Shown one piece after another: positions 1 through 46,194 of a DNA stretch of 46,194 nt (position 1 is the stretch's first letter; the number at the start of each line of letters is the position of its first letter). Made by a program: the position numbers and the translations under genes. Origin of the DNA: a bacterium (GTDB lineage Bacteria; Patescibacteriota; Minisyncoccia; UBA6257; 02-FULL-45-10c); the NCBI GenBank assembly GCA_021786945.1, contig JAJYMK010000003.1, forward strand, positions 103,105 to 149,298. Reading direction: 5' to 3'. Below the pieces are notes generated by a model that ran no database searches, had not been told where the DNA came from, and worked only from the letters and a program-made list of their open reading frames with translations.

Positions 1-3000
1 GGAACTGGAAATATAACTCTGGGAGGAAATTGGACTAATAGTGGGACTTTTACAAAAGACGCGGGAACGGTAACTTATAATGGTTCTTCTTCTCAAACAG
101 TTGCAGTTTTAAATTATAATAATCTTGTTTTGTCTGGTGTTGGACAAAAAAATTCCGGCGGCAATATAAGCGTAGGTGGTAATTTAACCAATTCTTCTGT
201 TTTTGATATGTCTGGCAATACATTGTCTGTTTCCGGGTCTATTGCCAATACTGGAGGAACAATTCGTTTTTCTGGAACTACAAATGGACTGGCTATCGGC
301 ACAGGCACGGTTGAATATTATGGCTCCTCGCAAACAATAACCTCGGGTACTTATAGTGGTCTTAAAATTAATCAATCTGCAGGATCGGCTACTTTGGGAG
401 GGGTTACGACTGTTGGCGGAGTACTTACTTTATTATCCGGTAATATTGTGACCGGTGCGAACAATCTTTATATAAATTCAACTGGAAGTGTTACTAGGAC
501 GAGTGGCTACGTGGTGGGTAATTTCAGAAAGTATATAGGTACTATCGCCACAACCGAAACTTTTCAAATTGGTGATGCTTCTGGTAATTACACACCGGTA
601 ACAGTTTCATTTGGTAGCGTAACCACCGCAGGAGATTTGACGGTATCTACAACTGCGGGCGATCACCCGAATATTAATACATCGGTATTCAGTTCGAGTT
701 TGACGGTAAATAGATATTGGACACTTACTAATTCTGTTAGTTCACCAATATCTTTTACTAATTACAGCGCTACTTTTAATTTTATTAATCCTGGTGATTT
801 GGATAGCGGTGTAAACACTAATTATCTTAAAATAGGCAGATACTCAAGTTCGAGCTGGACTTATCCGACTATGGGAACTCTTACGTCTACCAGTTCACAA
901 GCTTCCGGACTTACTGCTTTTGGCGATTTTCAAATTGGACAATACAATCCTACTCCGTCTACTAGTTCTATTTCTCCTACTTCTAAAACTGCGGGCGATG
1001 CGCAATTTACATTAACCGTAAATGGTACTAACTTTATTTCAAATTCTTCGGTTTACTTCAATGGTTCTGCTCGCAGTACTTCATATGTTAATTCCACTCA
1101 GTTAACTGCCACAATACTTAGTTCTGATCTTACTTCGGCGGGAACTTTTAATATAACAGTTGTCAATCCAACGCCTGGTGGCGGCACCTCAAATGCTCAA
1201 ACTTTTACGGTTAATACAGCTTCCGACACCACAGCCCCTACTGTTACAGCATTTACAATTCCTAGCACATCTTCGTCATTAACAGTTTCTATTACAACTT
1301 TTACCGCCACGGACAATGTCGGTGTTGCAGATTATTTATTAACCGAAACCGCTTCCACGCCATCGGGAAGTGATTCTGGCTGGTCAAGCACGGCTCAGAC
1401 TTCTTATATTTTTTCCTCTGAAGGTGCTAAGACACTTTACGCCTGGGCTAAAGATGCCGCCGGAAATATTTCTTCCAGTCTCAGCGCTTCCGTGACTATT
1501 ACTTTGGCCGACACCACAGCCCCTACTGTTACAGCATTTACAATTCCTAGCACATCTTCGTCATTAACAGTTTCTATTACAACTTTTACCGCCACGGACA
1601 ATGTCGGTGTTACAGATTATTTATTAACCGAAACCGCTTCCACGCCATCGGGAAGTGATTCTGGCTGGTCAAGCACGGCTCAGACTTCTTATATTTTTTC
1701 CTCTGAAGGTGCTAAGACACTTTACGCCTGGGCTAAAGATGCCGCCGGAAATATTTCTTCCAGTCTCAGCGCTTCCGTGACTATTACTTTGGCCGACACC
1801 ACAGCCCCTACTGTTACAGCATTTACAATTCCTAGCACATCTTCGTCATTAACAGTTTCTATTACAACTTTTACCGCCACGGACAATGTCGGTGTTACAG
1901 ATTATTTATTAACCGAAACCGCTTCCACGCCATCGGGAAGTGATTCTGGCTGGTCAAGCACAGCTCAGACTTCTTATATTTTCGCGACGGCCGGATCCAA
2001 AACTTTGTATGCCTGGGCTAAAGATGCCGCCGGAAATATTTCTTCCAGTCTCAGCGCTTCCGTGACTATTACTTTGCCGGCTTCATCTACTATTTCATAT
2101 AATCAAATTCAATCTTCAATTTCTAGTGGAATAATAGTTCCTAATAATACATTAAACTCTTCTACCTTCGTTACTTTTAATAAGCAAGTTCAGATAAATT
2201 TTGATTCAAGTTCTAGAATGACTGTACCAATAAATACTGTTATGAATGCCGGAGCGACCGTTGATTTTAGTTTTTTGGCTGCAACCAGTACGGTTACAGT
2301 TTCAGGTTTGCCTGCCAATTACACTTCGATTTCCGCTGTTAACTTTGGATTACCCTCTAATTCTTTAACAGCCGATAAGTCGGTAACTATCGATATTTAT
2401 GTTGGTGTGTCTTATAATAGCCAGACTTTATATGTTTTTAAAAAATCTCCAACAGATTCTTCCTGGTCTCAACTAACTACTTGCATAGTAAGTAATGGTT
2501 TTTGTGAATTTACCTCGACTGGTTTTTCTGATTTTTGCGCGGCTAAATATAGCGCACCGTCTGCTGTTGTTTCGGGAAACGGTGGTATAGTTGAACCTAC
2601 TGGAGTAACTTTTTCTGGAAGAGGTTATCCTCAGGGTAAAATTCGGGTATACAGACGCAGCTTAATAGAGCAGATTTTTAGAAATGAATACTTGCCTGAT
2701 TTTGATATAACTGTAGGTAGCGACGGTAATTTTAGTAAGACTTTTACAGGTCTTTTACAATCCAATTATTTATTTGCTCTGGAAGGAACAGATAAAAATG
2801 GTGTAAGTGGGGGAATAGTGTCGTTTACTACCGATTTACTTTCCAATAATACTTTGAATGCAACTAATATTTTTTTACCGCCAACAATTAGTTTTGATAA
2901 TAAGTCTGTTACTAAAGGTAAGACTGTAAAAGTATTTGGATACGCATATCCAAACACAACTGTAGAATTGAGGATTGATAATGTATTAAAACAGACATCC

Positions 3001-3324
3001 ACCTCAGATTCGTCTGGATATTATGAAGTTATAATCAACACTCAAAGATTTTCTTCGAAAACTCATTTTGTTGAAGCAAGACAGGTCGATAATAAAAATA
3101 TCGCAAGTCAATTTTCCGCTCCAAAAAACTTTATAGTTTCGGCATTGAATGTGCCCCAGGCCGATTTTAATAATGACGGGGTCATAGATATAAAAGATTG
3201 GAGCATTTTCTTATTCAGGTGGAAGGCCGCCCCGGCTCTTCGCGCTTTTGATGATTTAAACCTTGACGGTAAGGTAGATATAGCCGACCTGAGTATTTTC
3301 TTAAAGGCTATAAAGGGTATATAA
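1..3324 (+). CDS. Large secreted surface protein, 5'-truncated by the window edge. It has G/N/T-rich beta-helix-like repeats, an IPT/TIG-like domain, three 95-aa Ig-like repeats and a C-terminal dockerin-like module.
   Basis: Frame 1 is open from nt 1 (no stop before the TTG at 130 used by the ORF track), so the gene continues upstream; the stop is at 3322-3324. 'ISPTSKTAGDAQFTLTVNGTNF...TVVNPTPGGGTS' looks IPT/TIG-like. There are three 95-aa repeats of the form 'DTTAPTVTAF...YAWAKDAAGNISS'. The C-terminal 'DFNNDGVIDIKDW...DLNLDGKVDIADLSIF' (nt 3160-3321) matches duplicated dockerin-type Ca-binding loops. Confidence 0.85.
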   Translation, partial: GTGNITLGGNWTNSGTFTKDAGTVTYNGSSSQTVAVLNYNNLVLSGVGQKNSGGNISVGGNLTNSSVFDMSGNTLSVSGSIANTGGTIRFSGTTNGLAIGTGTVEYYGSSQTITSGTYSGLKINQSAGSATLGGVTTVGGVLTLLSGNIVTGANNLYINSTGSVTRTSGYVVGNFRKYIGTIATTETFQIGDASGNYTPVTVSFGSVTTAGDLTVSTTAGDHPNINTSVFSSSLTVNRYWTLTNSVSSPISFTNYSATFNFINPGDLDSGVNTNYLKIGRYSSSSWTYPTMGTLTSTSSQASGLTAFGDFQIGQYNPTPSTSSISPTSKTAGDAQFTLTVNGTNFISNSSVYFNGSARSTSYVNSTQLTATILSSDLTSAGTFNITVVNPTPGGGTSNAQTFTVNTASDTTAPTVTAFTIPSTSSSLTVSITTFTATDNVGVADYLLTETASTPSGSDSGWSSTAQTSYIFSSEGAKTLYAWAKDAAGNISSSLSASVTITLADTTAPTVTAFTIPSTSSSLTVSITTFTATDNVGVTDYLLTETASTPSGSDSGWSSTAQTSYIFSSEGAKTLYAWAKDAAGNISSSLSASVTITLADTTAPTVTAFTIPSTSSSLTVSITTFTATDNVGVTDYLLTETASTPSGSDSGWSSTAQTSYIFATAGSKTLYAWAKDAAGNISSSLSASVTITLPASSTISYNQIQSSISSGIIVPNNTLNSSTFVTFNKQVQINFDSSSRMTVPINTVMNAGATVDFSFLAATSTVTVSGLPANYTSISAVNFGLPSNSLTADKSVTIDIYVGVSYNSQTLYVFKKSPTDSSWSQLTTCIVSNGFCEFTSTGFSDFCAAKYSAPSAVVSGNGGIVEPTGVTFSGRGYPQGKIRVYRRSLIEQIFRNEYLPDFDITVGSDGNFSKTFTGLLQSNYLFALEGTDKNGVSGGIVSFTTDLLSNNTLNATNIFLPPTISFDNKSVTKGKTVKVFGYAYPNTTVELRIDNVLKQTSTSDSSGYYEVIINTQRFSSKTHFVEARQVDNKNIASQFSAPKNFIVSALNVPQADFNNDGVIDIKDWSIFLFRWKAAPALRAFDDLNLDGKVDIADLSIFLKAIKGI
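1222..2076 (+). repeat. Three tandem, in-frame 285-bp (95-codon) repeats inside the surface-protein gene.
   Basis: Units are 1222-1506, 1507-1791 and 1792-2076. Units 1 and 2 differ at essentially one base (ggtgttGcag vs ggtgttAcag). Unit 3 diverges only around 1972-2010 (SSEGAKT -> ATAGSKT). Confidence 0.95.
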
Positions 3325-3363
3325 TTTAAAATAAATAACAAAAAAAATAAAATAATTTAAAAA

Positions 3364-5079
3364 ATGAACAAACTATCGAAATTAATAATAACTATTTTGC
3401 CGCTTGCATGCTTATTTGTTTTCCACAGCGCTTTTGCGGCTTCATCAATAACTTTAAGTCCTGATACCAAAACCGTCGGTTTAAATCAGGAGTTTTCCGT
3501 GTCTTTATTGATTGATTCCGATGTAAAAATAAATGCCGCTCAAGGAGTTGTAAGTTTTTCCCCGAGCGTCTTAAAAATGACTTCAGTAGATAACAGTGCT
3601 TCAATATTTAATTTTTGGGTAGAAGATCCTACTATTTCCGGAGATGTTGGTACAATGAGTTTTACCGGAGGAAATCCGAAAAGTGTTTCGGGAACCGGAT
3701 TAAAGATTTTAACAATGAAATTTAAGGCTGTTGGTATTGGAACTTCTGCGATTAAATTTTCTAATGGCGTTGTAACCGCTGATGACGGCATGGGAACCAA
3801 TGTTCTAGCCACCGTAAATGAAACAAGCATTACCGTGTCCGGTACCGTAGTTTCTGGTACGGCCGTCACACCAGTGGAACAGCCACAATTGGTTGAAAGG
3901 GCGCCGTCGGTTGCTTCTGGCTTACCCTCTGCTCCAAAACTTTCCGTTAGTTTGTATCCGGATCAGAAACAATGGTATAGCCAAATTGGCGATACAGTAA
4001 TTTTCTGGGATTTACCCAAAGACATTATCGGCGTTGCTGTCTCTGTCGATAAAAATCCAAATGGTATTCCGACCACTTTTGAAAAACAACTTTATAATGG
4101 TAAAGATATAGGTGCTTTGAAAGAAGGGGTTAATTATGTGCATGTTAGATTTAAAAACAATATAGGTGTTGGCCAGGTTTCTACTTATAAAATTTCTTTA
4201 GACACCACCGCTCCCTTAGATTTTAAAGTTCAAATGCCAGAAGGTCTTAAAACCGACAATCCCTCTCCGTCCATAACTTTTGATACTAATGATAGTTTAT
4301 CGGGTATAGCTTTTTATTCGGTAATTATTGATTCCGGCACCCCGATTAAAAACACAGTCGGTAATTTAACACTTCCTCTTTTAGAGCCCGGTAAACACTC
4401 AATTTTGGTTAAGGCCTTTGATAATGCCGGAAATAATGCCGAGGCATCTCTTGATTTTGAAATTTTGCCGATTGCTTCTCCTGAAATTAATTTTGTGACG
4501 CAGCCGTTTTATTCCGATTCTGATAATGTTCTTTTGGTGAGAGGCTCTGGAATTGCTAATTCAATTACTTTGTTGTCGGTGGTTAAGAGCGATGGAACAA
4601 TCGCTGCTTCCGGTTCGGTTAGGGCCGATGAATCAGGTCAGTGGGAATATAATTTTTCTCAGACATTTCAAAATGGAAAATATACGGTTATTGCCAGATC
4701 CCAAGATGATAGGGGTGCATTGAGTTTGGCGGTAAAGTCAAACATAACCGTAAAAAGCAAACCTATTTTTAAGATTGGAGCTTTCGAACTAGATTTATTT
4801 GGAGTTGTTATTATATTAGCCCTATTTATTATCGGTAGTTTTGCTGGCGGTTATTATTTTTACAAAGTAAGATCTGAGAAAATAGGAAGAAAAATATTTA
4901 TTACAAAACAAGATATAGGAAAGATTGGGGATATGATTAAAGAAGATTTGGAAAAATTGAAAAAAGCTATAAAAACAGAAGGGACATTTGACGATGAATT
5001 TGTTATTGCCGAACTGGAAAAGAATATTGCAAAGATAGATAAGTACATCCAAAAAGAAGTTGAAAGTATAGGAAAATAA
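3364..5079 (+). CDS. Membrane-anchored cohesin-domain protein: signal peptide, cohesin-like domain, Ig-like domains, a C-terminal TM helix and a charged cytoplasmic tail.
   Basis: The N-terminal 'MNKLSKLIITILPLACLFVFHSAFA' is a signal peptide. 'ITLSPDTKTVGLNQEFSVSLLIDSDVKINAAQGVVSFSPSVLKMTSVDN...GLKILTMKFKAVGIGTSAIKFSNG' follows the cohesin sequence pattern (approx nt 3442-3844). The 'DTTAP...AFDNAGN' Ig-like module is shared with the upstream gene. The TM helix is 'LFGVVIILALFIIGSFAGGYYFY'. Confidence 0.8.
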   Translation: MNKLSKLIITILPLACLFVFHSAFAASSITLSPDTKTVGLNQEFSVSLLIDSDVKINAAQGVVSFSPSVLKMTSVDNSASIFNFWVEDPTISGDVGTMSFTGGNPKSVSGTGLKILTMKFKAVGIGTSAIKFSNGVVTADDGMGTNVLATVNETSITVSGTVVSGTAVTPVEQPQLVERAPSVASGLPSAPKLSVSLYPDQKQWYSQIGDTVIFWDLPKDIIGVAVSVDKNPNGIPTTFEKQLYNGKDIGALKEGVNYVHVRFKNNIGVGQVSTYKISLDTTAPLDFKVQMPEGLKTDNPSPSITFDTNDSLSGIAFYSVIIDSGTPIKNTVGNLTLPLLEPGKHSILVKAFDNAGNNAEASLDFEILPIASPEINFVTQPFYSDSDNVLLVRGSGIANSITLLSVVKSDGTIAASGSVRADESGQWEYNFSQTFQNGKYTVIARSQDDRGALSLAVKSNITVKSKPIFKIGAFELDLFGVVIILALFIIGSFAGGYYFYKVRSEKIGRKIFITKQDIGKIGDMIKEDLEKLKKAIKTEGTFDDEFVIAELEKNIAKIDKYIQKEVESIGK

Positions 5080-5089
5080 AAAATTCCCA

Positions 5090-5118
5090 CCCTCAACGAA
5101 AAACGTTGAGGGTTTTTT
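5090..5118 (+). terminator. Rho-independent terminator.
   Basis: ccctcaacg-aaaaa-cgttgaggg followed by tttttt. Confidence 0.85.
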
Positions 5119-5133
5119 GTTTTATAATAGATA

Positions 5134-6573
5134 TTGCTTATGTTCAGAAGAGAAAATATACATGATTTAGCTTTTTGGATTTGTTTGTTTTTCCTAATCG
5201 GAATCGCTTTATTTAGTTTTCTAAATAGTTTATTGATTATTATTTCGATTGTTTTTTTGCTGTTTTTTTATTTATTGACTATAAGTAAAAAAGATTTGGC
5301 GCTTTTATTTTTGTTTGTTATTGCCGGATCTTTATATGCCTATCTATTTAATTTTTATCAGTTAGAAAATATAAATATTCCTTTTGAAAAAAATGGAGAT
5401 TTTGAAGGAATTATTTTAGACACAAAAAGCGGTTATTCCGGGCAGCAATTGAAAGTTTCTTTAACCGGAAATTATAAGGGTAATATAAATTTAAAAACTG
5501 GTTCATATCCCGAACTATCTTATGGCGATAGAATAAAATTTATAGGCGTTATAAAGCAAATAGCCGGAGATTACCGCAATTATTATTTAAGTAAAAATAT
5601 TTTTGGTGAATCGGATTCTAAGAAAGTTGAAATTATAAGCAGGAATAATGGAAATTTTATAAAATCTGGACTTTTATCTTTTAGGAATAAGTTAAAAAAT
5701 ATTTTTAATTCAAGCTTGCCAAGAGAAAAAGCCGCTTTTTTGGCCGGAATAACTATTGGCGGAAAAGAGGATTTTTCCAAAGAATTTAAGGATAAAATGT
5801 CTTTAAGCGGCACAACTCACTTAGTTGCGCTGTCCGGGTATAATATTTCTATAGTGATTTTAATTTCCGGACTCATTTTTTCTTTATATTTCAGCATTTC
5901 GGTCTCTTTTTATCTCAGTATTTTATTGGTTATTTTATTTGTGATCATGACCGGGGGTGAAGCTTCTGTGGTGAGAGCGGCTATTATGGGCGTGATAATG
6001 ATTCTTTCCGTGCAGTCCGAGAGGTTATTTAGCGCCAGAAACGGTATTATTATAGCCGCATTTATCATGGCTTTATTCAATCCAAATGTATTGGTTTTCG
6101 ATGTCGGTTTTCAGCTTTCTTTCGCGGCGCTTTTGGGGATAGTCTATTTGTCGCCCGCATTGGAAAAGATTTTTAAATTTCAGTCCCCGGGTTTATTTTC
6201 TTGGAAAGAAAACGCACTAATGACTTTAGCGGCGCAGATAATGGCTCTGCCTATCTTAATTGCTAATTTTGGAGTTTTTTCTTTGACTTCAATATTGGCT
6301 AACATTTTAATTTTAGAATTTATACCTTTAACTATGGCTATAGGTTTTTCCTTGGTTTTATTTGGTTTATTTTCTGATTTTTTGGCTAAAATATTAGGTT
6401 TATTGGCGAATATATTTATCTCGTATGAGTTTTTTACAATAGATTTATTTTCTAGGTTTTCCATTCCGATTAAAATTTTGGGTACGGGCATTATATTTTG
6501 GTTAATTTACTATACAGTTATAGCTCTTTTTATTTTGTTTGGTAATAAAAAATACAATGAAGAAAGAATTTAA
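5134..6573 (+). CDS. comEC: ComEC/Rec2 DNA-internalisation channel (OB/DUF4131-like region plus competence domain), lacking the metallo-beta-lactamase domain.
   Basis: Polytopic membrane protein with an OB-like 'YGDRIKFIGVIKQI' and the conserved competence-domain motif 'SGTTHLVALSGYNISIV'. Confidence 0.85.
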   Translation: MLMFRRENIHDLAFWICLFFLIGIALFSFLNSLLIIISIVFLLFFYLLTISKKDLALLFLFVIAGSLYAYLFNFYQLENINIPFEKNGDFEGIILDTKSGYSGQQLKVSLTGNYKGNINLKTGSYPELSYGDRIKFIGVIKQIAGDYRNYYLSKNIFGESDSKKVEIISRNNGNFIKSGLLSFRNKLKNIFNSSLPREKAAFLAGITIGGKEDFSKEFKDKMSLSGTTHLVALSGYNISIVILISGLIFSLYFSISVSFYLSILLVILFVIMTGGEASVVRAAIMGVIMILSVQSERLFSARNGIIIAAFIMALFNPNVLVFDVGFQLSFAALLGIVYLSPALEKIFKFQSPGLFSWKENALMTLAAQIMALPILIANFGVFSLTSILANILILEFIPLTMAIGFSLVLFGLFSDFLAKILGLLANIFISYEFFTIDLFSRFSIPIKILGTGIIFWLIYYTVIALFILFGNKKYNEERI

Positions 6574-7423
6574 TTTATTGAAGTCGCTGATTTTATTATT
6601 GATTTTACTGGATGTGGTAATTTGGTATTTTATTTTATTTCCCAAATCATTATCTGATTTTGAACTTTATTTTTTGAAGGTTGGGCAGGGAGATGCATCT
6701 ATGGCTTTATTGACAGATGAAAATCATACCGGGTTTATAAAAGTTTTGATAGACGGTGGTCCGGCAAATGGTAACCTTGCTTTAAATTTGGAAAAAATTT
6801 TAGGAAGTGACCGATACATCGATTTGGTGTTCATTTCGCATCCGCAAACCGATCATTTCGGCGGTTTAATTGAAATTTTTAAAAACTACAGAATAGGAGG
6901 GGTTTTTTATAATGGTGAGATTTCTTCTGATAGTTCGTGGAAGGCACTGGAAAGCCTTATTAATATTAAAAAAATACCCAAAATTGCTATTTTAAGGGAT
7001 GAGATGGTTAATTATGGATTTAATACAATTAAAGCCTTAAATTCGGCTAATTTTGGGCCAAACACCAATAACTCCGCTTTAGTTTTGTTGTTAAATAGCA
7101 ATGGAATAAAGACTTTGTTTACTGGGGATATAGACGCGGCTACCGAAGTATTGATTTCCAAGAGCGAGGATATTGGCGCGGACATTTTGAAAGTAAGCCA
7201 TCATGGTTCGAAATATTCTTCGGATCTAGATTTTCTCAAAAAAGTTAACCCAAAAGTTTCGGTTATTGAGGTAGGAAAGAACAGTTATGGTCATCCGGCT
7301 AAGGAAGTTTTGGACAAATTAAATTTGATCAGCTCTAAAATTTTTAATACTTACGATCAGGGGCTTATAAAAATAATAAGAGAGGGGAATGACCTTAAAG
7401 TTTTTTCCTATCCCAACCCCTAA
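6557..7423 (+). CDS. Metallo-beta-lactamase-fold protein with an N-terminal TM helix, equivalent to a detached ComEC C-terminal nuclease domain.
   Basis: Motifs 'VLIDGGP', 'FISHPQTDHFGGL', 'KVSHHGSKYSS' and 'YGHP'. The ATG at 6557 overlaps the comEC stop (6571-6573) by 17 nt in the +1 frame. The ORF track's TTG at 6539 is less likely. Confidence 0.8.
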   Translation: MKKEFNLLKSLILLLILLDVVIWYFILFPKSLSDFELYFLKVGQGDASMALLTDENHTGFIKVLIDGGPANGNLALNLEKILGSDRYIDLVFISHPQTDHFGGLIEIFKNYRIGGVFYNGEISSDSSWKALESLINIKKIPKIAILRDEMVNYGFNTIKALNSANFGPNTNNSALVLLLNSNGIKTLFTGDIDAATEVLISKSEDIGADILKVSHHGSKYSSDLDFLKKVNPKVSVIEVGKNSYGHPAKEVLDKLNLISSKIFNTYDQGLIKIIREGNDLKVFSYPNP

Positions 7424-7434
7424 TTTTTATAAAT

Positions 7435-7486
7435 AAAAAATGTTTCCATAATTCTCGCTATAGCGGGAAAAATAGAAACAATTTGT
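7435..7486 (+). terminator. Nested-palindrome hairpin terminator, a member of a repeated roughly 50-nt element family.
   Basis: aaaaaatgtttccataattctcgctatagcgggaaaaatagaaacaattt. It is closely related to the first roughly 50 nt of the 122-bp repeats at 37953 and 39853. Confidence 0.6.
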
Positions 7487-7538
7487 TTACTGGGGTATAT
7501 TAGTGGTATTTTTATTAGTAATAATTATTTATAAAAAT

Positions 7539-8138
7539 ATGAAGTTTCAAAAAGAAAAAACTTTGGTTTTATTGAAGCCGGATGCAGTCCAGAGAAATTT
7601 GATAGGAGAAATTATCGGCCGATTTGAGAGGGTTGGTTTAAAAATAATTGCCATGAAGTTTGTGGTACCAACCAAAGACCAGGCTTTCAAGCATTATGTA
7701 AAAAATGATGCTGAAATCGTAGCCTTGGGTAACCGTTCAATTGAGGGAAAAAAGAAATCGGGGATAGAGGTAAAAGAAGATCCGAAAACTTTGGGCCAGC
7801 AGATTATCGACAGGCTGGTAAGGTTTTTGTCTTCAGGACCGGTAGTTGCTTTTGTTCTTGAGGGCAATCAGGCTATTTCTATTACTAGAAAACTTGTTGG
7901 TTCCACAGAGCCTTTGCAGTCAGCTGTCGGCACTGTAAGGGGAGACTACACTATAGATTCATATACTTTAGCTGATAATGACAATAGGGCTGTTAGGAAT
8001 CTTATCCACGCCTCTTCAAGTCAGTTTGATTCCGGTTACGAGATAGATGTCTGGTTTAAACCTGAAGAAATCTATAGTTACAACAATGTAAGGGACAGGA
8101 TTCTTTACGATGTTAATTTGGATAATATAAACGATTAA
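7539..8138 (+). CDS. ndk: Nucleoside diphosphate kinase, long form with an internal insertion.
   Basis: 'KTLVLLKPDAVQRNLIGEIIGRFERVGLKIIAMKF' is present and the catalytic His lies in 'NLIHASSS'. The ATG at 7539 is preferred over the upstream alternative start at 7503. Confidence 0.9.
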   Translation: MKFQKEKTLVLLKPDAVQRNLIGEIIGRFERVGLKIIAMKFVVPTKDQAFKHYVKNDAEIVALGNRSIEGKKKSGIEVKEDPKTLGQQIIDRLVRFLSSGPVVAFVLEGNQAISITRKLVGSTEPLQSAVGTVRGDYTIDSYTLADNDNRAVRNLIHASSSQFDSGYEIDVWFKPEEIYSYNNVRDRILYDVNLDNIND

Positions 8139-8159
8139 AAAAGCAAAAACTCATTAAAA

Positions 8160-8182
8160 TAGCGCTAAAAAGCGCTATTTTT
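8160..8182 (+). terminator. Rho-independent terminator of ndk.
   Basis: tagcgct-aaaa-agcgcta followed by ttttt. Confidence 0.8.
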
Positions 8183-8242
8183 GTTAAAAAAGATATCCAC
8201 AGTTCTGAGGAAAGCATTATAAAAATGTGCTATAATTAAATT

Positions 8243-8385
8243 AACCTTTAAATAGGTTTAGAAAACTCCGTTATCCCCCAGATTAATCGTTATATAAAGG
8301 GAGGGTAAAGTGCTTATTACTGAGGTAATAAGCTGAACCCACCCACCTAGTAATTAGCTAGGGGTAGAAACGGAGTTTTTTATTT
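8243..8385 (+). ncRNA. Candidate structured small RNA of unknown class, about 140 nt.
   Basis: An extended -10 TGCTATAAT (8228-8236) has no ATG downstream. A perfect 11-bp closing stem pairs 8262-8272 (aaaactccgtt) with 8369-8379 (aacggagtttt) and is followed by a U-tract. Internal elements are a 9-bp hairpin 8312-8320/8325-8333 with a UGAG loop, a hairpin at 8346-8362, and ggg/ccc pairings 8299-8305 with 8338-8344. It forms a local GC-rich island in AT-rich spacer. Confidence 0.45.
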
Positions 8386-8396
8386 GTTAAATTGTC

Positions 8397-8425
8397 TTGA
8401 CTAATTTTAAATTTTGTTATATTAT
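8397..8425 (+). promoter_or_regulatory. Sigma70-type promoter of the 8459 cassette.
   Basis: TTGACT (8397-8402), a 17-nt spacer, then TATTAT (8420-8425). Alternatively TGtTATATT with a shorter spacer. Confidence 0.55.
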
Positions 8426-8458
8426 ATTTAAATTGCAACTTAACATAAGGAGGAATTT

Positions 8459-8770
8459 ATGGTTCAGACACTTCAGCCGGAGTGGAAGAGGGGCGACAGA
8501 AGGAAGCGGAACCGGAGACCGCATGTGCAGCTTAAGCCTATCGAGCGGGTGCTCTATGTCCGCTGGTATGCTTATCTGCTCAAGGCGCTGCATAATAACC
8601 TGAGAGGCGTAAAGGTGGGGGCTTATATATATAAGCCCAAAAATCCCGACTGCCTTCTTCCTCAGGATGCGGTGCGCGACGAGCTCAGGCACGTGTTCAT
8701 GGAGGACTGGAAGTGTTCGCTGGCCTTCAACGATATCGACAACCAGATCCACATGCTGGATCGCAGGTAG
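8459..8770 (+). CDS. Hypothetical 103-aa protein with a basic N-terminus, on a GC-rich SD-led cassette.
   Basis: AAGGAGG at 8447-8453 lies 5 nt before the ATG and a terminator follows directly. Of three overlapping ORFs in this GC-rich patch, only this one has an SD, a promoter and a terminator in register. Confidence 0.65.
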   Translation: MVQTLQPEWKRGDRRKRNRRPHVQLKPIERVLYVRWYAYLLKALHNNLRGVKVGAYIYKPKNPDCLLPQDAVRDELRHVFMEDWKCSLAFNDIDNQIHMLDRR

Positions 8771-8786
8771 ACTGGCCATAAAAAAC

Positions 8787-8819
8787 AAACCCGTGGAGTT
8801 ATTGCTCCGCGGGTTTTTT
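8787..8819. terminator. Bidirectional hairpin terminator.
   Basis: aaacccgtggag-ttattg-ctccgcgggttt with A/T runs on both sides. The stop codon of the minus-strand permease (8799-8801) lies in the loop. Confidence 0.8.
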
Positions 8820-11147
8820 ATTTATTATTTTGTCGCAAATTTTCTTCCAGATGGCTTTTGGAAAACTTTCATATCCCTTTACTATCATAAGCGGCACATC
8901 TAAATGTTTGGCTAAAAGCTCCGAAATATCTCCAAATCTTATTTCTTTCAAAAACTTTGTTTCCGTTGCGCCTATAATCAACAAATCCGCTTCTTCTTTT
9001 TTTAGATTTTCTATTATTCCCGAAACTATTGATTTTGATCTGGCAAATTCGATTTCGTTAAAATCTTTCTTTTTAAGCTTTAGGGATTTGAGCAGTGGCC
9101 CATAGTCTGGTTTGAAATAGCGGGGAATATCAATGTTAATAATTCCTAATAGTTTTGTTTTTGGCTGGAAATAGTTTGTTATGCCCTTAAATATTTCTCC
9201 GGCTTTTTCCGAGTAAGCTCCGGTTCCCGATGGATTGCCGGCTACGATCAATGATTTTATAGGTTTAGGATTTTTAATTACGAGTAAATCACACTTTGCT
9301 TCTCTGAGAATTTGGTCAATTTTATAATTAAAGATAGTTCCTTTGGTATGTGTATAGCCCTCCCAATTCAAAAGAAGGATATCGCAATCTTCCATTTTTA
9401 CTATATCCAAAATAGTTTCCACGGAGTCTCTGCCAGCCATCAGGAGATTGTGAAAATTAATATCCTTTTTAATGCCCGGCATTTTTTCATTGAATTCTTC
9501 GGCCCAATCTTTGATATTGTCCAGAATTTGTCTGTCATGGTCCATTTTTGCGCCCTCGAGCAGAGGAAGGGTTTGTGGTACTTCATGAATCTTGGCTATT
9601 ATAATTTCTCCGTCAAAATAACTAGCCAATGCAAAGGCAATTTCAACCAGGTTTTTAAGCTCCTCGATGCTTAAATTTGATTCAATAGGAAGTAAAATTC
9701 TCTTGCCTGATTTTGGCCCAACTCTTAAGGCTTCTTCGTAGACTATTTCATTTTCGAATTTTTCACGGCTTTGTGCCAGGGAATAGGAATAGTAATTTAC
9801 CAGTCCTATCAGTAGCCAAACAAATGTTACTATCCAAGCTGTAATATTAATTTTGAGCATCGTAAGGGCCAGGAGAATATAGATAAACGAAGCTAATATC
9901 GGAGTGAGCGGAAATAAGGGAATCTTGTAAACCCATTTTGTATTCGGCCACTTAAAGTGAATATTTATTCCCGCGAGATTTAACTGAAGAAAAAGAATTA
10001 TAAAAAGTAAGCTTGCCGCACTGGCTACATCGAAAAGGGGCAGCGAAATAATCATTATTTCTATAAGAGCTATTGAAACAGTCACGGCTACATAAGGAGT
10101 AAAATTTTTAATATGTATTTTAGATATATGGGAAATAATATTTTTGTCTCTGGCCAGAGCAAAAGAAACGTGGCTAGATGAATAAATTGTTGCATTAAGT
10201 GCAGCCAGGTTTGCCAATATACCGGCGACGAGCATTAGTATTTTTCCGAAGGGTAAAACAGTCTGTGCGGTTTTAACAATCGCTCCTTCTCCGAACGAAC
10301 TTAGAGTTTGCCAGATCGGCGTGCCGCCGCTAGGCGTGGCGCCCAAAACAACAAAGGTTATTAAAATATACAGCAGGGAAACTATAGCCCATGAGGTTAT
10401 TAATCCTATTTTTAAATCCCTTGCCGGATTTTTTGTTTCTTCCCCGGCTTGTACCTGTATCTCCGATCCTTCAAATGCAATATAAAAAAAGCTTGCCGCG
10501 GCTATTACACCCAACAAACCCGAAGGCAAAAATGGAGTGAAGTTTTTTAAAGGCTCTGGATTTATAGATATTTTCCAAAAGCCAAAAATAAGGAAAAGTA
10601 AAAGTATGGCCAACAAGGCTACAGTTGTTACGTTACTGGCTTTTGCGGTTACTTTTGCACCCTTCCAATTTACATAACCAAAGATTAACACTGTTATAAA
10701 TGCTATAAACTTTGCACTGGTAAGCCAGGGGAAGGTATCAGATTGGATATTCAAAATATGAAAAAGTTCTCGGGCGTAAAAGCCGAAGCTGAGCGCATAA
10801 ACTCCGCAAGCTGAAGCATGAGCAAACCAGCTTAGCCAGCCCGCCAGAAATCCCTGGAAATTACCAAGTCCTTTTTTTACCCATAAGTATCCTCCTCCGG
10901 CTTCCGGGAATGTCGTTCCTAAGGCTAAATACATTTGAAGGTTTAAAAATGCCACGGCGGAACCTAGAACCATTGATAACATAAGTCCGGGACCGGCTAT
11001 TCCTGCAGCCGGGCCCAATAAAGTAAAAATACCGCCTCCAATAAGGGAGCCTATACCCATAAAGACTATTGAGGCCGGGCCTAAAGTCTTTGCAAGGGTA
11101 ATGCTGGTTGGCGAAGCAAGATTTATAGACCCCGATTCTTTATTCAT
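8799..11147 (-). CDS. APC-family amino acid permease fused to two C-terminal universal-stress-protein (Usp) domains.
   Basis: About 12 TM helices with a typical APC N-terminus ('GIGSLIGGGIFTLLG'). The C-terminal roughly 300 aa form two alpha/beta Usp-like halves ('ILLPIESN...', 'DLLVIK', 'ADLLIIGA'). Confidence 0.85.
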   Translation of the reverse strand: MNKESGSINLASPTSITLAKTLGPASIVFMGIGSLIGGGIFTLLGPAAGIAGPGLMLSMVLGSAVAFLNLQMYLALGTTFPEAGGGYLWVKKGLGNFQGFLAGWLSWFAHASACGVYALSFGFYARELFHILNIQSDTFPWLTSAKFIAFITVLIFGYVNWKGAKVTAKASNVTTVALLAILLLFLIFGFWKISINPEPLKNFTPFLPSGLLGVIAAASFFYIAFEGSEIQVQAGEETKNPARDLKIGLITSWAIVSLLYILITFVVLGATPSGGTPIWQTLSSFGEGAIVKTAQTVLPFGKILMLVAGILANLAALNATIYSSSHVSFALARDKNIISHISKIHIKNFTPYVAVTVSIALIEIMIISLPLFDVASAASLLFIILFLQLNLAGINIHFKWPNTKWVYKIPLFPLTPILASFIYILLALTMLKINITAWIVTFVWLLIGLVNYYSYSLAQSREKFENEIVYEEALRVGPKSGKRILLPIESNLSIEELKNLVEIAFALASYFDGEIIIAKIHEVPQTLPLLEGAKMDHDRQILDNIKDWAEEFNEKMPGIKKDINFHNLLMAGRDSVETILDIVKMEDCDILLLNWEGYTHTKGTIFNYKIDQILREAKCDLLVIKNPKPIKSLIVAGNPSGTGAYSEKAGEIFKGITNYFQPKTKLLGIINIDIPRYFKPDYGPLLKSLKLKKKDFNEIEFARSKSIVSGIIENLKKEEADLLIIGATETKFLKEIRFGDISELLAKHLDVPLMIVKGYESFPKAIWKKICDKIINKKPAEQ

Positions 11148-11200
11148 AGAGATATGATATTATTTTATCATCCGGTGATTTTTTGTTAAACTCATTAAAT

Positions 11201-11274
11201 CGGACTGTAGTATAACGGTAGTATACACCCTTGGGGTGGGTGCGACCCGGGTTCAACTCCCGGCAGTCCGACCA
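11201..11274 (+). tRNA. tRNA-Pro (anticodon GGG) with an encoded CCA.
   Basis: Acceptor cggactg/cagtccg; anticodon stem caccc/gggtg with loop tt-GGG-gt; T arm ccggg-ttcaact-cccgg; 3' acca. Confidence 0.85.
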
Positions 11275-11300
11275 GATTTTAAAAATGTTATAATTTATAT

Positions 11301-12434
11301 ATGATATTTTTGGATTTAAAAACTATTTTCATTTCAAACATAGCGATTTCTTTTATTTGCACGTTAATTTTTGTATCTCTATGGTTAGATAATAAAAATA
11401 TTTTCAGAGGGCTTTCTCTTTGGGTCGCAGGAATGGCTGCTCAATTATTAGGATCATTACTTATTTTATTGCGTGGAATCATTCCTGATTTTTTATCCAT
11501 CGTAATTGCAAATCTATTTATCGTTGGCGGTATTTTGGTTTTTTATATTGGATTCCGAGCTTTTATGGAAAAACCAGGAAGGCAAATAGTAAATTATATT
11601 TTATTGGCTTTTTTTGGAGGTGTTATATATTATTTTTCAGCCATTACTCCTAGTTTATATATTCGCACCGTGGCTTTGGCTGGAATATTTTTATTTTTTT
11701 CTTTGCAATGGGTTTGGTTTTCTTTATACACCATTAAAGGAAGCCTCCGCAGGTTAACTGCGGGAATTGGATTTGTATTTATTGTTTATTGTTTAGCTAA
11801 TTTGGCGAGAATCATTGTGGCTATAACCGGTTCCGAAAATATTGGTAATGATTTTTTTGCTTCAAATCAATTTGATACATGGATCGTTTTTGTTTATTCA
11901 TTATTAATAATCTTAATTGCTTATAATTTAATTCTATCGGTAAATAGACGTTTGTCGGTTCAAGTTGCTTTTCAAGAAGAGAAATTCAGAACTGCTTTCC
12001 GCGAGGCCCCGTATGCCGTGTTGTTTACGCATTTTTCCAATGGCCAGATTGTTGATATCAATAAATCTTTTTCCGAGATGATGGGTTATTCAAGCTCTGA
12101 AGCTGTGGGTAAAACAACTTTAGAATTGGGTATTTGGTTAAATTTTGATGATAGGAAGATTTTTGTTGATCAATTGAGTGCCGGAGGCAGCATCTCGAAT
12201 TATAATTTTAAATACAAGACTAAGTCTGGAAAAATAATTATTGGCGCAACTTGGGCTGATGTTATTGAGGTTGGTAATGAGCAATATATTTTATCCACCA
12301 TTATTGATGTAACTGAAGATACAAACGATAAGGAGAGTTTAAAAAAGATGAATGAATTTTTGGTTGGCCGCGAAATTAAAATGACGGAATTAAAAAATAA
12401 AATTAAAGAATTGGAAGAAAAAAATAAATCTTAA
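11301..12434 (+). CDS. Multi-TM membrane protein with a C-terminal PAS domain and a coiled-coil tail; no recognisable output domain.
   Basis: About 7 TM helices, then 'FREAPYAVLFTHFSNGQIVDINKSFSEMMGYSSSEAVGKTTLELGIW' (PAS pattern). TGTTATAAT (11286-11294) is followed by 6 nt and then the ATG. Confidence 0.75.
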   Translation: MIFLDLKTIFISNIAISFICTLIFVSLWLDNKNIFRGLSLWVAGMAAQLLGSLLILLRGIIPDFLSIVIANLFIVGGILVFYIGFRAFMEKPGRQIVNYILLAFFGGVIYYFSAITPSLYIRTVALAGIFLFFSLQWVWFSLYTIKGSLRRLTAGIGFVFIVYCLANLARIIVAITGSENIGNDFFASNQFDTWIVFVYSLLIILIAYNLILSVNRRLSVQVAFQEEKFRTAFREAPYAVLFTHFSNGQIVDINKSFSEMMGYSSSEAVGKTTLELGIWLNFDDRKIFVDQLSAGGSISNYNFKYKTKSGKIIIGATWADVIEVGNEQYILSTIIDVTEDTNDKESLKKMNEFLVGREIKMTELKNKIKELEEKNKS

Positions 12435-12439
12435 AATCT

Positions 12440-13438
12440 ATGAAAGAAACTATATTAACCGGTGACAGGCCGACAGGTAGGTTGCACCTGGGGCATTATA
12501 TCGGCTCGCTTCAAAACAGGTTAAAAATGCAGGATGAATATAGGCAATTTATAATGATTGCCGATGCTCAGGCTTTAACCGATAATGCCGATAATCCGGA
12601 AAAAATACGCCAGGCGGTTTTTGATGTGGCTCTGGATTATTTGGCTGTTGGTATAGATCCCCAAAAAAGCACTATTTTAATACAATCTCAGATTCCCGAA
12701 TTGGCCGAACTCTTTGGTTATTTTATGAATTTGGTTTCTTTGGCCAGAGTTGAACAAAACCCGACCGTAAAGACCGAAATAAAACAAAAGAAATTTGGCC
12801 GGGGGGTGCCTGCCGGTTTTGTGATGTATCCAGTAAGTCAAGCTGCTGATATTTTGGGCTTTAAGGCTACGGTTGTCCCGGTGGGTGAAGATCAGCTGCC
12901 AATGATTGAGCAGACAAACGACATCGTAGACAGATTCAATGCTGTTTATGGAAATGTTTTTGATAGAGTTAAAGCTGTTGTGCCTAAAAATGCAAGGGTG
13001 CCGGGAATAGATGGTGGGGCGAAAATGGGCAAATCTTTAGGAAATGCTATTTATCTTTCAGATTCTCCAAAAGAAATTAGCGAAAAAGTAATGATGATGT
13101 ATACAGATCCGGAACATCTGAAAGTCGGTGATCCCGGACATGTAAAGGGTAATGTTGTTTTTACATATTTGGATATATTTGATTCGGATAAAGAAGAAGT
13201 TGAAAAACTCAAAAAACAATATAAAAAAGGAGGACTTGGAGACGTAGTGCTTAAAAAGAGACTTATTGGTATTTTAGAAAATATTATCGGTCCGATAAGA
13301 GCTAGAAGAGAAGAGTTGGCTAGGAATCCAAACAAGATAAAGGAGATATTGGAAAACGGTACTTTGGCCGCCAGGGAAAAAGTTCAGGAAACTTTGGAAG
13401 AGGTAAGGCGTGCTATGAAATTGAATTATTTTGAATAA
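12440..13438 (+). CDS. trpS: Tryptophan--tRNA ligase.
   Basis: The HIGH-type motif 'GRLHLGHYIG', the KMSKS-type motif 'KMGKSLGN', and overall TrpRS length and pattern. Confidence 0.93.
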   Translation: MKETILTGDRPTGRLHLGHYIGSLQNRLKMQDEYRQFIMIADAQALTDNADNPEKIRQAVFDVALDYLAVGIDPQKSTILIQSQIPELAELFGYFMNLVSLARVEQNPTVKTEIKQKKFGRGVPAGFVMYPVSQAADILGFKATVVPVGEDQLPMIEQTNDIVDRFNAVYGNVFDRVKAVVPKNARVPGIDGGAKMGKSLGNAIYLSDSPKEISEKVMMMYTDPEHLKVGDPGHVKGNVVFTYLDIFDSDKEEVEKLKKQYKKGGLGDVVLKKRLIGILENIIGPIRARREELARNPNKIKEILENGTLAAREKVQETLEEVRRAMKLNYFE

Positions 13439-13444
13439 ACAAAA

Positions 13445-13467
13445 ACTCCCCAAATAGGGGAGTTTTT
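13445..13467. terminator. Hairpin terminator between convergent genes.
   Basis: actcccc-aaata-ggggagt followed by tttt. Confidence 0.75.
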
Positions 13468-13473
13468 ATAAGT

Positions 13474-13779
13474 TTATTCTTTCATGAGCTTGGCCGCTTC
13501 TTTTGGAAAGTAATAGCTGGCACCGATAAATAATAAGGCTGATAATAATAGAAATATATGATGCATAGTATTGGCCGCACCGATTGATGTTATGCCGAAG
13601 TAATTAAAAAATTCAGTTATCCATCCAAGACCGAATAAAATAGAGGCCATAACTAAATAGCGGTAATAGACCTTGAAAAACGATCCCAGCAAAGTTTTTT
13701 GGCTTTTAATTGTTAAAAAGACAAAGAGGAAGCCCGCAATTATTCCTAAAATAGCTACCCACTGCTCAGAGATAAACAT
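13474..13779 (-). CDS. Small three-TM membrane protein, hypothetical.
   Basis: A 101-aa ORF made of three hydrophobic helices. Confidence 0.6.
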   Translation of the reverse strand: MFISEQWVAILGIIAGFLFVFLTIKSQKTLLGSFFKVYYRYLVMASILFGLGWITEFFNYFGITSIGAANTMHHIFLLLSALLFIGASYYFPKEAAKLMKE

Positions 13780-13875
13780 AAATGTTATTTTTTTTATTTA
13801 ACGACATATAAATTATACCAAAAAATATATAATAAAAAACGGCCCTTTTATTGAAGGCCGTTTTTATTTTCAGTT

Positions 13876-14070
13876 TTATTTAGAGGATTTCTTTTTTAGA
13901 GCTTTAAGGCACTTGGCGCAAACTTTATATCTGCCCGGTTTTCCAGGAATTCTGGCCCATTGTAAATTGGGCATCTTTCTGGAATCTGTGGTCGGATTAT
14001 AGTGTCCGCGGAGAAGTCTGCGGGTGCCGCCTACGTAATATCCTTTTTTGCAAATAGAACACGATTTCAT
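13876..14070 (-). CDS. rpmB: 50S ribosomal protein L28 (Cys4 zinc-ribbon form).
   Basis: Small basic protein 'MKSCSICKKGYYVGGTRRLLRGHYNPTTDSRKMPNLQWARIP...KVCAKCLK', matching the L28 pattern (C-x2-C...PNLQ...C-x2-C). Confidence 0.8.
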   Translation of the reverse strand: MKSCSICKKGYYVGGTRRLLRGHYNPTTDSRKMPNLQWARIPGKPGRYKVCAKCLKALKKKSSK

Positions 14071-14171
14071 AATTCATATATTATATATTTAATTGTATTA
14101 ATCGTCAATAATAGTTGTTGTAACTTAGTTATAACTTTTTAATTTTTAATTTTAAGTTTAGAATAAAGAGT

Positions 14172-15905
14172 ATGATAGACGCGGTTTCCACAATCAAAGA
14201 AAAAATAGATGTAGTTGATTTTTTGAGCCAATACATAAAGCTAACGCCTGCCGGAAAAAATTTTAGGGCGGTTTGTCCTTTCCATAAGGAAAAAACTCCG
14301 TCACTTATGGTTTCACCGGACAAGCAGATTTGGCATTGTTTTGGCTGTGGTAATGGCGGCGACGTAATTAAGTTTTTGATGCTTTATGAAAATTTAGAAT
14401 TTTTTGATGCTTTGAAGGTTTTGGCCGAAAAAGCGGGAATAAATTTGGATATTTTGGGCGGTCGGGATTTTAAAACTTACGACGTTATTTATAAAGTAAT
14501 GGAGTCTGCCAAGGAATTTTTTAGGCTCAATCTTTATAAATCCGATGAAGTAAAAGATTATCTGAAAAACCGAGGATTGAAGGGTGAGACCGTGAAAGAA
14601 TTTGAGCTTGGTGTGGCATTGGATGATTTTGATGCTTTATCCCGTTATTTATTGAAAAAAGGTTTTAGTATTAGCGATATAGAAAAAGCTGGTCTGGTTT
14701 TCAAAACCGAAAGGGGAACATATTGGGACCGTTTCCGTGGCAGGTTAATGTTTCCTTTATATAATCATGTCGGCAAAGTTGTTGGTTTTACCGGCAGGAT
14801 TCTTCCTGGGCGTGATGATAAAAATACTGGTAAATATGTAAATAGTCCTGAAACTCCGATTTTTCAAAAATCCAAAATTCTTTATGGTTTTCACAAAACA
14901 AAAGGCGATATTCGCGAAGCTAAGGCCGCTATTTTGGTTGAGGGTCAGATGGATTTTTTGATGATGTGGCAGGATGGCGTGAAAAATGTTGTGGCTACCT
15001 CGGGTACGGCTCTGACACCGGATCATCTTAAGACTTTAAGAAAGCTAGCCGAAGATCTGATTTTAAGTTTTGATGCCGATGCCGCCGGTCAAGCCGCTGC
15101 CGAAAGAAGCATAGATCTTGCTTCCGGTTTAGATTTTTCGGTAAAACTTCTTATTATCGATGATCCGAAATTTAAGGATCCGGCGGATGTGGTAAAAGAA
15201 AAGCCGGGACATATTTCCGAACTTTTAATTTCCGCGAAGCCGGCTATGGAATATTATTTTTATAAATATCTTTCCGATAAAGAAGGGGCGATTGATTTTA
15301 AAAAAAATAAGCACAACTTGAGAGTGGTGCTTTCTAAAATAAAAAACCTTTCCAGTTCTATAGAAAAAAATCACTGGATAAAACAATTGTCCGGAATCTC
15401 TAAGGTCAACGAAGAGGTTCTTATAGAAGAAATGGAATCGCTTAAGGAGTCCGCTCCAATAAATAAACCCGAAGATGAGGTATTGGCTTCGCCCGAGCAG
15501 GAATTTTCGAGAGTCGATCTTATTTGCCAGCGTTTAATTGGGTTAGCTTTGAATGACCCGTCTGTTAAAGCTAAAATGCCGGAATATATTGAATATTTCC
15601 CGGAATTTTATAAAAAACTTTATAAGGGCGGTAAGTTGGATGGCTCTATGGAGAAAATTTCTGAGCTTATTAGCCTTAGATTTAGCTTTGAAAGTGGCAA
15701 TATGAAGGAAGATGGCCTGGAAAAGGAGTTTGATCAGCTTATAAGAGAGCTAAAACTGGGTTATTTTAAGGAAAAACAGCAGAAAATAAGGCTTGAAATC
15801 GAGGTTTTAGAGCAATCCGGGGATGAAGACGGCCTGGCCGCCAAGATGAAGGAGTTTGACACTGTTTCTAAAGAAATGCATAATATAAGGGCAGGGTTGA
15901 AATAA
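14172..15905 (+). CDS. dnaG: DNA primase.
   Basis: The CHC2 zinc finger 'CPFHKEKTPSLMVSPDKQIWHCFGCGNGGDVIKF' and TOPRIM motifs 'ILVEGQMDFL...SFDADAAGQAA'. Confidence 0.93.
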   Translation: MIDAVSTIKEKIDVVDFLSQYIKLTPAGKNFRAVCPFHKEKTPSLMVSPDKQIWHCFGCGNGGDVIKFLMLYENLEFFDALKVLAEKAGINLDILGGRDFKTYDVIYKVMESAKEFFRLNLYKSDEVKDYLKNRGLKGETVKEFELGVALDDFDALSRYLLKKGFSISDIEKAGLVFKTERGTYWDRFRGRLMFPLYNHVGKVVGFTGRILPGRDDKNTGKYVNSPETPIFQKSKILYGFHKTKGDIREAKAAILVEGQMDFLMMWQDGVKNVVATSGTALTPDHLKTLRKLAEDLILSFDADAAGQAAAERSIDLASGLDFSVKLLIIDDPKFKDPADVVKEKPGHISELLISAKPAMEYYFYKYLSDKEGAIDFKKNKHNLRVVLSKIKNLSSSIEKNHWIKQLSGISKVNEEVLIEEMESLKESAPINKPEDEVLASPEQEFSRVDLICQRLIGLALNDPSVKAKMPEYIEYFPEFYKKLYKGGKLDGSMEKISELISLRFSFESGNMKEDGLEKEFDQLIRELKLGYFKEKQQKIRLEIEVLEQSGDEDGLAAKMKEFDTVSKEMHNIRAGLK

Positions 15906-16014
15906 GCTGTTTATGAGGGACTAGGTTCCTGCAAATTAACTTAGTAATTTTGCTTTATAAAAATAAAATTTAATATAAAAAGTCGTCAAAAGGCGGTTTT
16001 TAATATTCTTTATT

Positions 16015-17289
16015 ATGAAAAAGGCTAAAAAGACAAAAAAAATCAAAAAAGCCATAAAGAGGGCTGTAAAAAAATCCGGAAATAAAAAAGTTGCCAAAAA
16101 AGCGGTCAAAAAAGCCGGAAAGATTTTGCGTTCCAAAATAAAAAAGAAATCCGCCAAAAAGACGGCCAAGAAGGCTGTTGCTAATAAAAAGCTTTCCAAA
16201 AAAGAAGCTAAGACCGAATCCTTAAATACCCAGCTTGCCGATCTTATCAGCCGTGGGCAGGGCAGAGGTTTTGTTACCGATACTGAGGTTTTGCATTATT
16301 TTCCCAACATTGAGGACGACGTTAATTTTTTGGAAAAAGTTTATGGTGATTTGGAGAAAGCCAATATTAAAGTTGTTGAAACCAGCCAATTAATTGAATT
16401 GCCGAAAGAAGATACTATTTCCGAAAAAGAATTACATCAGGCCACAGTTATTGAAGGTGAGATGCCAGACTCTGTTCAAATTTACCTTAAAGAAATAGGC
16501 AGAACTCCGCTTTTGACTTCTGACCAAGAAAAAGAATTGGCAAAAAGAATAGAGAGAGGCGATAAAGAAGCCAAGAACCAGTTTATCCAGGCCAACTTAA
16601 GGCTTGTTGTTTCCATTGCTAAGCGTTATGTAAACAGGACTCCAAATTTAAGTATCTTAGATTTGATTCAGGAGGGAAATATTGGCTTAGCCCGCGCCGT
16701 CGATAAATTTGATTACAGGAGAGGTTTTAAGTTTTCTACTTATGCTACATGGTGGATCAGACAGGCTATTACAAGAGCTTTGGCTGATCAGTCTAGGACT
16801 ATCAGGATTCCAGTGCATATGGTAGAGACAATTTCTAAATATTCTCAGGCCAAGAGAAGGCTTACTCAGGAATTGGGCCGAGATCCTTTACCGGAAGAAA
16901 TCGCTATTGAAATGAATTTGCCTATTGAGAAAGTGCATCACATCCAGAAGATTTCTCAGGACGTTGTGTCTTTGGAATCTCCGGTAGGTGATGACGACGA
17001 AGATTCTACCCTCTCGGAATTTATTCCGGATGAGAAAAATTTAAATCCGTCTCAAATTGCTTCACAGACATTGCTTAAGGAACAAATCCAGGAAATTTTG
17101 GTTGATTTAACTCCTCGTGAACAAAAAATTTTACAGATGCGTTTTGGCTTAGAAGATGGAGTTACTCATACGCTCGAAGAAGTCGGAAAAGAATTTGGTG
17201 TTACCCGCGAAAGAATCAGGCAAATTGAAGCCAAGGCTTTGGCCAGGATTAAGGGTCATGAAAAGTCCCGAATGATTGAGGGCTATTAA
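16015..17289 (+). CDS. rpoD: Primary RNA polymerase sigma factor (sigma-70 family) with a lysine/alanine-rich N-terminal tail.
   Basis: Region 2 '[40 protein letters not shown]', '[11 protein letters not shown]', and region 4 '[24 protein letters not shown]'. The first roughly 65 aa are an AKK-type basic repeat. Confidence 0.93.
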
Positions 17290-17299
17290 TTTTAAAAAT

Positions 17300-18742
17300 A
17301 TGAAAAAGATAACTTTATTATTTTTAATATCGGTTTTAGGCACGCTTTTTACTGGCGTGGTTTTTGCACAAGAAGATGCGGCTCAGATAGTTAAAAATCA
17401 GGAAGTTACCGTTGATGATTTAGGCGTTTCCAATCCGGGAATTTTGCCGGGCAACCCGTTTTATTTTTTAAAAGAATGGTCCAGAGAAGTTAAAAAGAAT
17501 CTTACTTTCGATGCCGTCAAAAAAGCCGAAGTTCAATTACAGATTGTAAATGAACAAGCCGCGGAAATAAAAAAATTAAATGATCTTTTGCCTTCAAGCG
17601 CAAAAACTTTTACTAAAGCTTTAGATAGTTACGATAAGGGTCTGGATTCACTAAGAAATAAAATTGGCTCTTTAAAGGGTATTTCCGCAGATAATACAAA
17701 CGCTTTTTTGAATGATTTGGCGGATAGTGTTATAAAACATATTAAACTTTTTTCCGAAATTAAAGGCGGGGTTGGTGACAAGGACGCCGAAAAGATATCG
17801 GCTTTGCAAGAAAAGATTGCGGAAATTTTGGCTGAGGTTCCATCCGAATTGGAAACCCCGGATAATTTTAGGTGTCGTTTGGAAAATGTAATCAGGAGTC
17901 AGGATGAAAATTTATTGAAAGACATTACTATTTCTGAAGTTTTGGATAGATTCGATGAAAAAATTTCCAAAGAAACAAGAATGGAATTATTGAAAATAAA
18001 AGAAAATCTTATAATAAACTTTCAGGCAAAGCTTCAATCAGAAGATTTTTCCGGGGCTATTTCCGATATTTTGAATCAGTTGCCGGGAAATGCCGTCAGA
18101 AAAATAAAAATTCTCGATGAGATAAGAGAGGGAGTTTCCGTAAACGATATTAAAACAAAATTAAATTTAGCCAGGCAGGATATTTTGGATAATGCCGTCG
18201 AAACAAAAGAAATAAGAGCTGCCGAGGCTCAGAAAATGATTGATAGCGCTTCAGTTCTTTTAGGCGACTTTCAAGATAGTTTAAGCGCCGCTTCGGCACC
18301 CAAGAGTTCTGTAATTTCGGGATTATTTACTAAGGCCAAATTTAATTTAGATCAAGCCAAACAGGCTTTAGATCTCAATAATTATGGTCAGGCTTTTGGT
18401 CAGGCTTCGGCTTCTTTTGCGGCAGCTAGCGCCGGTTTGAATTATGTTTCAAAATTTAGTTTGGATAAAAATTCTTGCGGTCAGGATGATTTGTCCGCCA
18501 TAAAAGCTCACTATGATGGCATAACTTTAAAACTTAAAGATTTACAGCTAAACAAGGAAAATTCACCGGATATTTTTATTAATTTGGCTAAAGCCGAAAA
18601 GTCTATAGCTTCTATCTCCGATTTAGTGAAGAAGAATGCCAAGGTTGACACTCTTATTCCTCTTTATAAGGATGTAAAACTTACCCTTGCTCAGATAGAT
18701 AATGATATTAACGAATTACTAGATTCTAAAAAATCGGATTAA
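17300..18742 (+). CDS. Secreted helical protein with an N-terminal DUF5667-like motif.
   Basis: Signal peptide 'MKKITLLFLISVLGTLFTGVVFAQE'. 'GILPGNPFYFLKEWSREVKKNLTF' is shared with the 26629 paralog. The ATG at 17300 is preferred over the TTG at 17276. Confidence 0.75.
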   Translation: MKKITLLFLISVLGTLFTGVVFAQEDAAQIVKNQEVTVDDLGVSNPGILPGNPFYFLKEWSREVKKNLTFDAVKKAEVQLQIVNEQAAEIKKLNDLLPSSAKTFTKALDSYDKGLDSLRNKIGSLKGISADNTNAFLNDLADSVIKHIKLFSEIKGGVGDKDAEKISALQEKIAEILAEVPSELETPDNFRCRLENVIRSQDENLLKDITISEVLDRFDEKISKETRMELLKIKENLIINFQAKLQSEDFSGAISDILNQLPGNAVRKIKILDEIREGVSVNDIKTKLNLARQDILDNAVETKEIRAAEAQKMIDSASVLLGDFQDSLSAASAPKSSVISGLFTKAKFNLDQAKQALDLNNYGQAFGQASASFAAASAGLNYVSKFSLDKNSCGQDDLSAIKAHYDGITLKLKDLQLNKENSPDIFINLAKAEKSIASISDLVKKNAKVDTLIPLYKDVKLTLAQIDNDINELLDSKKSD

Positions 18743-18750
18743 GTTTTTTA

Positions 18751-18781
18751 CCCCCTACATAATTTATGTATGGGGTTTTTT
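18751..18781 (+). terminator. Rho-independent terminator.
   Basis: ccccctacat-aattt-atgtatgggg followed by tttttt. Confidence 0.75.
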
Positions 18782-18797
18782 AATTTATAATTAAAAA

Positions 18798-19469
18798 ATG
18801 GAAAATGTACTGGATTTAAAATGGAATAAGCTTCTTAGCCGCGCCGGTCTTTTTTCCTTTGTTCCTTTCGTGGAAATCGTTTTTGTTGCTGGATCAATGG
18901 CTATGGAGACCGCAGGAGAGAATTCGGACTTCGATGTTATAGTGGGCGTAAAAACCGGAAGGATTTTTACCGCCCGGGCTTTTTGTATTTTTATGTTTGG
19001 TGTGTTCGGCTGGAGAAAAAGAAGATCCGAAACTGGAACTAGGGCTAAAGACAAATTTTGTTTTAGTCATTTTGTAACTCCGGAAAAATACGGTTTATCC
19101 GGTCCGTATAATATCTATTGGGAAAAATTGTACTCTTCGCTTGTTCCAGTTTATGGAGAAAAAGAAAAAATTCAAAAATTTTATGACGCTAATGGTATAT
19201 GGATGAAAAATAAAAAGATATATACCAAGGACGTGAGGCATTTATATTTAAAGCCGGGTTATATAAAAATATTTTTAGAAAAAATACTTGGAGGAAAACT
19301 TGGTAATATTTTGGAAGTTTGGTTAAAAAATATACAGGTAGAAAAAATAGAAAAAAGTCTTAAAACCGAAAAGCAATACAAGCCAAGAATTATTTTTAAC
19401 AATCAGGAACTGGAATTTCATCCAGATACTCGCCGCATAGAAGAGATGTTGAATCGTAAGGAGTTTTAG
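18798..19469 (+). CDS. Pol-beta-superfamily nucleotidyltransferase-domain protein.
   Basis: 'FVAGSMAMETAGENSDFDVIVGV' fits the minimal NTase motif G[SG]-x(9-13)-DxD. TATAAT (18786-18791) is followed by 6 nt and then the ATG. Confidence 0.7.
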   Translation: MENVLDLKWNKLLSRAGLFSFVPFVEIVFVAGSMAMETAGENSDFDVIVGVKTGRIFTARAFCIFMFGVFGWRKRRSETGTRAKDKFCFSHFVTPEKYGLSGPYNIYWEKLYSSLVPVYGEKEKIQKFYDANGIWMKNKKIYTKDVRHLYLKPGYIKIFLEKILGGKLGNILEVWLKNIQVEKIEKSLKTEKQYKPRIIFNNQELEFHPDTRRIEEMLNRKEF

Positions 19470-19525
19470 GAATATACTTTAGGTAGAAACTTAATATAAA
19501 TCTTCCAGACGAAGGAGGTGGTTAT

Positions 19526-19891
19526 ATGAGTCGGCCGCGGCTACGTAAGCGCGATAATGTAGCAGAAATGATTTTGAAAGAAGTTTTGCTGGAAATGCAG
19601 AAAGACGATCTGATTTCCGGGTTCATACAAAGCCGTAAGAACGATAGACTTGATATGGAGGGTATAGATTTTCTTTTGTTTTTGAAAAATGATCTTTCCC
19701 TTGCCGTTCAGGTCAAAACTCATTCACGGAATCATAAGCGTTGTATAGATAAGCATTTCAGAAGGCACCCGCTTATAAAGTTCGTACTTTTTATAAAGAT
19801 TGGATTTTATAATCGCCGTCCGGAAACAGCTTCCCGTTACATAAAGGAAGAAATAAAGTCTTTTATAAAGCAGTCCATGTCCCGCCAATAA
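19526..19891 (+). CDS. Small PD-(D/E)xK-like (restriction-endonuclease-fold, DUF4365-like) protein, paralog 1.
   Basis: AAGGAGG at 19512-19518. The motif order is 'E...EGIDFLLFL...LAVQVKTHS'. It is a paralog of the next ORF. Confidence 0.6.
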   Translation: MSRPRLRKRDNVAEMILKEVLLEMQKDDLISGFIQSRKNDRLDMEGIDFLLFLKNDLSLAVQVKTHSRNHKRCIDKHFRRHPLIKFVLFIKIGFYNRRPETASRYIKEEIKSFIKQSMSRQ

Positions 19892-19909
19892 AATTGGCGG
19901 GATTTTTTT
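19881..19909 (+). terminator. Rho-independent terminator with the stop codon in or next to the loop.
   Basis: cccgccaat-aaa-attggcggg followed by attttttt. Confidence 0.8.
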
Positions 19910-19996
19910 AATTTAAAACAAGCCTATTGAATTATCCGGAATAAGAGGTATATGCTTAAATTAGAATCTTGAATTTCCGTATAAGGGGGAAAATTT

Positions 19997-20341
19997 ATGG
20001 AGTCCGACGACAGAGGGGCCAAAGCCGAAGAAGCCGTCAAAAAAGCTCTGGGCATCATGGAGAAAGAAAGGGGAATAAACGGCTTTTATCAGAACAAGAA
20101 GAACGGCGAGGTGGATGAGCTGGGAATAGATTTTCTTGTTTATTTGAAGGGCGGGCTTATTTTACCCATACAGGTAAAGGCCTCTTCCAAAGACAACGAA
20201 AATCGCCGGCTGAAACACCTTAAGAAGCATCCCAAAATAAATCTCATTATTTTCGTGGATGTTGAGATGTATAAAAAGCGTCCGGAAAAGGTGCTGGACT
20301 CTATATTGAAGGAAGTGGAGGAATTTTTAAAAGGAAAGTGA
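19997..20341 (+). CDS. Small PD-(D/E)xK-like (DUF4365-like) protein, paralog 2.
   Basis: SD AAGGGGGA at 19983-19990. 'E...LGIDFLVYLKGGLILPIQVKASS' and 'KKHPKINLIIFV' align with paralog 1. The stop codon is TGA. Confidence 0.6.
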   Translation: MESDDRGAKAEEAVKKALGIMEKERGINGFYQNKKNGEVDELGIDFLVYLKGGLILPIQVKASSKDNENRRLKHLKKHPKINLIIFVDVEMYKKRPEKVLDSILKEVEEFLKGK

Positions 20342-20346
20342 TAAAT

Positions 20347-20377
20347 ATCCCGCCGTAAAACCGGCGGGATTTTTTTT
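20347..20377 (+). terminator. Rho-independent terminator.
   Basis: atcccgccg-taaaac-cggcgggat followed by ttttttt. Confidence 0.85.
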
Positions 20378-20413
20378 AGCACTCTTGACGCTAGACTGCC
20401 AGCAAATTAAAAT
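20376..20413 (+). promoter_or_regulatory. groESL promoter overlapped by a half-degenerate CIRCE-like operator.
   Basis: TTAGCACTC (20376-20384), N9, then GACTGCCAG (20394-20402), versus the CIRCE consensus TTAGCACTC-N9-GAGTGCTAA. TTGACG (20385-20390), 17 nt, then TAAAAT (20408-20413). Confidence 0.5.
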
Positions 20414-20447
20414 AATGTAGTCGTAAGAAATATAATTTTTTACATAT

Positions 20448-20744
20448 ATGAAGTTAAATTTAAAACCTTTAAATGACCATCTCTTTATAGAACCGGTCGC
20501 CGAAGAAAAAATGACCAAGTCGGGTATAGTTTTGCCGGAGTCGGCCGAGAAAGAAAAGCCGATAAAAGGTATTGTAGTTGCCGCTGGGCCGGGAAAAATG
20601 GACGAAAAGGGTAATAGAATAAAAATGTCCGTTAAGGTTGGGGATATGGTTCTTTTCAGGAAGTACGGTCCGGATGAAATTATGATAGACGGTAAAAAAT
20701 ATTTGGTCGGAGAAGAAAACGATATTTTGGCAATTATTTTTTAA
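20448..20744 (+). CDS. groES: Co-chaperonin GroES.
   Basis: 'LKPLNDHLFIEPV...KSGIVLPESA...GIVVAAGPG'. Confidence 0.95.
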   Translation: MKLNLKPLNDHLFIEPVAEEKMTKSGIVLPESAEKEKPIKGIVVAAGPGKMDEKGNRIKMSVKVGDMVLFRKYGPDEIMIDGKKYLVGEENDILAIIF

Positions 20745-20750
20745 TTTACT

Positions 20751-22397
20751 ATGGCAAAACAAATTTTATTTAATGACAAAGCCAGGACGGCTTTGAAAAA
20801 AGGAATAGACAAGTTGGCGGAGGCGGTAAAAATGACTTTGGGTCCAAGGGGCCGTGCAGTTGTTATTGAAAAGGGCTACGGCGCTCCGCAGGTTACTTTT
20901 GATGGCGTTACTGTGGCCAAAGAAGTGGAATTGGAAGATAAATTTGAAAATCTCGGTGCTGAATTTTTGAAGCAAGCTGCCGACAAAACAAATGATGGTG
21001 TAGGCGACGGAACAACCACGTCTGTTGTCTTGGCGCATGCTTTAATTGATGCCGGTGAAAAAGCTATCAAAGAAAAAGGTTTTAATGTAATTCAATTAGC
21101 CGAAGAGCTTAAAAAGGGCAGTGAAGAGGTGGTTAAAGCTCTGGAATCTCAAAAAGAGCTCATAAACGACAATAAAAAAATTCAGGAAGTTGCCACTCTT
21201 TCCGCCAAAGATAAAAATATCGGCGCTTTGATAGCCGAGGTAATGGGTAAGATCGGTAAAGAGGGCGTTGTCACTATCGAAGATTCAAATACAGTTGGTA
21301 ATTCATACGATTTGGTTGAAGGAATGCAGTTCGACAGAGGCTATGTTTCCCAGTATATGATTACCAATCAAGAAAGAATGGAAGCTGTTTTGGAAAAGCC
21401 GTACATTTTGGTAACCGACAAAAAAATCACCTCTATCAACGAACTTTTGCCTTTGTTGGAAAAGTTGATCCAATCCGGTAAAAAAGAATTGTTTATAGTT
21501 GCCGAAGAATTGGAAGGCGAGGCTTTGGCTACTTTGGTTTTGAATAAACTTCGCGGAATTTTTACAGTTTTGGCCGTTAAAGCTCCGGGTTTTGGCGACA
21601 GAAGAAAAGAAATGCTTCAGGATATTTCTATTGTTACCGGCGCTACATTTATTTCCGATGATCTTGGAAAGAAAATTGAAAATGTGGAAATTGCCGATCT
21701 TGGACAAGCCAATCGTGTAGTTTCTGGAAAAGACAACACCACGATTGTTGGCGGAAAGGGCGCTAAAAAAGAAATTGAGGAAAGGATTGCTCAAATAAAA
21801 GCTCAGCTTAAAAAAACCGATTCGGAATTTGATAAAGAAAAATTTCAGGAAAGATTGGGTAAATTGTCTGGCGGAGTTGCTGTTATAAAAGTTGGCGCTC
21901 CTACCGAATCCGCTCAGAAAGAATTGAAACAAAGGGTTGAAGACGCCGTTTCTGCTACTCGCGCGGCTATGGAAGAAGGCATTGTTCCTGGCGGCGGTAT
22001 GGCTTTGTTCAATGTTAATTTGTCTTTGGATAAATTTACCAAAAAAGCCGAAGGCGATGTTACCAAAGAAGCCTGGGTTATTTTGGGCAAGGCTTTAAGA
22101 GCCCCTATTGAATCGATTATTATTAATAGCGGCGAATCTATTTCTAAAGTTGTGGCCGATTTGGAAGCCAAAAAGAAAAAAGGCGGAGCTTGGATTGGGT
22201 TTAATGCTATACAAAATAAACTTGGAGATTTGAAGGAGGCTGGAATTATAGATCCGTTGAAAGTTACGAAAACAGCTTTTGTAAATGCTATTTCTGTAGC
22301 TTCAAATTATCTGACAATTGGCGCGGCTATGTCCGAAAAACCAGAGTCGAAGGAAAATCATAATCATGGGGCAATGCCGGGTGGTATGGGTTACTAG
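20751..22397 (+). CDS. groEL: Chaperonin GroEL.
   Basis: 'AKQILFNDKAR', 'DGVGDGTTTSVVLA', 'AAMEEGIVPGGG', and a C-terminal 'GGMGY'. Confidence 0.97.
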   Translation: MAKQILFNDKARTALKKGIDKLAEAVKMTLGPRGRAVVIEKGYGAPQVTFDGVTVAKEVELEDKFENLGAEFLKQAADKTNDGVGDGTTTSVVLAHALIDAGEKAIKEKGFNVIQLAEELKKGSEEVVKALESQKELINDNKKIQEVATLSAKDKNIGALIAEVMGKIGKEGVVTIEDSNTVGNSYDLVEGMQFDRGYVSQYMITNQERMEAVLEKPYILVTDKKITSINELLPLLEKLIQSGKKELFIVAEELEGEALATLVLNKLRGIFTVLAVKAPGFGDRRKEMLQDISIVTGATFISDDLGKKIENVEIADLGQANRVVSGKDNTTIVGGKGAKKEIEERIAQIKAQLKKTDSEFDKEKFQERLGKLSGGVAVIKVGAPTESAQKELKQRVEDAVSATRAAMEEGIVPGGGMALFNVNLSLDKFTKKAEGDVTKEAWVILGKALRAPIESIIINSGESISKVVADLEAKKKKGGAWIGFNAIQNKLGDLKEAGIIDPLKVTKTAFVNAISVASNYLTIGAAMSEKPESKENHNHGAMPGGMGY

Positions 22398-22410
22398 CAA
22401 GGTTTTAAAA

Positions 22411-22441
22411 ATCTCTCCGATGAACTCGGGGAGATTTTTTT
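22411..22441 (+). terminator. Rho-independent terminator of groESL.
   Basis: atctctccg-atgaact-cggggagat followed by ttttttt. Confidence 0.85.
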
Positions 22442-22505
22442 ATTGACTGTTAATATTTTTTGTTTTAGGTTTAAACTAGAACTTTGATTTAAAAAGGAGA
22501 AGGCA

Positions 22506-22676
22506 ATGACTAAGCGTAAAGTTGGTGTCAGAAAAATTTTGCTGAACATAGCAAATTTTTTGTATATATCTCTTGTTTTTTTAATAGCACTTTTCTTTAT
22601 ATGTGCAATACTTTTTGCTTTAGCTTACGGTTTTTTCATTATGGTGGATGGTCTCCCATATATTTTTTATCACTAA
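22506..22676 (+). CDS. 56-aa hydrophobic (1-2 TM) peptide, below the ORF-track length cutoff.
   Basis: SD AAGGAGAAGG (22494-22503), then ATG 22506. The translation is MTKRKVGVRKILLNIANFLYISLVFLIALFFICAILFALAYGFFIMVDGLPYIFYH, with stop TAA at 22674-22676. An imperfect hairpin plus T-run follows. Confidence 0.45.
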   Translation: MTKRKVGVRKILLNIANFLYISLVFLIALFFICAILFALAYGFFIMVDGLPYIFYH

Positions 22677-22756
22677 AAATAAATCCCCCTCGTTATTAGA
22701 CGGAGGATTTTTATTTTTGTGGGGCTTGTCCCATACTTAATTTTTTAAGTGTGGGG

Positions 22757-22786
22757 TTGACTTACTTTTAGAGAAGAGTTTAATAA
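22757..22786 (+). promoter_or_regulatory. Sigma70-type promoter of metacaspase-like cassette A.
   Basis: TTGACT (22757-22762), 17-18 nt, then TTAATA/TAATAA. It is preceded by a 10-bp hairpin at 22730-22755. Confidence 0.5.
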
Positions 22787-22839
22787 AAGTAGAGGCTTAA
22801 AAATATATATTGGCTGAAAAGCTAAAGGGGGTGAGGAAA

Positions 22840-23556
22840 ATGAAAGCTATTGTGATGTGTGGCTTCGGCAGGAGAAACAGCAAAAAAGAAGCTCTTACTT
22901 CGGAGTTTATGAGGGACTGCAAGTTCTTTATCCGTTATTTAGTTAAAAGAGTAGGCTTAAAAACTGAAGATGTTCATTTTTTAAAGCCGGGAACCATAAA
23001 AACGATGCGTCTCTGGGGTCTTCTTGAGACTATCAAGGAAATAGTAAGGCTGAATCCCAATGAACCGTTGCTCGTTTCCTATTCCGGACACGGAGAAGCG
23101 GGTTATTGGAATTTAAGACCTCACACCAAAGAGAAAAAGACTTATTATTTTAAGTTTAAGCAGCTGATCCGCATTTTGAAGAAAAGAAATGCGCCGCTTA
23201 TAGTGGTGGCGGATTGCTGCTACGGCATGTCTATACGGAAAGAGCTCAAAAAGCTGGATTATCCCTGGCTTTTGATAGGCCTTGCTCCGCAAACCAGAGT
23301 TGGCTATGGAAGCATTGGCCAGCAGGCGATGCTTTACTGGTCCAGGAACAAACCAGCCAATCCGAAATACGACAATGGCAATGGCCGTTTGCTGAAATTC
23401 TTAAGATTCAAGAGTTACAACAAGAAATTTTATGGATTTAAGCCAAACGGAAAAAGAGGATTCCGTAAATTTTATTTTCTGTCTTCTTACAAGATGAAGA
23501 AAGTAAATTTACGCGCCGGTACAGACTTGGATTACTTGCTGTATCCAAAAAAATAA
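22840..23556 (+). CDS. Caspase/metacaspase-like (clan CD) cysteine peptidase-like protein, paralog A.
   Basis: SD AAGGGGGTGAGG (22825-22836) precedes the ATG at 22840. 'PLLVSYSGHGEAG' is His-block-like and 'PLIVVADCCYGM' is Cys-block-like, in the order and spacing of the caspase-hemoglobinase fold. Confidence 0.65.
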   Translation: MKAIVMCGFGRRNSKKEALTSEFMRDCKFFIRYLVKRVGLKTEDVHFLKPGTIKTMRLWGLLETIKEIVRLNPNEPLLVSYSGHGEAGYWNLRPHTKEKKTYYFKFKQLIRILKKRNAPLIVVADCCYGMSIRKELKKLDYPWLLIGLAPQTRVGYGSIGQQAMLYWSRNKPANPKYDNGNGRLLKFLRFKSYNKKFYGFKPNGKRGFRKFYFLSSYKMKKVNLRAGTDLDYLLYPKK

Positions 23557-23590
23557 GCTCCGATTTCGCATCGGAGCTTTTTATTTTTTG
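23555..23590 (+). terminator. Rho-independent terminator.
   Basis: aagctccgat-ttcgc-atcggagctt followed by tttatttttt. Confidence 0.85.
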
Positions 23591-23593
23591 CTA

Positions 23594-23621
23594 TTGATTT
23601 TTTTGCCACAAGCAGTATAAC
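23594..23621 (+). promoter_or_regulatory. Sigma70-type promoter of metacaspase-like cassette B.
   Basis: TTGATT (23594-23599), 16 nt, then TATAAC (23616-23621). Confidence 0.55.
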
Positions 23622-23656
23622 TAAAAGTAGATTCTTTAAAAAAGGAGGTGGGGAAA

Positions 23657-24388
23657 ATGAAGGTTTTAATAGTAACTAGCTGCGATAAAAAGATATTCTC
23701 TTATATTGATGCCGCGGATTTTTTTAACTATCTGGTTAAAGAAGTCGGGCTGACCAAAGATGACATCTTTTTTTATGGTCCTGCAGAGTATGCGGCGAAA
23801 ATAAGCTTTCACAATATATTTTTCCGCGTTTGCGATCTGACCCAAAAAGAACCACTTGTTATTTATTATTCTGGCCATGGCGATCAGCGCGGCTGGGATT
23901 TTACTAACGAGCTATTTATTGCTTATGAAGAATTGGCCGAGTTTATGGACTTCAAGAAAAGATCGGCTCCGTTGATTCTCATAAACGATTGCTGCTATGG
24001 CATGGCTGCGGTTGATTACTTCAGGGGATTAAATTTCAAAAAGGTGATTTTCGGTCTGGCCCCCAGAGATTTTCCGGGTCAAAGCGACGAATCGGGAAGC
24101 TTTTTGCTTCCTGAGTTATTTAAATATTGGCGAAAAGGCATGTCCGCTTTGCCGATATTTAAAATAAACATGAAAGAGCTGCCTGCGGAATTGAGGCGTG
24201 ATTTAAAAGCTAAAAAAATAAGTATAGATCATCCCAATCTTCGCTATGGCGATCAGATAGATTATCTGCTTTTTCCCCAAAAGACATTCGCTACGCGTTT
24301 GTACCAAGTGTCTTTGTTATTCGTAAAGGCATTGTGCGCTTTAAGGAACACAATTCTTTTTTTAACAGGAAGAAAAAAGCCGTCCTAA
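23657..24388 (+). CDS. Caspase/metacaspase-like (clan CD) cysteine peptidase-like protein, paralog B.
   Basis: SD AAGGAGGTGGGG (23642-23653) precedes the ATG at 23657. 'PLVIYYSGHGDQRGW' and 'PLILINDCCYGM' align with paralog A throughout ('YLVKxVGL', 'GLAP', 'DYLLxP'). Confidence 0.65.
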   Translation: MKVLIVTSCDKKIFSYIDAADFFNYLVKEVGLTKDDIFFYGPAEYAAKISFHNIFFRVCDLTQKEPLVIYYSGHGDQRGWDFTNELFIAYEELAEFMDFKKRSAPLILINDCCYGMAAVDYFRGLNFKKVIFGLAPRDFPGQSDESGSFLLPELFKYWRKGMSALPIFKINMKELPAELRRDLKAKKISIDHPNLRYGDQIDYLLFPQKTFATRLYQVSLLFVKALCALRNTILFLTGRKKPS

Positions 24389-24405
24389 TCGGGCGGCTTT
24401 TTATT
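24378..24405 (+). terminator. Rho-independent terminator with the stop codon in the loop.
   Basis: agccgtcc-taatc-gggcggct followed by ttttatttt. Confidence 0.8.
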
Positions 24406-24440
24406 TTATAAAAATAAGAAAAAGTGATAAAATACCAATT

Positions 24441-24995
24441 ATGAATACATTAAATATTGTTTTGTTAGTTTTGGGTTTATTGGTGGTTTATTTGGTATTT
24501 TTATTTAATCGTTTGGTAGTTTTGAGAAATAGGGTAAAAGAAGCCCTTTCCGATATCGATGTTCAGTCTAAGAGGCGTTTTGATTTGATTCCAAATTTGG
24601 TAGAAACGGTGAAGGGTTATATGCAACATGAAAAAGGAGTTTTGGAAAATATCACCAAGGCTCGCTCGGCTGTGGCCGGCACCGGAACTGCCCTAGAAAA
24701 ACAGGCCGCGGAGAATCAGCTTTCCAATACATTGAAAACTTTGTTTGCCGTTTCCGAAAATTATCCGGACCTCAAGGCTAATGCCAGTTTTTTGGATTTG
24801 CAGCGAGAGCTTGCCGATACAGAAGATAAAATGCAGGCTTCCAGAAGATTTTATAATAGCGTGGTAATGGAGCTAAATAATAAGATTCAGGTTTTCCCGG
24901 CTAATCTTTTTGCCAATAAACTTGGTTTCAAAGAAGAGAAGTTTTTTGAGGTGGCGGCTGAAGCCGAAAGAGAAAGCGTTAAGGTTAAGTTTTAA
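24441..24995 (+). CDS. lemA: LemA family protein.
   Basis: An N-terminal TM helix plus 'NRLVVLRNRVKEALSDIDVQSKRRFDLIPNLVETVKGY..HE', the typical LemA pattern. Confidence 0.88.
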   Translation: MNTLNIVLLVLGLLVVYLVFLFNRLVVLRNRVKEALSDIDVQSKRRFDLIPNLVETVKGYMQHEKGVLENITKARSAVAGTGTALEKQAAENQLSNTLKTLFAVSENYPDLKANASFLDLQRELADTEDKMQASRRFYNSVVMELNNKIQVFPANLFANKLGFKEEKFFEVAAEAERESVKVKF

Positions 24996-25017
24996 TTTCT
25001 GATTTAAGCGGAAAAAT

Positions 25018-33287: not shown

Positions 33288-34424
33288 ATGAAAATTAATT
33301 GGCAAATAAAAAAGCTAGGTGAGATAGGCACTATTTTCAATGGTAATAGCATTAATGAGAAGATTAAAAAAGAAAAATATCTTGGTTTGAGAGAGGGTCT
33401 TCCTTTTATTGCAACAAAAGATGTTGATTTCGAAACCCATATAATTAATTACGAGAACGGTGTAAAAATTCCTTTTATAGAAAAGTCCTTTAAGATTGCT
33501 CATAAAAATTCTATTTTAATTTGTTCTGAAGGCGGAAGTGCGGGCAAAAAAATAGCTTTCAATGAAAAAGATATTTGTTTTGGTAATAAATTATTTGCAA
33601 TTGAAACCAACGGGCATACCGATCCTAAATTTGTTTATTATTGGTATTTAACGCCCGTATTTTTTAATAGCTTTAAACATCAAATGAATGGAATTATTGG
33701 TGGAGTTTCTATCAGTAATTTCAAAAATATAGAAATCCCCATCCCGCCTCTTTCTGAACAAAAAAGAATTATAAAAATTTTGGATGAGGTTTTTGATAAA
33801 ATTGCTAAGGTAAAAGAAAATACTGAAAAAAATTTACAAAATACCAAAGACCTTTTTGAGTCGTATTTGCAAGGTGTTTTTACGAATCCAGGTGGGGGTT
33901 GGGAAGTGGTTGATTTTGAGAATTCTATTGAAAGGGTTGTATATACAAATAAAATTCAAAGAAATAAGTTTTTACAATCTGGTAAATTTCCAGTTGTTTC
34001 TCAGGAAAAGGATTTGATAAACGGATATTGGAATGAAGAAGGAGATTTGTTTCGTGTAATAACCCCAGTTATTATTTTTGGGGATCATACGCAGATTTTA
34101 AAATATATCGATTTCGATTTTGTACTTGGTGCGGATGGAGTCAAAATATTGCAACCTAAAAAAATATTACAACCAAGGTTTTTCTATTATTTTTTAAGGA
34201 GTGTTAATTTAAAAAATCTTGGTTACGCGAGGCATTACCGCTTATTAAAAGAAAAACATGTTTTTTTTCCAAAATCTATTTCTGAACAAAAATCCATTGT
34301 CAAAAAACTTGATGTGCTTTCGGCTGAAACCAAAAAACTAGAGGCAATTTATAGGCAAAAATTGGAGGATTTAGAGGAATTGAAAAAGTCGGTCTTAAAG
34401 AAGGCTTTTAGTGGGGAATTGTAA
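33288..34424 (+). CDS. hsdS: Type I restriction-modification system, specificity subunit S (two TRDs).
   Basis: 'WQIKKLGEIGTIFNGNS', the central conserved region 'IPIPPLSEQKRIIKILDEVFDKI', and the distal 'SEQKSIVKKLDVLSAETKKLEAIY'. Confidence 0.92.
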   Translation: MKINWQIKKLGEIGTIFNGNSINEKIKKEKYLGLREGLPFIATKDVDFETHIINYENGVKIPFIEKSFKIAHKNSILICSEGGSAGKKIAFNEKDICFGNKLFAIETNGHTDPKFVYYWYLTPVFFNSFKHQMNGIIGGVSISNFKNIEIPIPPLSEQKRIIKILDEVFDKIAKVKENTEKNLQNTKDLFESYLQGVFTNPGGGWEVVDFENSIERVVYTNKIQRNKFLQSGKFPVVSQEKDLINGYWNEEGDLFRVITPVIIFGDHTQILKYIDFDFVLGADGVKILQPKKILQPRFFYYFLRSVNLKNLGYARHYRLLKEKHVFFPKSISEQKSIVKKLDVLSAETKKLEAIYRQKLEDLEELKKSVLKKAFSGEL

Positions 34425-34425
34425 T

Positions 34426-35115
34426 ATGAATCTAGTTGAATTTATAAAAGAATATCAGTCTTTGGTAGGCTCGTTTTTAGCGGTCATATCGTCTTTGTTT
34501 ATAGTGTTTATAAATTTTTATATTAACAGGAGGAAAGAAATAAGGGGGAGCAAAAAAGAAATAGAAGAAATTTTTTTGATGGCAGCGAGGGAGAGTGAGG
34601 ACATTGTTAAGGATTTAGAGTATTTTCTTTTTGAAGCGAGAAAGAAGTTACAAAAAAGAGAAGCGGGCATGCTTGTTTTTGTGCCGCCAAAATTTAACAG
34701 GATATATTTGAATGAAGAAAGACTTTTTGGTTTAAAAAAGAATCTGGGCTTTATTTTATCACAACAAGTTGATATAGCCACCTCTTCTGGTAAAAAATTA
34801 AATGGATATTTAAATCATTTCGAAAATGGCCCAGGCCTTATTTTCGATAAAGCGATCAAAGTTTTAGAGGTAGAATTAATGACCAAGGACAAAGCTATAG
34901 GAGTCTATATAAAGGATTTAGAGAATTACTTAAATGGAATTGAGAAAATTTTAAGCGGCGAAATTGGCATAGCGCAAAAACATCTTTTGAGGCCGGTAGT
35001 GGCCCAAAAGCATGGGGAGTGTGAGTTGGACAAAATGCCCTTAGAAATTTTAGATAAGATTTTAGACAAAGAAACAGAGATAGTATTACTAGATTTAAAA
35101 CAAAAATTATCTTAG
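34426..35115 (+). CDS. Unknown 229-aa protein with an N-terminal TM anchor and a helical cytoplasmic domain, embedded between hsdS and hsdR.
   Basis: The ATG lies 1 nt after the hsdS stop. The TM helix is 'LVGSFLAVISSLFIVFINFYI'. I recognise no family motif. Confidence 0.65.
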   Translation: MNLVEFIKEYQSLVGSFLAVISSLFIVFINFYINRRKEIRGSKKEIEEIFLMAARESEDIVKDLEYFLFEARKKLQKREAGMLVFVPPKFNRIYLNEERLFGLKKNLGFILSQQVDIATSSGKKLNGYLNHFENGPGLIFDKAIKVLEVELMTKDKAIGVYIKDLENYLNGIEKILSGEIGIAQKHLLRPVVAQKHGECELDKMPLEILDKILDKETEIVLLDLKQKLS

Positions 35116-35125
35116 TATATCAACA

Positions 35126-37438
35126 ATGAACGAATCAGAAACAAGAGCCGAATATATTGACCCGAAGCTTAAGGCGAGCGGTTGGGGTGAAGTTGAAGGA
35201 TCAAAGATCTTGAGGGAATTTAGAATTACCGATGGGCGTATTCAGGTGGGCGGCGTTCGCGCGAAGCCGGAAATTGCCGACTATATTTTGGTTTATAAAA
35301 ATAGAAAGATTGGCGTGATAGAGGCTAAGGCTGAAAGTTTGGAAGCGACTGAGGGTGTTGCGCAAGCTAAATCTTACGCTGAAAAATTACACATTGATTA
35401 TACTTATTCCACTAATGGCAAGGAAATTTATGAAATATCCATGAAAAACGGGCGTGAGGTGATTATTGATAAATTTCCAACACCCGACGAGCTTTGGGAC
35501 AAAACTTTTTCCGATCAAAATGAATGGAAAGATAAATTTTCATCAATTCCATTTGAGGATGTAAATGGCACTAAGGGGGTGCGATATTATCAGGAAATTT
35601 CTGTAAATAATACGCTTAATGCTATTGCCGAAGAAAAACAAAGGATATTGCTTACTTTAGCCACTGGCACGGGAAAAACATTTATTGCTTTTCAGATTGC
35701 TTGGAAGCTTTTTCAAACAAGATGGAATTTAAAGCGTGATGGAAATAGGCGCCCGAGAATTTTATTTCTTGCCGATCGAAATATTTTAGCAGATCAGGCA
35801 TTTAATGCTTTTTCGGCTTTTCCGGAAGATGCCTTGGTTCGCATCAATCCGCTTGATATTCGTAAACGCGGAGCAGTGCCGACCAGCGCCAACGTATTTA
35901 TTACCATTTTCCAAACTTTTATGAGTGGCTCAAATAATACGCCGTATTATGGTGATTATCCGCCAGATTTTTTTGATTTGATTATTATTGACGAATGTCA
36001 TCGCGGAGGTGCAAATGATGAGGGCAATTGGCGCGGAATTTTGGAGTATTTTTCTCCGGCCGTTCAGCTTGGTTTAACCGCTACACCAAAAAGGAAAGAT
36101 AATGTTGATACATATAAATATTTTGGCGACCCAGTTTATATTTACTCGCTTAAGGAGGGTGTAAACGACGGATTTTTGACGCCGTTTAAAGTTAAGCGTA
36201 TTCAAACCACTCTTGATGAATATGTATACACTTCCGATGATCAGATTATTGAGGGAGAAATAGAAGAAGGAAAGATATATGAAGAGGCTGATTTTAATAA
36301 GATTATTGAAATTAAAGAAAGGGAAAAGAAAAGGGTAGAAATTTTATTAAATGAAATAAATCAAGACGAAAAAACAATTGTTTTTTGCGCTAATCAAAAT
36401 CACGCATTGGCTGTAAGGGATTTGATTAATCAGTTTAAAGAAAGCTCTAATCCTAATTATTGTGTTCGTGTTACGGCAAATGATGGTGCTCGAGGAGAGC
36501 AATTTTTACGAGAGTTTCAAGACAATGAAAAAACTATCCCGACTATTTTGACGACCTCGCAAAAACTTTCAACCGGAGTGGATGCGCGTAATATTAGAAA
36601 CATAGTTCTGATGCGCCCTGTAAATTCTATGATTGAGTTTAAGCAGATTGTTGGGCGGGGAACCCGTCTTTTTGATGGAAAAGACTATTTTACAATTCTT
36701 GATTTTGTGGGGGCGTATAAACATTTTTCTGATCCTGCATGGGACGGTGAGCCAATAGACGAAACAGTTGAGTCTGATATCGAAAAAGTTTCCGTAGTAA
36801 AAGAACCAAAAGCACAATATGACGCCAGCATTAAATTTGAAGAAGATTTTGAATCTAAGAAAAAATTGAAGATTAAATTACGCGATGGAAAAGAGCGGGA
36901 AATTCAACATATGATCTCTACTTCGTTTTGGAGCGCAGATGGGAGGCCGATATCTGTAGAAGAATTTTTGAACAATATGTTTGGGGCCTTGCCAGAGTTT
37001 TTTAAGAGCGAAGAGGAACTAAGAAAAATATGGTCAAACCCCACCACGAGAAAAACTTTTTTGGAAAAGATCGCCGAGGCTGGCTACGATAAAGATTTGT
37101 TAGAAACATTACAAAAAATGATAGACGCAGAAGATAGTGATTTGTTTGATGTATTGGCGTATATCTCCTTTGCCGTGAAACCGATTTCTAGAAAAGAACG
37201 TGTAATTGAAACAAAAAATGAAGTTTTAGATCATCTTGATGAAAGGACGAAAGATTTTTTAGAATTTGTTTTGAATAAGTATATTGAAAGAGGAGTTGAA
37301 GAGCTTGATGAAGAAAAGTTGCCGCAATTGCTTAATTTGAAATATCACGCGATTGCTGATGCCGTAAATATCCTTGGCGATGTAGATAAAATTCGTTCAA
37401 CTTTTTTTGATTTTCAGAAAAATTTATATAGTAAGTAA
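35126..37438 (+). CDS. hsdR: Type I restriction enzyme, endonuclease/translocase subunit R.
   Basis: N-terminal 'ESETRAEYIDPKLKASGWG', Walker A 'LATGTGKT', DEAH-type 'IIIDECHRG', 'LTATPKR', and helicase motif VI 'QIVGRGTR'. Confidence 0.95.
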   Translation: MNESETRAEYIDPKLKASGWGEVEGSKILREFRITDGRIQVGGVRAKPEIADYILVYKNRKIGVIEAKAESLEATEGVAQAKSYAEKLHIDYTYSTNGKEIYEISMKNGREVIIDKFPTPDELWDKTFSDQNEWKDKFSSIPFEDVNGTKGVRYYQEISVNNTLNAIAEEKQRILLTLATGTGKTFIAFQIAWKLFQTRWNLKRDGNRRPRILFLADRNILADQAFNAFSAFPEDALVRINPLDIRKRGAVPTSANVFITIFQTFMSGSNNTPYYGDYPPDFFDLIIIDECHRGGANDEGNWRGILEYFSPAVQLGLTATPKRKDNVDTYKYFGDPVYIYSLKEGVNDGFLTPFKVKRIQTTLDEYVYTSDDQIIEGEIEEGKIYEEADFNKIIEIKEREKKRVEILLNEINQDEKTIVFCANQNHALAVRDLINQFKESSNPNYCVRVTANDGARGEQFLREFQDNEKTIPTILTTSQKLSTGVDARNIRNIVLMRPVNSMIEFKQIVGRGTRLFDGKDYFTILDFVGAYKHFSDPAWDGEPIDETVESDIEKVSVVKEPKAQYDASIKFEEDFESKKKLKIKLRDGKEREIQHMISTSFWSADGRPISVEEFLNNMFGALPEFFKSEEELRKIWSNPTTRKTFLEKIAEAGYDKDLLETLQKMIDAEDSDLFDVLAYISFAVKPISRKERVIETKNEVLDHLDERTKDFLEFVLNKYIERGVEELDEEKLPQLLNLKYHAIADAVNILGDVDKIRSTFFDFQKNLYSK

Positions 37439-37444
37439 ATAAAA

Positions 37445-37930
37445 ATGAAAAAATCATCAAAAATTTTAATAATCTCAATCATTCTGGTTTTGATTGTCAC
37501 GGGAGTAAGAATTTATATAATTTTGAAAAACAATAAAACCGAAAATAATCAGGTTGCCTGTACTATGGAGGCAAAGTTGTGTCCCGACGGGAGCTATGTG
37601 GGCAGAACTGGGCCGAAATGCGAATTTACGCCGTGCCCAAGTGCGCCAGCGGCAAAAGGCAGTTTCTATAAAAAAGGTGTAGCTACTTTTAATAATCCGG
37701 GGCAAAAGGCGAATACTTTGTATTTGGTATACGAAGAGCCCGGAAGCCCGGCTGTTTCCAAGGAATTGGTTTTTGATAGTCAAAGCCAGTGTGTGTTGCC
37801 GGCAGGATCGGCTAGTTGCAGCCAGATAGACTCTTTACAGCTGTATTTCGGCGGGAAGAGGGTATATGTGTCCGGAAACTTGCAGGCCGAAAAAGTCTCC
37901 GTCTCCGAACTGGGCATTCTTCAAGAATAA
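37445..37930 (+). CDS. Small anchored, Cys-containing extracytoplasmic hypothetical protein.
   Basis: Signal anchor 'ILIISIILVLIVTGVRIYIIL'. The ATG lies 6 nt after the hsdR stop, so it is possibly co-transcribed. Confidence 0.6.
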   Translation: MKKSSKILIISIILVLIVTGVRIYIILKNNKTENNQVACTMEAKLCPDGSYVGRTGPKCEFTPCPSAPAAKGSFYKKGVATFNNPGQKANTLYLVYEEPGSPAVSKELVFDSQSQCVLPAGSASCSQIDSLQLYFGGKRVYVSGNLQAEKVSVSELGILQE

Positions 37931-37952
37931 AAAATAATTTACACACCAAACC

Positions 37953-38074
37953 AAAAATGTTTCCATTATTCCCGCTATAGCGGAATTTATGGAAACATTT
38001 TTAAATTTCAATCTGCTACATTATAAAATTACAACATTATATAAGATTAATCTGATATAGTGTTCCGCTTTTTT
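37953..38074 (+). repeat. 122-bp direct repeat, copy A (hairpin terminator plus AT-rich spacer).
   Basis: Identical to 39853-39974 except one base (g37991 vs a39891). It begins with the nested hairpin aaaaatgtttccattattcccgctatagcggaatttatggaaacattttt. Confidence 0.95.
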
Positions 38075-38138
38075 ATAAAAATAATTTGCCGGAAATCCTG
38101 GGAAAAAGCGGTTTCAAAAATAAAGTTATAATAAATAG

Positions 38139-39440
38139 ATGAGTATTTTAAGACGTGGAATTTTTGGATGGATTGTTGTTCTGGCTATTTGTTTTACGCC
38201 GGTTGTTTTGTGGTTTATGGTTCCGGTTCAAAGGTTTGCCGATTTTACCGGCGGGATGGCCAACGTTGGCCAGCTGCTTGCATTGGTGGGTTCGGCTATG
38301 TTCGCCATGGATCTCATTCTCAGTGCGCGATTCCGTTTTATCGACAAAATATTTTTTGGACTGGATAAGGTTTACCTAAGCCACGAATGGCTTGGGCAAT
38401 GGGCGCTTATCTTTCTTCTTTTTCATCCGCTGTTTTTGATACCAAAATATTCTGCCGGACTTGCCGGCGCCGCAAGTTTTTTGTGGATTGGTTCATATTG
38501 GCCGAAAAATTGGGGAGTAATATCTTTAGGCCTTCTGATTTTACTTATAATTTTTACGCTTTATCTCCGCCCTAAATACAATATCTGGAAATGGACGCAT
38601 AAATTTATGGGCTTCGCTTTTTTCCTGGCATCTTTGCATATTTGGTTTATTCCCAGTGATACTTCTGTTTATTTACCGCTTAGGGTGTATATGCTGTCTT
38701 TGGCCGGAATAGCTCTGTTGTCTTTTGCTTATTATGTTTTGTTCAATAAGATTTTGGTAAGTAAATATAAATATATTGTTTCCGCAAAGAATTTGCTTAA
38801 TGGCTCAGCGGTAGAAATAATTATGGAGCCAAAAGACAGGCCGATGAAATTTGCTTCAGGTCAATTTATGTTTGTAAGTTTTTCGGATAAGGCGACCGGC
38901 GGGGAGAGCCATCCTTTTTCCATAACAAGCGGGGAGGGGGAAGGCAGGGTTGGTTTTATTGCAAAAATTTTAGGCGATTATACCGAGAGGCTTAGGAATG
39001 TATCTGTTGGATCCGAAGCAAAAATAGAAGGTCCATTCGGGGCTTTTTCTTATAAAAAATCAAAATATAAAAATCAGATTTGGGTTGCGGGCGGAATAGG
39101 TATAACTCCATTTTTGAGTATGGCTAAATCTTTGAAGAAAGAAGACGGATATAAAATTGATCTTTATTATTGTGTTAAAAATGAAACCGAAGCTGTATAT
39201 CTGAATCTTTTGAGAAATATTTCCATGTTTTTGAATAATGATTTTAGAGTATTTACTGTTTATTCGGAGGAGGGCGTACGTATAGATGCCGACTATATTC
39301 AAAAAACTTCCGGGCGCCTAAGCGTGGGTAACGATATATTTTTATGCGCTCCGCTTGTTATGATTGAAGCGCTCAGAAAACAATTTGCGGCAAAGGGCAT
39401 CCCGAAGGGCCTGATTCACTCCGAAGAATTTAATTTTTAA
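38139..39440 (+). CDS. NOX/ferric-reductase-like flavocytochrome: bis-heme TM domain plus FAD- and NAD(P)H-binding domains.
   Basis: TM His pairs in 'HEWLGQWALIFLLFH' and 'HKFMGFAFFLASLH' (14- and 13-residue spacing), FAD motif 'HPFSITS', and NAD(P)H motif 'GGIGITPFLSM'. TATAAT (38127-38132) is followed by 6 nt and then the ATG. Confidence 0.85.
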   Translation: MSILRRGIFGWIVVLAICFTPVVLWFMVPVQRFADFTGGMANVGQLLALVGSAMFAMDLILSARFRFIDKIFFGLDKVYLSHEWLGQWALIFLLFHPLFLIPKYSAGLAGAASFLWIGSYWPKNWGVISLGLLILLIIFTLYLRPKYNIWKWTHKFMGFAFFLASLHIWFIPSDTSVYLPLRVYMLSLAGIALLSFAYYVLFNKILVSKYKYIVSAKNLLNGSAVEIIMEPKDRPMKFASGQFMFVSFSDKATGGESHPFSITSGEGEGRVGFIAKILGDYTERLRNVSVGSEAKIEGPFGAFSYKKSKYKNQIWVAGGIGITPFLSMAKSLKKEDGYKIDLYYCVKNETEAVYLNLLRNISMFLNNDFRVFTVYSEEGVRIDADYIQKTSGRLSVGNDIFLCAPLVMIEALRKQFAAKGIPKGLIHSEEFNF

Positions 39441-39443
39441 AAA

Positions 39444-39827
39444 ATGACACTAAAAAAATTTACTTTAATATCTTTAATAATTTTTGCTGTAATTATTCTG
39501 GCTATTTATATAGCCGGAATTTTTGGAGGATCGGGAAACGGCGCTTCCTTGCAAAACCGGAGTTCGCAGCAGACTGCCACTACTACGGCTAAAAATTTTC
39601 CGGCTTTTTCTATGGATGATGTTTCCAAGCACAATCTTCCTACGGATTGCTGGCTGGTGATAAACAGCAAGGTATATTCTGTTTCTACATATATAGGCAA
39701 CCATCCCGGAGGGGCGGATGCTATCATTTTTAATTGCGGAAAAGAAGTAACCGGAATATTCGCCCAGATTCATTCTAATAGCGCTTGGGATTTATTGGCT
39801 AAATTTCAAATCGGAACAATCAAATAG
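39444..39827 (+). CDS. Membrane-anchored cytochrome b5-like heme-binding protein.
   Basis: An N-terminal TM helix, then 'HNLPTDCWLVINSKVYSVSTYIGNHPGGADAI' (Cyt-b5 HPGG signature). Confidence 0.85.
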   Translation: MTLKKFTLISLIIFAVIILAIYIAGIFGGSGNGASLQNRSSQQTATTTAKNFPAFSMDDVSKHNLPTDCWLVINSKVYSVSTYIGNHPGGADAIIFNCGKEVTGIFAQIHSNSAWDLLAKFQIGTIK

Positions 39828-39852
39828 TTTTTCCGTCAAAAAATAAATCAGA

Positions 39853-39974
39853 AAAAATGTTTCCATTATTCCCGCTATAGCGGAATTTATAGAAACATTT
39901 TTAAATTTCAATCTGCTACATTATAAAATTACAACATTATATAAGATTAATCTGATATAGTGTTCCGCTTTTTT
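39853..39974 (+). repeat. 122-bp direct repeat, copy B.
   Basis: See copy A. The two copies are offset by exactly 1900 bp. Confidence 0.95.
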
Positions 39975-39990
39975 TTCTAAAAATAAATAA

Positions 39991-40024
39991 AAAAAGAGCC
40001 CCGACTTTCGTCTAGGGCTCTTTT
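39991..40024. terminator. Bidirectional hairpin terminator.
   Basis: aaaaa-gagccc-cgactttcgtcta-gggctc-tttt. Confidence 0.8.
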
Positions 40025-40036
40025 GTTAAAGAACTT

Positions 40037-40858
40037 CTATTCCGGTTTACAGACGCTGGCGGCGCCCACGAAGTATGCCCTCGAGTCGTCCCACCATGCC
40101 TGCACCCGCAGCCCGTCCTCCTTGAACGGACCGATTGTTACCCTGCGGCCGCTATGGTCCAGCTCCGCACACCTGGCCATGCTTTCCTCGAACATCACAG
40201 TCCCGGTTTTCAGGATGTGTCCGAGGGCGGCGTAGGCAGCTATGCGTACAGAGACCGAATCGCTCAGCTGGCCAAACATATGCAGCTGATCGACCCACTC
40301 CTTGTTGAGGGAGTTTTCCGGTGCCTGCTTGCGGATGAGGTACCAGCCCACTTTTCCTTCCTCCCAAGAGAAGCGCTCCTGTTTGAACCAGGGGGCTTTC
40401 TCGGTATCGTCGAGGCCGAAGAAAGGTCTGAGGTTTTTATTCTCAAACATCTGCAGCAACGACATCGGAAACACCGCCACAAGGACGTGCGTGTCTTTGC
40501 ACTCCTTAAGGGTGACTTCCGAGAAGGGGACGTCGTCCAGTTCCGCTATCTGGTTTTTGTCCGGGCGAAGATTGAGGTGCTCTATAGCATCCTCAATGCC
40601 AAAGAAGTTATTTCCCATAATTTCTTTGGCGGCTTTCTGACTCTTGGTCGGGTGGTACACACCGTTCCTTAAGACATAAAGCATTTCACTGGCGACTACG
40701 TTTCCTTTCGACTCGATCACGCGCTGAGCATCCTGAGGCGTAATACCGGCCCTTTCCAGGCGCAGAAGTAATTCATGTTCCTGGTGTACGGACAGCTTGT
40801 GCTCTTCGGGTGCTTTGCGAGTAATCTTCTCAAGGATCCGGCTCACGATATTTCCCAT
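40037..40858 (-). CDS. Hypothetical 273-aa protein on a strongly GC-enriched, SD-led cassette.
   Basis: AGGAGGT (complement of 40866-40872) lies 7 nt before the ATG (40858-40856). TGTTATAAT is upstream on the minus strand and a terminator lies directly downstream. Five overlapping ORFs on both strands reflect stop-codon paucity in this GC-rich patch. Confidence 0.7.
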   Translation of the reverse strand: MGNIVSRILEKITRKAPEEHKLSVHQEHELLLRLERAGITPQDAQRVIESKGNVVASEMLYVLRNGVYHPTKSQKAAKEIMGNNFFGIEDAIEHLNLRPDKNQIAELDDVPFSEVTLKECKDTHVLVAVFPMSLLQMFENKNLRPFFGLDDTEKAPWFKQERFSWEEGKVGWYLIRKQAPENSLNKEWVDQLHMFGQLSDSVSVRIAAYAALGHILKTGTVMFEESMARCAELDHSGRRVTIGPFKEDGLRVQAWWDDSRAYFVGAASVCKPE

Positions 40859-40989
40859 ATCGCATACCTCCTATCGAATTTTACTCATTTTTAACGAACA
40901 AAATATATTATAACAGATATTTGGCAATTAGTCAATTTATAGAAATTTCTGTGAATTATATGAAATTAGGGGTAAGTTATAATAAATAT

Positions 40990-41235
40990 ATGGAAACATT
41001 ACAACTTTTATCTATAGTAGTTGAGGCGGTCGTGGTATTTATGCTTTTGTATGGAGCAATAAAGAAGGGCGCTGTCTGTGCTTACGGCATGGCGTTAACT
41101 TTTTCAATCTTTGTTTTTTACGATTTGGCTAATTATTTTGATTGGGGCCTTTCACAAAATATTCTGACCCCAGCATTTTTTATCGCTACGCTTTCGGCTT
41201 TATGGGCTGTTTGGAAAATGGGCCAAGAAGATTAA
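40990..41235 (+). CDS. Small membrane protein, hypothetical.
   Basis: TATAAT (40978-40983), 6 nt, then ATG 40990 (METLQLLSIVVEAVVVF...). The ORF-track TTG at 40921 is unlikely. Confidence 0.55.
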   Translation: METLQLLSIVVEAVVVFMLLYGAIKKGAVCAYGMALTFSIFVFYDLANYFDWGLSQNILTPAFFIATLSALWAVWKMGQED

Positions 41236-41240
41236 TTTTT

Positions 41241-41268
41241 AATCCCGCTTTAATGGCGGGATTTTCTT
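41241..41268 (+). terminator. Rho-independent terminator.
   Basis: aatcccgc-tttaatg-gcgggatt followed by ttc ttt. Confidence 0.7.
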
Positions 41269-41285
41269 TGTAATTAATTAAAAAC

Positions 41286-43541
41286 ATGAAGAACAAAAAT
41301 TTATTAAAAAATTACTTATTGGTCGGAATTAATCTGGTGATTTTGTTTAGTTTGAGCGGTTTACCTGTTTTTGCCCAGGAAGTCGGCAGCGCCGGACAGA
41401 ACGGCCCGAGTCAGGCGGAAATTGATGCGGAAAAGGCTAAGAATACTCCGAGCGAAGAACAGATTCAGCAATTTGAAAAAGAATTTGGCGGGCCGCCGGA
41501 ATCACTTACGGCGCCATCGGTACAGAAACCGACTTTTGAGCAGCCTAGTACTGTGCCAGAAGAAGTAAAAAAATATGTATCCGATAAAGATCTAGTGGCA
41601 GTGTATTGTGCAATGACAAAGTGGAAAAGCGGAGATTTCTTTTCCGGCATGGAAGCTGTAAATAAATATGTGATTGAGCCGAGTTTACAGATAAAATCTG
41701 ATTTCGGGCTTAATTTTGAAATTCCCGATGTTGGCGCTTTGGTGGCCGAAGCTAAACAAAGAACTGATGCCATTTGTAATGCTTCAAGCGTAGCCGATGC
41801 CGAAAAACTTGCACAGGATTTTTATAATTGGGGACAAACGCAGACTCAGGGAAAGTTCGATTCGATGCGCACGGAAATGCAGTCCCAGCTCAAGGAAAAA
41901 AGCGACGCCTTGAAAGATAAAATTAAAAAAGAAATCGATCCTTTTATTGAAGAACAAAAAGCTTCAATAGAGGGTGAAATGCAGGCTTTGGCCGATAAAG
42001 TGGTTGAACAGAAAAAATCGGAAATTCAGGCCAGGCTGGCCGGGGCCAAATCAGCGCCGGACGTCGGAGCCTTGAAGGCCGAAATATCGGCTGCAGTAAA
42101 TTCGGCTATTAGTTCTAAAATTGAAGAAAAGAAGGCGGCTTTGAAGAGCGCTGTCCAGGCCAAAGTAAATGAATTGATTGGCCCGGAAAAAGCCAAGTTC
42201 GAAAAGATTGGAGAAACTTTCAGTGGAGTTGAGCAGAAAATAAACGATTACATAATAAGCAGCAGGTCTAAATACGATCAATACAAAAAAGAAGCTTTTG
42301 ATTTGAGAAAGAAATTGGTTTTGGATATTGTAGATAAAAATTTGGAAGAAGGAATAAAGAAAATAGATGCTTCGGCAGCGGATCTGGAAGAGGCCAAGAA
42401 AAATGATTCTTCGGTAAAAACAGCAACTGAAATAAAAGCAGAATTGCAGCAGGACAGAAAAAATCTTGAGGCTAAATTGGATGCGGCTTTGGAAGCTGGA
42501 GATGAGAATGCTTTTCAGCAGGCTTTGAATGATTTCAAAGCAAAATGGGAAGCCGTACAGGCCAACGGAGAAAAAGCCATGGAGCAGTCCGTTTCTAAAG
42601 TTTGCACAATTGCTTTGGCGCAGTTTGATAATGCCAACAAGCAGATGGATCCGGGTATAAAACAGATACAGGATTTGCAGTCCAGGTGCGCCAACAGCGT
42701 TTCCGACGAATGTCTTAAAGCCAATGAATTTTCTTCTAGTTTTGAAAGTGTTGTTTCCAAATCGCAGGATTTGAAAACAGAAATGGCGATGGCCACGAAA
42801 ATGTGCCAGAATCCGCAGACTTCCGATAGAAAAAATCTTATAGTCTTAATGAAGAAGATTCAGTCCGATGCGGAAGATTTTAAGGTTTACGGCCAGGCGC
42901 TTGAAGCCGAAAAATCAAAAGCTTTAGCCCAAACCGCTCAGGCGGTATGCGCCCAGGCTTTGCCGCAGCTTGCCGCCGCCGAAACCGAAATTAAGAAAAA
43001 TGATTTAACTGCCTTACAGAATAATGTAAATCAGTGCATTGGCCAAAATTCGGAAGAATGTGTAGTTGTAAATAAATTGTCCGGAAGTTTGGCAAAATTG
43101 AAATTACAGATTTCCGCTTTTCTTGCAAAAGTTCAGAGGGCGAGAACCATGTGCTCAGGATCTCTTTCCGATGCCGATTTCAAAACATTAGCCGATACAT
43201 TAAATTCTTTGAAATCCGACGGGGAAGAGCTAAGAGCCTCGGCTACGGATTTAATGGTTCAGCAAGCGGAAAAAATGAATGAAAAAGTTTTGTGCAGAGC
43301 CGCTGTTCCGAATATTGAAATAATGAAACAGCAGATTGCGGCTGGTTTTGGTCAGGCAGTAAGCGCAAATGCTCCGGTTCCATCCGATCTGAACACCAAA
43401 GTTCAGCAGATATTGGCAAAGATATCGGAAATAAATAAAGTTTGCGTGAATGCTTCGGCTAATAATCCGGGAGACAATGTATTTAATTTGTTGGAAAGCT
43501 TGAAACAAGATAAGGCCGCAATTGATTTATTAATTAAATAA
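41286..43541 (+). CDS. Large secreted coiled-coil protein with scattered Cys pairs, hypothetical.
   Basis: Signal peptide 'LLVGINLVILFSLSGLPVFAQE', followed by 700 aa of A/E/K/Q-rich helical sequence. Confidence 0.75.
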   Translation: MKNKNLLKNYLLVGINLVILFSLSGLPVFAQEVGSAGQNGPSQAEIDAEKAKNTPSEEQIQQFEKEFGGPPESLTAPSVQKPTFEQPSTVPEEVKKYVSDKDLVAVYCAMTKWKSGDFFSGMEAVNKYVIEPSLQIKSDFGLNFEIPDVGALVAEAKQRTDAICNASSVADAEKLAQDFYNWGQTQTQGKFDSMRTEMQSQLKEKSDALKDKIKKEIDPFIEEQKASIEGEMQALADKVVEQKKSEIQARLAGAKSAPDVGALKAEISAAVNSAISSKIEEKKAALKSAVQAKVNELIGPEKAKFEKIGETFSGVEQKINDYIISSRSKYDQYKKEAFDLRKKLVLDIVDKNLEEGIKKIDASAADLEEAKKNDSSVKTATEIKAELQQDRKNLEAKLDAALEAGDENAFQQALNDFKAKWEAVQANGEKAMEQSVSKVCTIALAQFDNANKQMDPGIKQIQDLQSRCANSVSDECLKANEFSSSFESVVSKSQDLKTEMAMATKMCQNPQTSDRKNLIVLMKKIQSDAEDFKVYGQALEAEKSKALAQTAQAVCAQALPQLAAAETEIKKNDLTALQNNVNQCIGQNSEECVVVNKLSGSLAKLKLQISAFLAKVQRARTMCSGSLSDADFKTLADTLNSLKSDGEELRASATDLMVQQAEKMNEKVLCRAAVPNIEIMKQQIAAGFGQAVSANAPVPSDLNTKVQQILAKISEINKVCVNASANNPGDNVFNLLESLKQDKAAIDLLIK

Positions 43542-43552
43542 TTAGAAAAACC

Positions 43553-44083
43553 ATGAATATTAAAAATAATTTTTTGATTAAAGGATCGGCGGGACTTATT
43601 GCTGTAATAGTAGTTGCGGTTTTAGTAATCGGAGGCGGGGCATATTTTATGTTCAAAAAATCACCCGAGCAAAAAGCTGCTCAGGTTCAGGAGGATGTCG
43701 CCAATATTGGCGCTTCTATACCGAGCCTTGATTTTTCTTTGTCCTATATGCCTAACCTGGAAATATCTTCCTTGAACGTTGCTGCGCCGGAAGTTTCTGC
43801 CGGAAATATATTTTCCGCTCCTTCGGTAGAAAGTAACTTTTCTGTAAGTACCGGTAATTTGGATATAACAACGCCCTCGGTTTCTACTGACTCTTTGAAA
43901 TTTGATATACCATCGATTCCTACAAGCATGCCATCGGGTTCTTCCGGCAGCGTAACCCCGGCGCCTTCAACCGGATCCGGCAGTCAGCCGTCTGTTGATT
44001 GTTCTGTGTTTGCAGCTGTACCAAGCTGTGCTATGACTGGTCCTGGAGAGGCTATGTGCAAGCAGTGTTTTCCTAATAAATAA
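43553..44083 (+). CDS. Anchored Ser/Pro-rich protein with a Cys-rich C-terminus, hypothetical.
   Basis: TM helix 'GLIAVIVVAVLVIGGGAYFMF', an S/P-rich linker, and 'CSVFAAVPSCAMTGPGEAMCKQC'. Confidence 0.65.
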   Translation: MNIKNNFLIKGSAGLIAVIVVAVLVIGGGAYFMFKKSPEQKAAQVQEDVANIGASIPSLDFSLSYMPNLEISSLNVAAPEVSAGNIFSAPSVESNFSVSTGNLDITTPSVSTDSLKFDIPSIPTSMPSGSSGSVTPAPSTGSGSQPSVDCSVFAAVPSCAMTGPGEAMCKQCFPNK

Positions 44084-44087
44084 TAAA

Positions 44088-44110
44088 AATCCCCGCGTTA
44101 AGCGGGGATT
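44088..44110. terminator. Bidirectional hairpin terminator.
   Basis: aatccccgc-gttaa-gcggggatt between convergent genes. Confidence 0.8.
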
Positions 44111-44114
44111 TATT

Positions 44115-44312
44115 TTATATGTTGGCTTTCTGGAGCTTCCAGTCGGGGGTGGTCTGTAAAGAATTGCGGAAAACCATGCTCAGGATCAGATCGTGGAACT
44201 TTTTGGGTTCCAGGGCCGGAAATTTACCCTTCACCGAATTGTAAACTTCCTTTTCCTCGCACGGCTTGCTGCAAACTTCCAGCACCTCCTTTTCAACTTC
44301 GTTTTGGGTCAT
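44115..44312 (-). CDS. Hypothetical 65-aa protein on a GC-enriched SD-led cassette.
   Basis: GGAGGT (complement of 44317-44322) lies 4 nt before the internal ATG (44312-44310; MTQNEVEKEVLEVCSKPCEEKE...). Confidence 0.55.
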   Translation of the reverse strand: MTQNEVEKEVLEVCSKPCEEKEVYNSVKGKFPALEPKKFHDLILSMVFRNSLQTTPDWKLQKANI

Positions 44313-44361
44313 AATAACCTCCAATAATATTCTTTCAGAGCCTTTTAAGTAGCTATCCACC

Positions 44362-44389
44362 AATATAGTCCTTTAAATAATAAATGCAA
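44362..44389 (-). promoter_or_regulatory. Sigma70-type promoter of the 65-aa cassette.
   Basis: On the minus strand: TTGCAT (44389-44384), 16 nt, then TATATT (44367-44362). Confidence 0.55.
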
Positions 44390-44685
44390 GTGCCTTATCC
44401 TTATGATATAATTAAGCAATCTCCAAACAAATGTTTTCACTAATTAATAAGATAAATTTTATATTAAGTTCAAGGCACGACAACGAGGTAGTGGTTTATC
44501 CACGCCGAGTTAGAGCAACGCAGAAGTTAGATAAAATTTACTTACCCGAAGGGAAACCTGATTTTACCCAATCCCTTCGTTATGTTTCCTCAAAGTATAT
44601 TCATACATTTTCGTCAACAAGCCTTGGTCTTGGTCAAAATCAGGGTTTTAATTTAGTAAAAATATTTATTTAGAGATTGCTATAT

Positions 44686-45609
44686 ATGGAAAATACAAAA
44701 AACTCTCCAAAAGACTTTTTTTTGCATCTTTTGGCTATAATTGCTCTTTACATGAGCGCGGGAAGTATAATTACACTTCTTTTTCAGTATATAAACGTAT
44801 TTTTTCCGGACCCATTGTCCTATATGAGCTATAGCGGCATTTCCGGTTTGATACGCTATGCTATGGCAACCCTGATAATTATTTTCCCGGTTTATATTTT
44901 CGTTTCAAAAATGCTGAACGGAGAATATGTAGCTATGCCCGAAAAAAGAGAATACAAGCTCAGGAAATGGCTAGTTTATTTCACTTTATTCGTTGCGGGA
45001 ATAACCATTATTATTGATTTAGTTGTTTTGATTTACAATTTTTTGGGCGGCGATCTGACCAGCAGGTTTATATTGAAAATCTTGGTGGTTCTTCTGGTGG
45101 CCGGAGTTATATTTTTGTATTACCAGAAAGACCTGAAAAACAAGCTTTCGGAAAGGCAATTGAAAGTTATGGCTTACGGAGTTTCCGCGTTTATATTAGT
45201 AAGCATAATTTTCGGATTCTTTACTGCCGGTTCGCCGATAAAAGCCAGACTTTATAATTTTGACGAGAGAAAAATAAGCGATTTGCAGCAAGTTCAGTAT
45301 CAGATAATAAATTATTGGCAGAGAAAGGAAGCGCTGCCTGCAAATTTGAATGAATTGACCGATACTATTTCCGGATTTAAGGCTCCTGTTGATCCGCAAT
45401 CCGGCAATGGCTACGAATATGCCGTAAAAGGAAAAACCGACTTTGAGTTGTGCGCGACGTTCAATTTGCCGACCAATTTCGGAATTATAGGCCAGAGTGT
45501 AAGCACATATCCATCGGGAATTTATAATGAAAATTGGAATCATGAATCGGGCAGACAGTGCTTCGAAAGAACAATAGACCCGGCTCTTTACCCGAAATTA
45601 AACAAATAA
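44686..45609 (+). CDS. DUF5671-like multi-TM protein with a C-terminal extracytoplasmic domain.
   Basis: 'SPKDFFLHLLAIIALYMSAGSIITLLFQYINVFFPDPL', which from memory is typical of DUF5671 proteins of Parcubacteria. The ATG at 44686 is preferred over the TTG at 44677. Confidence 0.7.
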   Translation: MENTKNSPKDFFLHLLAIIALYMSAGSIITLLFQYINVFFPDPLSYMSYSGISGLIRYAMATLIIIFPVYIFVSKMLNGEYVAMPEKREYKLRKWLVYFTLFVAGITIIIDLVVLIYNFLGGDLTSRFILKILVVLLVAGVIFLYYQKDLKNKLSERQLKVMAYGVSAFILVSIIFGFFTAGSPIKARLYNFDERKISDLQQVQYQIINYWQRKEALPANLNELTDTISGFKAPVDPQSGNGYEYAVKGKTDFELCATFNLPTNFGIIGQSVSTYPSGIYNENWNHESGRQCFERTIDPALYPKLNK

Positions 45610-45610
45610 A

Positions 45611-46194
45611 ATGGACATTTTTAACGAATTAAAAGAAAGGGGACTTGTTTTCCAGGTTTCCAACGAGGAAGCTGTAAAAGAATATATATCCAAAAAAGGA
45701 GGAAAATTTTATATTGGTTTTGATCCTACAGCAGAAAGCTTGCACGTAGGCAGTCTTTTGCCGATTACTTTTATAAAGAGATTGGAAAATGCGGGATTGA
45801 AGCCGATTGTTTTGGTTGGCGGAGCTACGGGCTTGATTGGTGATCCGAGCGGCAAATCCCAGGAAAGAAACCTTTTGGATATTAAAACCGTAAAGAAAAA
45901 TGTATGCGGTTTAAAAAATCAGCTTTCCAGATTTTTTGATTTTGGCAGTATTTTAGGCGGGGGAAACGTGATGCTGGTGAATAACTATGACTGGATAAAG
46001 AATATTTCTTTCGTAGAACTGCTCCGTGATTTTGGAAAGCATTTTACCGTAAACGAAATGGTCAGCAAGGAATCGGTGCAAAAAAGAATGCTCACCGGAA
46101 TTTCTTTTACGGAATTTACATATATGATTTTGCAGGCGATTGATTTTTTGAATTTATTCAAAAAATATAATTGCATCATGCAGGTGGGCGGCAG
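45611..46194 (+). CDS. tyrS: Tyrosine--tRNA ligase, 3'-truncated by the window edge. It is not in the ORF track because there is no stop in the window.
   Basis: My translation from ATG 45611 is MDIFNELKERGLVFQVSNEEAVKEYISKKGGKFYIGFDPTAESLHVGSLLPI...LVGGATGLIGDPSGKSQERNLL...NNYDW...ISFTEFTYMILQAIDF...QVGG. It has a HIGH-type motif and the TyrRS pattern, and is open to the last base. Confidence 0.9.
   Translation, partial: MDIFNELKERGLVFQVSNEEAVKEYISKKGGKFYIGFDPTAESLHVGSLLPITFIKRLENAGLKPIVLVGGATGLIGDPSGKSQERNLLDIKTVKKNVCGLKNQLSRFFDFGSILGGGNVMLVNNYDWIKNISFVELLRDFGKHFTVNEMVSKESVQKRMLTGISFTEFTYMILQAIDFLNLFKKYNCIMQVGG

Follow-up and report, generated by a model that had tools for sequence, protein, structure and literature searches.

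The window, the whole stretch of 46,194 nt analysed here, belongs to the genome of a member of the Patescibacteria (CPR), of the Paceibacteria/Parcubacteria type. Our gene table comprised 45 genes, eight led by a Shine-Dalgarno (SD) sequence and 37 of the backbone, with the first ATG always chosen as the start by the gene caller. SD strength was expressed as the RNAduplex energy against ACCUCCUUU, the canonical anti-SD, which may differ from the host's own 16S tail. The energies were bimodal: eight ORFs had strong SDs of -8.9 to -13.5 kcal/mol, while the remaining 37 genes were at -6.4 kcal/mol or higher, most of them above -3.5. A value of -8.9 was reached by just 2.0% of the 1092 ATGs of the window (binomial P = 3e-6 for 8 of 45 genes), and every other strong SD match lay inside a coding region. 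The contrast between SD-led genes and an SD-less backbone, drawn in the initial annotation, is thus real, and all of its motifs were found at their places. Some of its gene names were wrong; what it called comEC on the reverse strand is an amino-acid permease-Usp fusion (Table 1).

Table 1. Cassettes and other features of the window (positions in nt; for box/ATG pairs the first position of each)
Feature	Position	Strand	CDS	SD	Other elements
SD1	8397-8816	+	8459-8770, 103 aa	AAGGAGG (8447-8453)	promoter-like TTGACT-17-TATTAT (8397-8425); terminator hairpin 8787-8816, common to the convergent permease gene
SD2	19512-19903	+	19526-19891, 121 aa	AAGGAGGTGG (19512-19521)	terminator 19879-19903, stop codon within
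SD3	19962-20370	+	19997-20341, 114 aa	AAGGGGG (19983-19989)	-10 TAGAAT (19962-19967); terminator 20347-20370
SD4	22494-22712	+	22506-22676, 56 aa	AAGGAG (22494-22499)	terminator about 22681-22712
SD5	22825-23579	+	22840-23556, 238 aa	AAGGGGGTGAGG (22825-22836)	terminator 23555-23579, stop codon within
SD6	23642-24402	+	23657-24388, 243 aa	AAGGAGGTGGGG (23642-23653)	terminator 24374-24402, stop codon within
SD7	39988-40935	-	40858-40037, 273 aa	AGGAGG (40872-40867)	-35 TTGACT (40935-40930), 17 nt, TG-TATAAT (ends 40907); terminator about 40021-39988
SD7 mRNA hairpin	40840-40868	-			from alignment of 28 homologues, RNAalifold and window MFE fold
SD8	44087-44322	-	44312-44115, 65 aa	GGAGG (44322-44318)	bidirectional terminator 44111-44087
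groES-groEL	20448-22397	+		absent before both (dG +2.5 and +2.8)	
ComEC	5134-7423				
Amino-acid permease-Usp fusion	8799-11147	-			
mscL	28467-28769				TAAAAT-N6-ATG ahead of the gene
Cytochrome b5-like protein	39444-39827				
PAS-domain gene, leaderless-type start	11289-11303	+			TATAAT-N6-ATG
Same architecture	18786/18798, 38127/38139, 40978/40990				TATAAT-N6-ATG
dnaG, leaderless-type start	14159-14174	+			TAGAAT-N7-ATG
lemA	24428/24441				TAAAAT-N7-ATG
hsdM	30640/30655				TATAAT-N9-ATG

The spacing from SD to AUG was canonical (5-9 nt) in all eight SD-led genes, and the SDs extended up to AAAGGAGGTGA(T), which could pair over 11-12 nt with a canonical 16S 3' tail. The predicted 5'UTRs were short, about 15-42 nt (~42 nt for SD7), and had the SD close to their 5' end. 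The terminator hairpin included the stop codon in three cassettes, followed it by 3-5 nt in three and by 15-16 nt in two, which qualifies the initial description of hairpins abutting or including the stop codon. The same arrangement was seen on independent contigs from other samples; thus the cassettes are not an assembly chimera.

SD2 and SD3 encode PD-(D/E)xK-like proteins, SD2 with the motifs E..D..D-F..QVK, and are paralogues by family alignment. SD5 and SD6 are likewise paralogues. SD5 encodes a legumain/caspase-like cysteine peptidase of clan CD that carries the motifs SGHG and DCCYG, and H74 and C112/C113 are invariant in the family. The AlphaFold model of SD6 (pLDDT 84.8) matched legumain, GPI transamidase and caspase in Foldseek (E = 2e-6 to 1e-5, probability 1.00), which suggests a legumain/caspase-like fold, while the SD7 model (pLDDT 84.3) gave no significant match to PDB folds. 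The SD4 protein has a basic N-terminus followed by a hydrophobic segment, and that of SD1 an Arg-rich N-terminus. The ORF antisense to SD1 is longer than the SD1 ORF itself. Pfam matches were lacking for all eight SD-led genes, compared with 13 of the 37 backbone genes, and none of the eight received a PHROG or NCBIfam assignment either. To call the class previously unannotated was too strong, as public MAG records list these genes as hypothetical proteins.

The seven genes reported to have a -10 box just ahead of the ATG all showed a TATAAT-like box 5-9 nt upstream of the start, and mscL, rpmB, the amino-acid permease and ComEC were further examples. The internal operon genes trpS, htpX, VanW, hsdR and cytochrome b5 had A/T-rich upstream regions and no SD. 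Our dataset comprised the window and related loci of 5-20 kb. Among 455 SD-less genes of the related, AT-rich loci the start profile was A-rich from -6 to -2 with T at -1, and an exact TATAAT occurred 14, 4 and 6 times at spacings of 6, 7 and 8 nt compared with 0-3 times at other spacings. None was present at spacings of 0-16 nt in 46 SD-led genes. The distance from TATAAT to the start was retained at orthologous starts. The sequence pattern suggests that many backbone mRNAs are leaderless or near-leaderless. With the same caller and metric, Bacillota loci had strong SDs at 32-65% of their genes. In 17 loci regarded as CPR or closest relatives the share was 0-24%, in most of them 0-13%, and of 500 genes neighbouring SD7 homologues 25 (5%) had one.

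Orthologues in relatives were found for seven of the eight cassettes, covering all six families, with one copy only of the SD2/SD3 pair. They shared about 48-70% protein identity, had near-identical SDs and mostly resided in the same gene neighbourhoods, with orientation conserved for most families. EF-Tu, EF-G, S7, S12, tyrS, GroES/EL, LemA and HtpX-type genes lacked an SD in the orthologue-bearing loci. The SD was kept next to such SD-less housekeeping genes in L081, L083 and L085, and equally by orthologues of SD4, SD5, SD6 and SD8, of SD1, and of SD3, SD5 and SD6 (L170-L172).

The SD1 gene had just two known homologues. Its orthologue in L166 (68% identity) possessed a near-identical 5'UTR and SD and a GC3 of 0.62 between flanks of 0.32-0.37. 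The differences by codon position were 24/20/49; thus the (+) frame is coding. The 5'UTR and promoter were more conserved than the CDS, and the flanking ndk and permease were 95% and 85% identical. By such comparisons SD-class proteins appear to diverge faster than their neighbours. The family of SD3 comprised 97 representative clusters; its orthologue in L170 (68% identity, dG -10.8) again lies between an NTase gene and groES. The SD4 orthologue of L081/L082 starts with AAAAAGGAGGGAAATT directly before the ATG (dG -12.3). SD5 orthologues occurred in L081 (dG -11.2), L170 (dG -13.5), L171 and L172, and SDs of SD6 orthologues included AAAGGAGGTGAGGAAA and AAAGGAGGTGATTGAA. SD8 orthologues of L081/L082 were 47.5% identical with an AAAGGAG SD and a GC3 of 0.52, whereas that of L088 has AGGAGG and is located directly upstream of an SD7 homologue. 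The SD7 family was represented at 79 loci, mainly of Paceibacteria MAGs, with a start of SD plus conserved spacer, GGAGGTRTGCS, before the ATG. The peptidase family formed 13 clusters, whose only source names were Patescibacteria/Minisyncoccota. Taken together, the 273-aa and peptidase families, both searched widely, were almost exclusive to Patescibacteria or unnamed metagenome proteins, and no homologue of either was present in IMG/VR viral contigs. On the other hand, the slot downstream of groEL was occupied by a different SD-led ORF in L170 and in L002, which indicates that the SD class has a mobile component, too.

The cassettes had been described as GC-richer, which applied to half of them. 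GC3 was 0.72, 0.68, 0.65 and 0.54 for SD1, SD7, SD8 and SD3, respectively, compared with 0.23-0.48 in the backbone; three others were at or within the top of this range and SD4 was low (0.25). As a class, GC3 exceeded that of the backbone (Mann-Whitney p = 0.0008), while GC at codon positions 1 and 2 did not (p = 0.44). Only the coding sequences were GC-rich; promoters and 5'UTRs were AT-rich. In 50 homologues of SD7 the median GC3 excess over neighbours was +0.29, and it persisted across genomes of 30% to 59% GC.

The start regions of SD-led genes were more structured, with a median folding energy of -9.3 kcal/mol compared with -4.6 kcal/mol for the backbone (p = 0.001). The SD7 mRNA contains a hairpin whose 5' arm comprises the final two G of the SD, the spacer and the first two letters (AU) of the start codon, the 3' arm being codons 4-7 (ATCGTGAGCC). 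Across 28 homologues 98.4% of the cells were paired compared with 28-40% with slid partners, and pair 24/44 was GC in 11, CG in 9, GU in 5, AU in 2 and UG in 1. The covariation score was reached by none of 500 shuffles. Part of the covariation may reflect only few evolutionary events, and the 3' arm is coding sequence. RNAalifold independently predicted the same helix, which is also present in the window's own MFE fold. The hairpin, a short and imperfect one, contains G-U pairs and a single internal mismatch and had no match in Rfam. Hairpins that sequester SD or AUG are familiar from RNA thermometers (ROSE, fourU) and translational operators. The SD7-family hairpin likewise ties up the start codon and part of the SD, yet it resembles none of these in sequence and recruits coding sequence as its 3' arm.

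Because strong SDs and structured starts are kept across relatives, the SD-led genes look like a conserved translational class, not a recent import. Thus, of the two readings in the initial annotation, the one of SD-led translation marking a special class was borne out in the form of a conserved class, and its interpretation as a whole was partly supported. With some confidence we favor the view that, in a genome otherwise independent of SDs, a small set of rapidly evolving accessory genes forms a conserved class whose translation is SD-dependent and gated by structure. Bulk initiation would proceed without SD: first genes of transcription units, whose -10 box lies 6-9 nt upstream of the ATG, would yield leaderless or near-leaderless mRNAs, and downstream operon genes would start in A/U-rich, weakly structured contexts. 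The SD class would consist of autonomous single-gene units with their own promoter, short 5'UTR, very strong extended SD and own terminator. The putative products are two legumain/caspase-like peptidases, a small membrane peptide, two PD-(D/E)xK-like proteins, the 273-aa family of unknown fold with a small partner, and a basic 103-aa protein, apparently rapidly evolving accessory proteins, which the data link to the lineage. In the 273-aa family the covarying hairpin would occlude the AUG together with the 3' half of the SD, and most likely strong SD-anti-SD pairing lets the 30S subunit capture and open such structured starts. The two regimes might then be regulated separately, e.g. by the balance between free 30S/IF3-dependent and 70S-type initiation. 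This explanation alone does not account for the raised GC3 seen in four genes and throughout the SD7 family.

The alternative that fared best, although we consider it rather unlikely, is a pool of mobile cassettes within the CPR, moving and duplicating among Paceibacteria genomes as moron-like 'plug-and-play' units that carry full expression signals because these are needed in any context, high GC3 being the average composition of the pool. Phage 'morons' are autonomous promoter-gene-terminator units of deviant composition. The cassettes likewise place one gene, in some cases of unusual GC, between host operons together with a promoter and a terminator of its own. They differ in being part of a cellular chromosome and in holding their neighbourhoods from species to species, and neither a phage context nor, for the two widely searched families, viral homologues were found. 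Whole-cassette tandem duplication including promoter, SD and terminator (SD2/SD3, SD5/SD6), several SD7-family copies per genome (L090, L101, L113, L150, L153) and the slot turnover argue for mobility, as might imperfect direct repeats of 22-24 nt on either side of SD1 and SD7, which are however at chance level for AT-rich DNA. Conserved neighbourhood and orientation in most families and the absence of an integrase or transposase adjoining the cassettes in the window argue against it, and the covarying hairpin and the SD-less backbone are left unexplained. A mobile pool is compatible with the favored explanation and does not exclude it.

A design for mRNA stability, in which a strong 5'-proximal SD, a body rich in GC and a tight hairpin at the 3' end together yield unusually long-lived transcripts, appears improbable. 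An SD of this kind is the STAB-SD of Bacillus thuringiensis cryIIIA, and the short predicted 5'UTRs, the hairpins at the stop codon and the raised GC3 of four genes would fit, as would RNase J, RNase III and PNPase, which are reported to be retained in CPR (PMC12641178). Yet half of the SD-led genes are not GC-rich, strong terminators occur on backbone operons as well, and a purely stabilising SD needs no canonical spacing, which all eight have. Still less probable is recent horizontal acquisition from an SD-using, GC-richer host bacterium or phage, as proposed initially, with SD, promoter, terminator and GC as unameliorated donor signals. The four GC3 outliers, the lack of database assignments, the autonomy of every cassette and the variable groEL-lemA slot would agree with a donor. 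It is largely refuted by the near-confinement of the two widely searched families to Patescibacteria, their absence from viral contigs, orthologues retaining the SD mostly in conserved neighbourhoods, AT-rich promoters and 5'UTRs more conserved than the CDS, the SD7-family GC3 excess at any genome GC from 30% to 59% and ordinary or low GC3 in half of the cassettes. An artefact of random purine runs or spurious ORFs is hardly credible and is refuted by sequence conservation: promoter-like matches in AT-rich intergenic DNA were near expectation (57 found, 55 expected) and SD1 has its antisense ORF, but the frequency of strong SDs, homologues of conserved length for every family, the third-position-biased divergence of SD1 and two confident AlphaFold models contradict it.

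The nearest analogues appear to be Bacteroidia, where only rpsU is SD-led, and leaderless-plus-SD genomes. Bacteroidia have 'SD-blind' ribosomes and keep a strong SD on rpsU (PMC7797042, PMC9976891, PMC13000453). Both systems share the genome-wide rarity of SDs, A-rich upstream regions and very few genes with an extended conserved SD, and such a tiny gene set implies a special translational circuit. In Bacteroidia the SD-led gene encodes a ribosomal protein whose autoregulatory loop has been demonstrated, and bS21/bS18/bS6 mask the anti-SD, whereas here several accessory-protein families are SD-led and a leaderless appearance is common among backbone genes. Two regimes in one genome are an established category, group C of GeneMarkS-2 (Actinobacteria, Deinococcus-Thermus), with leaderless first genes and other genes SD-led (PMC6028130). 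According to the parts of that account considered here, which do not mention the CPR lineage, group C shares the Pribnow box 6-8 nt from the start codon of operon-first genes and a second, SD-type start model. Its SDs precede internal operon genes and leadered genes generally, while in the window they are restricted to few monocistronic accessory genes and internal operon and housekeeping genes have none. Parcubacteria with reduced ribosomes belong to the same broad lineage and indicate independently that bulk translation can do without SD-anti-SD pairing, in a study that covered rRNA and ribosomal proteins rather than mRNA start sites (PMC9297842). In Parcubacteria, roughly every second 16S gene is reported to be without the CCTCCT motif (Tsurumaki et al. 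2022, PMC9297842), so that use of the SDs by a canonical 16S tail is here an inference from the start sequences. The extended form of the present SDs speaks for such a tail having been kept in this particular lineage.

The window (~46 kb, ~38% GC) holds about 45 genes, nearly throughout on the + strand, and tRNA-Pro and tRNA-Ser genes recognized by Rfam. Pfam identified trpS, dnaG, rpoD, groES/EL, lemA, htpX, mscL, ndk, a VanW protein, a type I R-M system, a split ComEC, a ferric-reductase/cytochrome b5 pair and an amino-acid permease-Usp fusion as well as DUF5667 and DUF5671, which we take to be domains typical of CPR genomes. GroEL was 87-89% identical to that of the MAGs JAUSKP01 and JAJYZL01, 73-75% to two others and at most 56% to those of named CPR groups. 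Lineage-specific proteins of the window had homologues mainly in Paceibacteria/Parcubacteria MAGs. Because the gene order recurred on shorter contigs of the same strain from other samples, the possibility of a chimeric assembly, raised in the initial annotation, was ruled out.

The same annotation had divided the genes into those with strong Shine-Dalgarno (SD) sequences and those with SD-less, leaderless-looking starts, and each of its SD and -10 motifs was indeed found in place. We scored the 20 nt upstream of all 45 starts against the 16S 3' tail (dG, RNAduplex energy). Eight ORFs (SD1 to SD8) had a dG of -8.9 to -13.5 kcal/mol with a purine-rich SD 5-9 nt from the start, inside the usual range of 4-9 nt, while the rest stayed at or above -6.4 and mostly above -3.5. 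Since only 2% of the window's ATGs reach -8.9, finding 8 of 45 genes there gives P=3e-6. The remaining strong SD matches of the window all lie within coding regions.

Coordinates of the SD-led cassettes and of further features in the window and in loci of related genomes (L-numbers)
Feature	Source	Position (strand)	Remark
SD1	window	8459-8770(+)	basic protein, 103 aa
SD2	window	19526-19891(+)	PD-(D/E)xK-like
SD3	window	19997-20341(+)	PD-(D/E)xK-like
SD4	window	22506-22676(+)	56-aa peptide
SD5	window	22840-23556(+)	predicted peptidase
SD6	window	23657-24388(+)	predicted peptidase
SD7	window	40858-40037(-)	273 aa
SD8	window	44312-44115(-)	65 aa
-10 boxes of SD-led cassettes	window	19962-19967, 22477-22482, 23630-23635	TAGAAT/TAGAAC/TAGATT
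-10 box of SD-led cassette	L170	upstream of 5753	same type
Direct repeats around SD1	window	8375-8396/8813-8834	86%
Direct repeats around SD7	window	39884-39907/40934-40957	79%
groEL-lemA slot	window	22400-24440	SD4-SD5-SD6
groEL-lemA slot	L170	4418-6550	other SD-led 107-aa ORF, two peptidases in swapped order
groEL-lemA slot	L002	2160-3290	yet another SD-led ORF, 99 aa
LOOT RNA (RF03000)	L111	5407-5528(-)	74-79 bits (both loci)
LOOT RNA (RF03000)	L115	5472-5604(-)
IVP/bAvd-like gene	L085	8152-8496	four-helix bundle
GIY-YIG nuclease gene	window	26097-26375	92 aa
hsdM-hsdS-hsdR	window	30655-37438	type I R-M operon
Pfam-less ORFs in R-M operon	window	32096-32497, 32500-33285, 34411-35115
Low-GC segment	window	32-34.5 kb	28-31% GC, GC3 down to 0.23
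ComEC	window	5134-7423	two overlapping ORFs
Competence domain	window	5134-6573	first ComEC ORF
Metallo-beta-lactamase domain	window	6539-7423	second ComEC ORF

Each of the eight cassettes ends in an intrinsic terminator, whose hairpin the initial annotation had placed against or over the stop codon. The stop lies inside the hairpin in three of them, and the hairpin starts 3-5 nt past it in three others and 15-16 nt past it in the last two. The proposed GC-richness applied to half of the class. Four cassettes had a GC3 of 0.72, 0.68, 0.65 and 0.54, but three were at 0.41-0.48 and one at 0.25, as compared to 0.23-0.48 in the backbone, i.e. the other 37 genes. The cassettes as a class stand apart from the backbone by their GC3 (p=0.0008), while codon positions 1+2 show no GC difference (p=0.44). 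The initiation regions (-25..+40) of the SD class fold more tightly than those of the backbone (median -9.3 versus -4.6 kcal/mol, p=0.001), and the first 60 coding nt are likewise more stably folded. At several SD-led cassettes the -10 box is TAGAAT, TAGAAC or TAGATT after C/T/G, while leaderless-type genes mostly have (T)GTTATAAT; the former may mark a different promoter subclass. A generic sigma-70 promoter scan was uninformative in this AT-rich window (57 found, 55 expected).

TATAAT-like boxes precede the start at N5-N9 (nt between box and ATG) in at least 11 backbone genes of the window. Such a placement predicts that transcripts of backbone first genes begin right on the start codon or only a few nt away from it, as in leaderless mRNAs. 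Among 455 SD-less genes of AT-rich related loci, exact TATAAT occurred 14, 4 and 6 times at N6, N7 and N8 and 0-3 times at other spacings; no SD-led gene of the related loci had one that close to the start. The 455 starts were enriched in A at -6..-2 (0.46-0.51 versus ~0.38 further upstream) with T at -1. These loci are samples of 5-20 kb as opposed to whole genomes, and the first ATG was taken as start codon. The internal operon genes trpS, groEL, htpX, VanW, hsdS, hsdR, cytochrome b5 and hyp176 all had a dG above -4, as did S7, EF-G and EF-Tu of the related locus L081. Using one crude gene caller and metric for both groups and our own assignment of loci to CPR, strong SDs were seen on 32-65% of genes in Bacillota loci versus 0-24% (mostly 0-13%) in 17 loci of CPR or closest relatives. 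Of 500 genes neighbouring SD7 homologues 5% were SD-led, mostly encoding small hypothetical proteins.

The 16S 3' end was found neither in the window (Rfam) nor in 2.19 Mb of related loci (regular expression), and rpsU was absent from both. The anti-SD CCTCCT is missing from about half of the Parcubacteria 16S genes (PMC9297842). Yet SDs of the class reach AAAGGAGGTGA(T), perfectly complementary over 11-12 nt to a canonical 16S tail, and this is hard to explain unless the organism has such a tail. The best-supported reading is that bulk initiation is SD-independent, leaderless in first genes and A/U-rich and unstructured in the rest, and that very strong SD pairing is required by a small class of accessory genes that are conserved, monocistronic, leadered and structured.

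In the SD7 family the structure around the start is itself conserved. The spacer behind the SD (TRTGCS) pairs with codons 4-7 (AT[C/G/T]GTGAGCC) in a helix of 9-10 bp that takes in the final GG of the SD and the first two bases of the AUG. Across 28 members of the family 98.4% of the alignment cells pair; shifting the partners by 1-3 columns leaves 28-40%. Five standard pair types occur at one of the pairs (GC 11, CG 9, GU 5, AU 2, UG 1), and the change there goes together with an Ile/Met replacement. The observed covariation, part of which may stem from few evolutionary events, was attained in no shuffle, and RNAalifold predicted the same helix. The pattern is compatible with a gate or a thermometer at the start codon. 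GC3 of 50 homologues exceeded that of their neighbours by a median of 0.29, in genomes of 30% to 59% GC, which points to a synonymous-site constraint intrinsic to the family, not to donor composition. A general rule that SD-led genes of Paceibacteria are GC3-rich was rejected; the effect was marginal in SD-led neighbour genes (+0.02, p=0.04) and is family-specific. A role in mRNA stability is a partial rival to the reading of SD-dependent initiation.

In a second subfamily of 273-aa proteins, with the N-terminus MKWTEIP (e.g. L111, L115, L130, L141, L144, L147 and L153), a long leader is conserved ~100 nt before the match at 6001. It reads GTCTC..GAGAC-AAGACGTAA-hairpin (loop ATCGTA)-AGTCGCC..GGCTAACAG, followed by a weak SD, and its last stem covaries (CG:13/UA:4 and UA:9/CG:8). 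Rfam gave no match in the L114 region at E up to 1 and none at gathering score in ten further loci. The leader is a candidate for a new cis-regulatory RNA. In L111 and L115, two Paceibacteria loci, LOOT RNA matches occur on the strand opposite to the 273-aa-family gene, ~0.4-0.5 kb upstream of it. In L085, 1.5 kb from a 273-aa-family gene, a gene of the 23S-rRNA-IVP/bAvd-like family is situated between nifU and a cysteine desulfurase gene with short GC-rich tandem repeats around it (CGCGTAACG / CGCATAACG).

Cassette orthologues were found in L081/L082, L083, L088, L166, L170 and L172, most of them in matching neighbourhoods. In L081/L082 the SD4-SD5-SD6 trio adjoins lemA, and SD8 and SD7 are near DUF5671 and ferric-reductase genes; the upstream sequences of these five orthologues are AAAAAGGAGGGAAATT, GGGGGGTGAGGAAA, AAAGGAGGTGAGGAAA, AAAGGAGAGGCCT and GGAGGTGTGCG. 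EF-Tu, EF-G, S7, S12, tyrS and LemA of the same locus lack an SD, and TATAAT-N6-ATG occurs at many of its genes. L083, L085, L166 and L170-L172 showed the same pattern with the SD kept on cassette orthologues. The SD1 orthologue of L166 is 68% identical, the flanking ndk and permease 95% and 85%. Its promoter and 5'UTR are nearly unchanged, its GC3 is 0.62 versus 0.32-0.37 in the flanks, and the differences to SD1 (24/20/49 by codon position) settle the coding strand.

Despite this conservation the SD-led class has some turnover, and whole cassettes are duplicated in tandem. The groEL-lemA interval is a variable slot, holding different SD-led ORFs in the window, L170 and L002. A mobile component of the cassettes is a further partial rival, against which stand the matching neighbourhoods of the orthologues. 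Imperfect direct repeats of 22-24 nt bracket SD1 and SD7; considered as target duplications or insertion scars, they were judged to be probably at chance level for AT-rich sequence. An unlikely alternative is acquisition of the cassettes from a higher-GC host or phage, as the initial annotation had offered: with SD-led orthologues in relatives, most of them in matching neighbourhoods, the class is not explained by a recent import from a donor that uses SDs, the SD7 and peptidase families are nearly restricted to Patescibacteria and had no match in IMG/VR viral contigs, and only half of the cassettes deviate in composition. The cassettes do not have the hallmarks of a recent genomic island or moron. 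A gene of unusual GC content with expression signals of its own is not necessarily a recent horizontal acquisition.

None of the eight proteins scored above threshold in Pfam, PHROGs, PADLOC or NCBIfam; by comparison, 13 of the 37 backbone genes lack a Pfam match. The eight nevertheless belong to genuine conserved families. The SD7 family comprises 38 homologous clusters and the peptidase family of SD5 and SD6 13, the only organism names in the sources being Patescibacteria/Minisyncoccota. SD7 homologues were located in 79 genomic loci, mainly of Paceibacteria MAGs. The PD-(D/E)xK-like family of SD2 and SD3 has 97 representative clusters in a library without taxonomy. For SD5/SD6, Foldseek retrieved legumain, the GPI transamidase PIGK and caspase-11 (E=2e-6 to 1e-5, probability 1.00; model pLDDT 84.8), and within the family H74 of SGHG and C112/C113 of DCCYG do not vary. 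As judged from the model, a caspase-hemoglobinase fold with a His-Gly...Cys dyad places them in clan CD as predicted peptidases (legumain C13/caspase C14). Because Pfam models remained below threshold (NCBIfam NF047832 matched faintly), they are divergent members. In 28 sequences of the SD2/SD3 family D40, D45 and Q59 are invariant and K61 and E11 nearly so, which fits the PD-(D/E)xK motif; searches of SD2/SD3 yielded no significant profile or structure match and a weak one in PADLOC. The N-terminus of SD4 is basic, and a hydrophobic segment comes after it. The confident model of SD7 had no significant match in a PDB fold search; a faint resemblance to C-type-lectin/FGE-like domains (E >= 0.4) was not relied on. 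SD8 is a small partner of SD7, and the two are adjacent in L088. Fast-evolving, lineage-tied as far as tested and sometimes duplicated, the cassette proteins have a profile that would suit functions in conflict or host interaction.

In E. coli a shift between leaderless and SD-led translation through the balance of initiation factors is established. By analogy, the two regimes described here are compatible with being shifted against each other in this way. As a tentative and on the whole rather doubtful proposal, Paceibacteria ribosomes would carry out bulk translation without the anti-SD and keep the canonical tail for a conserved, hairpin-gated, SD-dependent conflict/accessory regulon. Its members would be legumain/caspase-like peptidases, small nucleases and the 273-aa family, it would be switched on by a changed ribosome/initiation-factor state, temperature or host contact, and selection acting on the RNA would account for the persistent GC3 excess.

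The closest known systems are the GeneMarkS-2 group C genomes (PMC6028130) and Bacteroidia (PMC7797042, PMC9976891, PMC13000453). Internal operon and leadered genes of group C use SDs, whereas the internal operon genes of the window do not, and the group C pattern of SD-type RBSs was not found here. Bacteroidia ignore SDs except on rpsU, which carries a strong one, and their anti-SD is present but masked by bS21/bS18/bS6; while their bS21/rpsU circuit concerns a single gene, the CPR counterpart would be multi-gene. Rare SDs with A enriched just upstream of the start, the Bacteroidia type, were what we found in our locus samples.

CPR/Patescibacteria account for a large share of bacterial diversity, and almost none have been cultured. 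To our knowledge their translation initiation has hardly been described. In the literature library searched, a single paper names both SD and Parcubacteria, and its subject is rRNA (PMC9297842). If the reading is true, gene calling and expression design for CPR should rely on leaderless/A-rich start models, with strong SDs expected on a special set only. The retained SD-led genes would then be a testable handle on why the anti-SD persists though most genes ignore it, the question that drove recent work on Bacteroidia. Two new candidate cis-regulatory RNAs, the SD/AUG hairpin of the 273-aa family and the structured leader in the sister subfamily, would join the few known in this lineage.

Apart from the cassettes, a stand-alone GIY-YIG nuclease gene with a homologue in L171 lies directly 3' of tRNA-Ser and is preceded by GGAG at -14, an SD-like motif of moderate strength (dG -6.4). 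The type I R-M operon is interrupted by three Pfam-less ORFs, and the segment of truly outlying low GC in the window falls in this region. ComEC is split between two ORFs; L168, an independent contig, shows the identical split, which is therefore either natural or a conserved frameshift.

Follow-up and report, generated by a model that had tools for sequence, protein, structure and literature searches.

A tandem pair of predicted caspase-like cysteine peptidases beside groES-groEL in a member of the Patescibacteria

Two adjacent genes on the forward strand of a 46,194-nucleotide stretch of Patescibacteria DNA (the window), gene A (22840..23556) and gene B (23657..24388), encode paralogous proteins of 238 and 243 amino acids that are predicted to be stand-alone clan CD caspase-like cysteine peptidases. 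The reading that we favour, at a probability of about 0.5, is that they are ancient duplicates, single-domain cytoplasmic endopeptidases specific for Arg/Lys that would work as a pair and have a role in proteostasis. Discussion of the bacterial relatives of the caspases usually centres on large, complex genomes, where they appear as effectors of death or defence and are often fused to sensors. Here some of the smallest bacterial genomes known retain two copies of a bare caspase-fold enzyme with its dyad intact, behind a promoter under tighter constraint than the coding sequence and beside chaperonin and membrane-protease genes.

The initial annotation, made from the sequence, had described two open reading frames of about 240 residues that align along their length, each carrying the motifs YSGHG and DCCYGM and each preceded by a strong Shine-Dalgarno sequence (SD), and this description held in full. 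The ATG starts at 22840 and 23657 are backed by the SDs GGGGGTGAGG and AGGAGGTG and by the N-termini of homologues, all of which begin MKAI or MKVL. The two proteins align over 218 columns with 29% identity (E=1e-24), YSGHG lying at residues 81-85 of A and 71-75 of B and DCCYGM at residues 125-130 and 111-116. Protein A has a pI of 10.2, and the core of B is as in A. Neither protein has a signal peptide, beta1 beginning at residue 2, and their predicted location is cytoplasmic. Both genes had also been described as GC-richer than the flanking groEL and lemA, which proved incorrect (0.409 for A and 0.396 for B vs 0.407 and 0.389), and there is therefore no hint of a foreign origin.

Clan CD peptidases are alpha/beta/alpha sandwiches whose core consists of the first four strands and alpha1-alpha3, with beta3 carrying the catalytic His at its C-terminal end and beta4 the Cys at its end (PMC4357240). 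In the predicted AF2 models of A and B (pLDDT 91.6 and 89.7) the topology is exactly this one, with beta3 (77-82) leading to H84 and beta4 (120-125) to C127 in A, beta3 (67-72) to H74 and beta4 (106-111) to C113 in B, and beta3 and alpha3 separated by a small sheet of three strands. The top Foldseek matches in the PDB and BFVD were all metacaspases, legumains, caspases, GPI8 or Raptor, and every significant match of either protein belonged to clan CD. All 25 close homologues (mean column identity 43%) retain the His and the second Cys, and the dyad is likewise invariant in all 130 small database representatives found among the 150 best of 687 profile matches (E<=0.001). Both marks of clan CD membership, the caspase-hemoglobinase topology in the models and a conserved His/Cys dyad, are present, and profile, profile-profile and fold comparisons agree in placing A and B as predicted members of the clan. 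By homology the putative catalytic residues are His84 (codon 23089-23091) and Cys127 (23218-23220) in A and His74 (23876-23878) and Cys113 (23993-23995) in B. Fold and invariant dyad thus bear out the original proposal of stand-alone, metacaspase-like clan CD proteins that possess a His/Cys dyad but lack a sensor domain, and the homologues did not turn out to be enzymes of another family.

The proposal that the proteins are catalytically repurposed is unlikely given the invariant dyad. A related alternative is that A and B are non-catalytic caspase-fold scaffolds resembling the Raptor N-terminal domain or the pseudo-orthocaspases, to which the presence of Raptor among the Foldseek matches and of sub-threshold Pfam Raptor_N matches in some remote small members would be congenial. 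We regard it as highly improbable, as the dyad is retained in all members examined, unlike that of the pseudo-orthocaspases, where it is replaced by Tyr/Ser (PMC6426788). A and B are, very probably, active clan CD peptidases.

The two proteins had been called p20-only-sized, which understates them. The 238 residues of A hold beta1-beta5, alpha1-alpha5 and C-terminal strands where beta6 is expected, and 200-247 columns align with the whole peptidase domains of legumain, caspases and metacaspases, the length of about 240 residues spanning a complete caspase-type peptidase domain together with a family-specific C-terminal part. In A this part is an extension of 90 residues that gives beta5, alpha5 and the further strands at the expected beta6 position; it includes a beta-meander rich in Lys/Arg/Phe/Tyr (residues 176-222) that is absent from B, and the motif L224-R225-x-G227-x3-D231, the L-R-x-G-x3-D pattern being invariant in the C-terminal part of the close-homologue alignment. 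Protein B instead has a C-terminal amphipathic/hydrophobic helix at residues 211-237.

A putative S1 pocket, which would bind the P1 side chain, is formed in A by Asp26, Ser82 and Asp125. The S1 pocket of the metacaspase TbMCA2 consists of Cys92, Asp95, Ser156 and Asp211 (PMC4357240), and in the close family the equivalents of the last three (D26, S82, D125) are either invariant or conserved to 90% or more, while the equivalent of Cys92 is Phe or Ser in the A/B family. With three of the four metacaspase S1 residues retained (the alpha1 Asp, the Ser at His-2 and the Asp at Cys-2), A and B may cleave after Arg/Lys. This specificity is uncertain because the pocket Cys is replaced and because neither Asp26 nor Asp125 is constant in the wider family, and from the pocket residues we would put Arg/Lys cleavage at even odds. 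Activity would probably require neither Ca2+ nor intersubunit cleavage, since the Ca-site aspartates and the long L4 linker are absent: in the close-homologue alignment no Asp is conserved at the positions corresponding to the Ca2+-binding aspartates of TbMCA2 (D173/D189/D190/D220), and C127+7 is Lys.

We propose that A and B are each expressed from their own strongly conserved putative promoter. The block upstream of the first gene (22757..22804, forward strand) comprises a -35 TTGACT (22757-22762), a 16-nt spacer and a -10 TTTAAT (22779-22784) followed by about 20 more conserved bases; its mean pairwise identity across 8 lineages is 0.82 vs 0.66 for the coding DNA, and it precedes whichever paralogue comes first. 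The block upstream of the second gene (23590..23625, forward strand) reads GCTA-TTGATT (23594-23599), a 16-nt spacer, TATAAC (23616-23621) and TAA, with CTATTG...GTATAACTAA invariant in the window and in lineages L002, L004 and L006 whichever gene is downstream. A consensus promoter scan called neither -35/-10 pair, the first being missed because position 2 of its -10 is T. The earlier assignment of a -35/-10 pair to each gene thus goes uncalled by the scan, but both pairs fall in non-coding blocks under strong conservation between lineages. TAGAGG direct repeats flank the -10. Within the window and the loci compared, the conserved promoter motif was found only upstream of the first caspase-like gene, and therefore no regulon is visible. 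A search for the heat-shock operator CIRCE gave a single degenerate site, ahead of groES; A and B have none upstream, and there is therefore no evidence of co-regulation by HrcA.

Each gene also ends, as had been described, in its own terminator with the stop codon in or next to the hairpin. Gene A is followed by an intrinsic-terminator-like hairpin at 23555..23579 on the forward strand (10-bp stem then a T-run, -17.8 kcal/mol, z -4.4) whose foot overlaps the stop codon, with hairpins of different sequence occupying this position in L002 and L004, and gene B by one at 24374..24402 on the same strand (12-bp stem, -18.7 kcal/mol, z -4.4) with the stop codon TAA in its loop. Terminator hairpins follow groEL and the small peptide gene upstream of A as well, with z overall about -2.5 to -4.4; that of the peptide gene (22683..22719, forward strand, with a T-run; -11.5 kcal/mol, z -2.5) has a stem kept by compensatory changes in L002, L006, L078, L004 and L052. 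An Rfam scan returned only a tRNA and terminator-driven noise. Between this terminator and the -35 lies a variable segment (22718..22756, forward strand) for which two mutually exclusive hairpins had been proposed. Both can form in the sequence (22718-22735 vs a 12-bp hairpin at 22729-22756, the latter appearing in the minimum-free-energy fold), but the switch is not conserved: the segment is absent from five lineages (L078, the closest relative, L002, L006, L004 and L052), related GGGGCTTG.CCC hairpins occurring in L050 and L048. The genes A, B and groESL are separate transcription units, which counts against a shared role with groESL.

A and B form separate clades of long standing, and in most related genomes one gene of each stands beside the other. 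In L007 the pair has been relocated from groEL and is still together. Gene A occurs alone in L048 and L069, and L050 has two A-clade copies (A and A-prime). Retention of both genes suggests that the proteins work as a pair, either as a caspase-like heteromer, which would join its chains through their last core strand (beta6-beta6'), or as two enzymes with split tasks, although we hold this joint action only tentatively. The separate promoters, the A-only genomes and the A plus A-prime genome argue against an obligate A-B heteromer, and together with the terminator of each gene they fit an alternative in which A and B are independent monomers of overlapping activity under different regulation (e.g. 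constitutive vs stress-induced) that form no complex; metacaspases and legumain are indeed active as monomers (PMC4357240). Set against such independence are the adjacency of both lineages across deep divergence, maintained even after relocation, and the diverged C-terminal parts (beta-meander vs helix), which suggest complementary rather than redundant roles, and we consider it rather unlikely.

The neighbourhood of the pair is stable. In a survey of related loci the caspase-like pair was nearly always beside the GroES/GroEL genes, and about 13 lineages share the order groES-groEL-(small ORF)-CASP-CASP-lemA-M48; in the window groES-groEL lies upstream, outside the cassette, at 20448..22397 and lemA with the gene of an M48 (HtpX-like) membrane protease downstream at 24441..25920 (Pfam LemA E=6e-58, Peptidase_M48 E=3.5e-36), both on the forward strand. 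In L006 and L048, A is followed by an inserted M16 peptidase gene. In a distant subfamily (L054, L010) the caspase-like genes are immediately upstream of groES, as a tandem pair in L054 and as one copy on the short contig of L010. Remote members in L060 and L074 are not adjacent to groEL, and one remote member adjoins SmpB, HtrA and M16.

Among the caspase-like proteases of prokaryotes many belong to conflict systems, and the initial annotation had considered that A and B could be effectors of death or defence. A defence or abortive-infection effector, cleaving phage or host targets or killing the cell, could also draw on a weak similarity around the His-Cys residues to the EACC1-associated caspases (NCBIfam NF047832; E about 0.01-0.02), a match of 14.5-15.2 bits against a cut-off of 140. 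However, no PADLOC model matched A or B at E<=1, a phage tblastn gave no homologues, and no sensor and no EACC1, NTPase or gasdermin partner is present; the genes sit in a housekeeping neighbourhood of rpoD, groESL, lemA and htpX that is stable across lineages with no variable island, and their GC is that of the flanks. The death or defence proposal thus found no support, and we judge such a function very unlikely.

Upstream of A the window carries a gene for a 56-residue single-pass or hairpin membrane peptide (22506..22676, forward strand), led by the SD AGGAG at 22495-22499 and with a 19-residue Kyte-Doolittle maximum of 3.13 and a Lys/Arg-rich N-terminus. A database search with the peptide returned only itself; its conservation was read from fetched loci (L001-3, L006, L078), where counterparts of exactly 56 residues occur in four other lineages, in agreement with the hydrophobic ORF first described. 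The idea that it is a general partner found no support in the comparison. It is a lineage-specific neighbour at a position that varies: elsewhere the slot upstream of the first caspase-like gene holds an 84-residue membrane protein, a soluble protein of about 108 residues, or nothing.

This bears on a further alternative, namely that A and B serve to mature one specific substrate, such as the small membrane protein encoded just upstream, as a dedicated protease or transpeptidase in the manner of legumain- or GPI8-type transamidases, and have no part in general quality control. Most lineages do have a small ORF, usually for a membrane protein, between groEL and the first caspase-like gene, the best Foldseek matches of B are asparaginyl endopeptidases/ligases and GPI transamidase, the peptide has its basic N-terminus, and the hydrophobic helix of B in the window could hold it at the membrane. 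But the upstream ORFs are of three unrelated types, fully conserved A and B stand without any such ORF in L057, L071 and L072, and the likeness to legumain and GPI8 is one of fold only, C14 being nearest by sequence. A dedicated maturation role is in our estimation improbable. Co-occurrence of the hydrophobic tail of B with the peptide was tried as a link; it held in three lineages and failed in L078, which has the peptide and a B without the tail, and it was dropped as a rule.

Returning to the paired housekeeping peptidases that we prefer, the neighbourhood suggests that A and B may act in protein quality control or processing beside GroES/GroEL and the membrane LemA-HtpX module, a proteostasis role rather than one in death or defence, although of the parts of this reading it is the one that we advance with most reserve. 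The linkage to groESL could reflect synteny inherited within a single lineage with compact genomes. A stronger version, in which these are the smallest natural caspase-fold proteases and form an ancient A/B heterodimer, seen to date only in genomes of the Patescibacteria type, that works with GroES/GroEL (and LemA-HtpX) in quality control, strikes us as doubtful. Were the quality-control link true it would support the view that the ancestral job of the protease fold was proteostasis and not cell death, and would make a minimal 28-kDa enzyme available as a model for studies of structure and mechanism; were the heterodimer true as well, it would be informative on the origin of caspase dimerisation and function and, with GroES/GroEL, a parallel in bacteria to the non-death function of the yeast metacaspase in proteostasis. 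That role of Yca1, a eukaryotic metacaspase, is documented (PMC6341073) and is the analogue of the one proposed for A and B.

By sequence A and B are nearest to family C14 (metacaspases and orthocaspases), as a probable divergent branch without a curated model. Neither passes a threshold in Pfam, NCBIfam or PADLOC: against Pfam PF00656 (Peptidase_C14, gathering threshold 21.4) A reaches 13.2 bits (E 0.073) and B 11.1 bits (E 0.31), with small relatives likewise below the threshold, and PF01650 (C13) gave no match at E<=10. A new profile would therefore improve the annotation of Patescibacteria, as the family is missed by all three collections. A profile search of the PDB gave metacaspase-1 (Yca1 and its C. 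glabrata counterpart) at E=5e-5; YSGHG falls opposite YsGHG there, and Asp26 opposite the Asp in the CINDA motif of metacaspases. Hhalign against Peptidase_C14-passing domains, a set taken from the family's own profile matches of which 3 of the nine members were tested in Pfam and pass independently, gave an alignment of residues 21-140 at 98.9% probability (E=1.3e-17) that pairs Asp26 with the C14 Asp, His84 with the GHG His and Cys127 with the DxC Cys. The first GTDB profile scan was dominated by Bacteroidota C14 proteins, and when the C-terminal alignment of the distant subfamily served as the query, the only matches were remote C14 proteins of other phyla.

Among structurally known proteins the Geobacter GSU0716 (PDB 3bij) resembles A as a stand-alone bacterial caspase fold of about 260 residues with 247 columns aligned, although it comes from another lineage and matches only weakly (E=3.8e-4, 14% identity). 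To our knowledge GSU0716 has no tandem pair or groEL context and no assigned function. Legumain and GPI8 (C13) share with A and B a single-chain domain of similar length with six strands and five helices and rank top for B and high for A in Foldseek (about 230-280 columns). The likeness is at the level of fold, A and B having no C-terminal LSAM-type prodomain, being cytoplasmic rather than secretory, and differing in their S1 residues.

Type I metacaspases (Yca1/Mca1, TbMCA2) are the best PDB matches to A by both sequence and fold, and YSGHG, D-x-C-[HY]-[SG]-G/M and the Asp of the alpha1 'ND' motif all align. However, A and B lack what defines type I and II metacaspases, namely the p10 with its 280-loop, the Ca2+-binding aspartates and the N-terminal prodomain or long linker; an extra beta7/beta8 pair is unaligned, the profile-profile alignment is limited to residues 21-140 and TM-scores are about 0.45-0.52. 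Being prokaryotic, with a p20-type catalytic core and without the metacaspase p10 domain, A and B fit the definition of orthocaspases. Like the orthocaspases (e.g. Microcystis MaOC1; PMC5756287), some of which are also stand-alone, they have a His-Cys dyad in a caspase-hemoglobinase core and no Ca2+-site aspartates, and they may share an acidic specificity pocket. They differ from them in scoring below the Peptidase_C14 threshold, in the absence of the specificity-pocket Cys, in their C-terminal part with its invariant L-R-x-G-x3-D and in forming an ancient tandem pair of two paralogues. In the cyanobacteria, metacaspases are reported missing from the streamlined small-genome clade (PMC3501461), whereas A and B occur in the ultra-small genomes of Patescibacteria.

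The two paralogous caspase-like genes, gene A (22840-23556, 238 aa) and gene B (23657-24388, 243 aa), lie on the forward strand between groEL (20751-22397, +) and lemA (24441-24995, +). The mechanical ORF list also allows longer TTG/GTG starts for both, and we take the ATG starts to be real because they stand 4 and 7 nt past the ends of GGGGGTGAGG and AGGAGGTG and because the first residues are MKAI/MKVL in every homologue of A1, an alignment of 25 close homologues of A and B with a mean column identity of 43%. The two proteins are 29% identical over 218 columns (E=1e-24) and carry YSGHG at A81-85 and B71-75 and DCCYGM at A125-130 and B111-116. They are not GC-richer than their flanks as the initial annotation had stated, with GC contents of 0.409 (A), 0.396 (B), 0.407 (groEL) and 0.389 (lemA).

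Assignment from single sequences stays below threshold, with 13.2 and 11.1 bits for Pfam Peptidase_C14 (cut-off 21.4) and ~15 bits for the NCBIfam model 'caspase, EACC1-associated' (cut-off 140). Homologue searches returned only 19 relatives of A and 13 of B, one annotated 'caspase family protein'; those with an organism label are all Patescibacteria/Minisyncoccota metagenome-assembled genomes or unclassified bacterial bins. Three independent comparisons place the family. The A1 profile matched yeast and Candida metacaspase-1 in the PDB (E=5e-5), aligning YSGHG and setting D26 on the Asp of the metacaspase motif CINDA; against 1.8 billion representatives it reached multidomain proteins that independently pass Pfam Peptidase_C14; and hhalign of A1 with those C14 domains (98.9% probability, E=1.3e-17) set D26, H84 and C127 of A on the C14 Asp, His and Cys. 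D26, Y81, G83, H84, G85, W90, C127, M130, L148, P150, G155, W167, L224, R225, G227 and D231 are invariant in A1, so that the predicted His and Cys are conserved throughout, and C127 is the likely nucleophile because C126, the first Cys of DCC, can be replaced by Thr or Ser. The profile found 687 representatives at E<=0.001 (83 at E<=1e-10); among the best 147 of the 687, 130 are stand-alone proteins of <=300 aa (median 229 aa), all of which keep the His and Cys and 40 of which keep the C-terminal R-G-D-spaced motif. None of seven small representatives tested passes any Pfam model, and the family is a sizeable branch of clan CD without a curated model. We put the probability that A and B are, as predicted, active clan CD peptidases at roughly 85%.

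Copies from about 20 loci fall into an A clade and a B clade in a rough neighbour-joining tree. Most genomes hold one A and one B, adjacent and with either gene first, and there are occasional variants (two A-clade copies, A plus A-prime; A-M16-B; A alone). At L007, a locus where groEL is not nearby, a B-A pair is flanked by typA/bipA and a subtilase gene, and this intact pair away from groEL argues that A and B travel together. They are an ancient tandem pair of minimal caspase-fold peptidases with catalytic residues intact. That they also act together, for which travelling together is the main evidence, is a tentative proposal that we rate a little short of an even bet. Downstream of another B-A pair (L052, 3101-3220) a 39-aa ORF looks like the A-type beta-meander with its many Lys, Arg, Phe and Tyr residues (...CLVYRKDGKFHRFYFK) and is probably the remnant of a further decayed copy.

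The neighbourhood is conserved, the order groES-groEL-(small ORF)-caspase-like-caspase-like-lemA-(...)-M48 recurring in ~13 separate lineages, the A proteins of which share only 40-75% identity; the slot between lemA and M48, the HtpX-like membrane protease gene, holds TPM, a Pfam-less protein of ~240-270 aa, or nothing. In the distant subfamily at L054 a tandem pair lies directly upstream of groES with a third copy 4 kb upstream, and lemA-M48 again comes a few genes after groEL; on the short contig L010 a single copy lies ~0.9 kb upstream of groES. A gene for an M16 (pitrilysin-type) peptidase adjoins A in two lineages, between A and B (L006, 5847-7079) or replacing B (L048, 5828-7066), and in L074 (10468-11745) is found close to smpB, an HtrA-type protease gene and a remote single-copy member. 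A family covered by no curated model is linked in Patescibacteria to groESL and lemA-htpX, and from this gene order in compact genomes we infer a role in protein quality control or processing, a tentative reading that we rate below even odds; a proteostasis role of the yeast metacaspase Yca1, described in PMC6341073, is a precedent. Inherited synteny in compact genomes is a real alternative explanation of the groESL linkage, and groEL was not found at the loci of two remote members. The death or defence role first suggested finds no support, given that PADLOC matched neither A nor B, the phage collection held no homologue and the neighbouring genes (rpoD, DUF5667 genes, groESL, lemA, htpX, tRNA-Ser) are housekeeping genes and no defence island.

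A conserved, Pfam-less protein of ~220 aa is encoded repeatedly a few genes ahead of groES (L054, 3731-4393; L057, 2148-2813; window, 18798-19469), and synteny therefore reaches beyond the caspase-like genes; the L054 and L057 proteins have a common nucleotidyltransferase-like motif (..SDFDVI(V/I)GA..), and the window ORF is equated with them on location and length alone. Members of the distant subfamily that precedes groES (P0033-P0059, e.g. L054 5111-5923 and 6001-6864) retain the metacaspase pocket Cys, have Asn for Asp, and carry conserved Cys pairs, a CxC at the alpha1 'CxND-like' position and another in a C-terminal insert, that may form a zinc site. Downstream of the remote member P0045 (L076, 2039-2755) come a predicted lipoprotein bearing the zinc-metalloprotease motif HEVCH and, next, RmuC, which the third L054 copy likewise adjoins. 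Downstream in the window, two direct repeats of 62 nt, at 26034-26095 and 26410-26471 and 97% identical, bracket a 92-aa GIY-YIG nuclease ORF (26097-26375), the first of them overlapping the 3' end of tRNA-Ser(GGA) (25964-26051); the stretch 25964-26471 resembles a small mobile GIY-YIG element that has inserted at this tRNA gene.

A and B are each a tightly conserved transcription unit. Hairpins with T-runs follow groEL, the 56-aa ORF between groEL and A (22506-22676, +), gene A (hairpin at 23555-23579, +) and gene B (hairpin at 24374-24402, +, with the B stop codon inside the loop), all four folding far more strongly than shuffled sequence (z -2.5 to -4.4), which makes the original description of self-contained cassettes accurate. 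A consensus promoter scan called nothing upstream of A or B. Alignment across lineages found a 49-nt block (22757-22804, +; TTGACT, 16 nt, TTTAAT and ~20 more bases) that reaches a mean pairwise identity of 0.82 across eight lineages, compared with 0.66 for coding DNA, and is kept regardless of which paralogue comes first. A second block (23590-23625, +; GCTATTGATT...GTATAACTAA) stands ahead of the second gene in four lineages, whichever paralogue that is. Both are more conserved than the coding DNA they precede, and they are the best-supported functional non-coding elements in the region. The motif has no further occurrence in the window or in the loci, and the blocks suggest a specific regulator; direct repeats of the TAGAGG type that flank the first -10 may be its binding site. 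The mutually exclusive hairpins at 22718-22756 are present in the sequence, but their reading as a switch is not supported, the segment being an indel-prone spacer that is missing in L078, the closest relative, and four other lineages, gives way to different GC hairpins in two and matches no Rfam family. Upstream of groES a CIRCE-like heat-shock operator (20376-20402; TTAGCACTC-N9-GACTGCCAG, 3 mismatches in the right arm) overlaps a TTGACG -35 and suggests HrcA-type control of groESL; none lies ahead of the caspase-like genes.

With an SD and a terminator showing compensatory changes, the 56-aa ORF is by these signs a genuine gene. The peptides of the window, L078, L001-3 and L006 have exactly this length, low identity and a common pattern of basic N-terminus then hydrophobic stretch. 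Elsewhere the position holds an unrelated 84-aa membrane protein, a ~108-aa soluble protein or nothing, so the peptide is not a partner or substrate shared across the family.

AlphaFold2 models of A and B (pLDDT 91.6 and 89.7) were searched with Foldseek, and every significant match was to clan CD (metacaspases, legumains, caspases, GPI8, the Raptor caspase-like domain), as were all significant matches in a viral structure library. The initial annotation holds in essence, as does its core reading of the pair as stand-alone, metacaspase-like proteins of clan CD. Model A runs beta1-alpha1-beta2-alpha2-beta3 to the His, then a small three-stranded sheet, alpha3 and beta4 to the Cys, then alpha4, beta5, alpha5 and further strands at the expected place of beta6, which is the topology that PMC4357240 gives for clan CD. 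Because the alignments span 200-247 columns, the 238 residues of A correspond to a complete peptidase domain, with the counterparts of p20 and p10 joined in a single uncut chain, rather than to the p20-only protein first proposed. A family-specific part, the last 90 residues, holds an invariant L-R-x-G-x3-D motif; residues 176-222 of A form a beta-meander with many Lys, Arg, Phe and Tyr residues (whole-protein pI 10.2), where B has a short helix, and B of the window genome ends in a 27-residue hydrophobic/amphipathic helix (hydropathy maximum 1.79). Three of the four residues proposed for the S1 pocket of TbMCA2 (Cys92, Asp95, Ser156, Asp211; PMC4357240) have conserved equivalents (D26, S82, D125), that of the Cys being Phe or Ser, and cleavage after Arg/Lys is accordingly our best guess, at even odds. 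Unlike known C14 enzymes A and B have no prodomain, beta1 beginning at residue 2, and the sequence likeness of A to those enzymes ends at residue 140 (hhalign); they also lack the p10, 280-loop and Ca2+-site aspartates of metacaspases, whose D-x-C-H-S-G agrees with C127 as the nucleophile of A.
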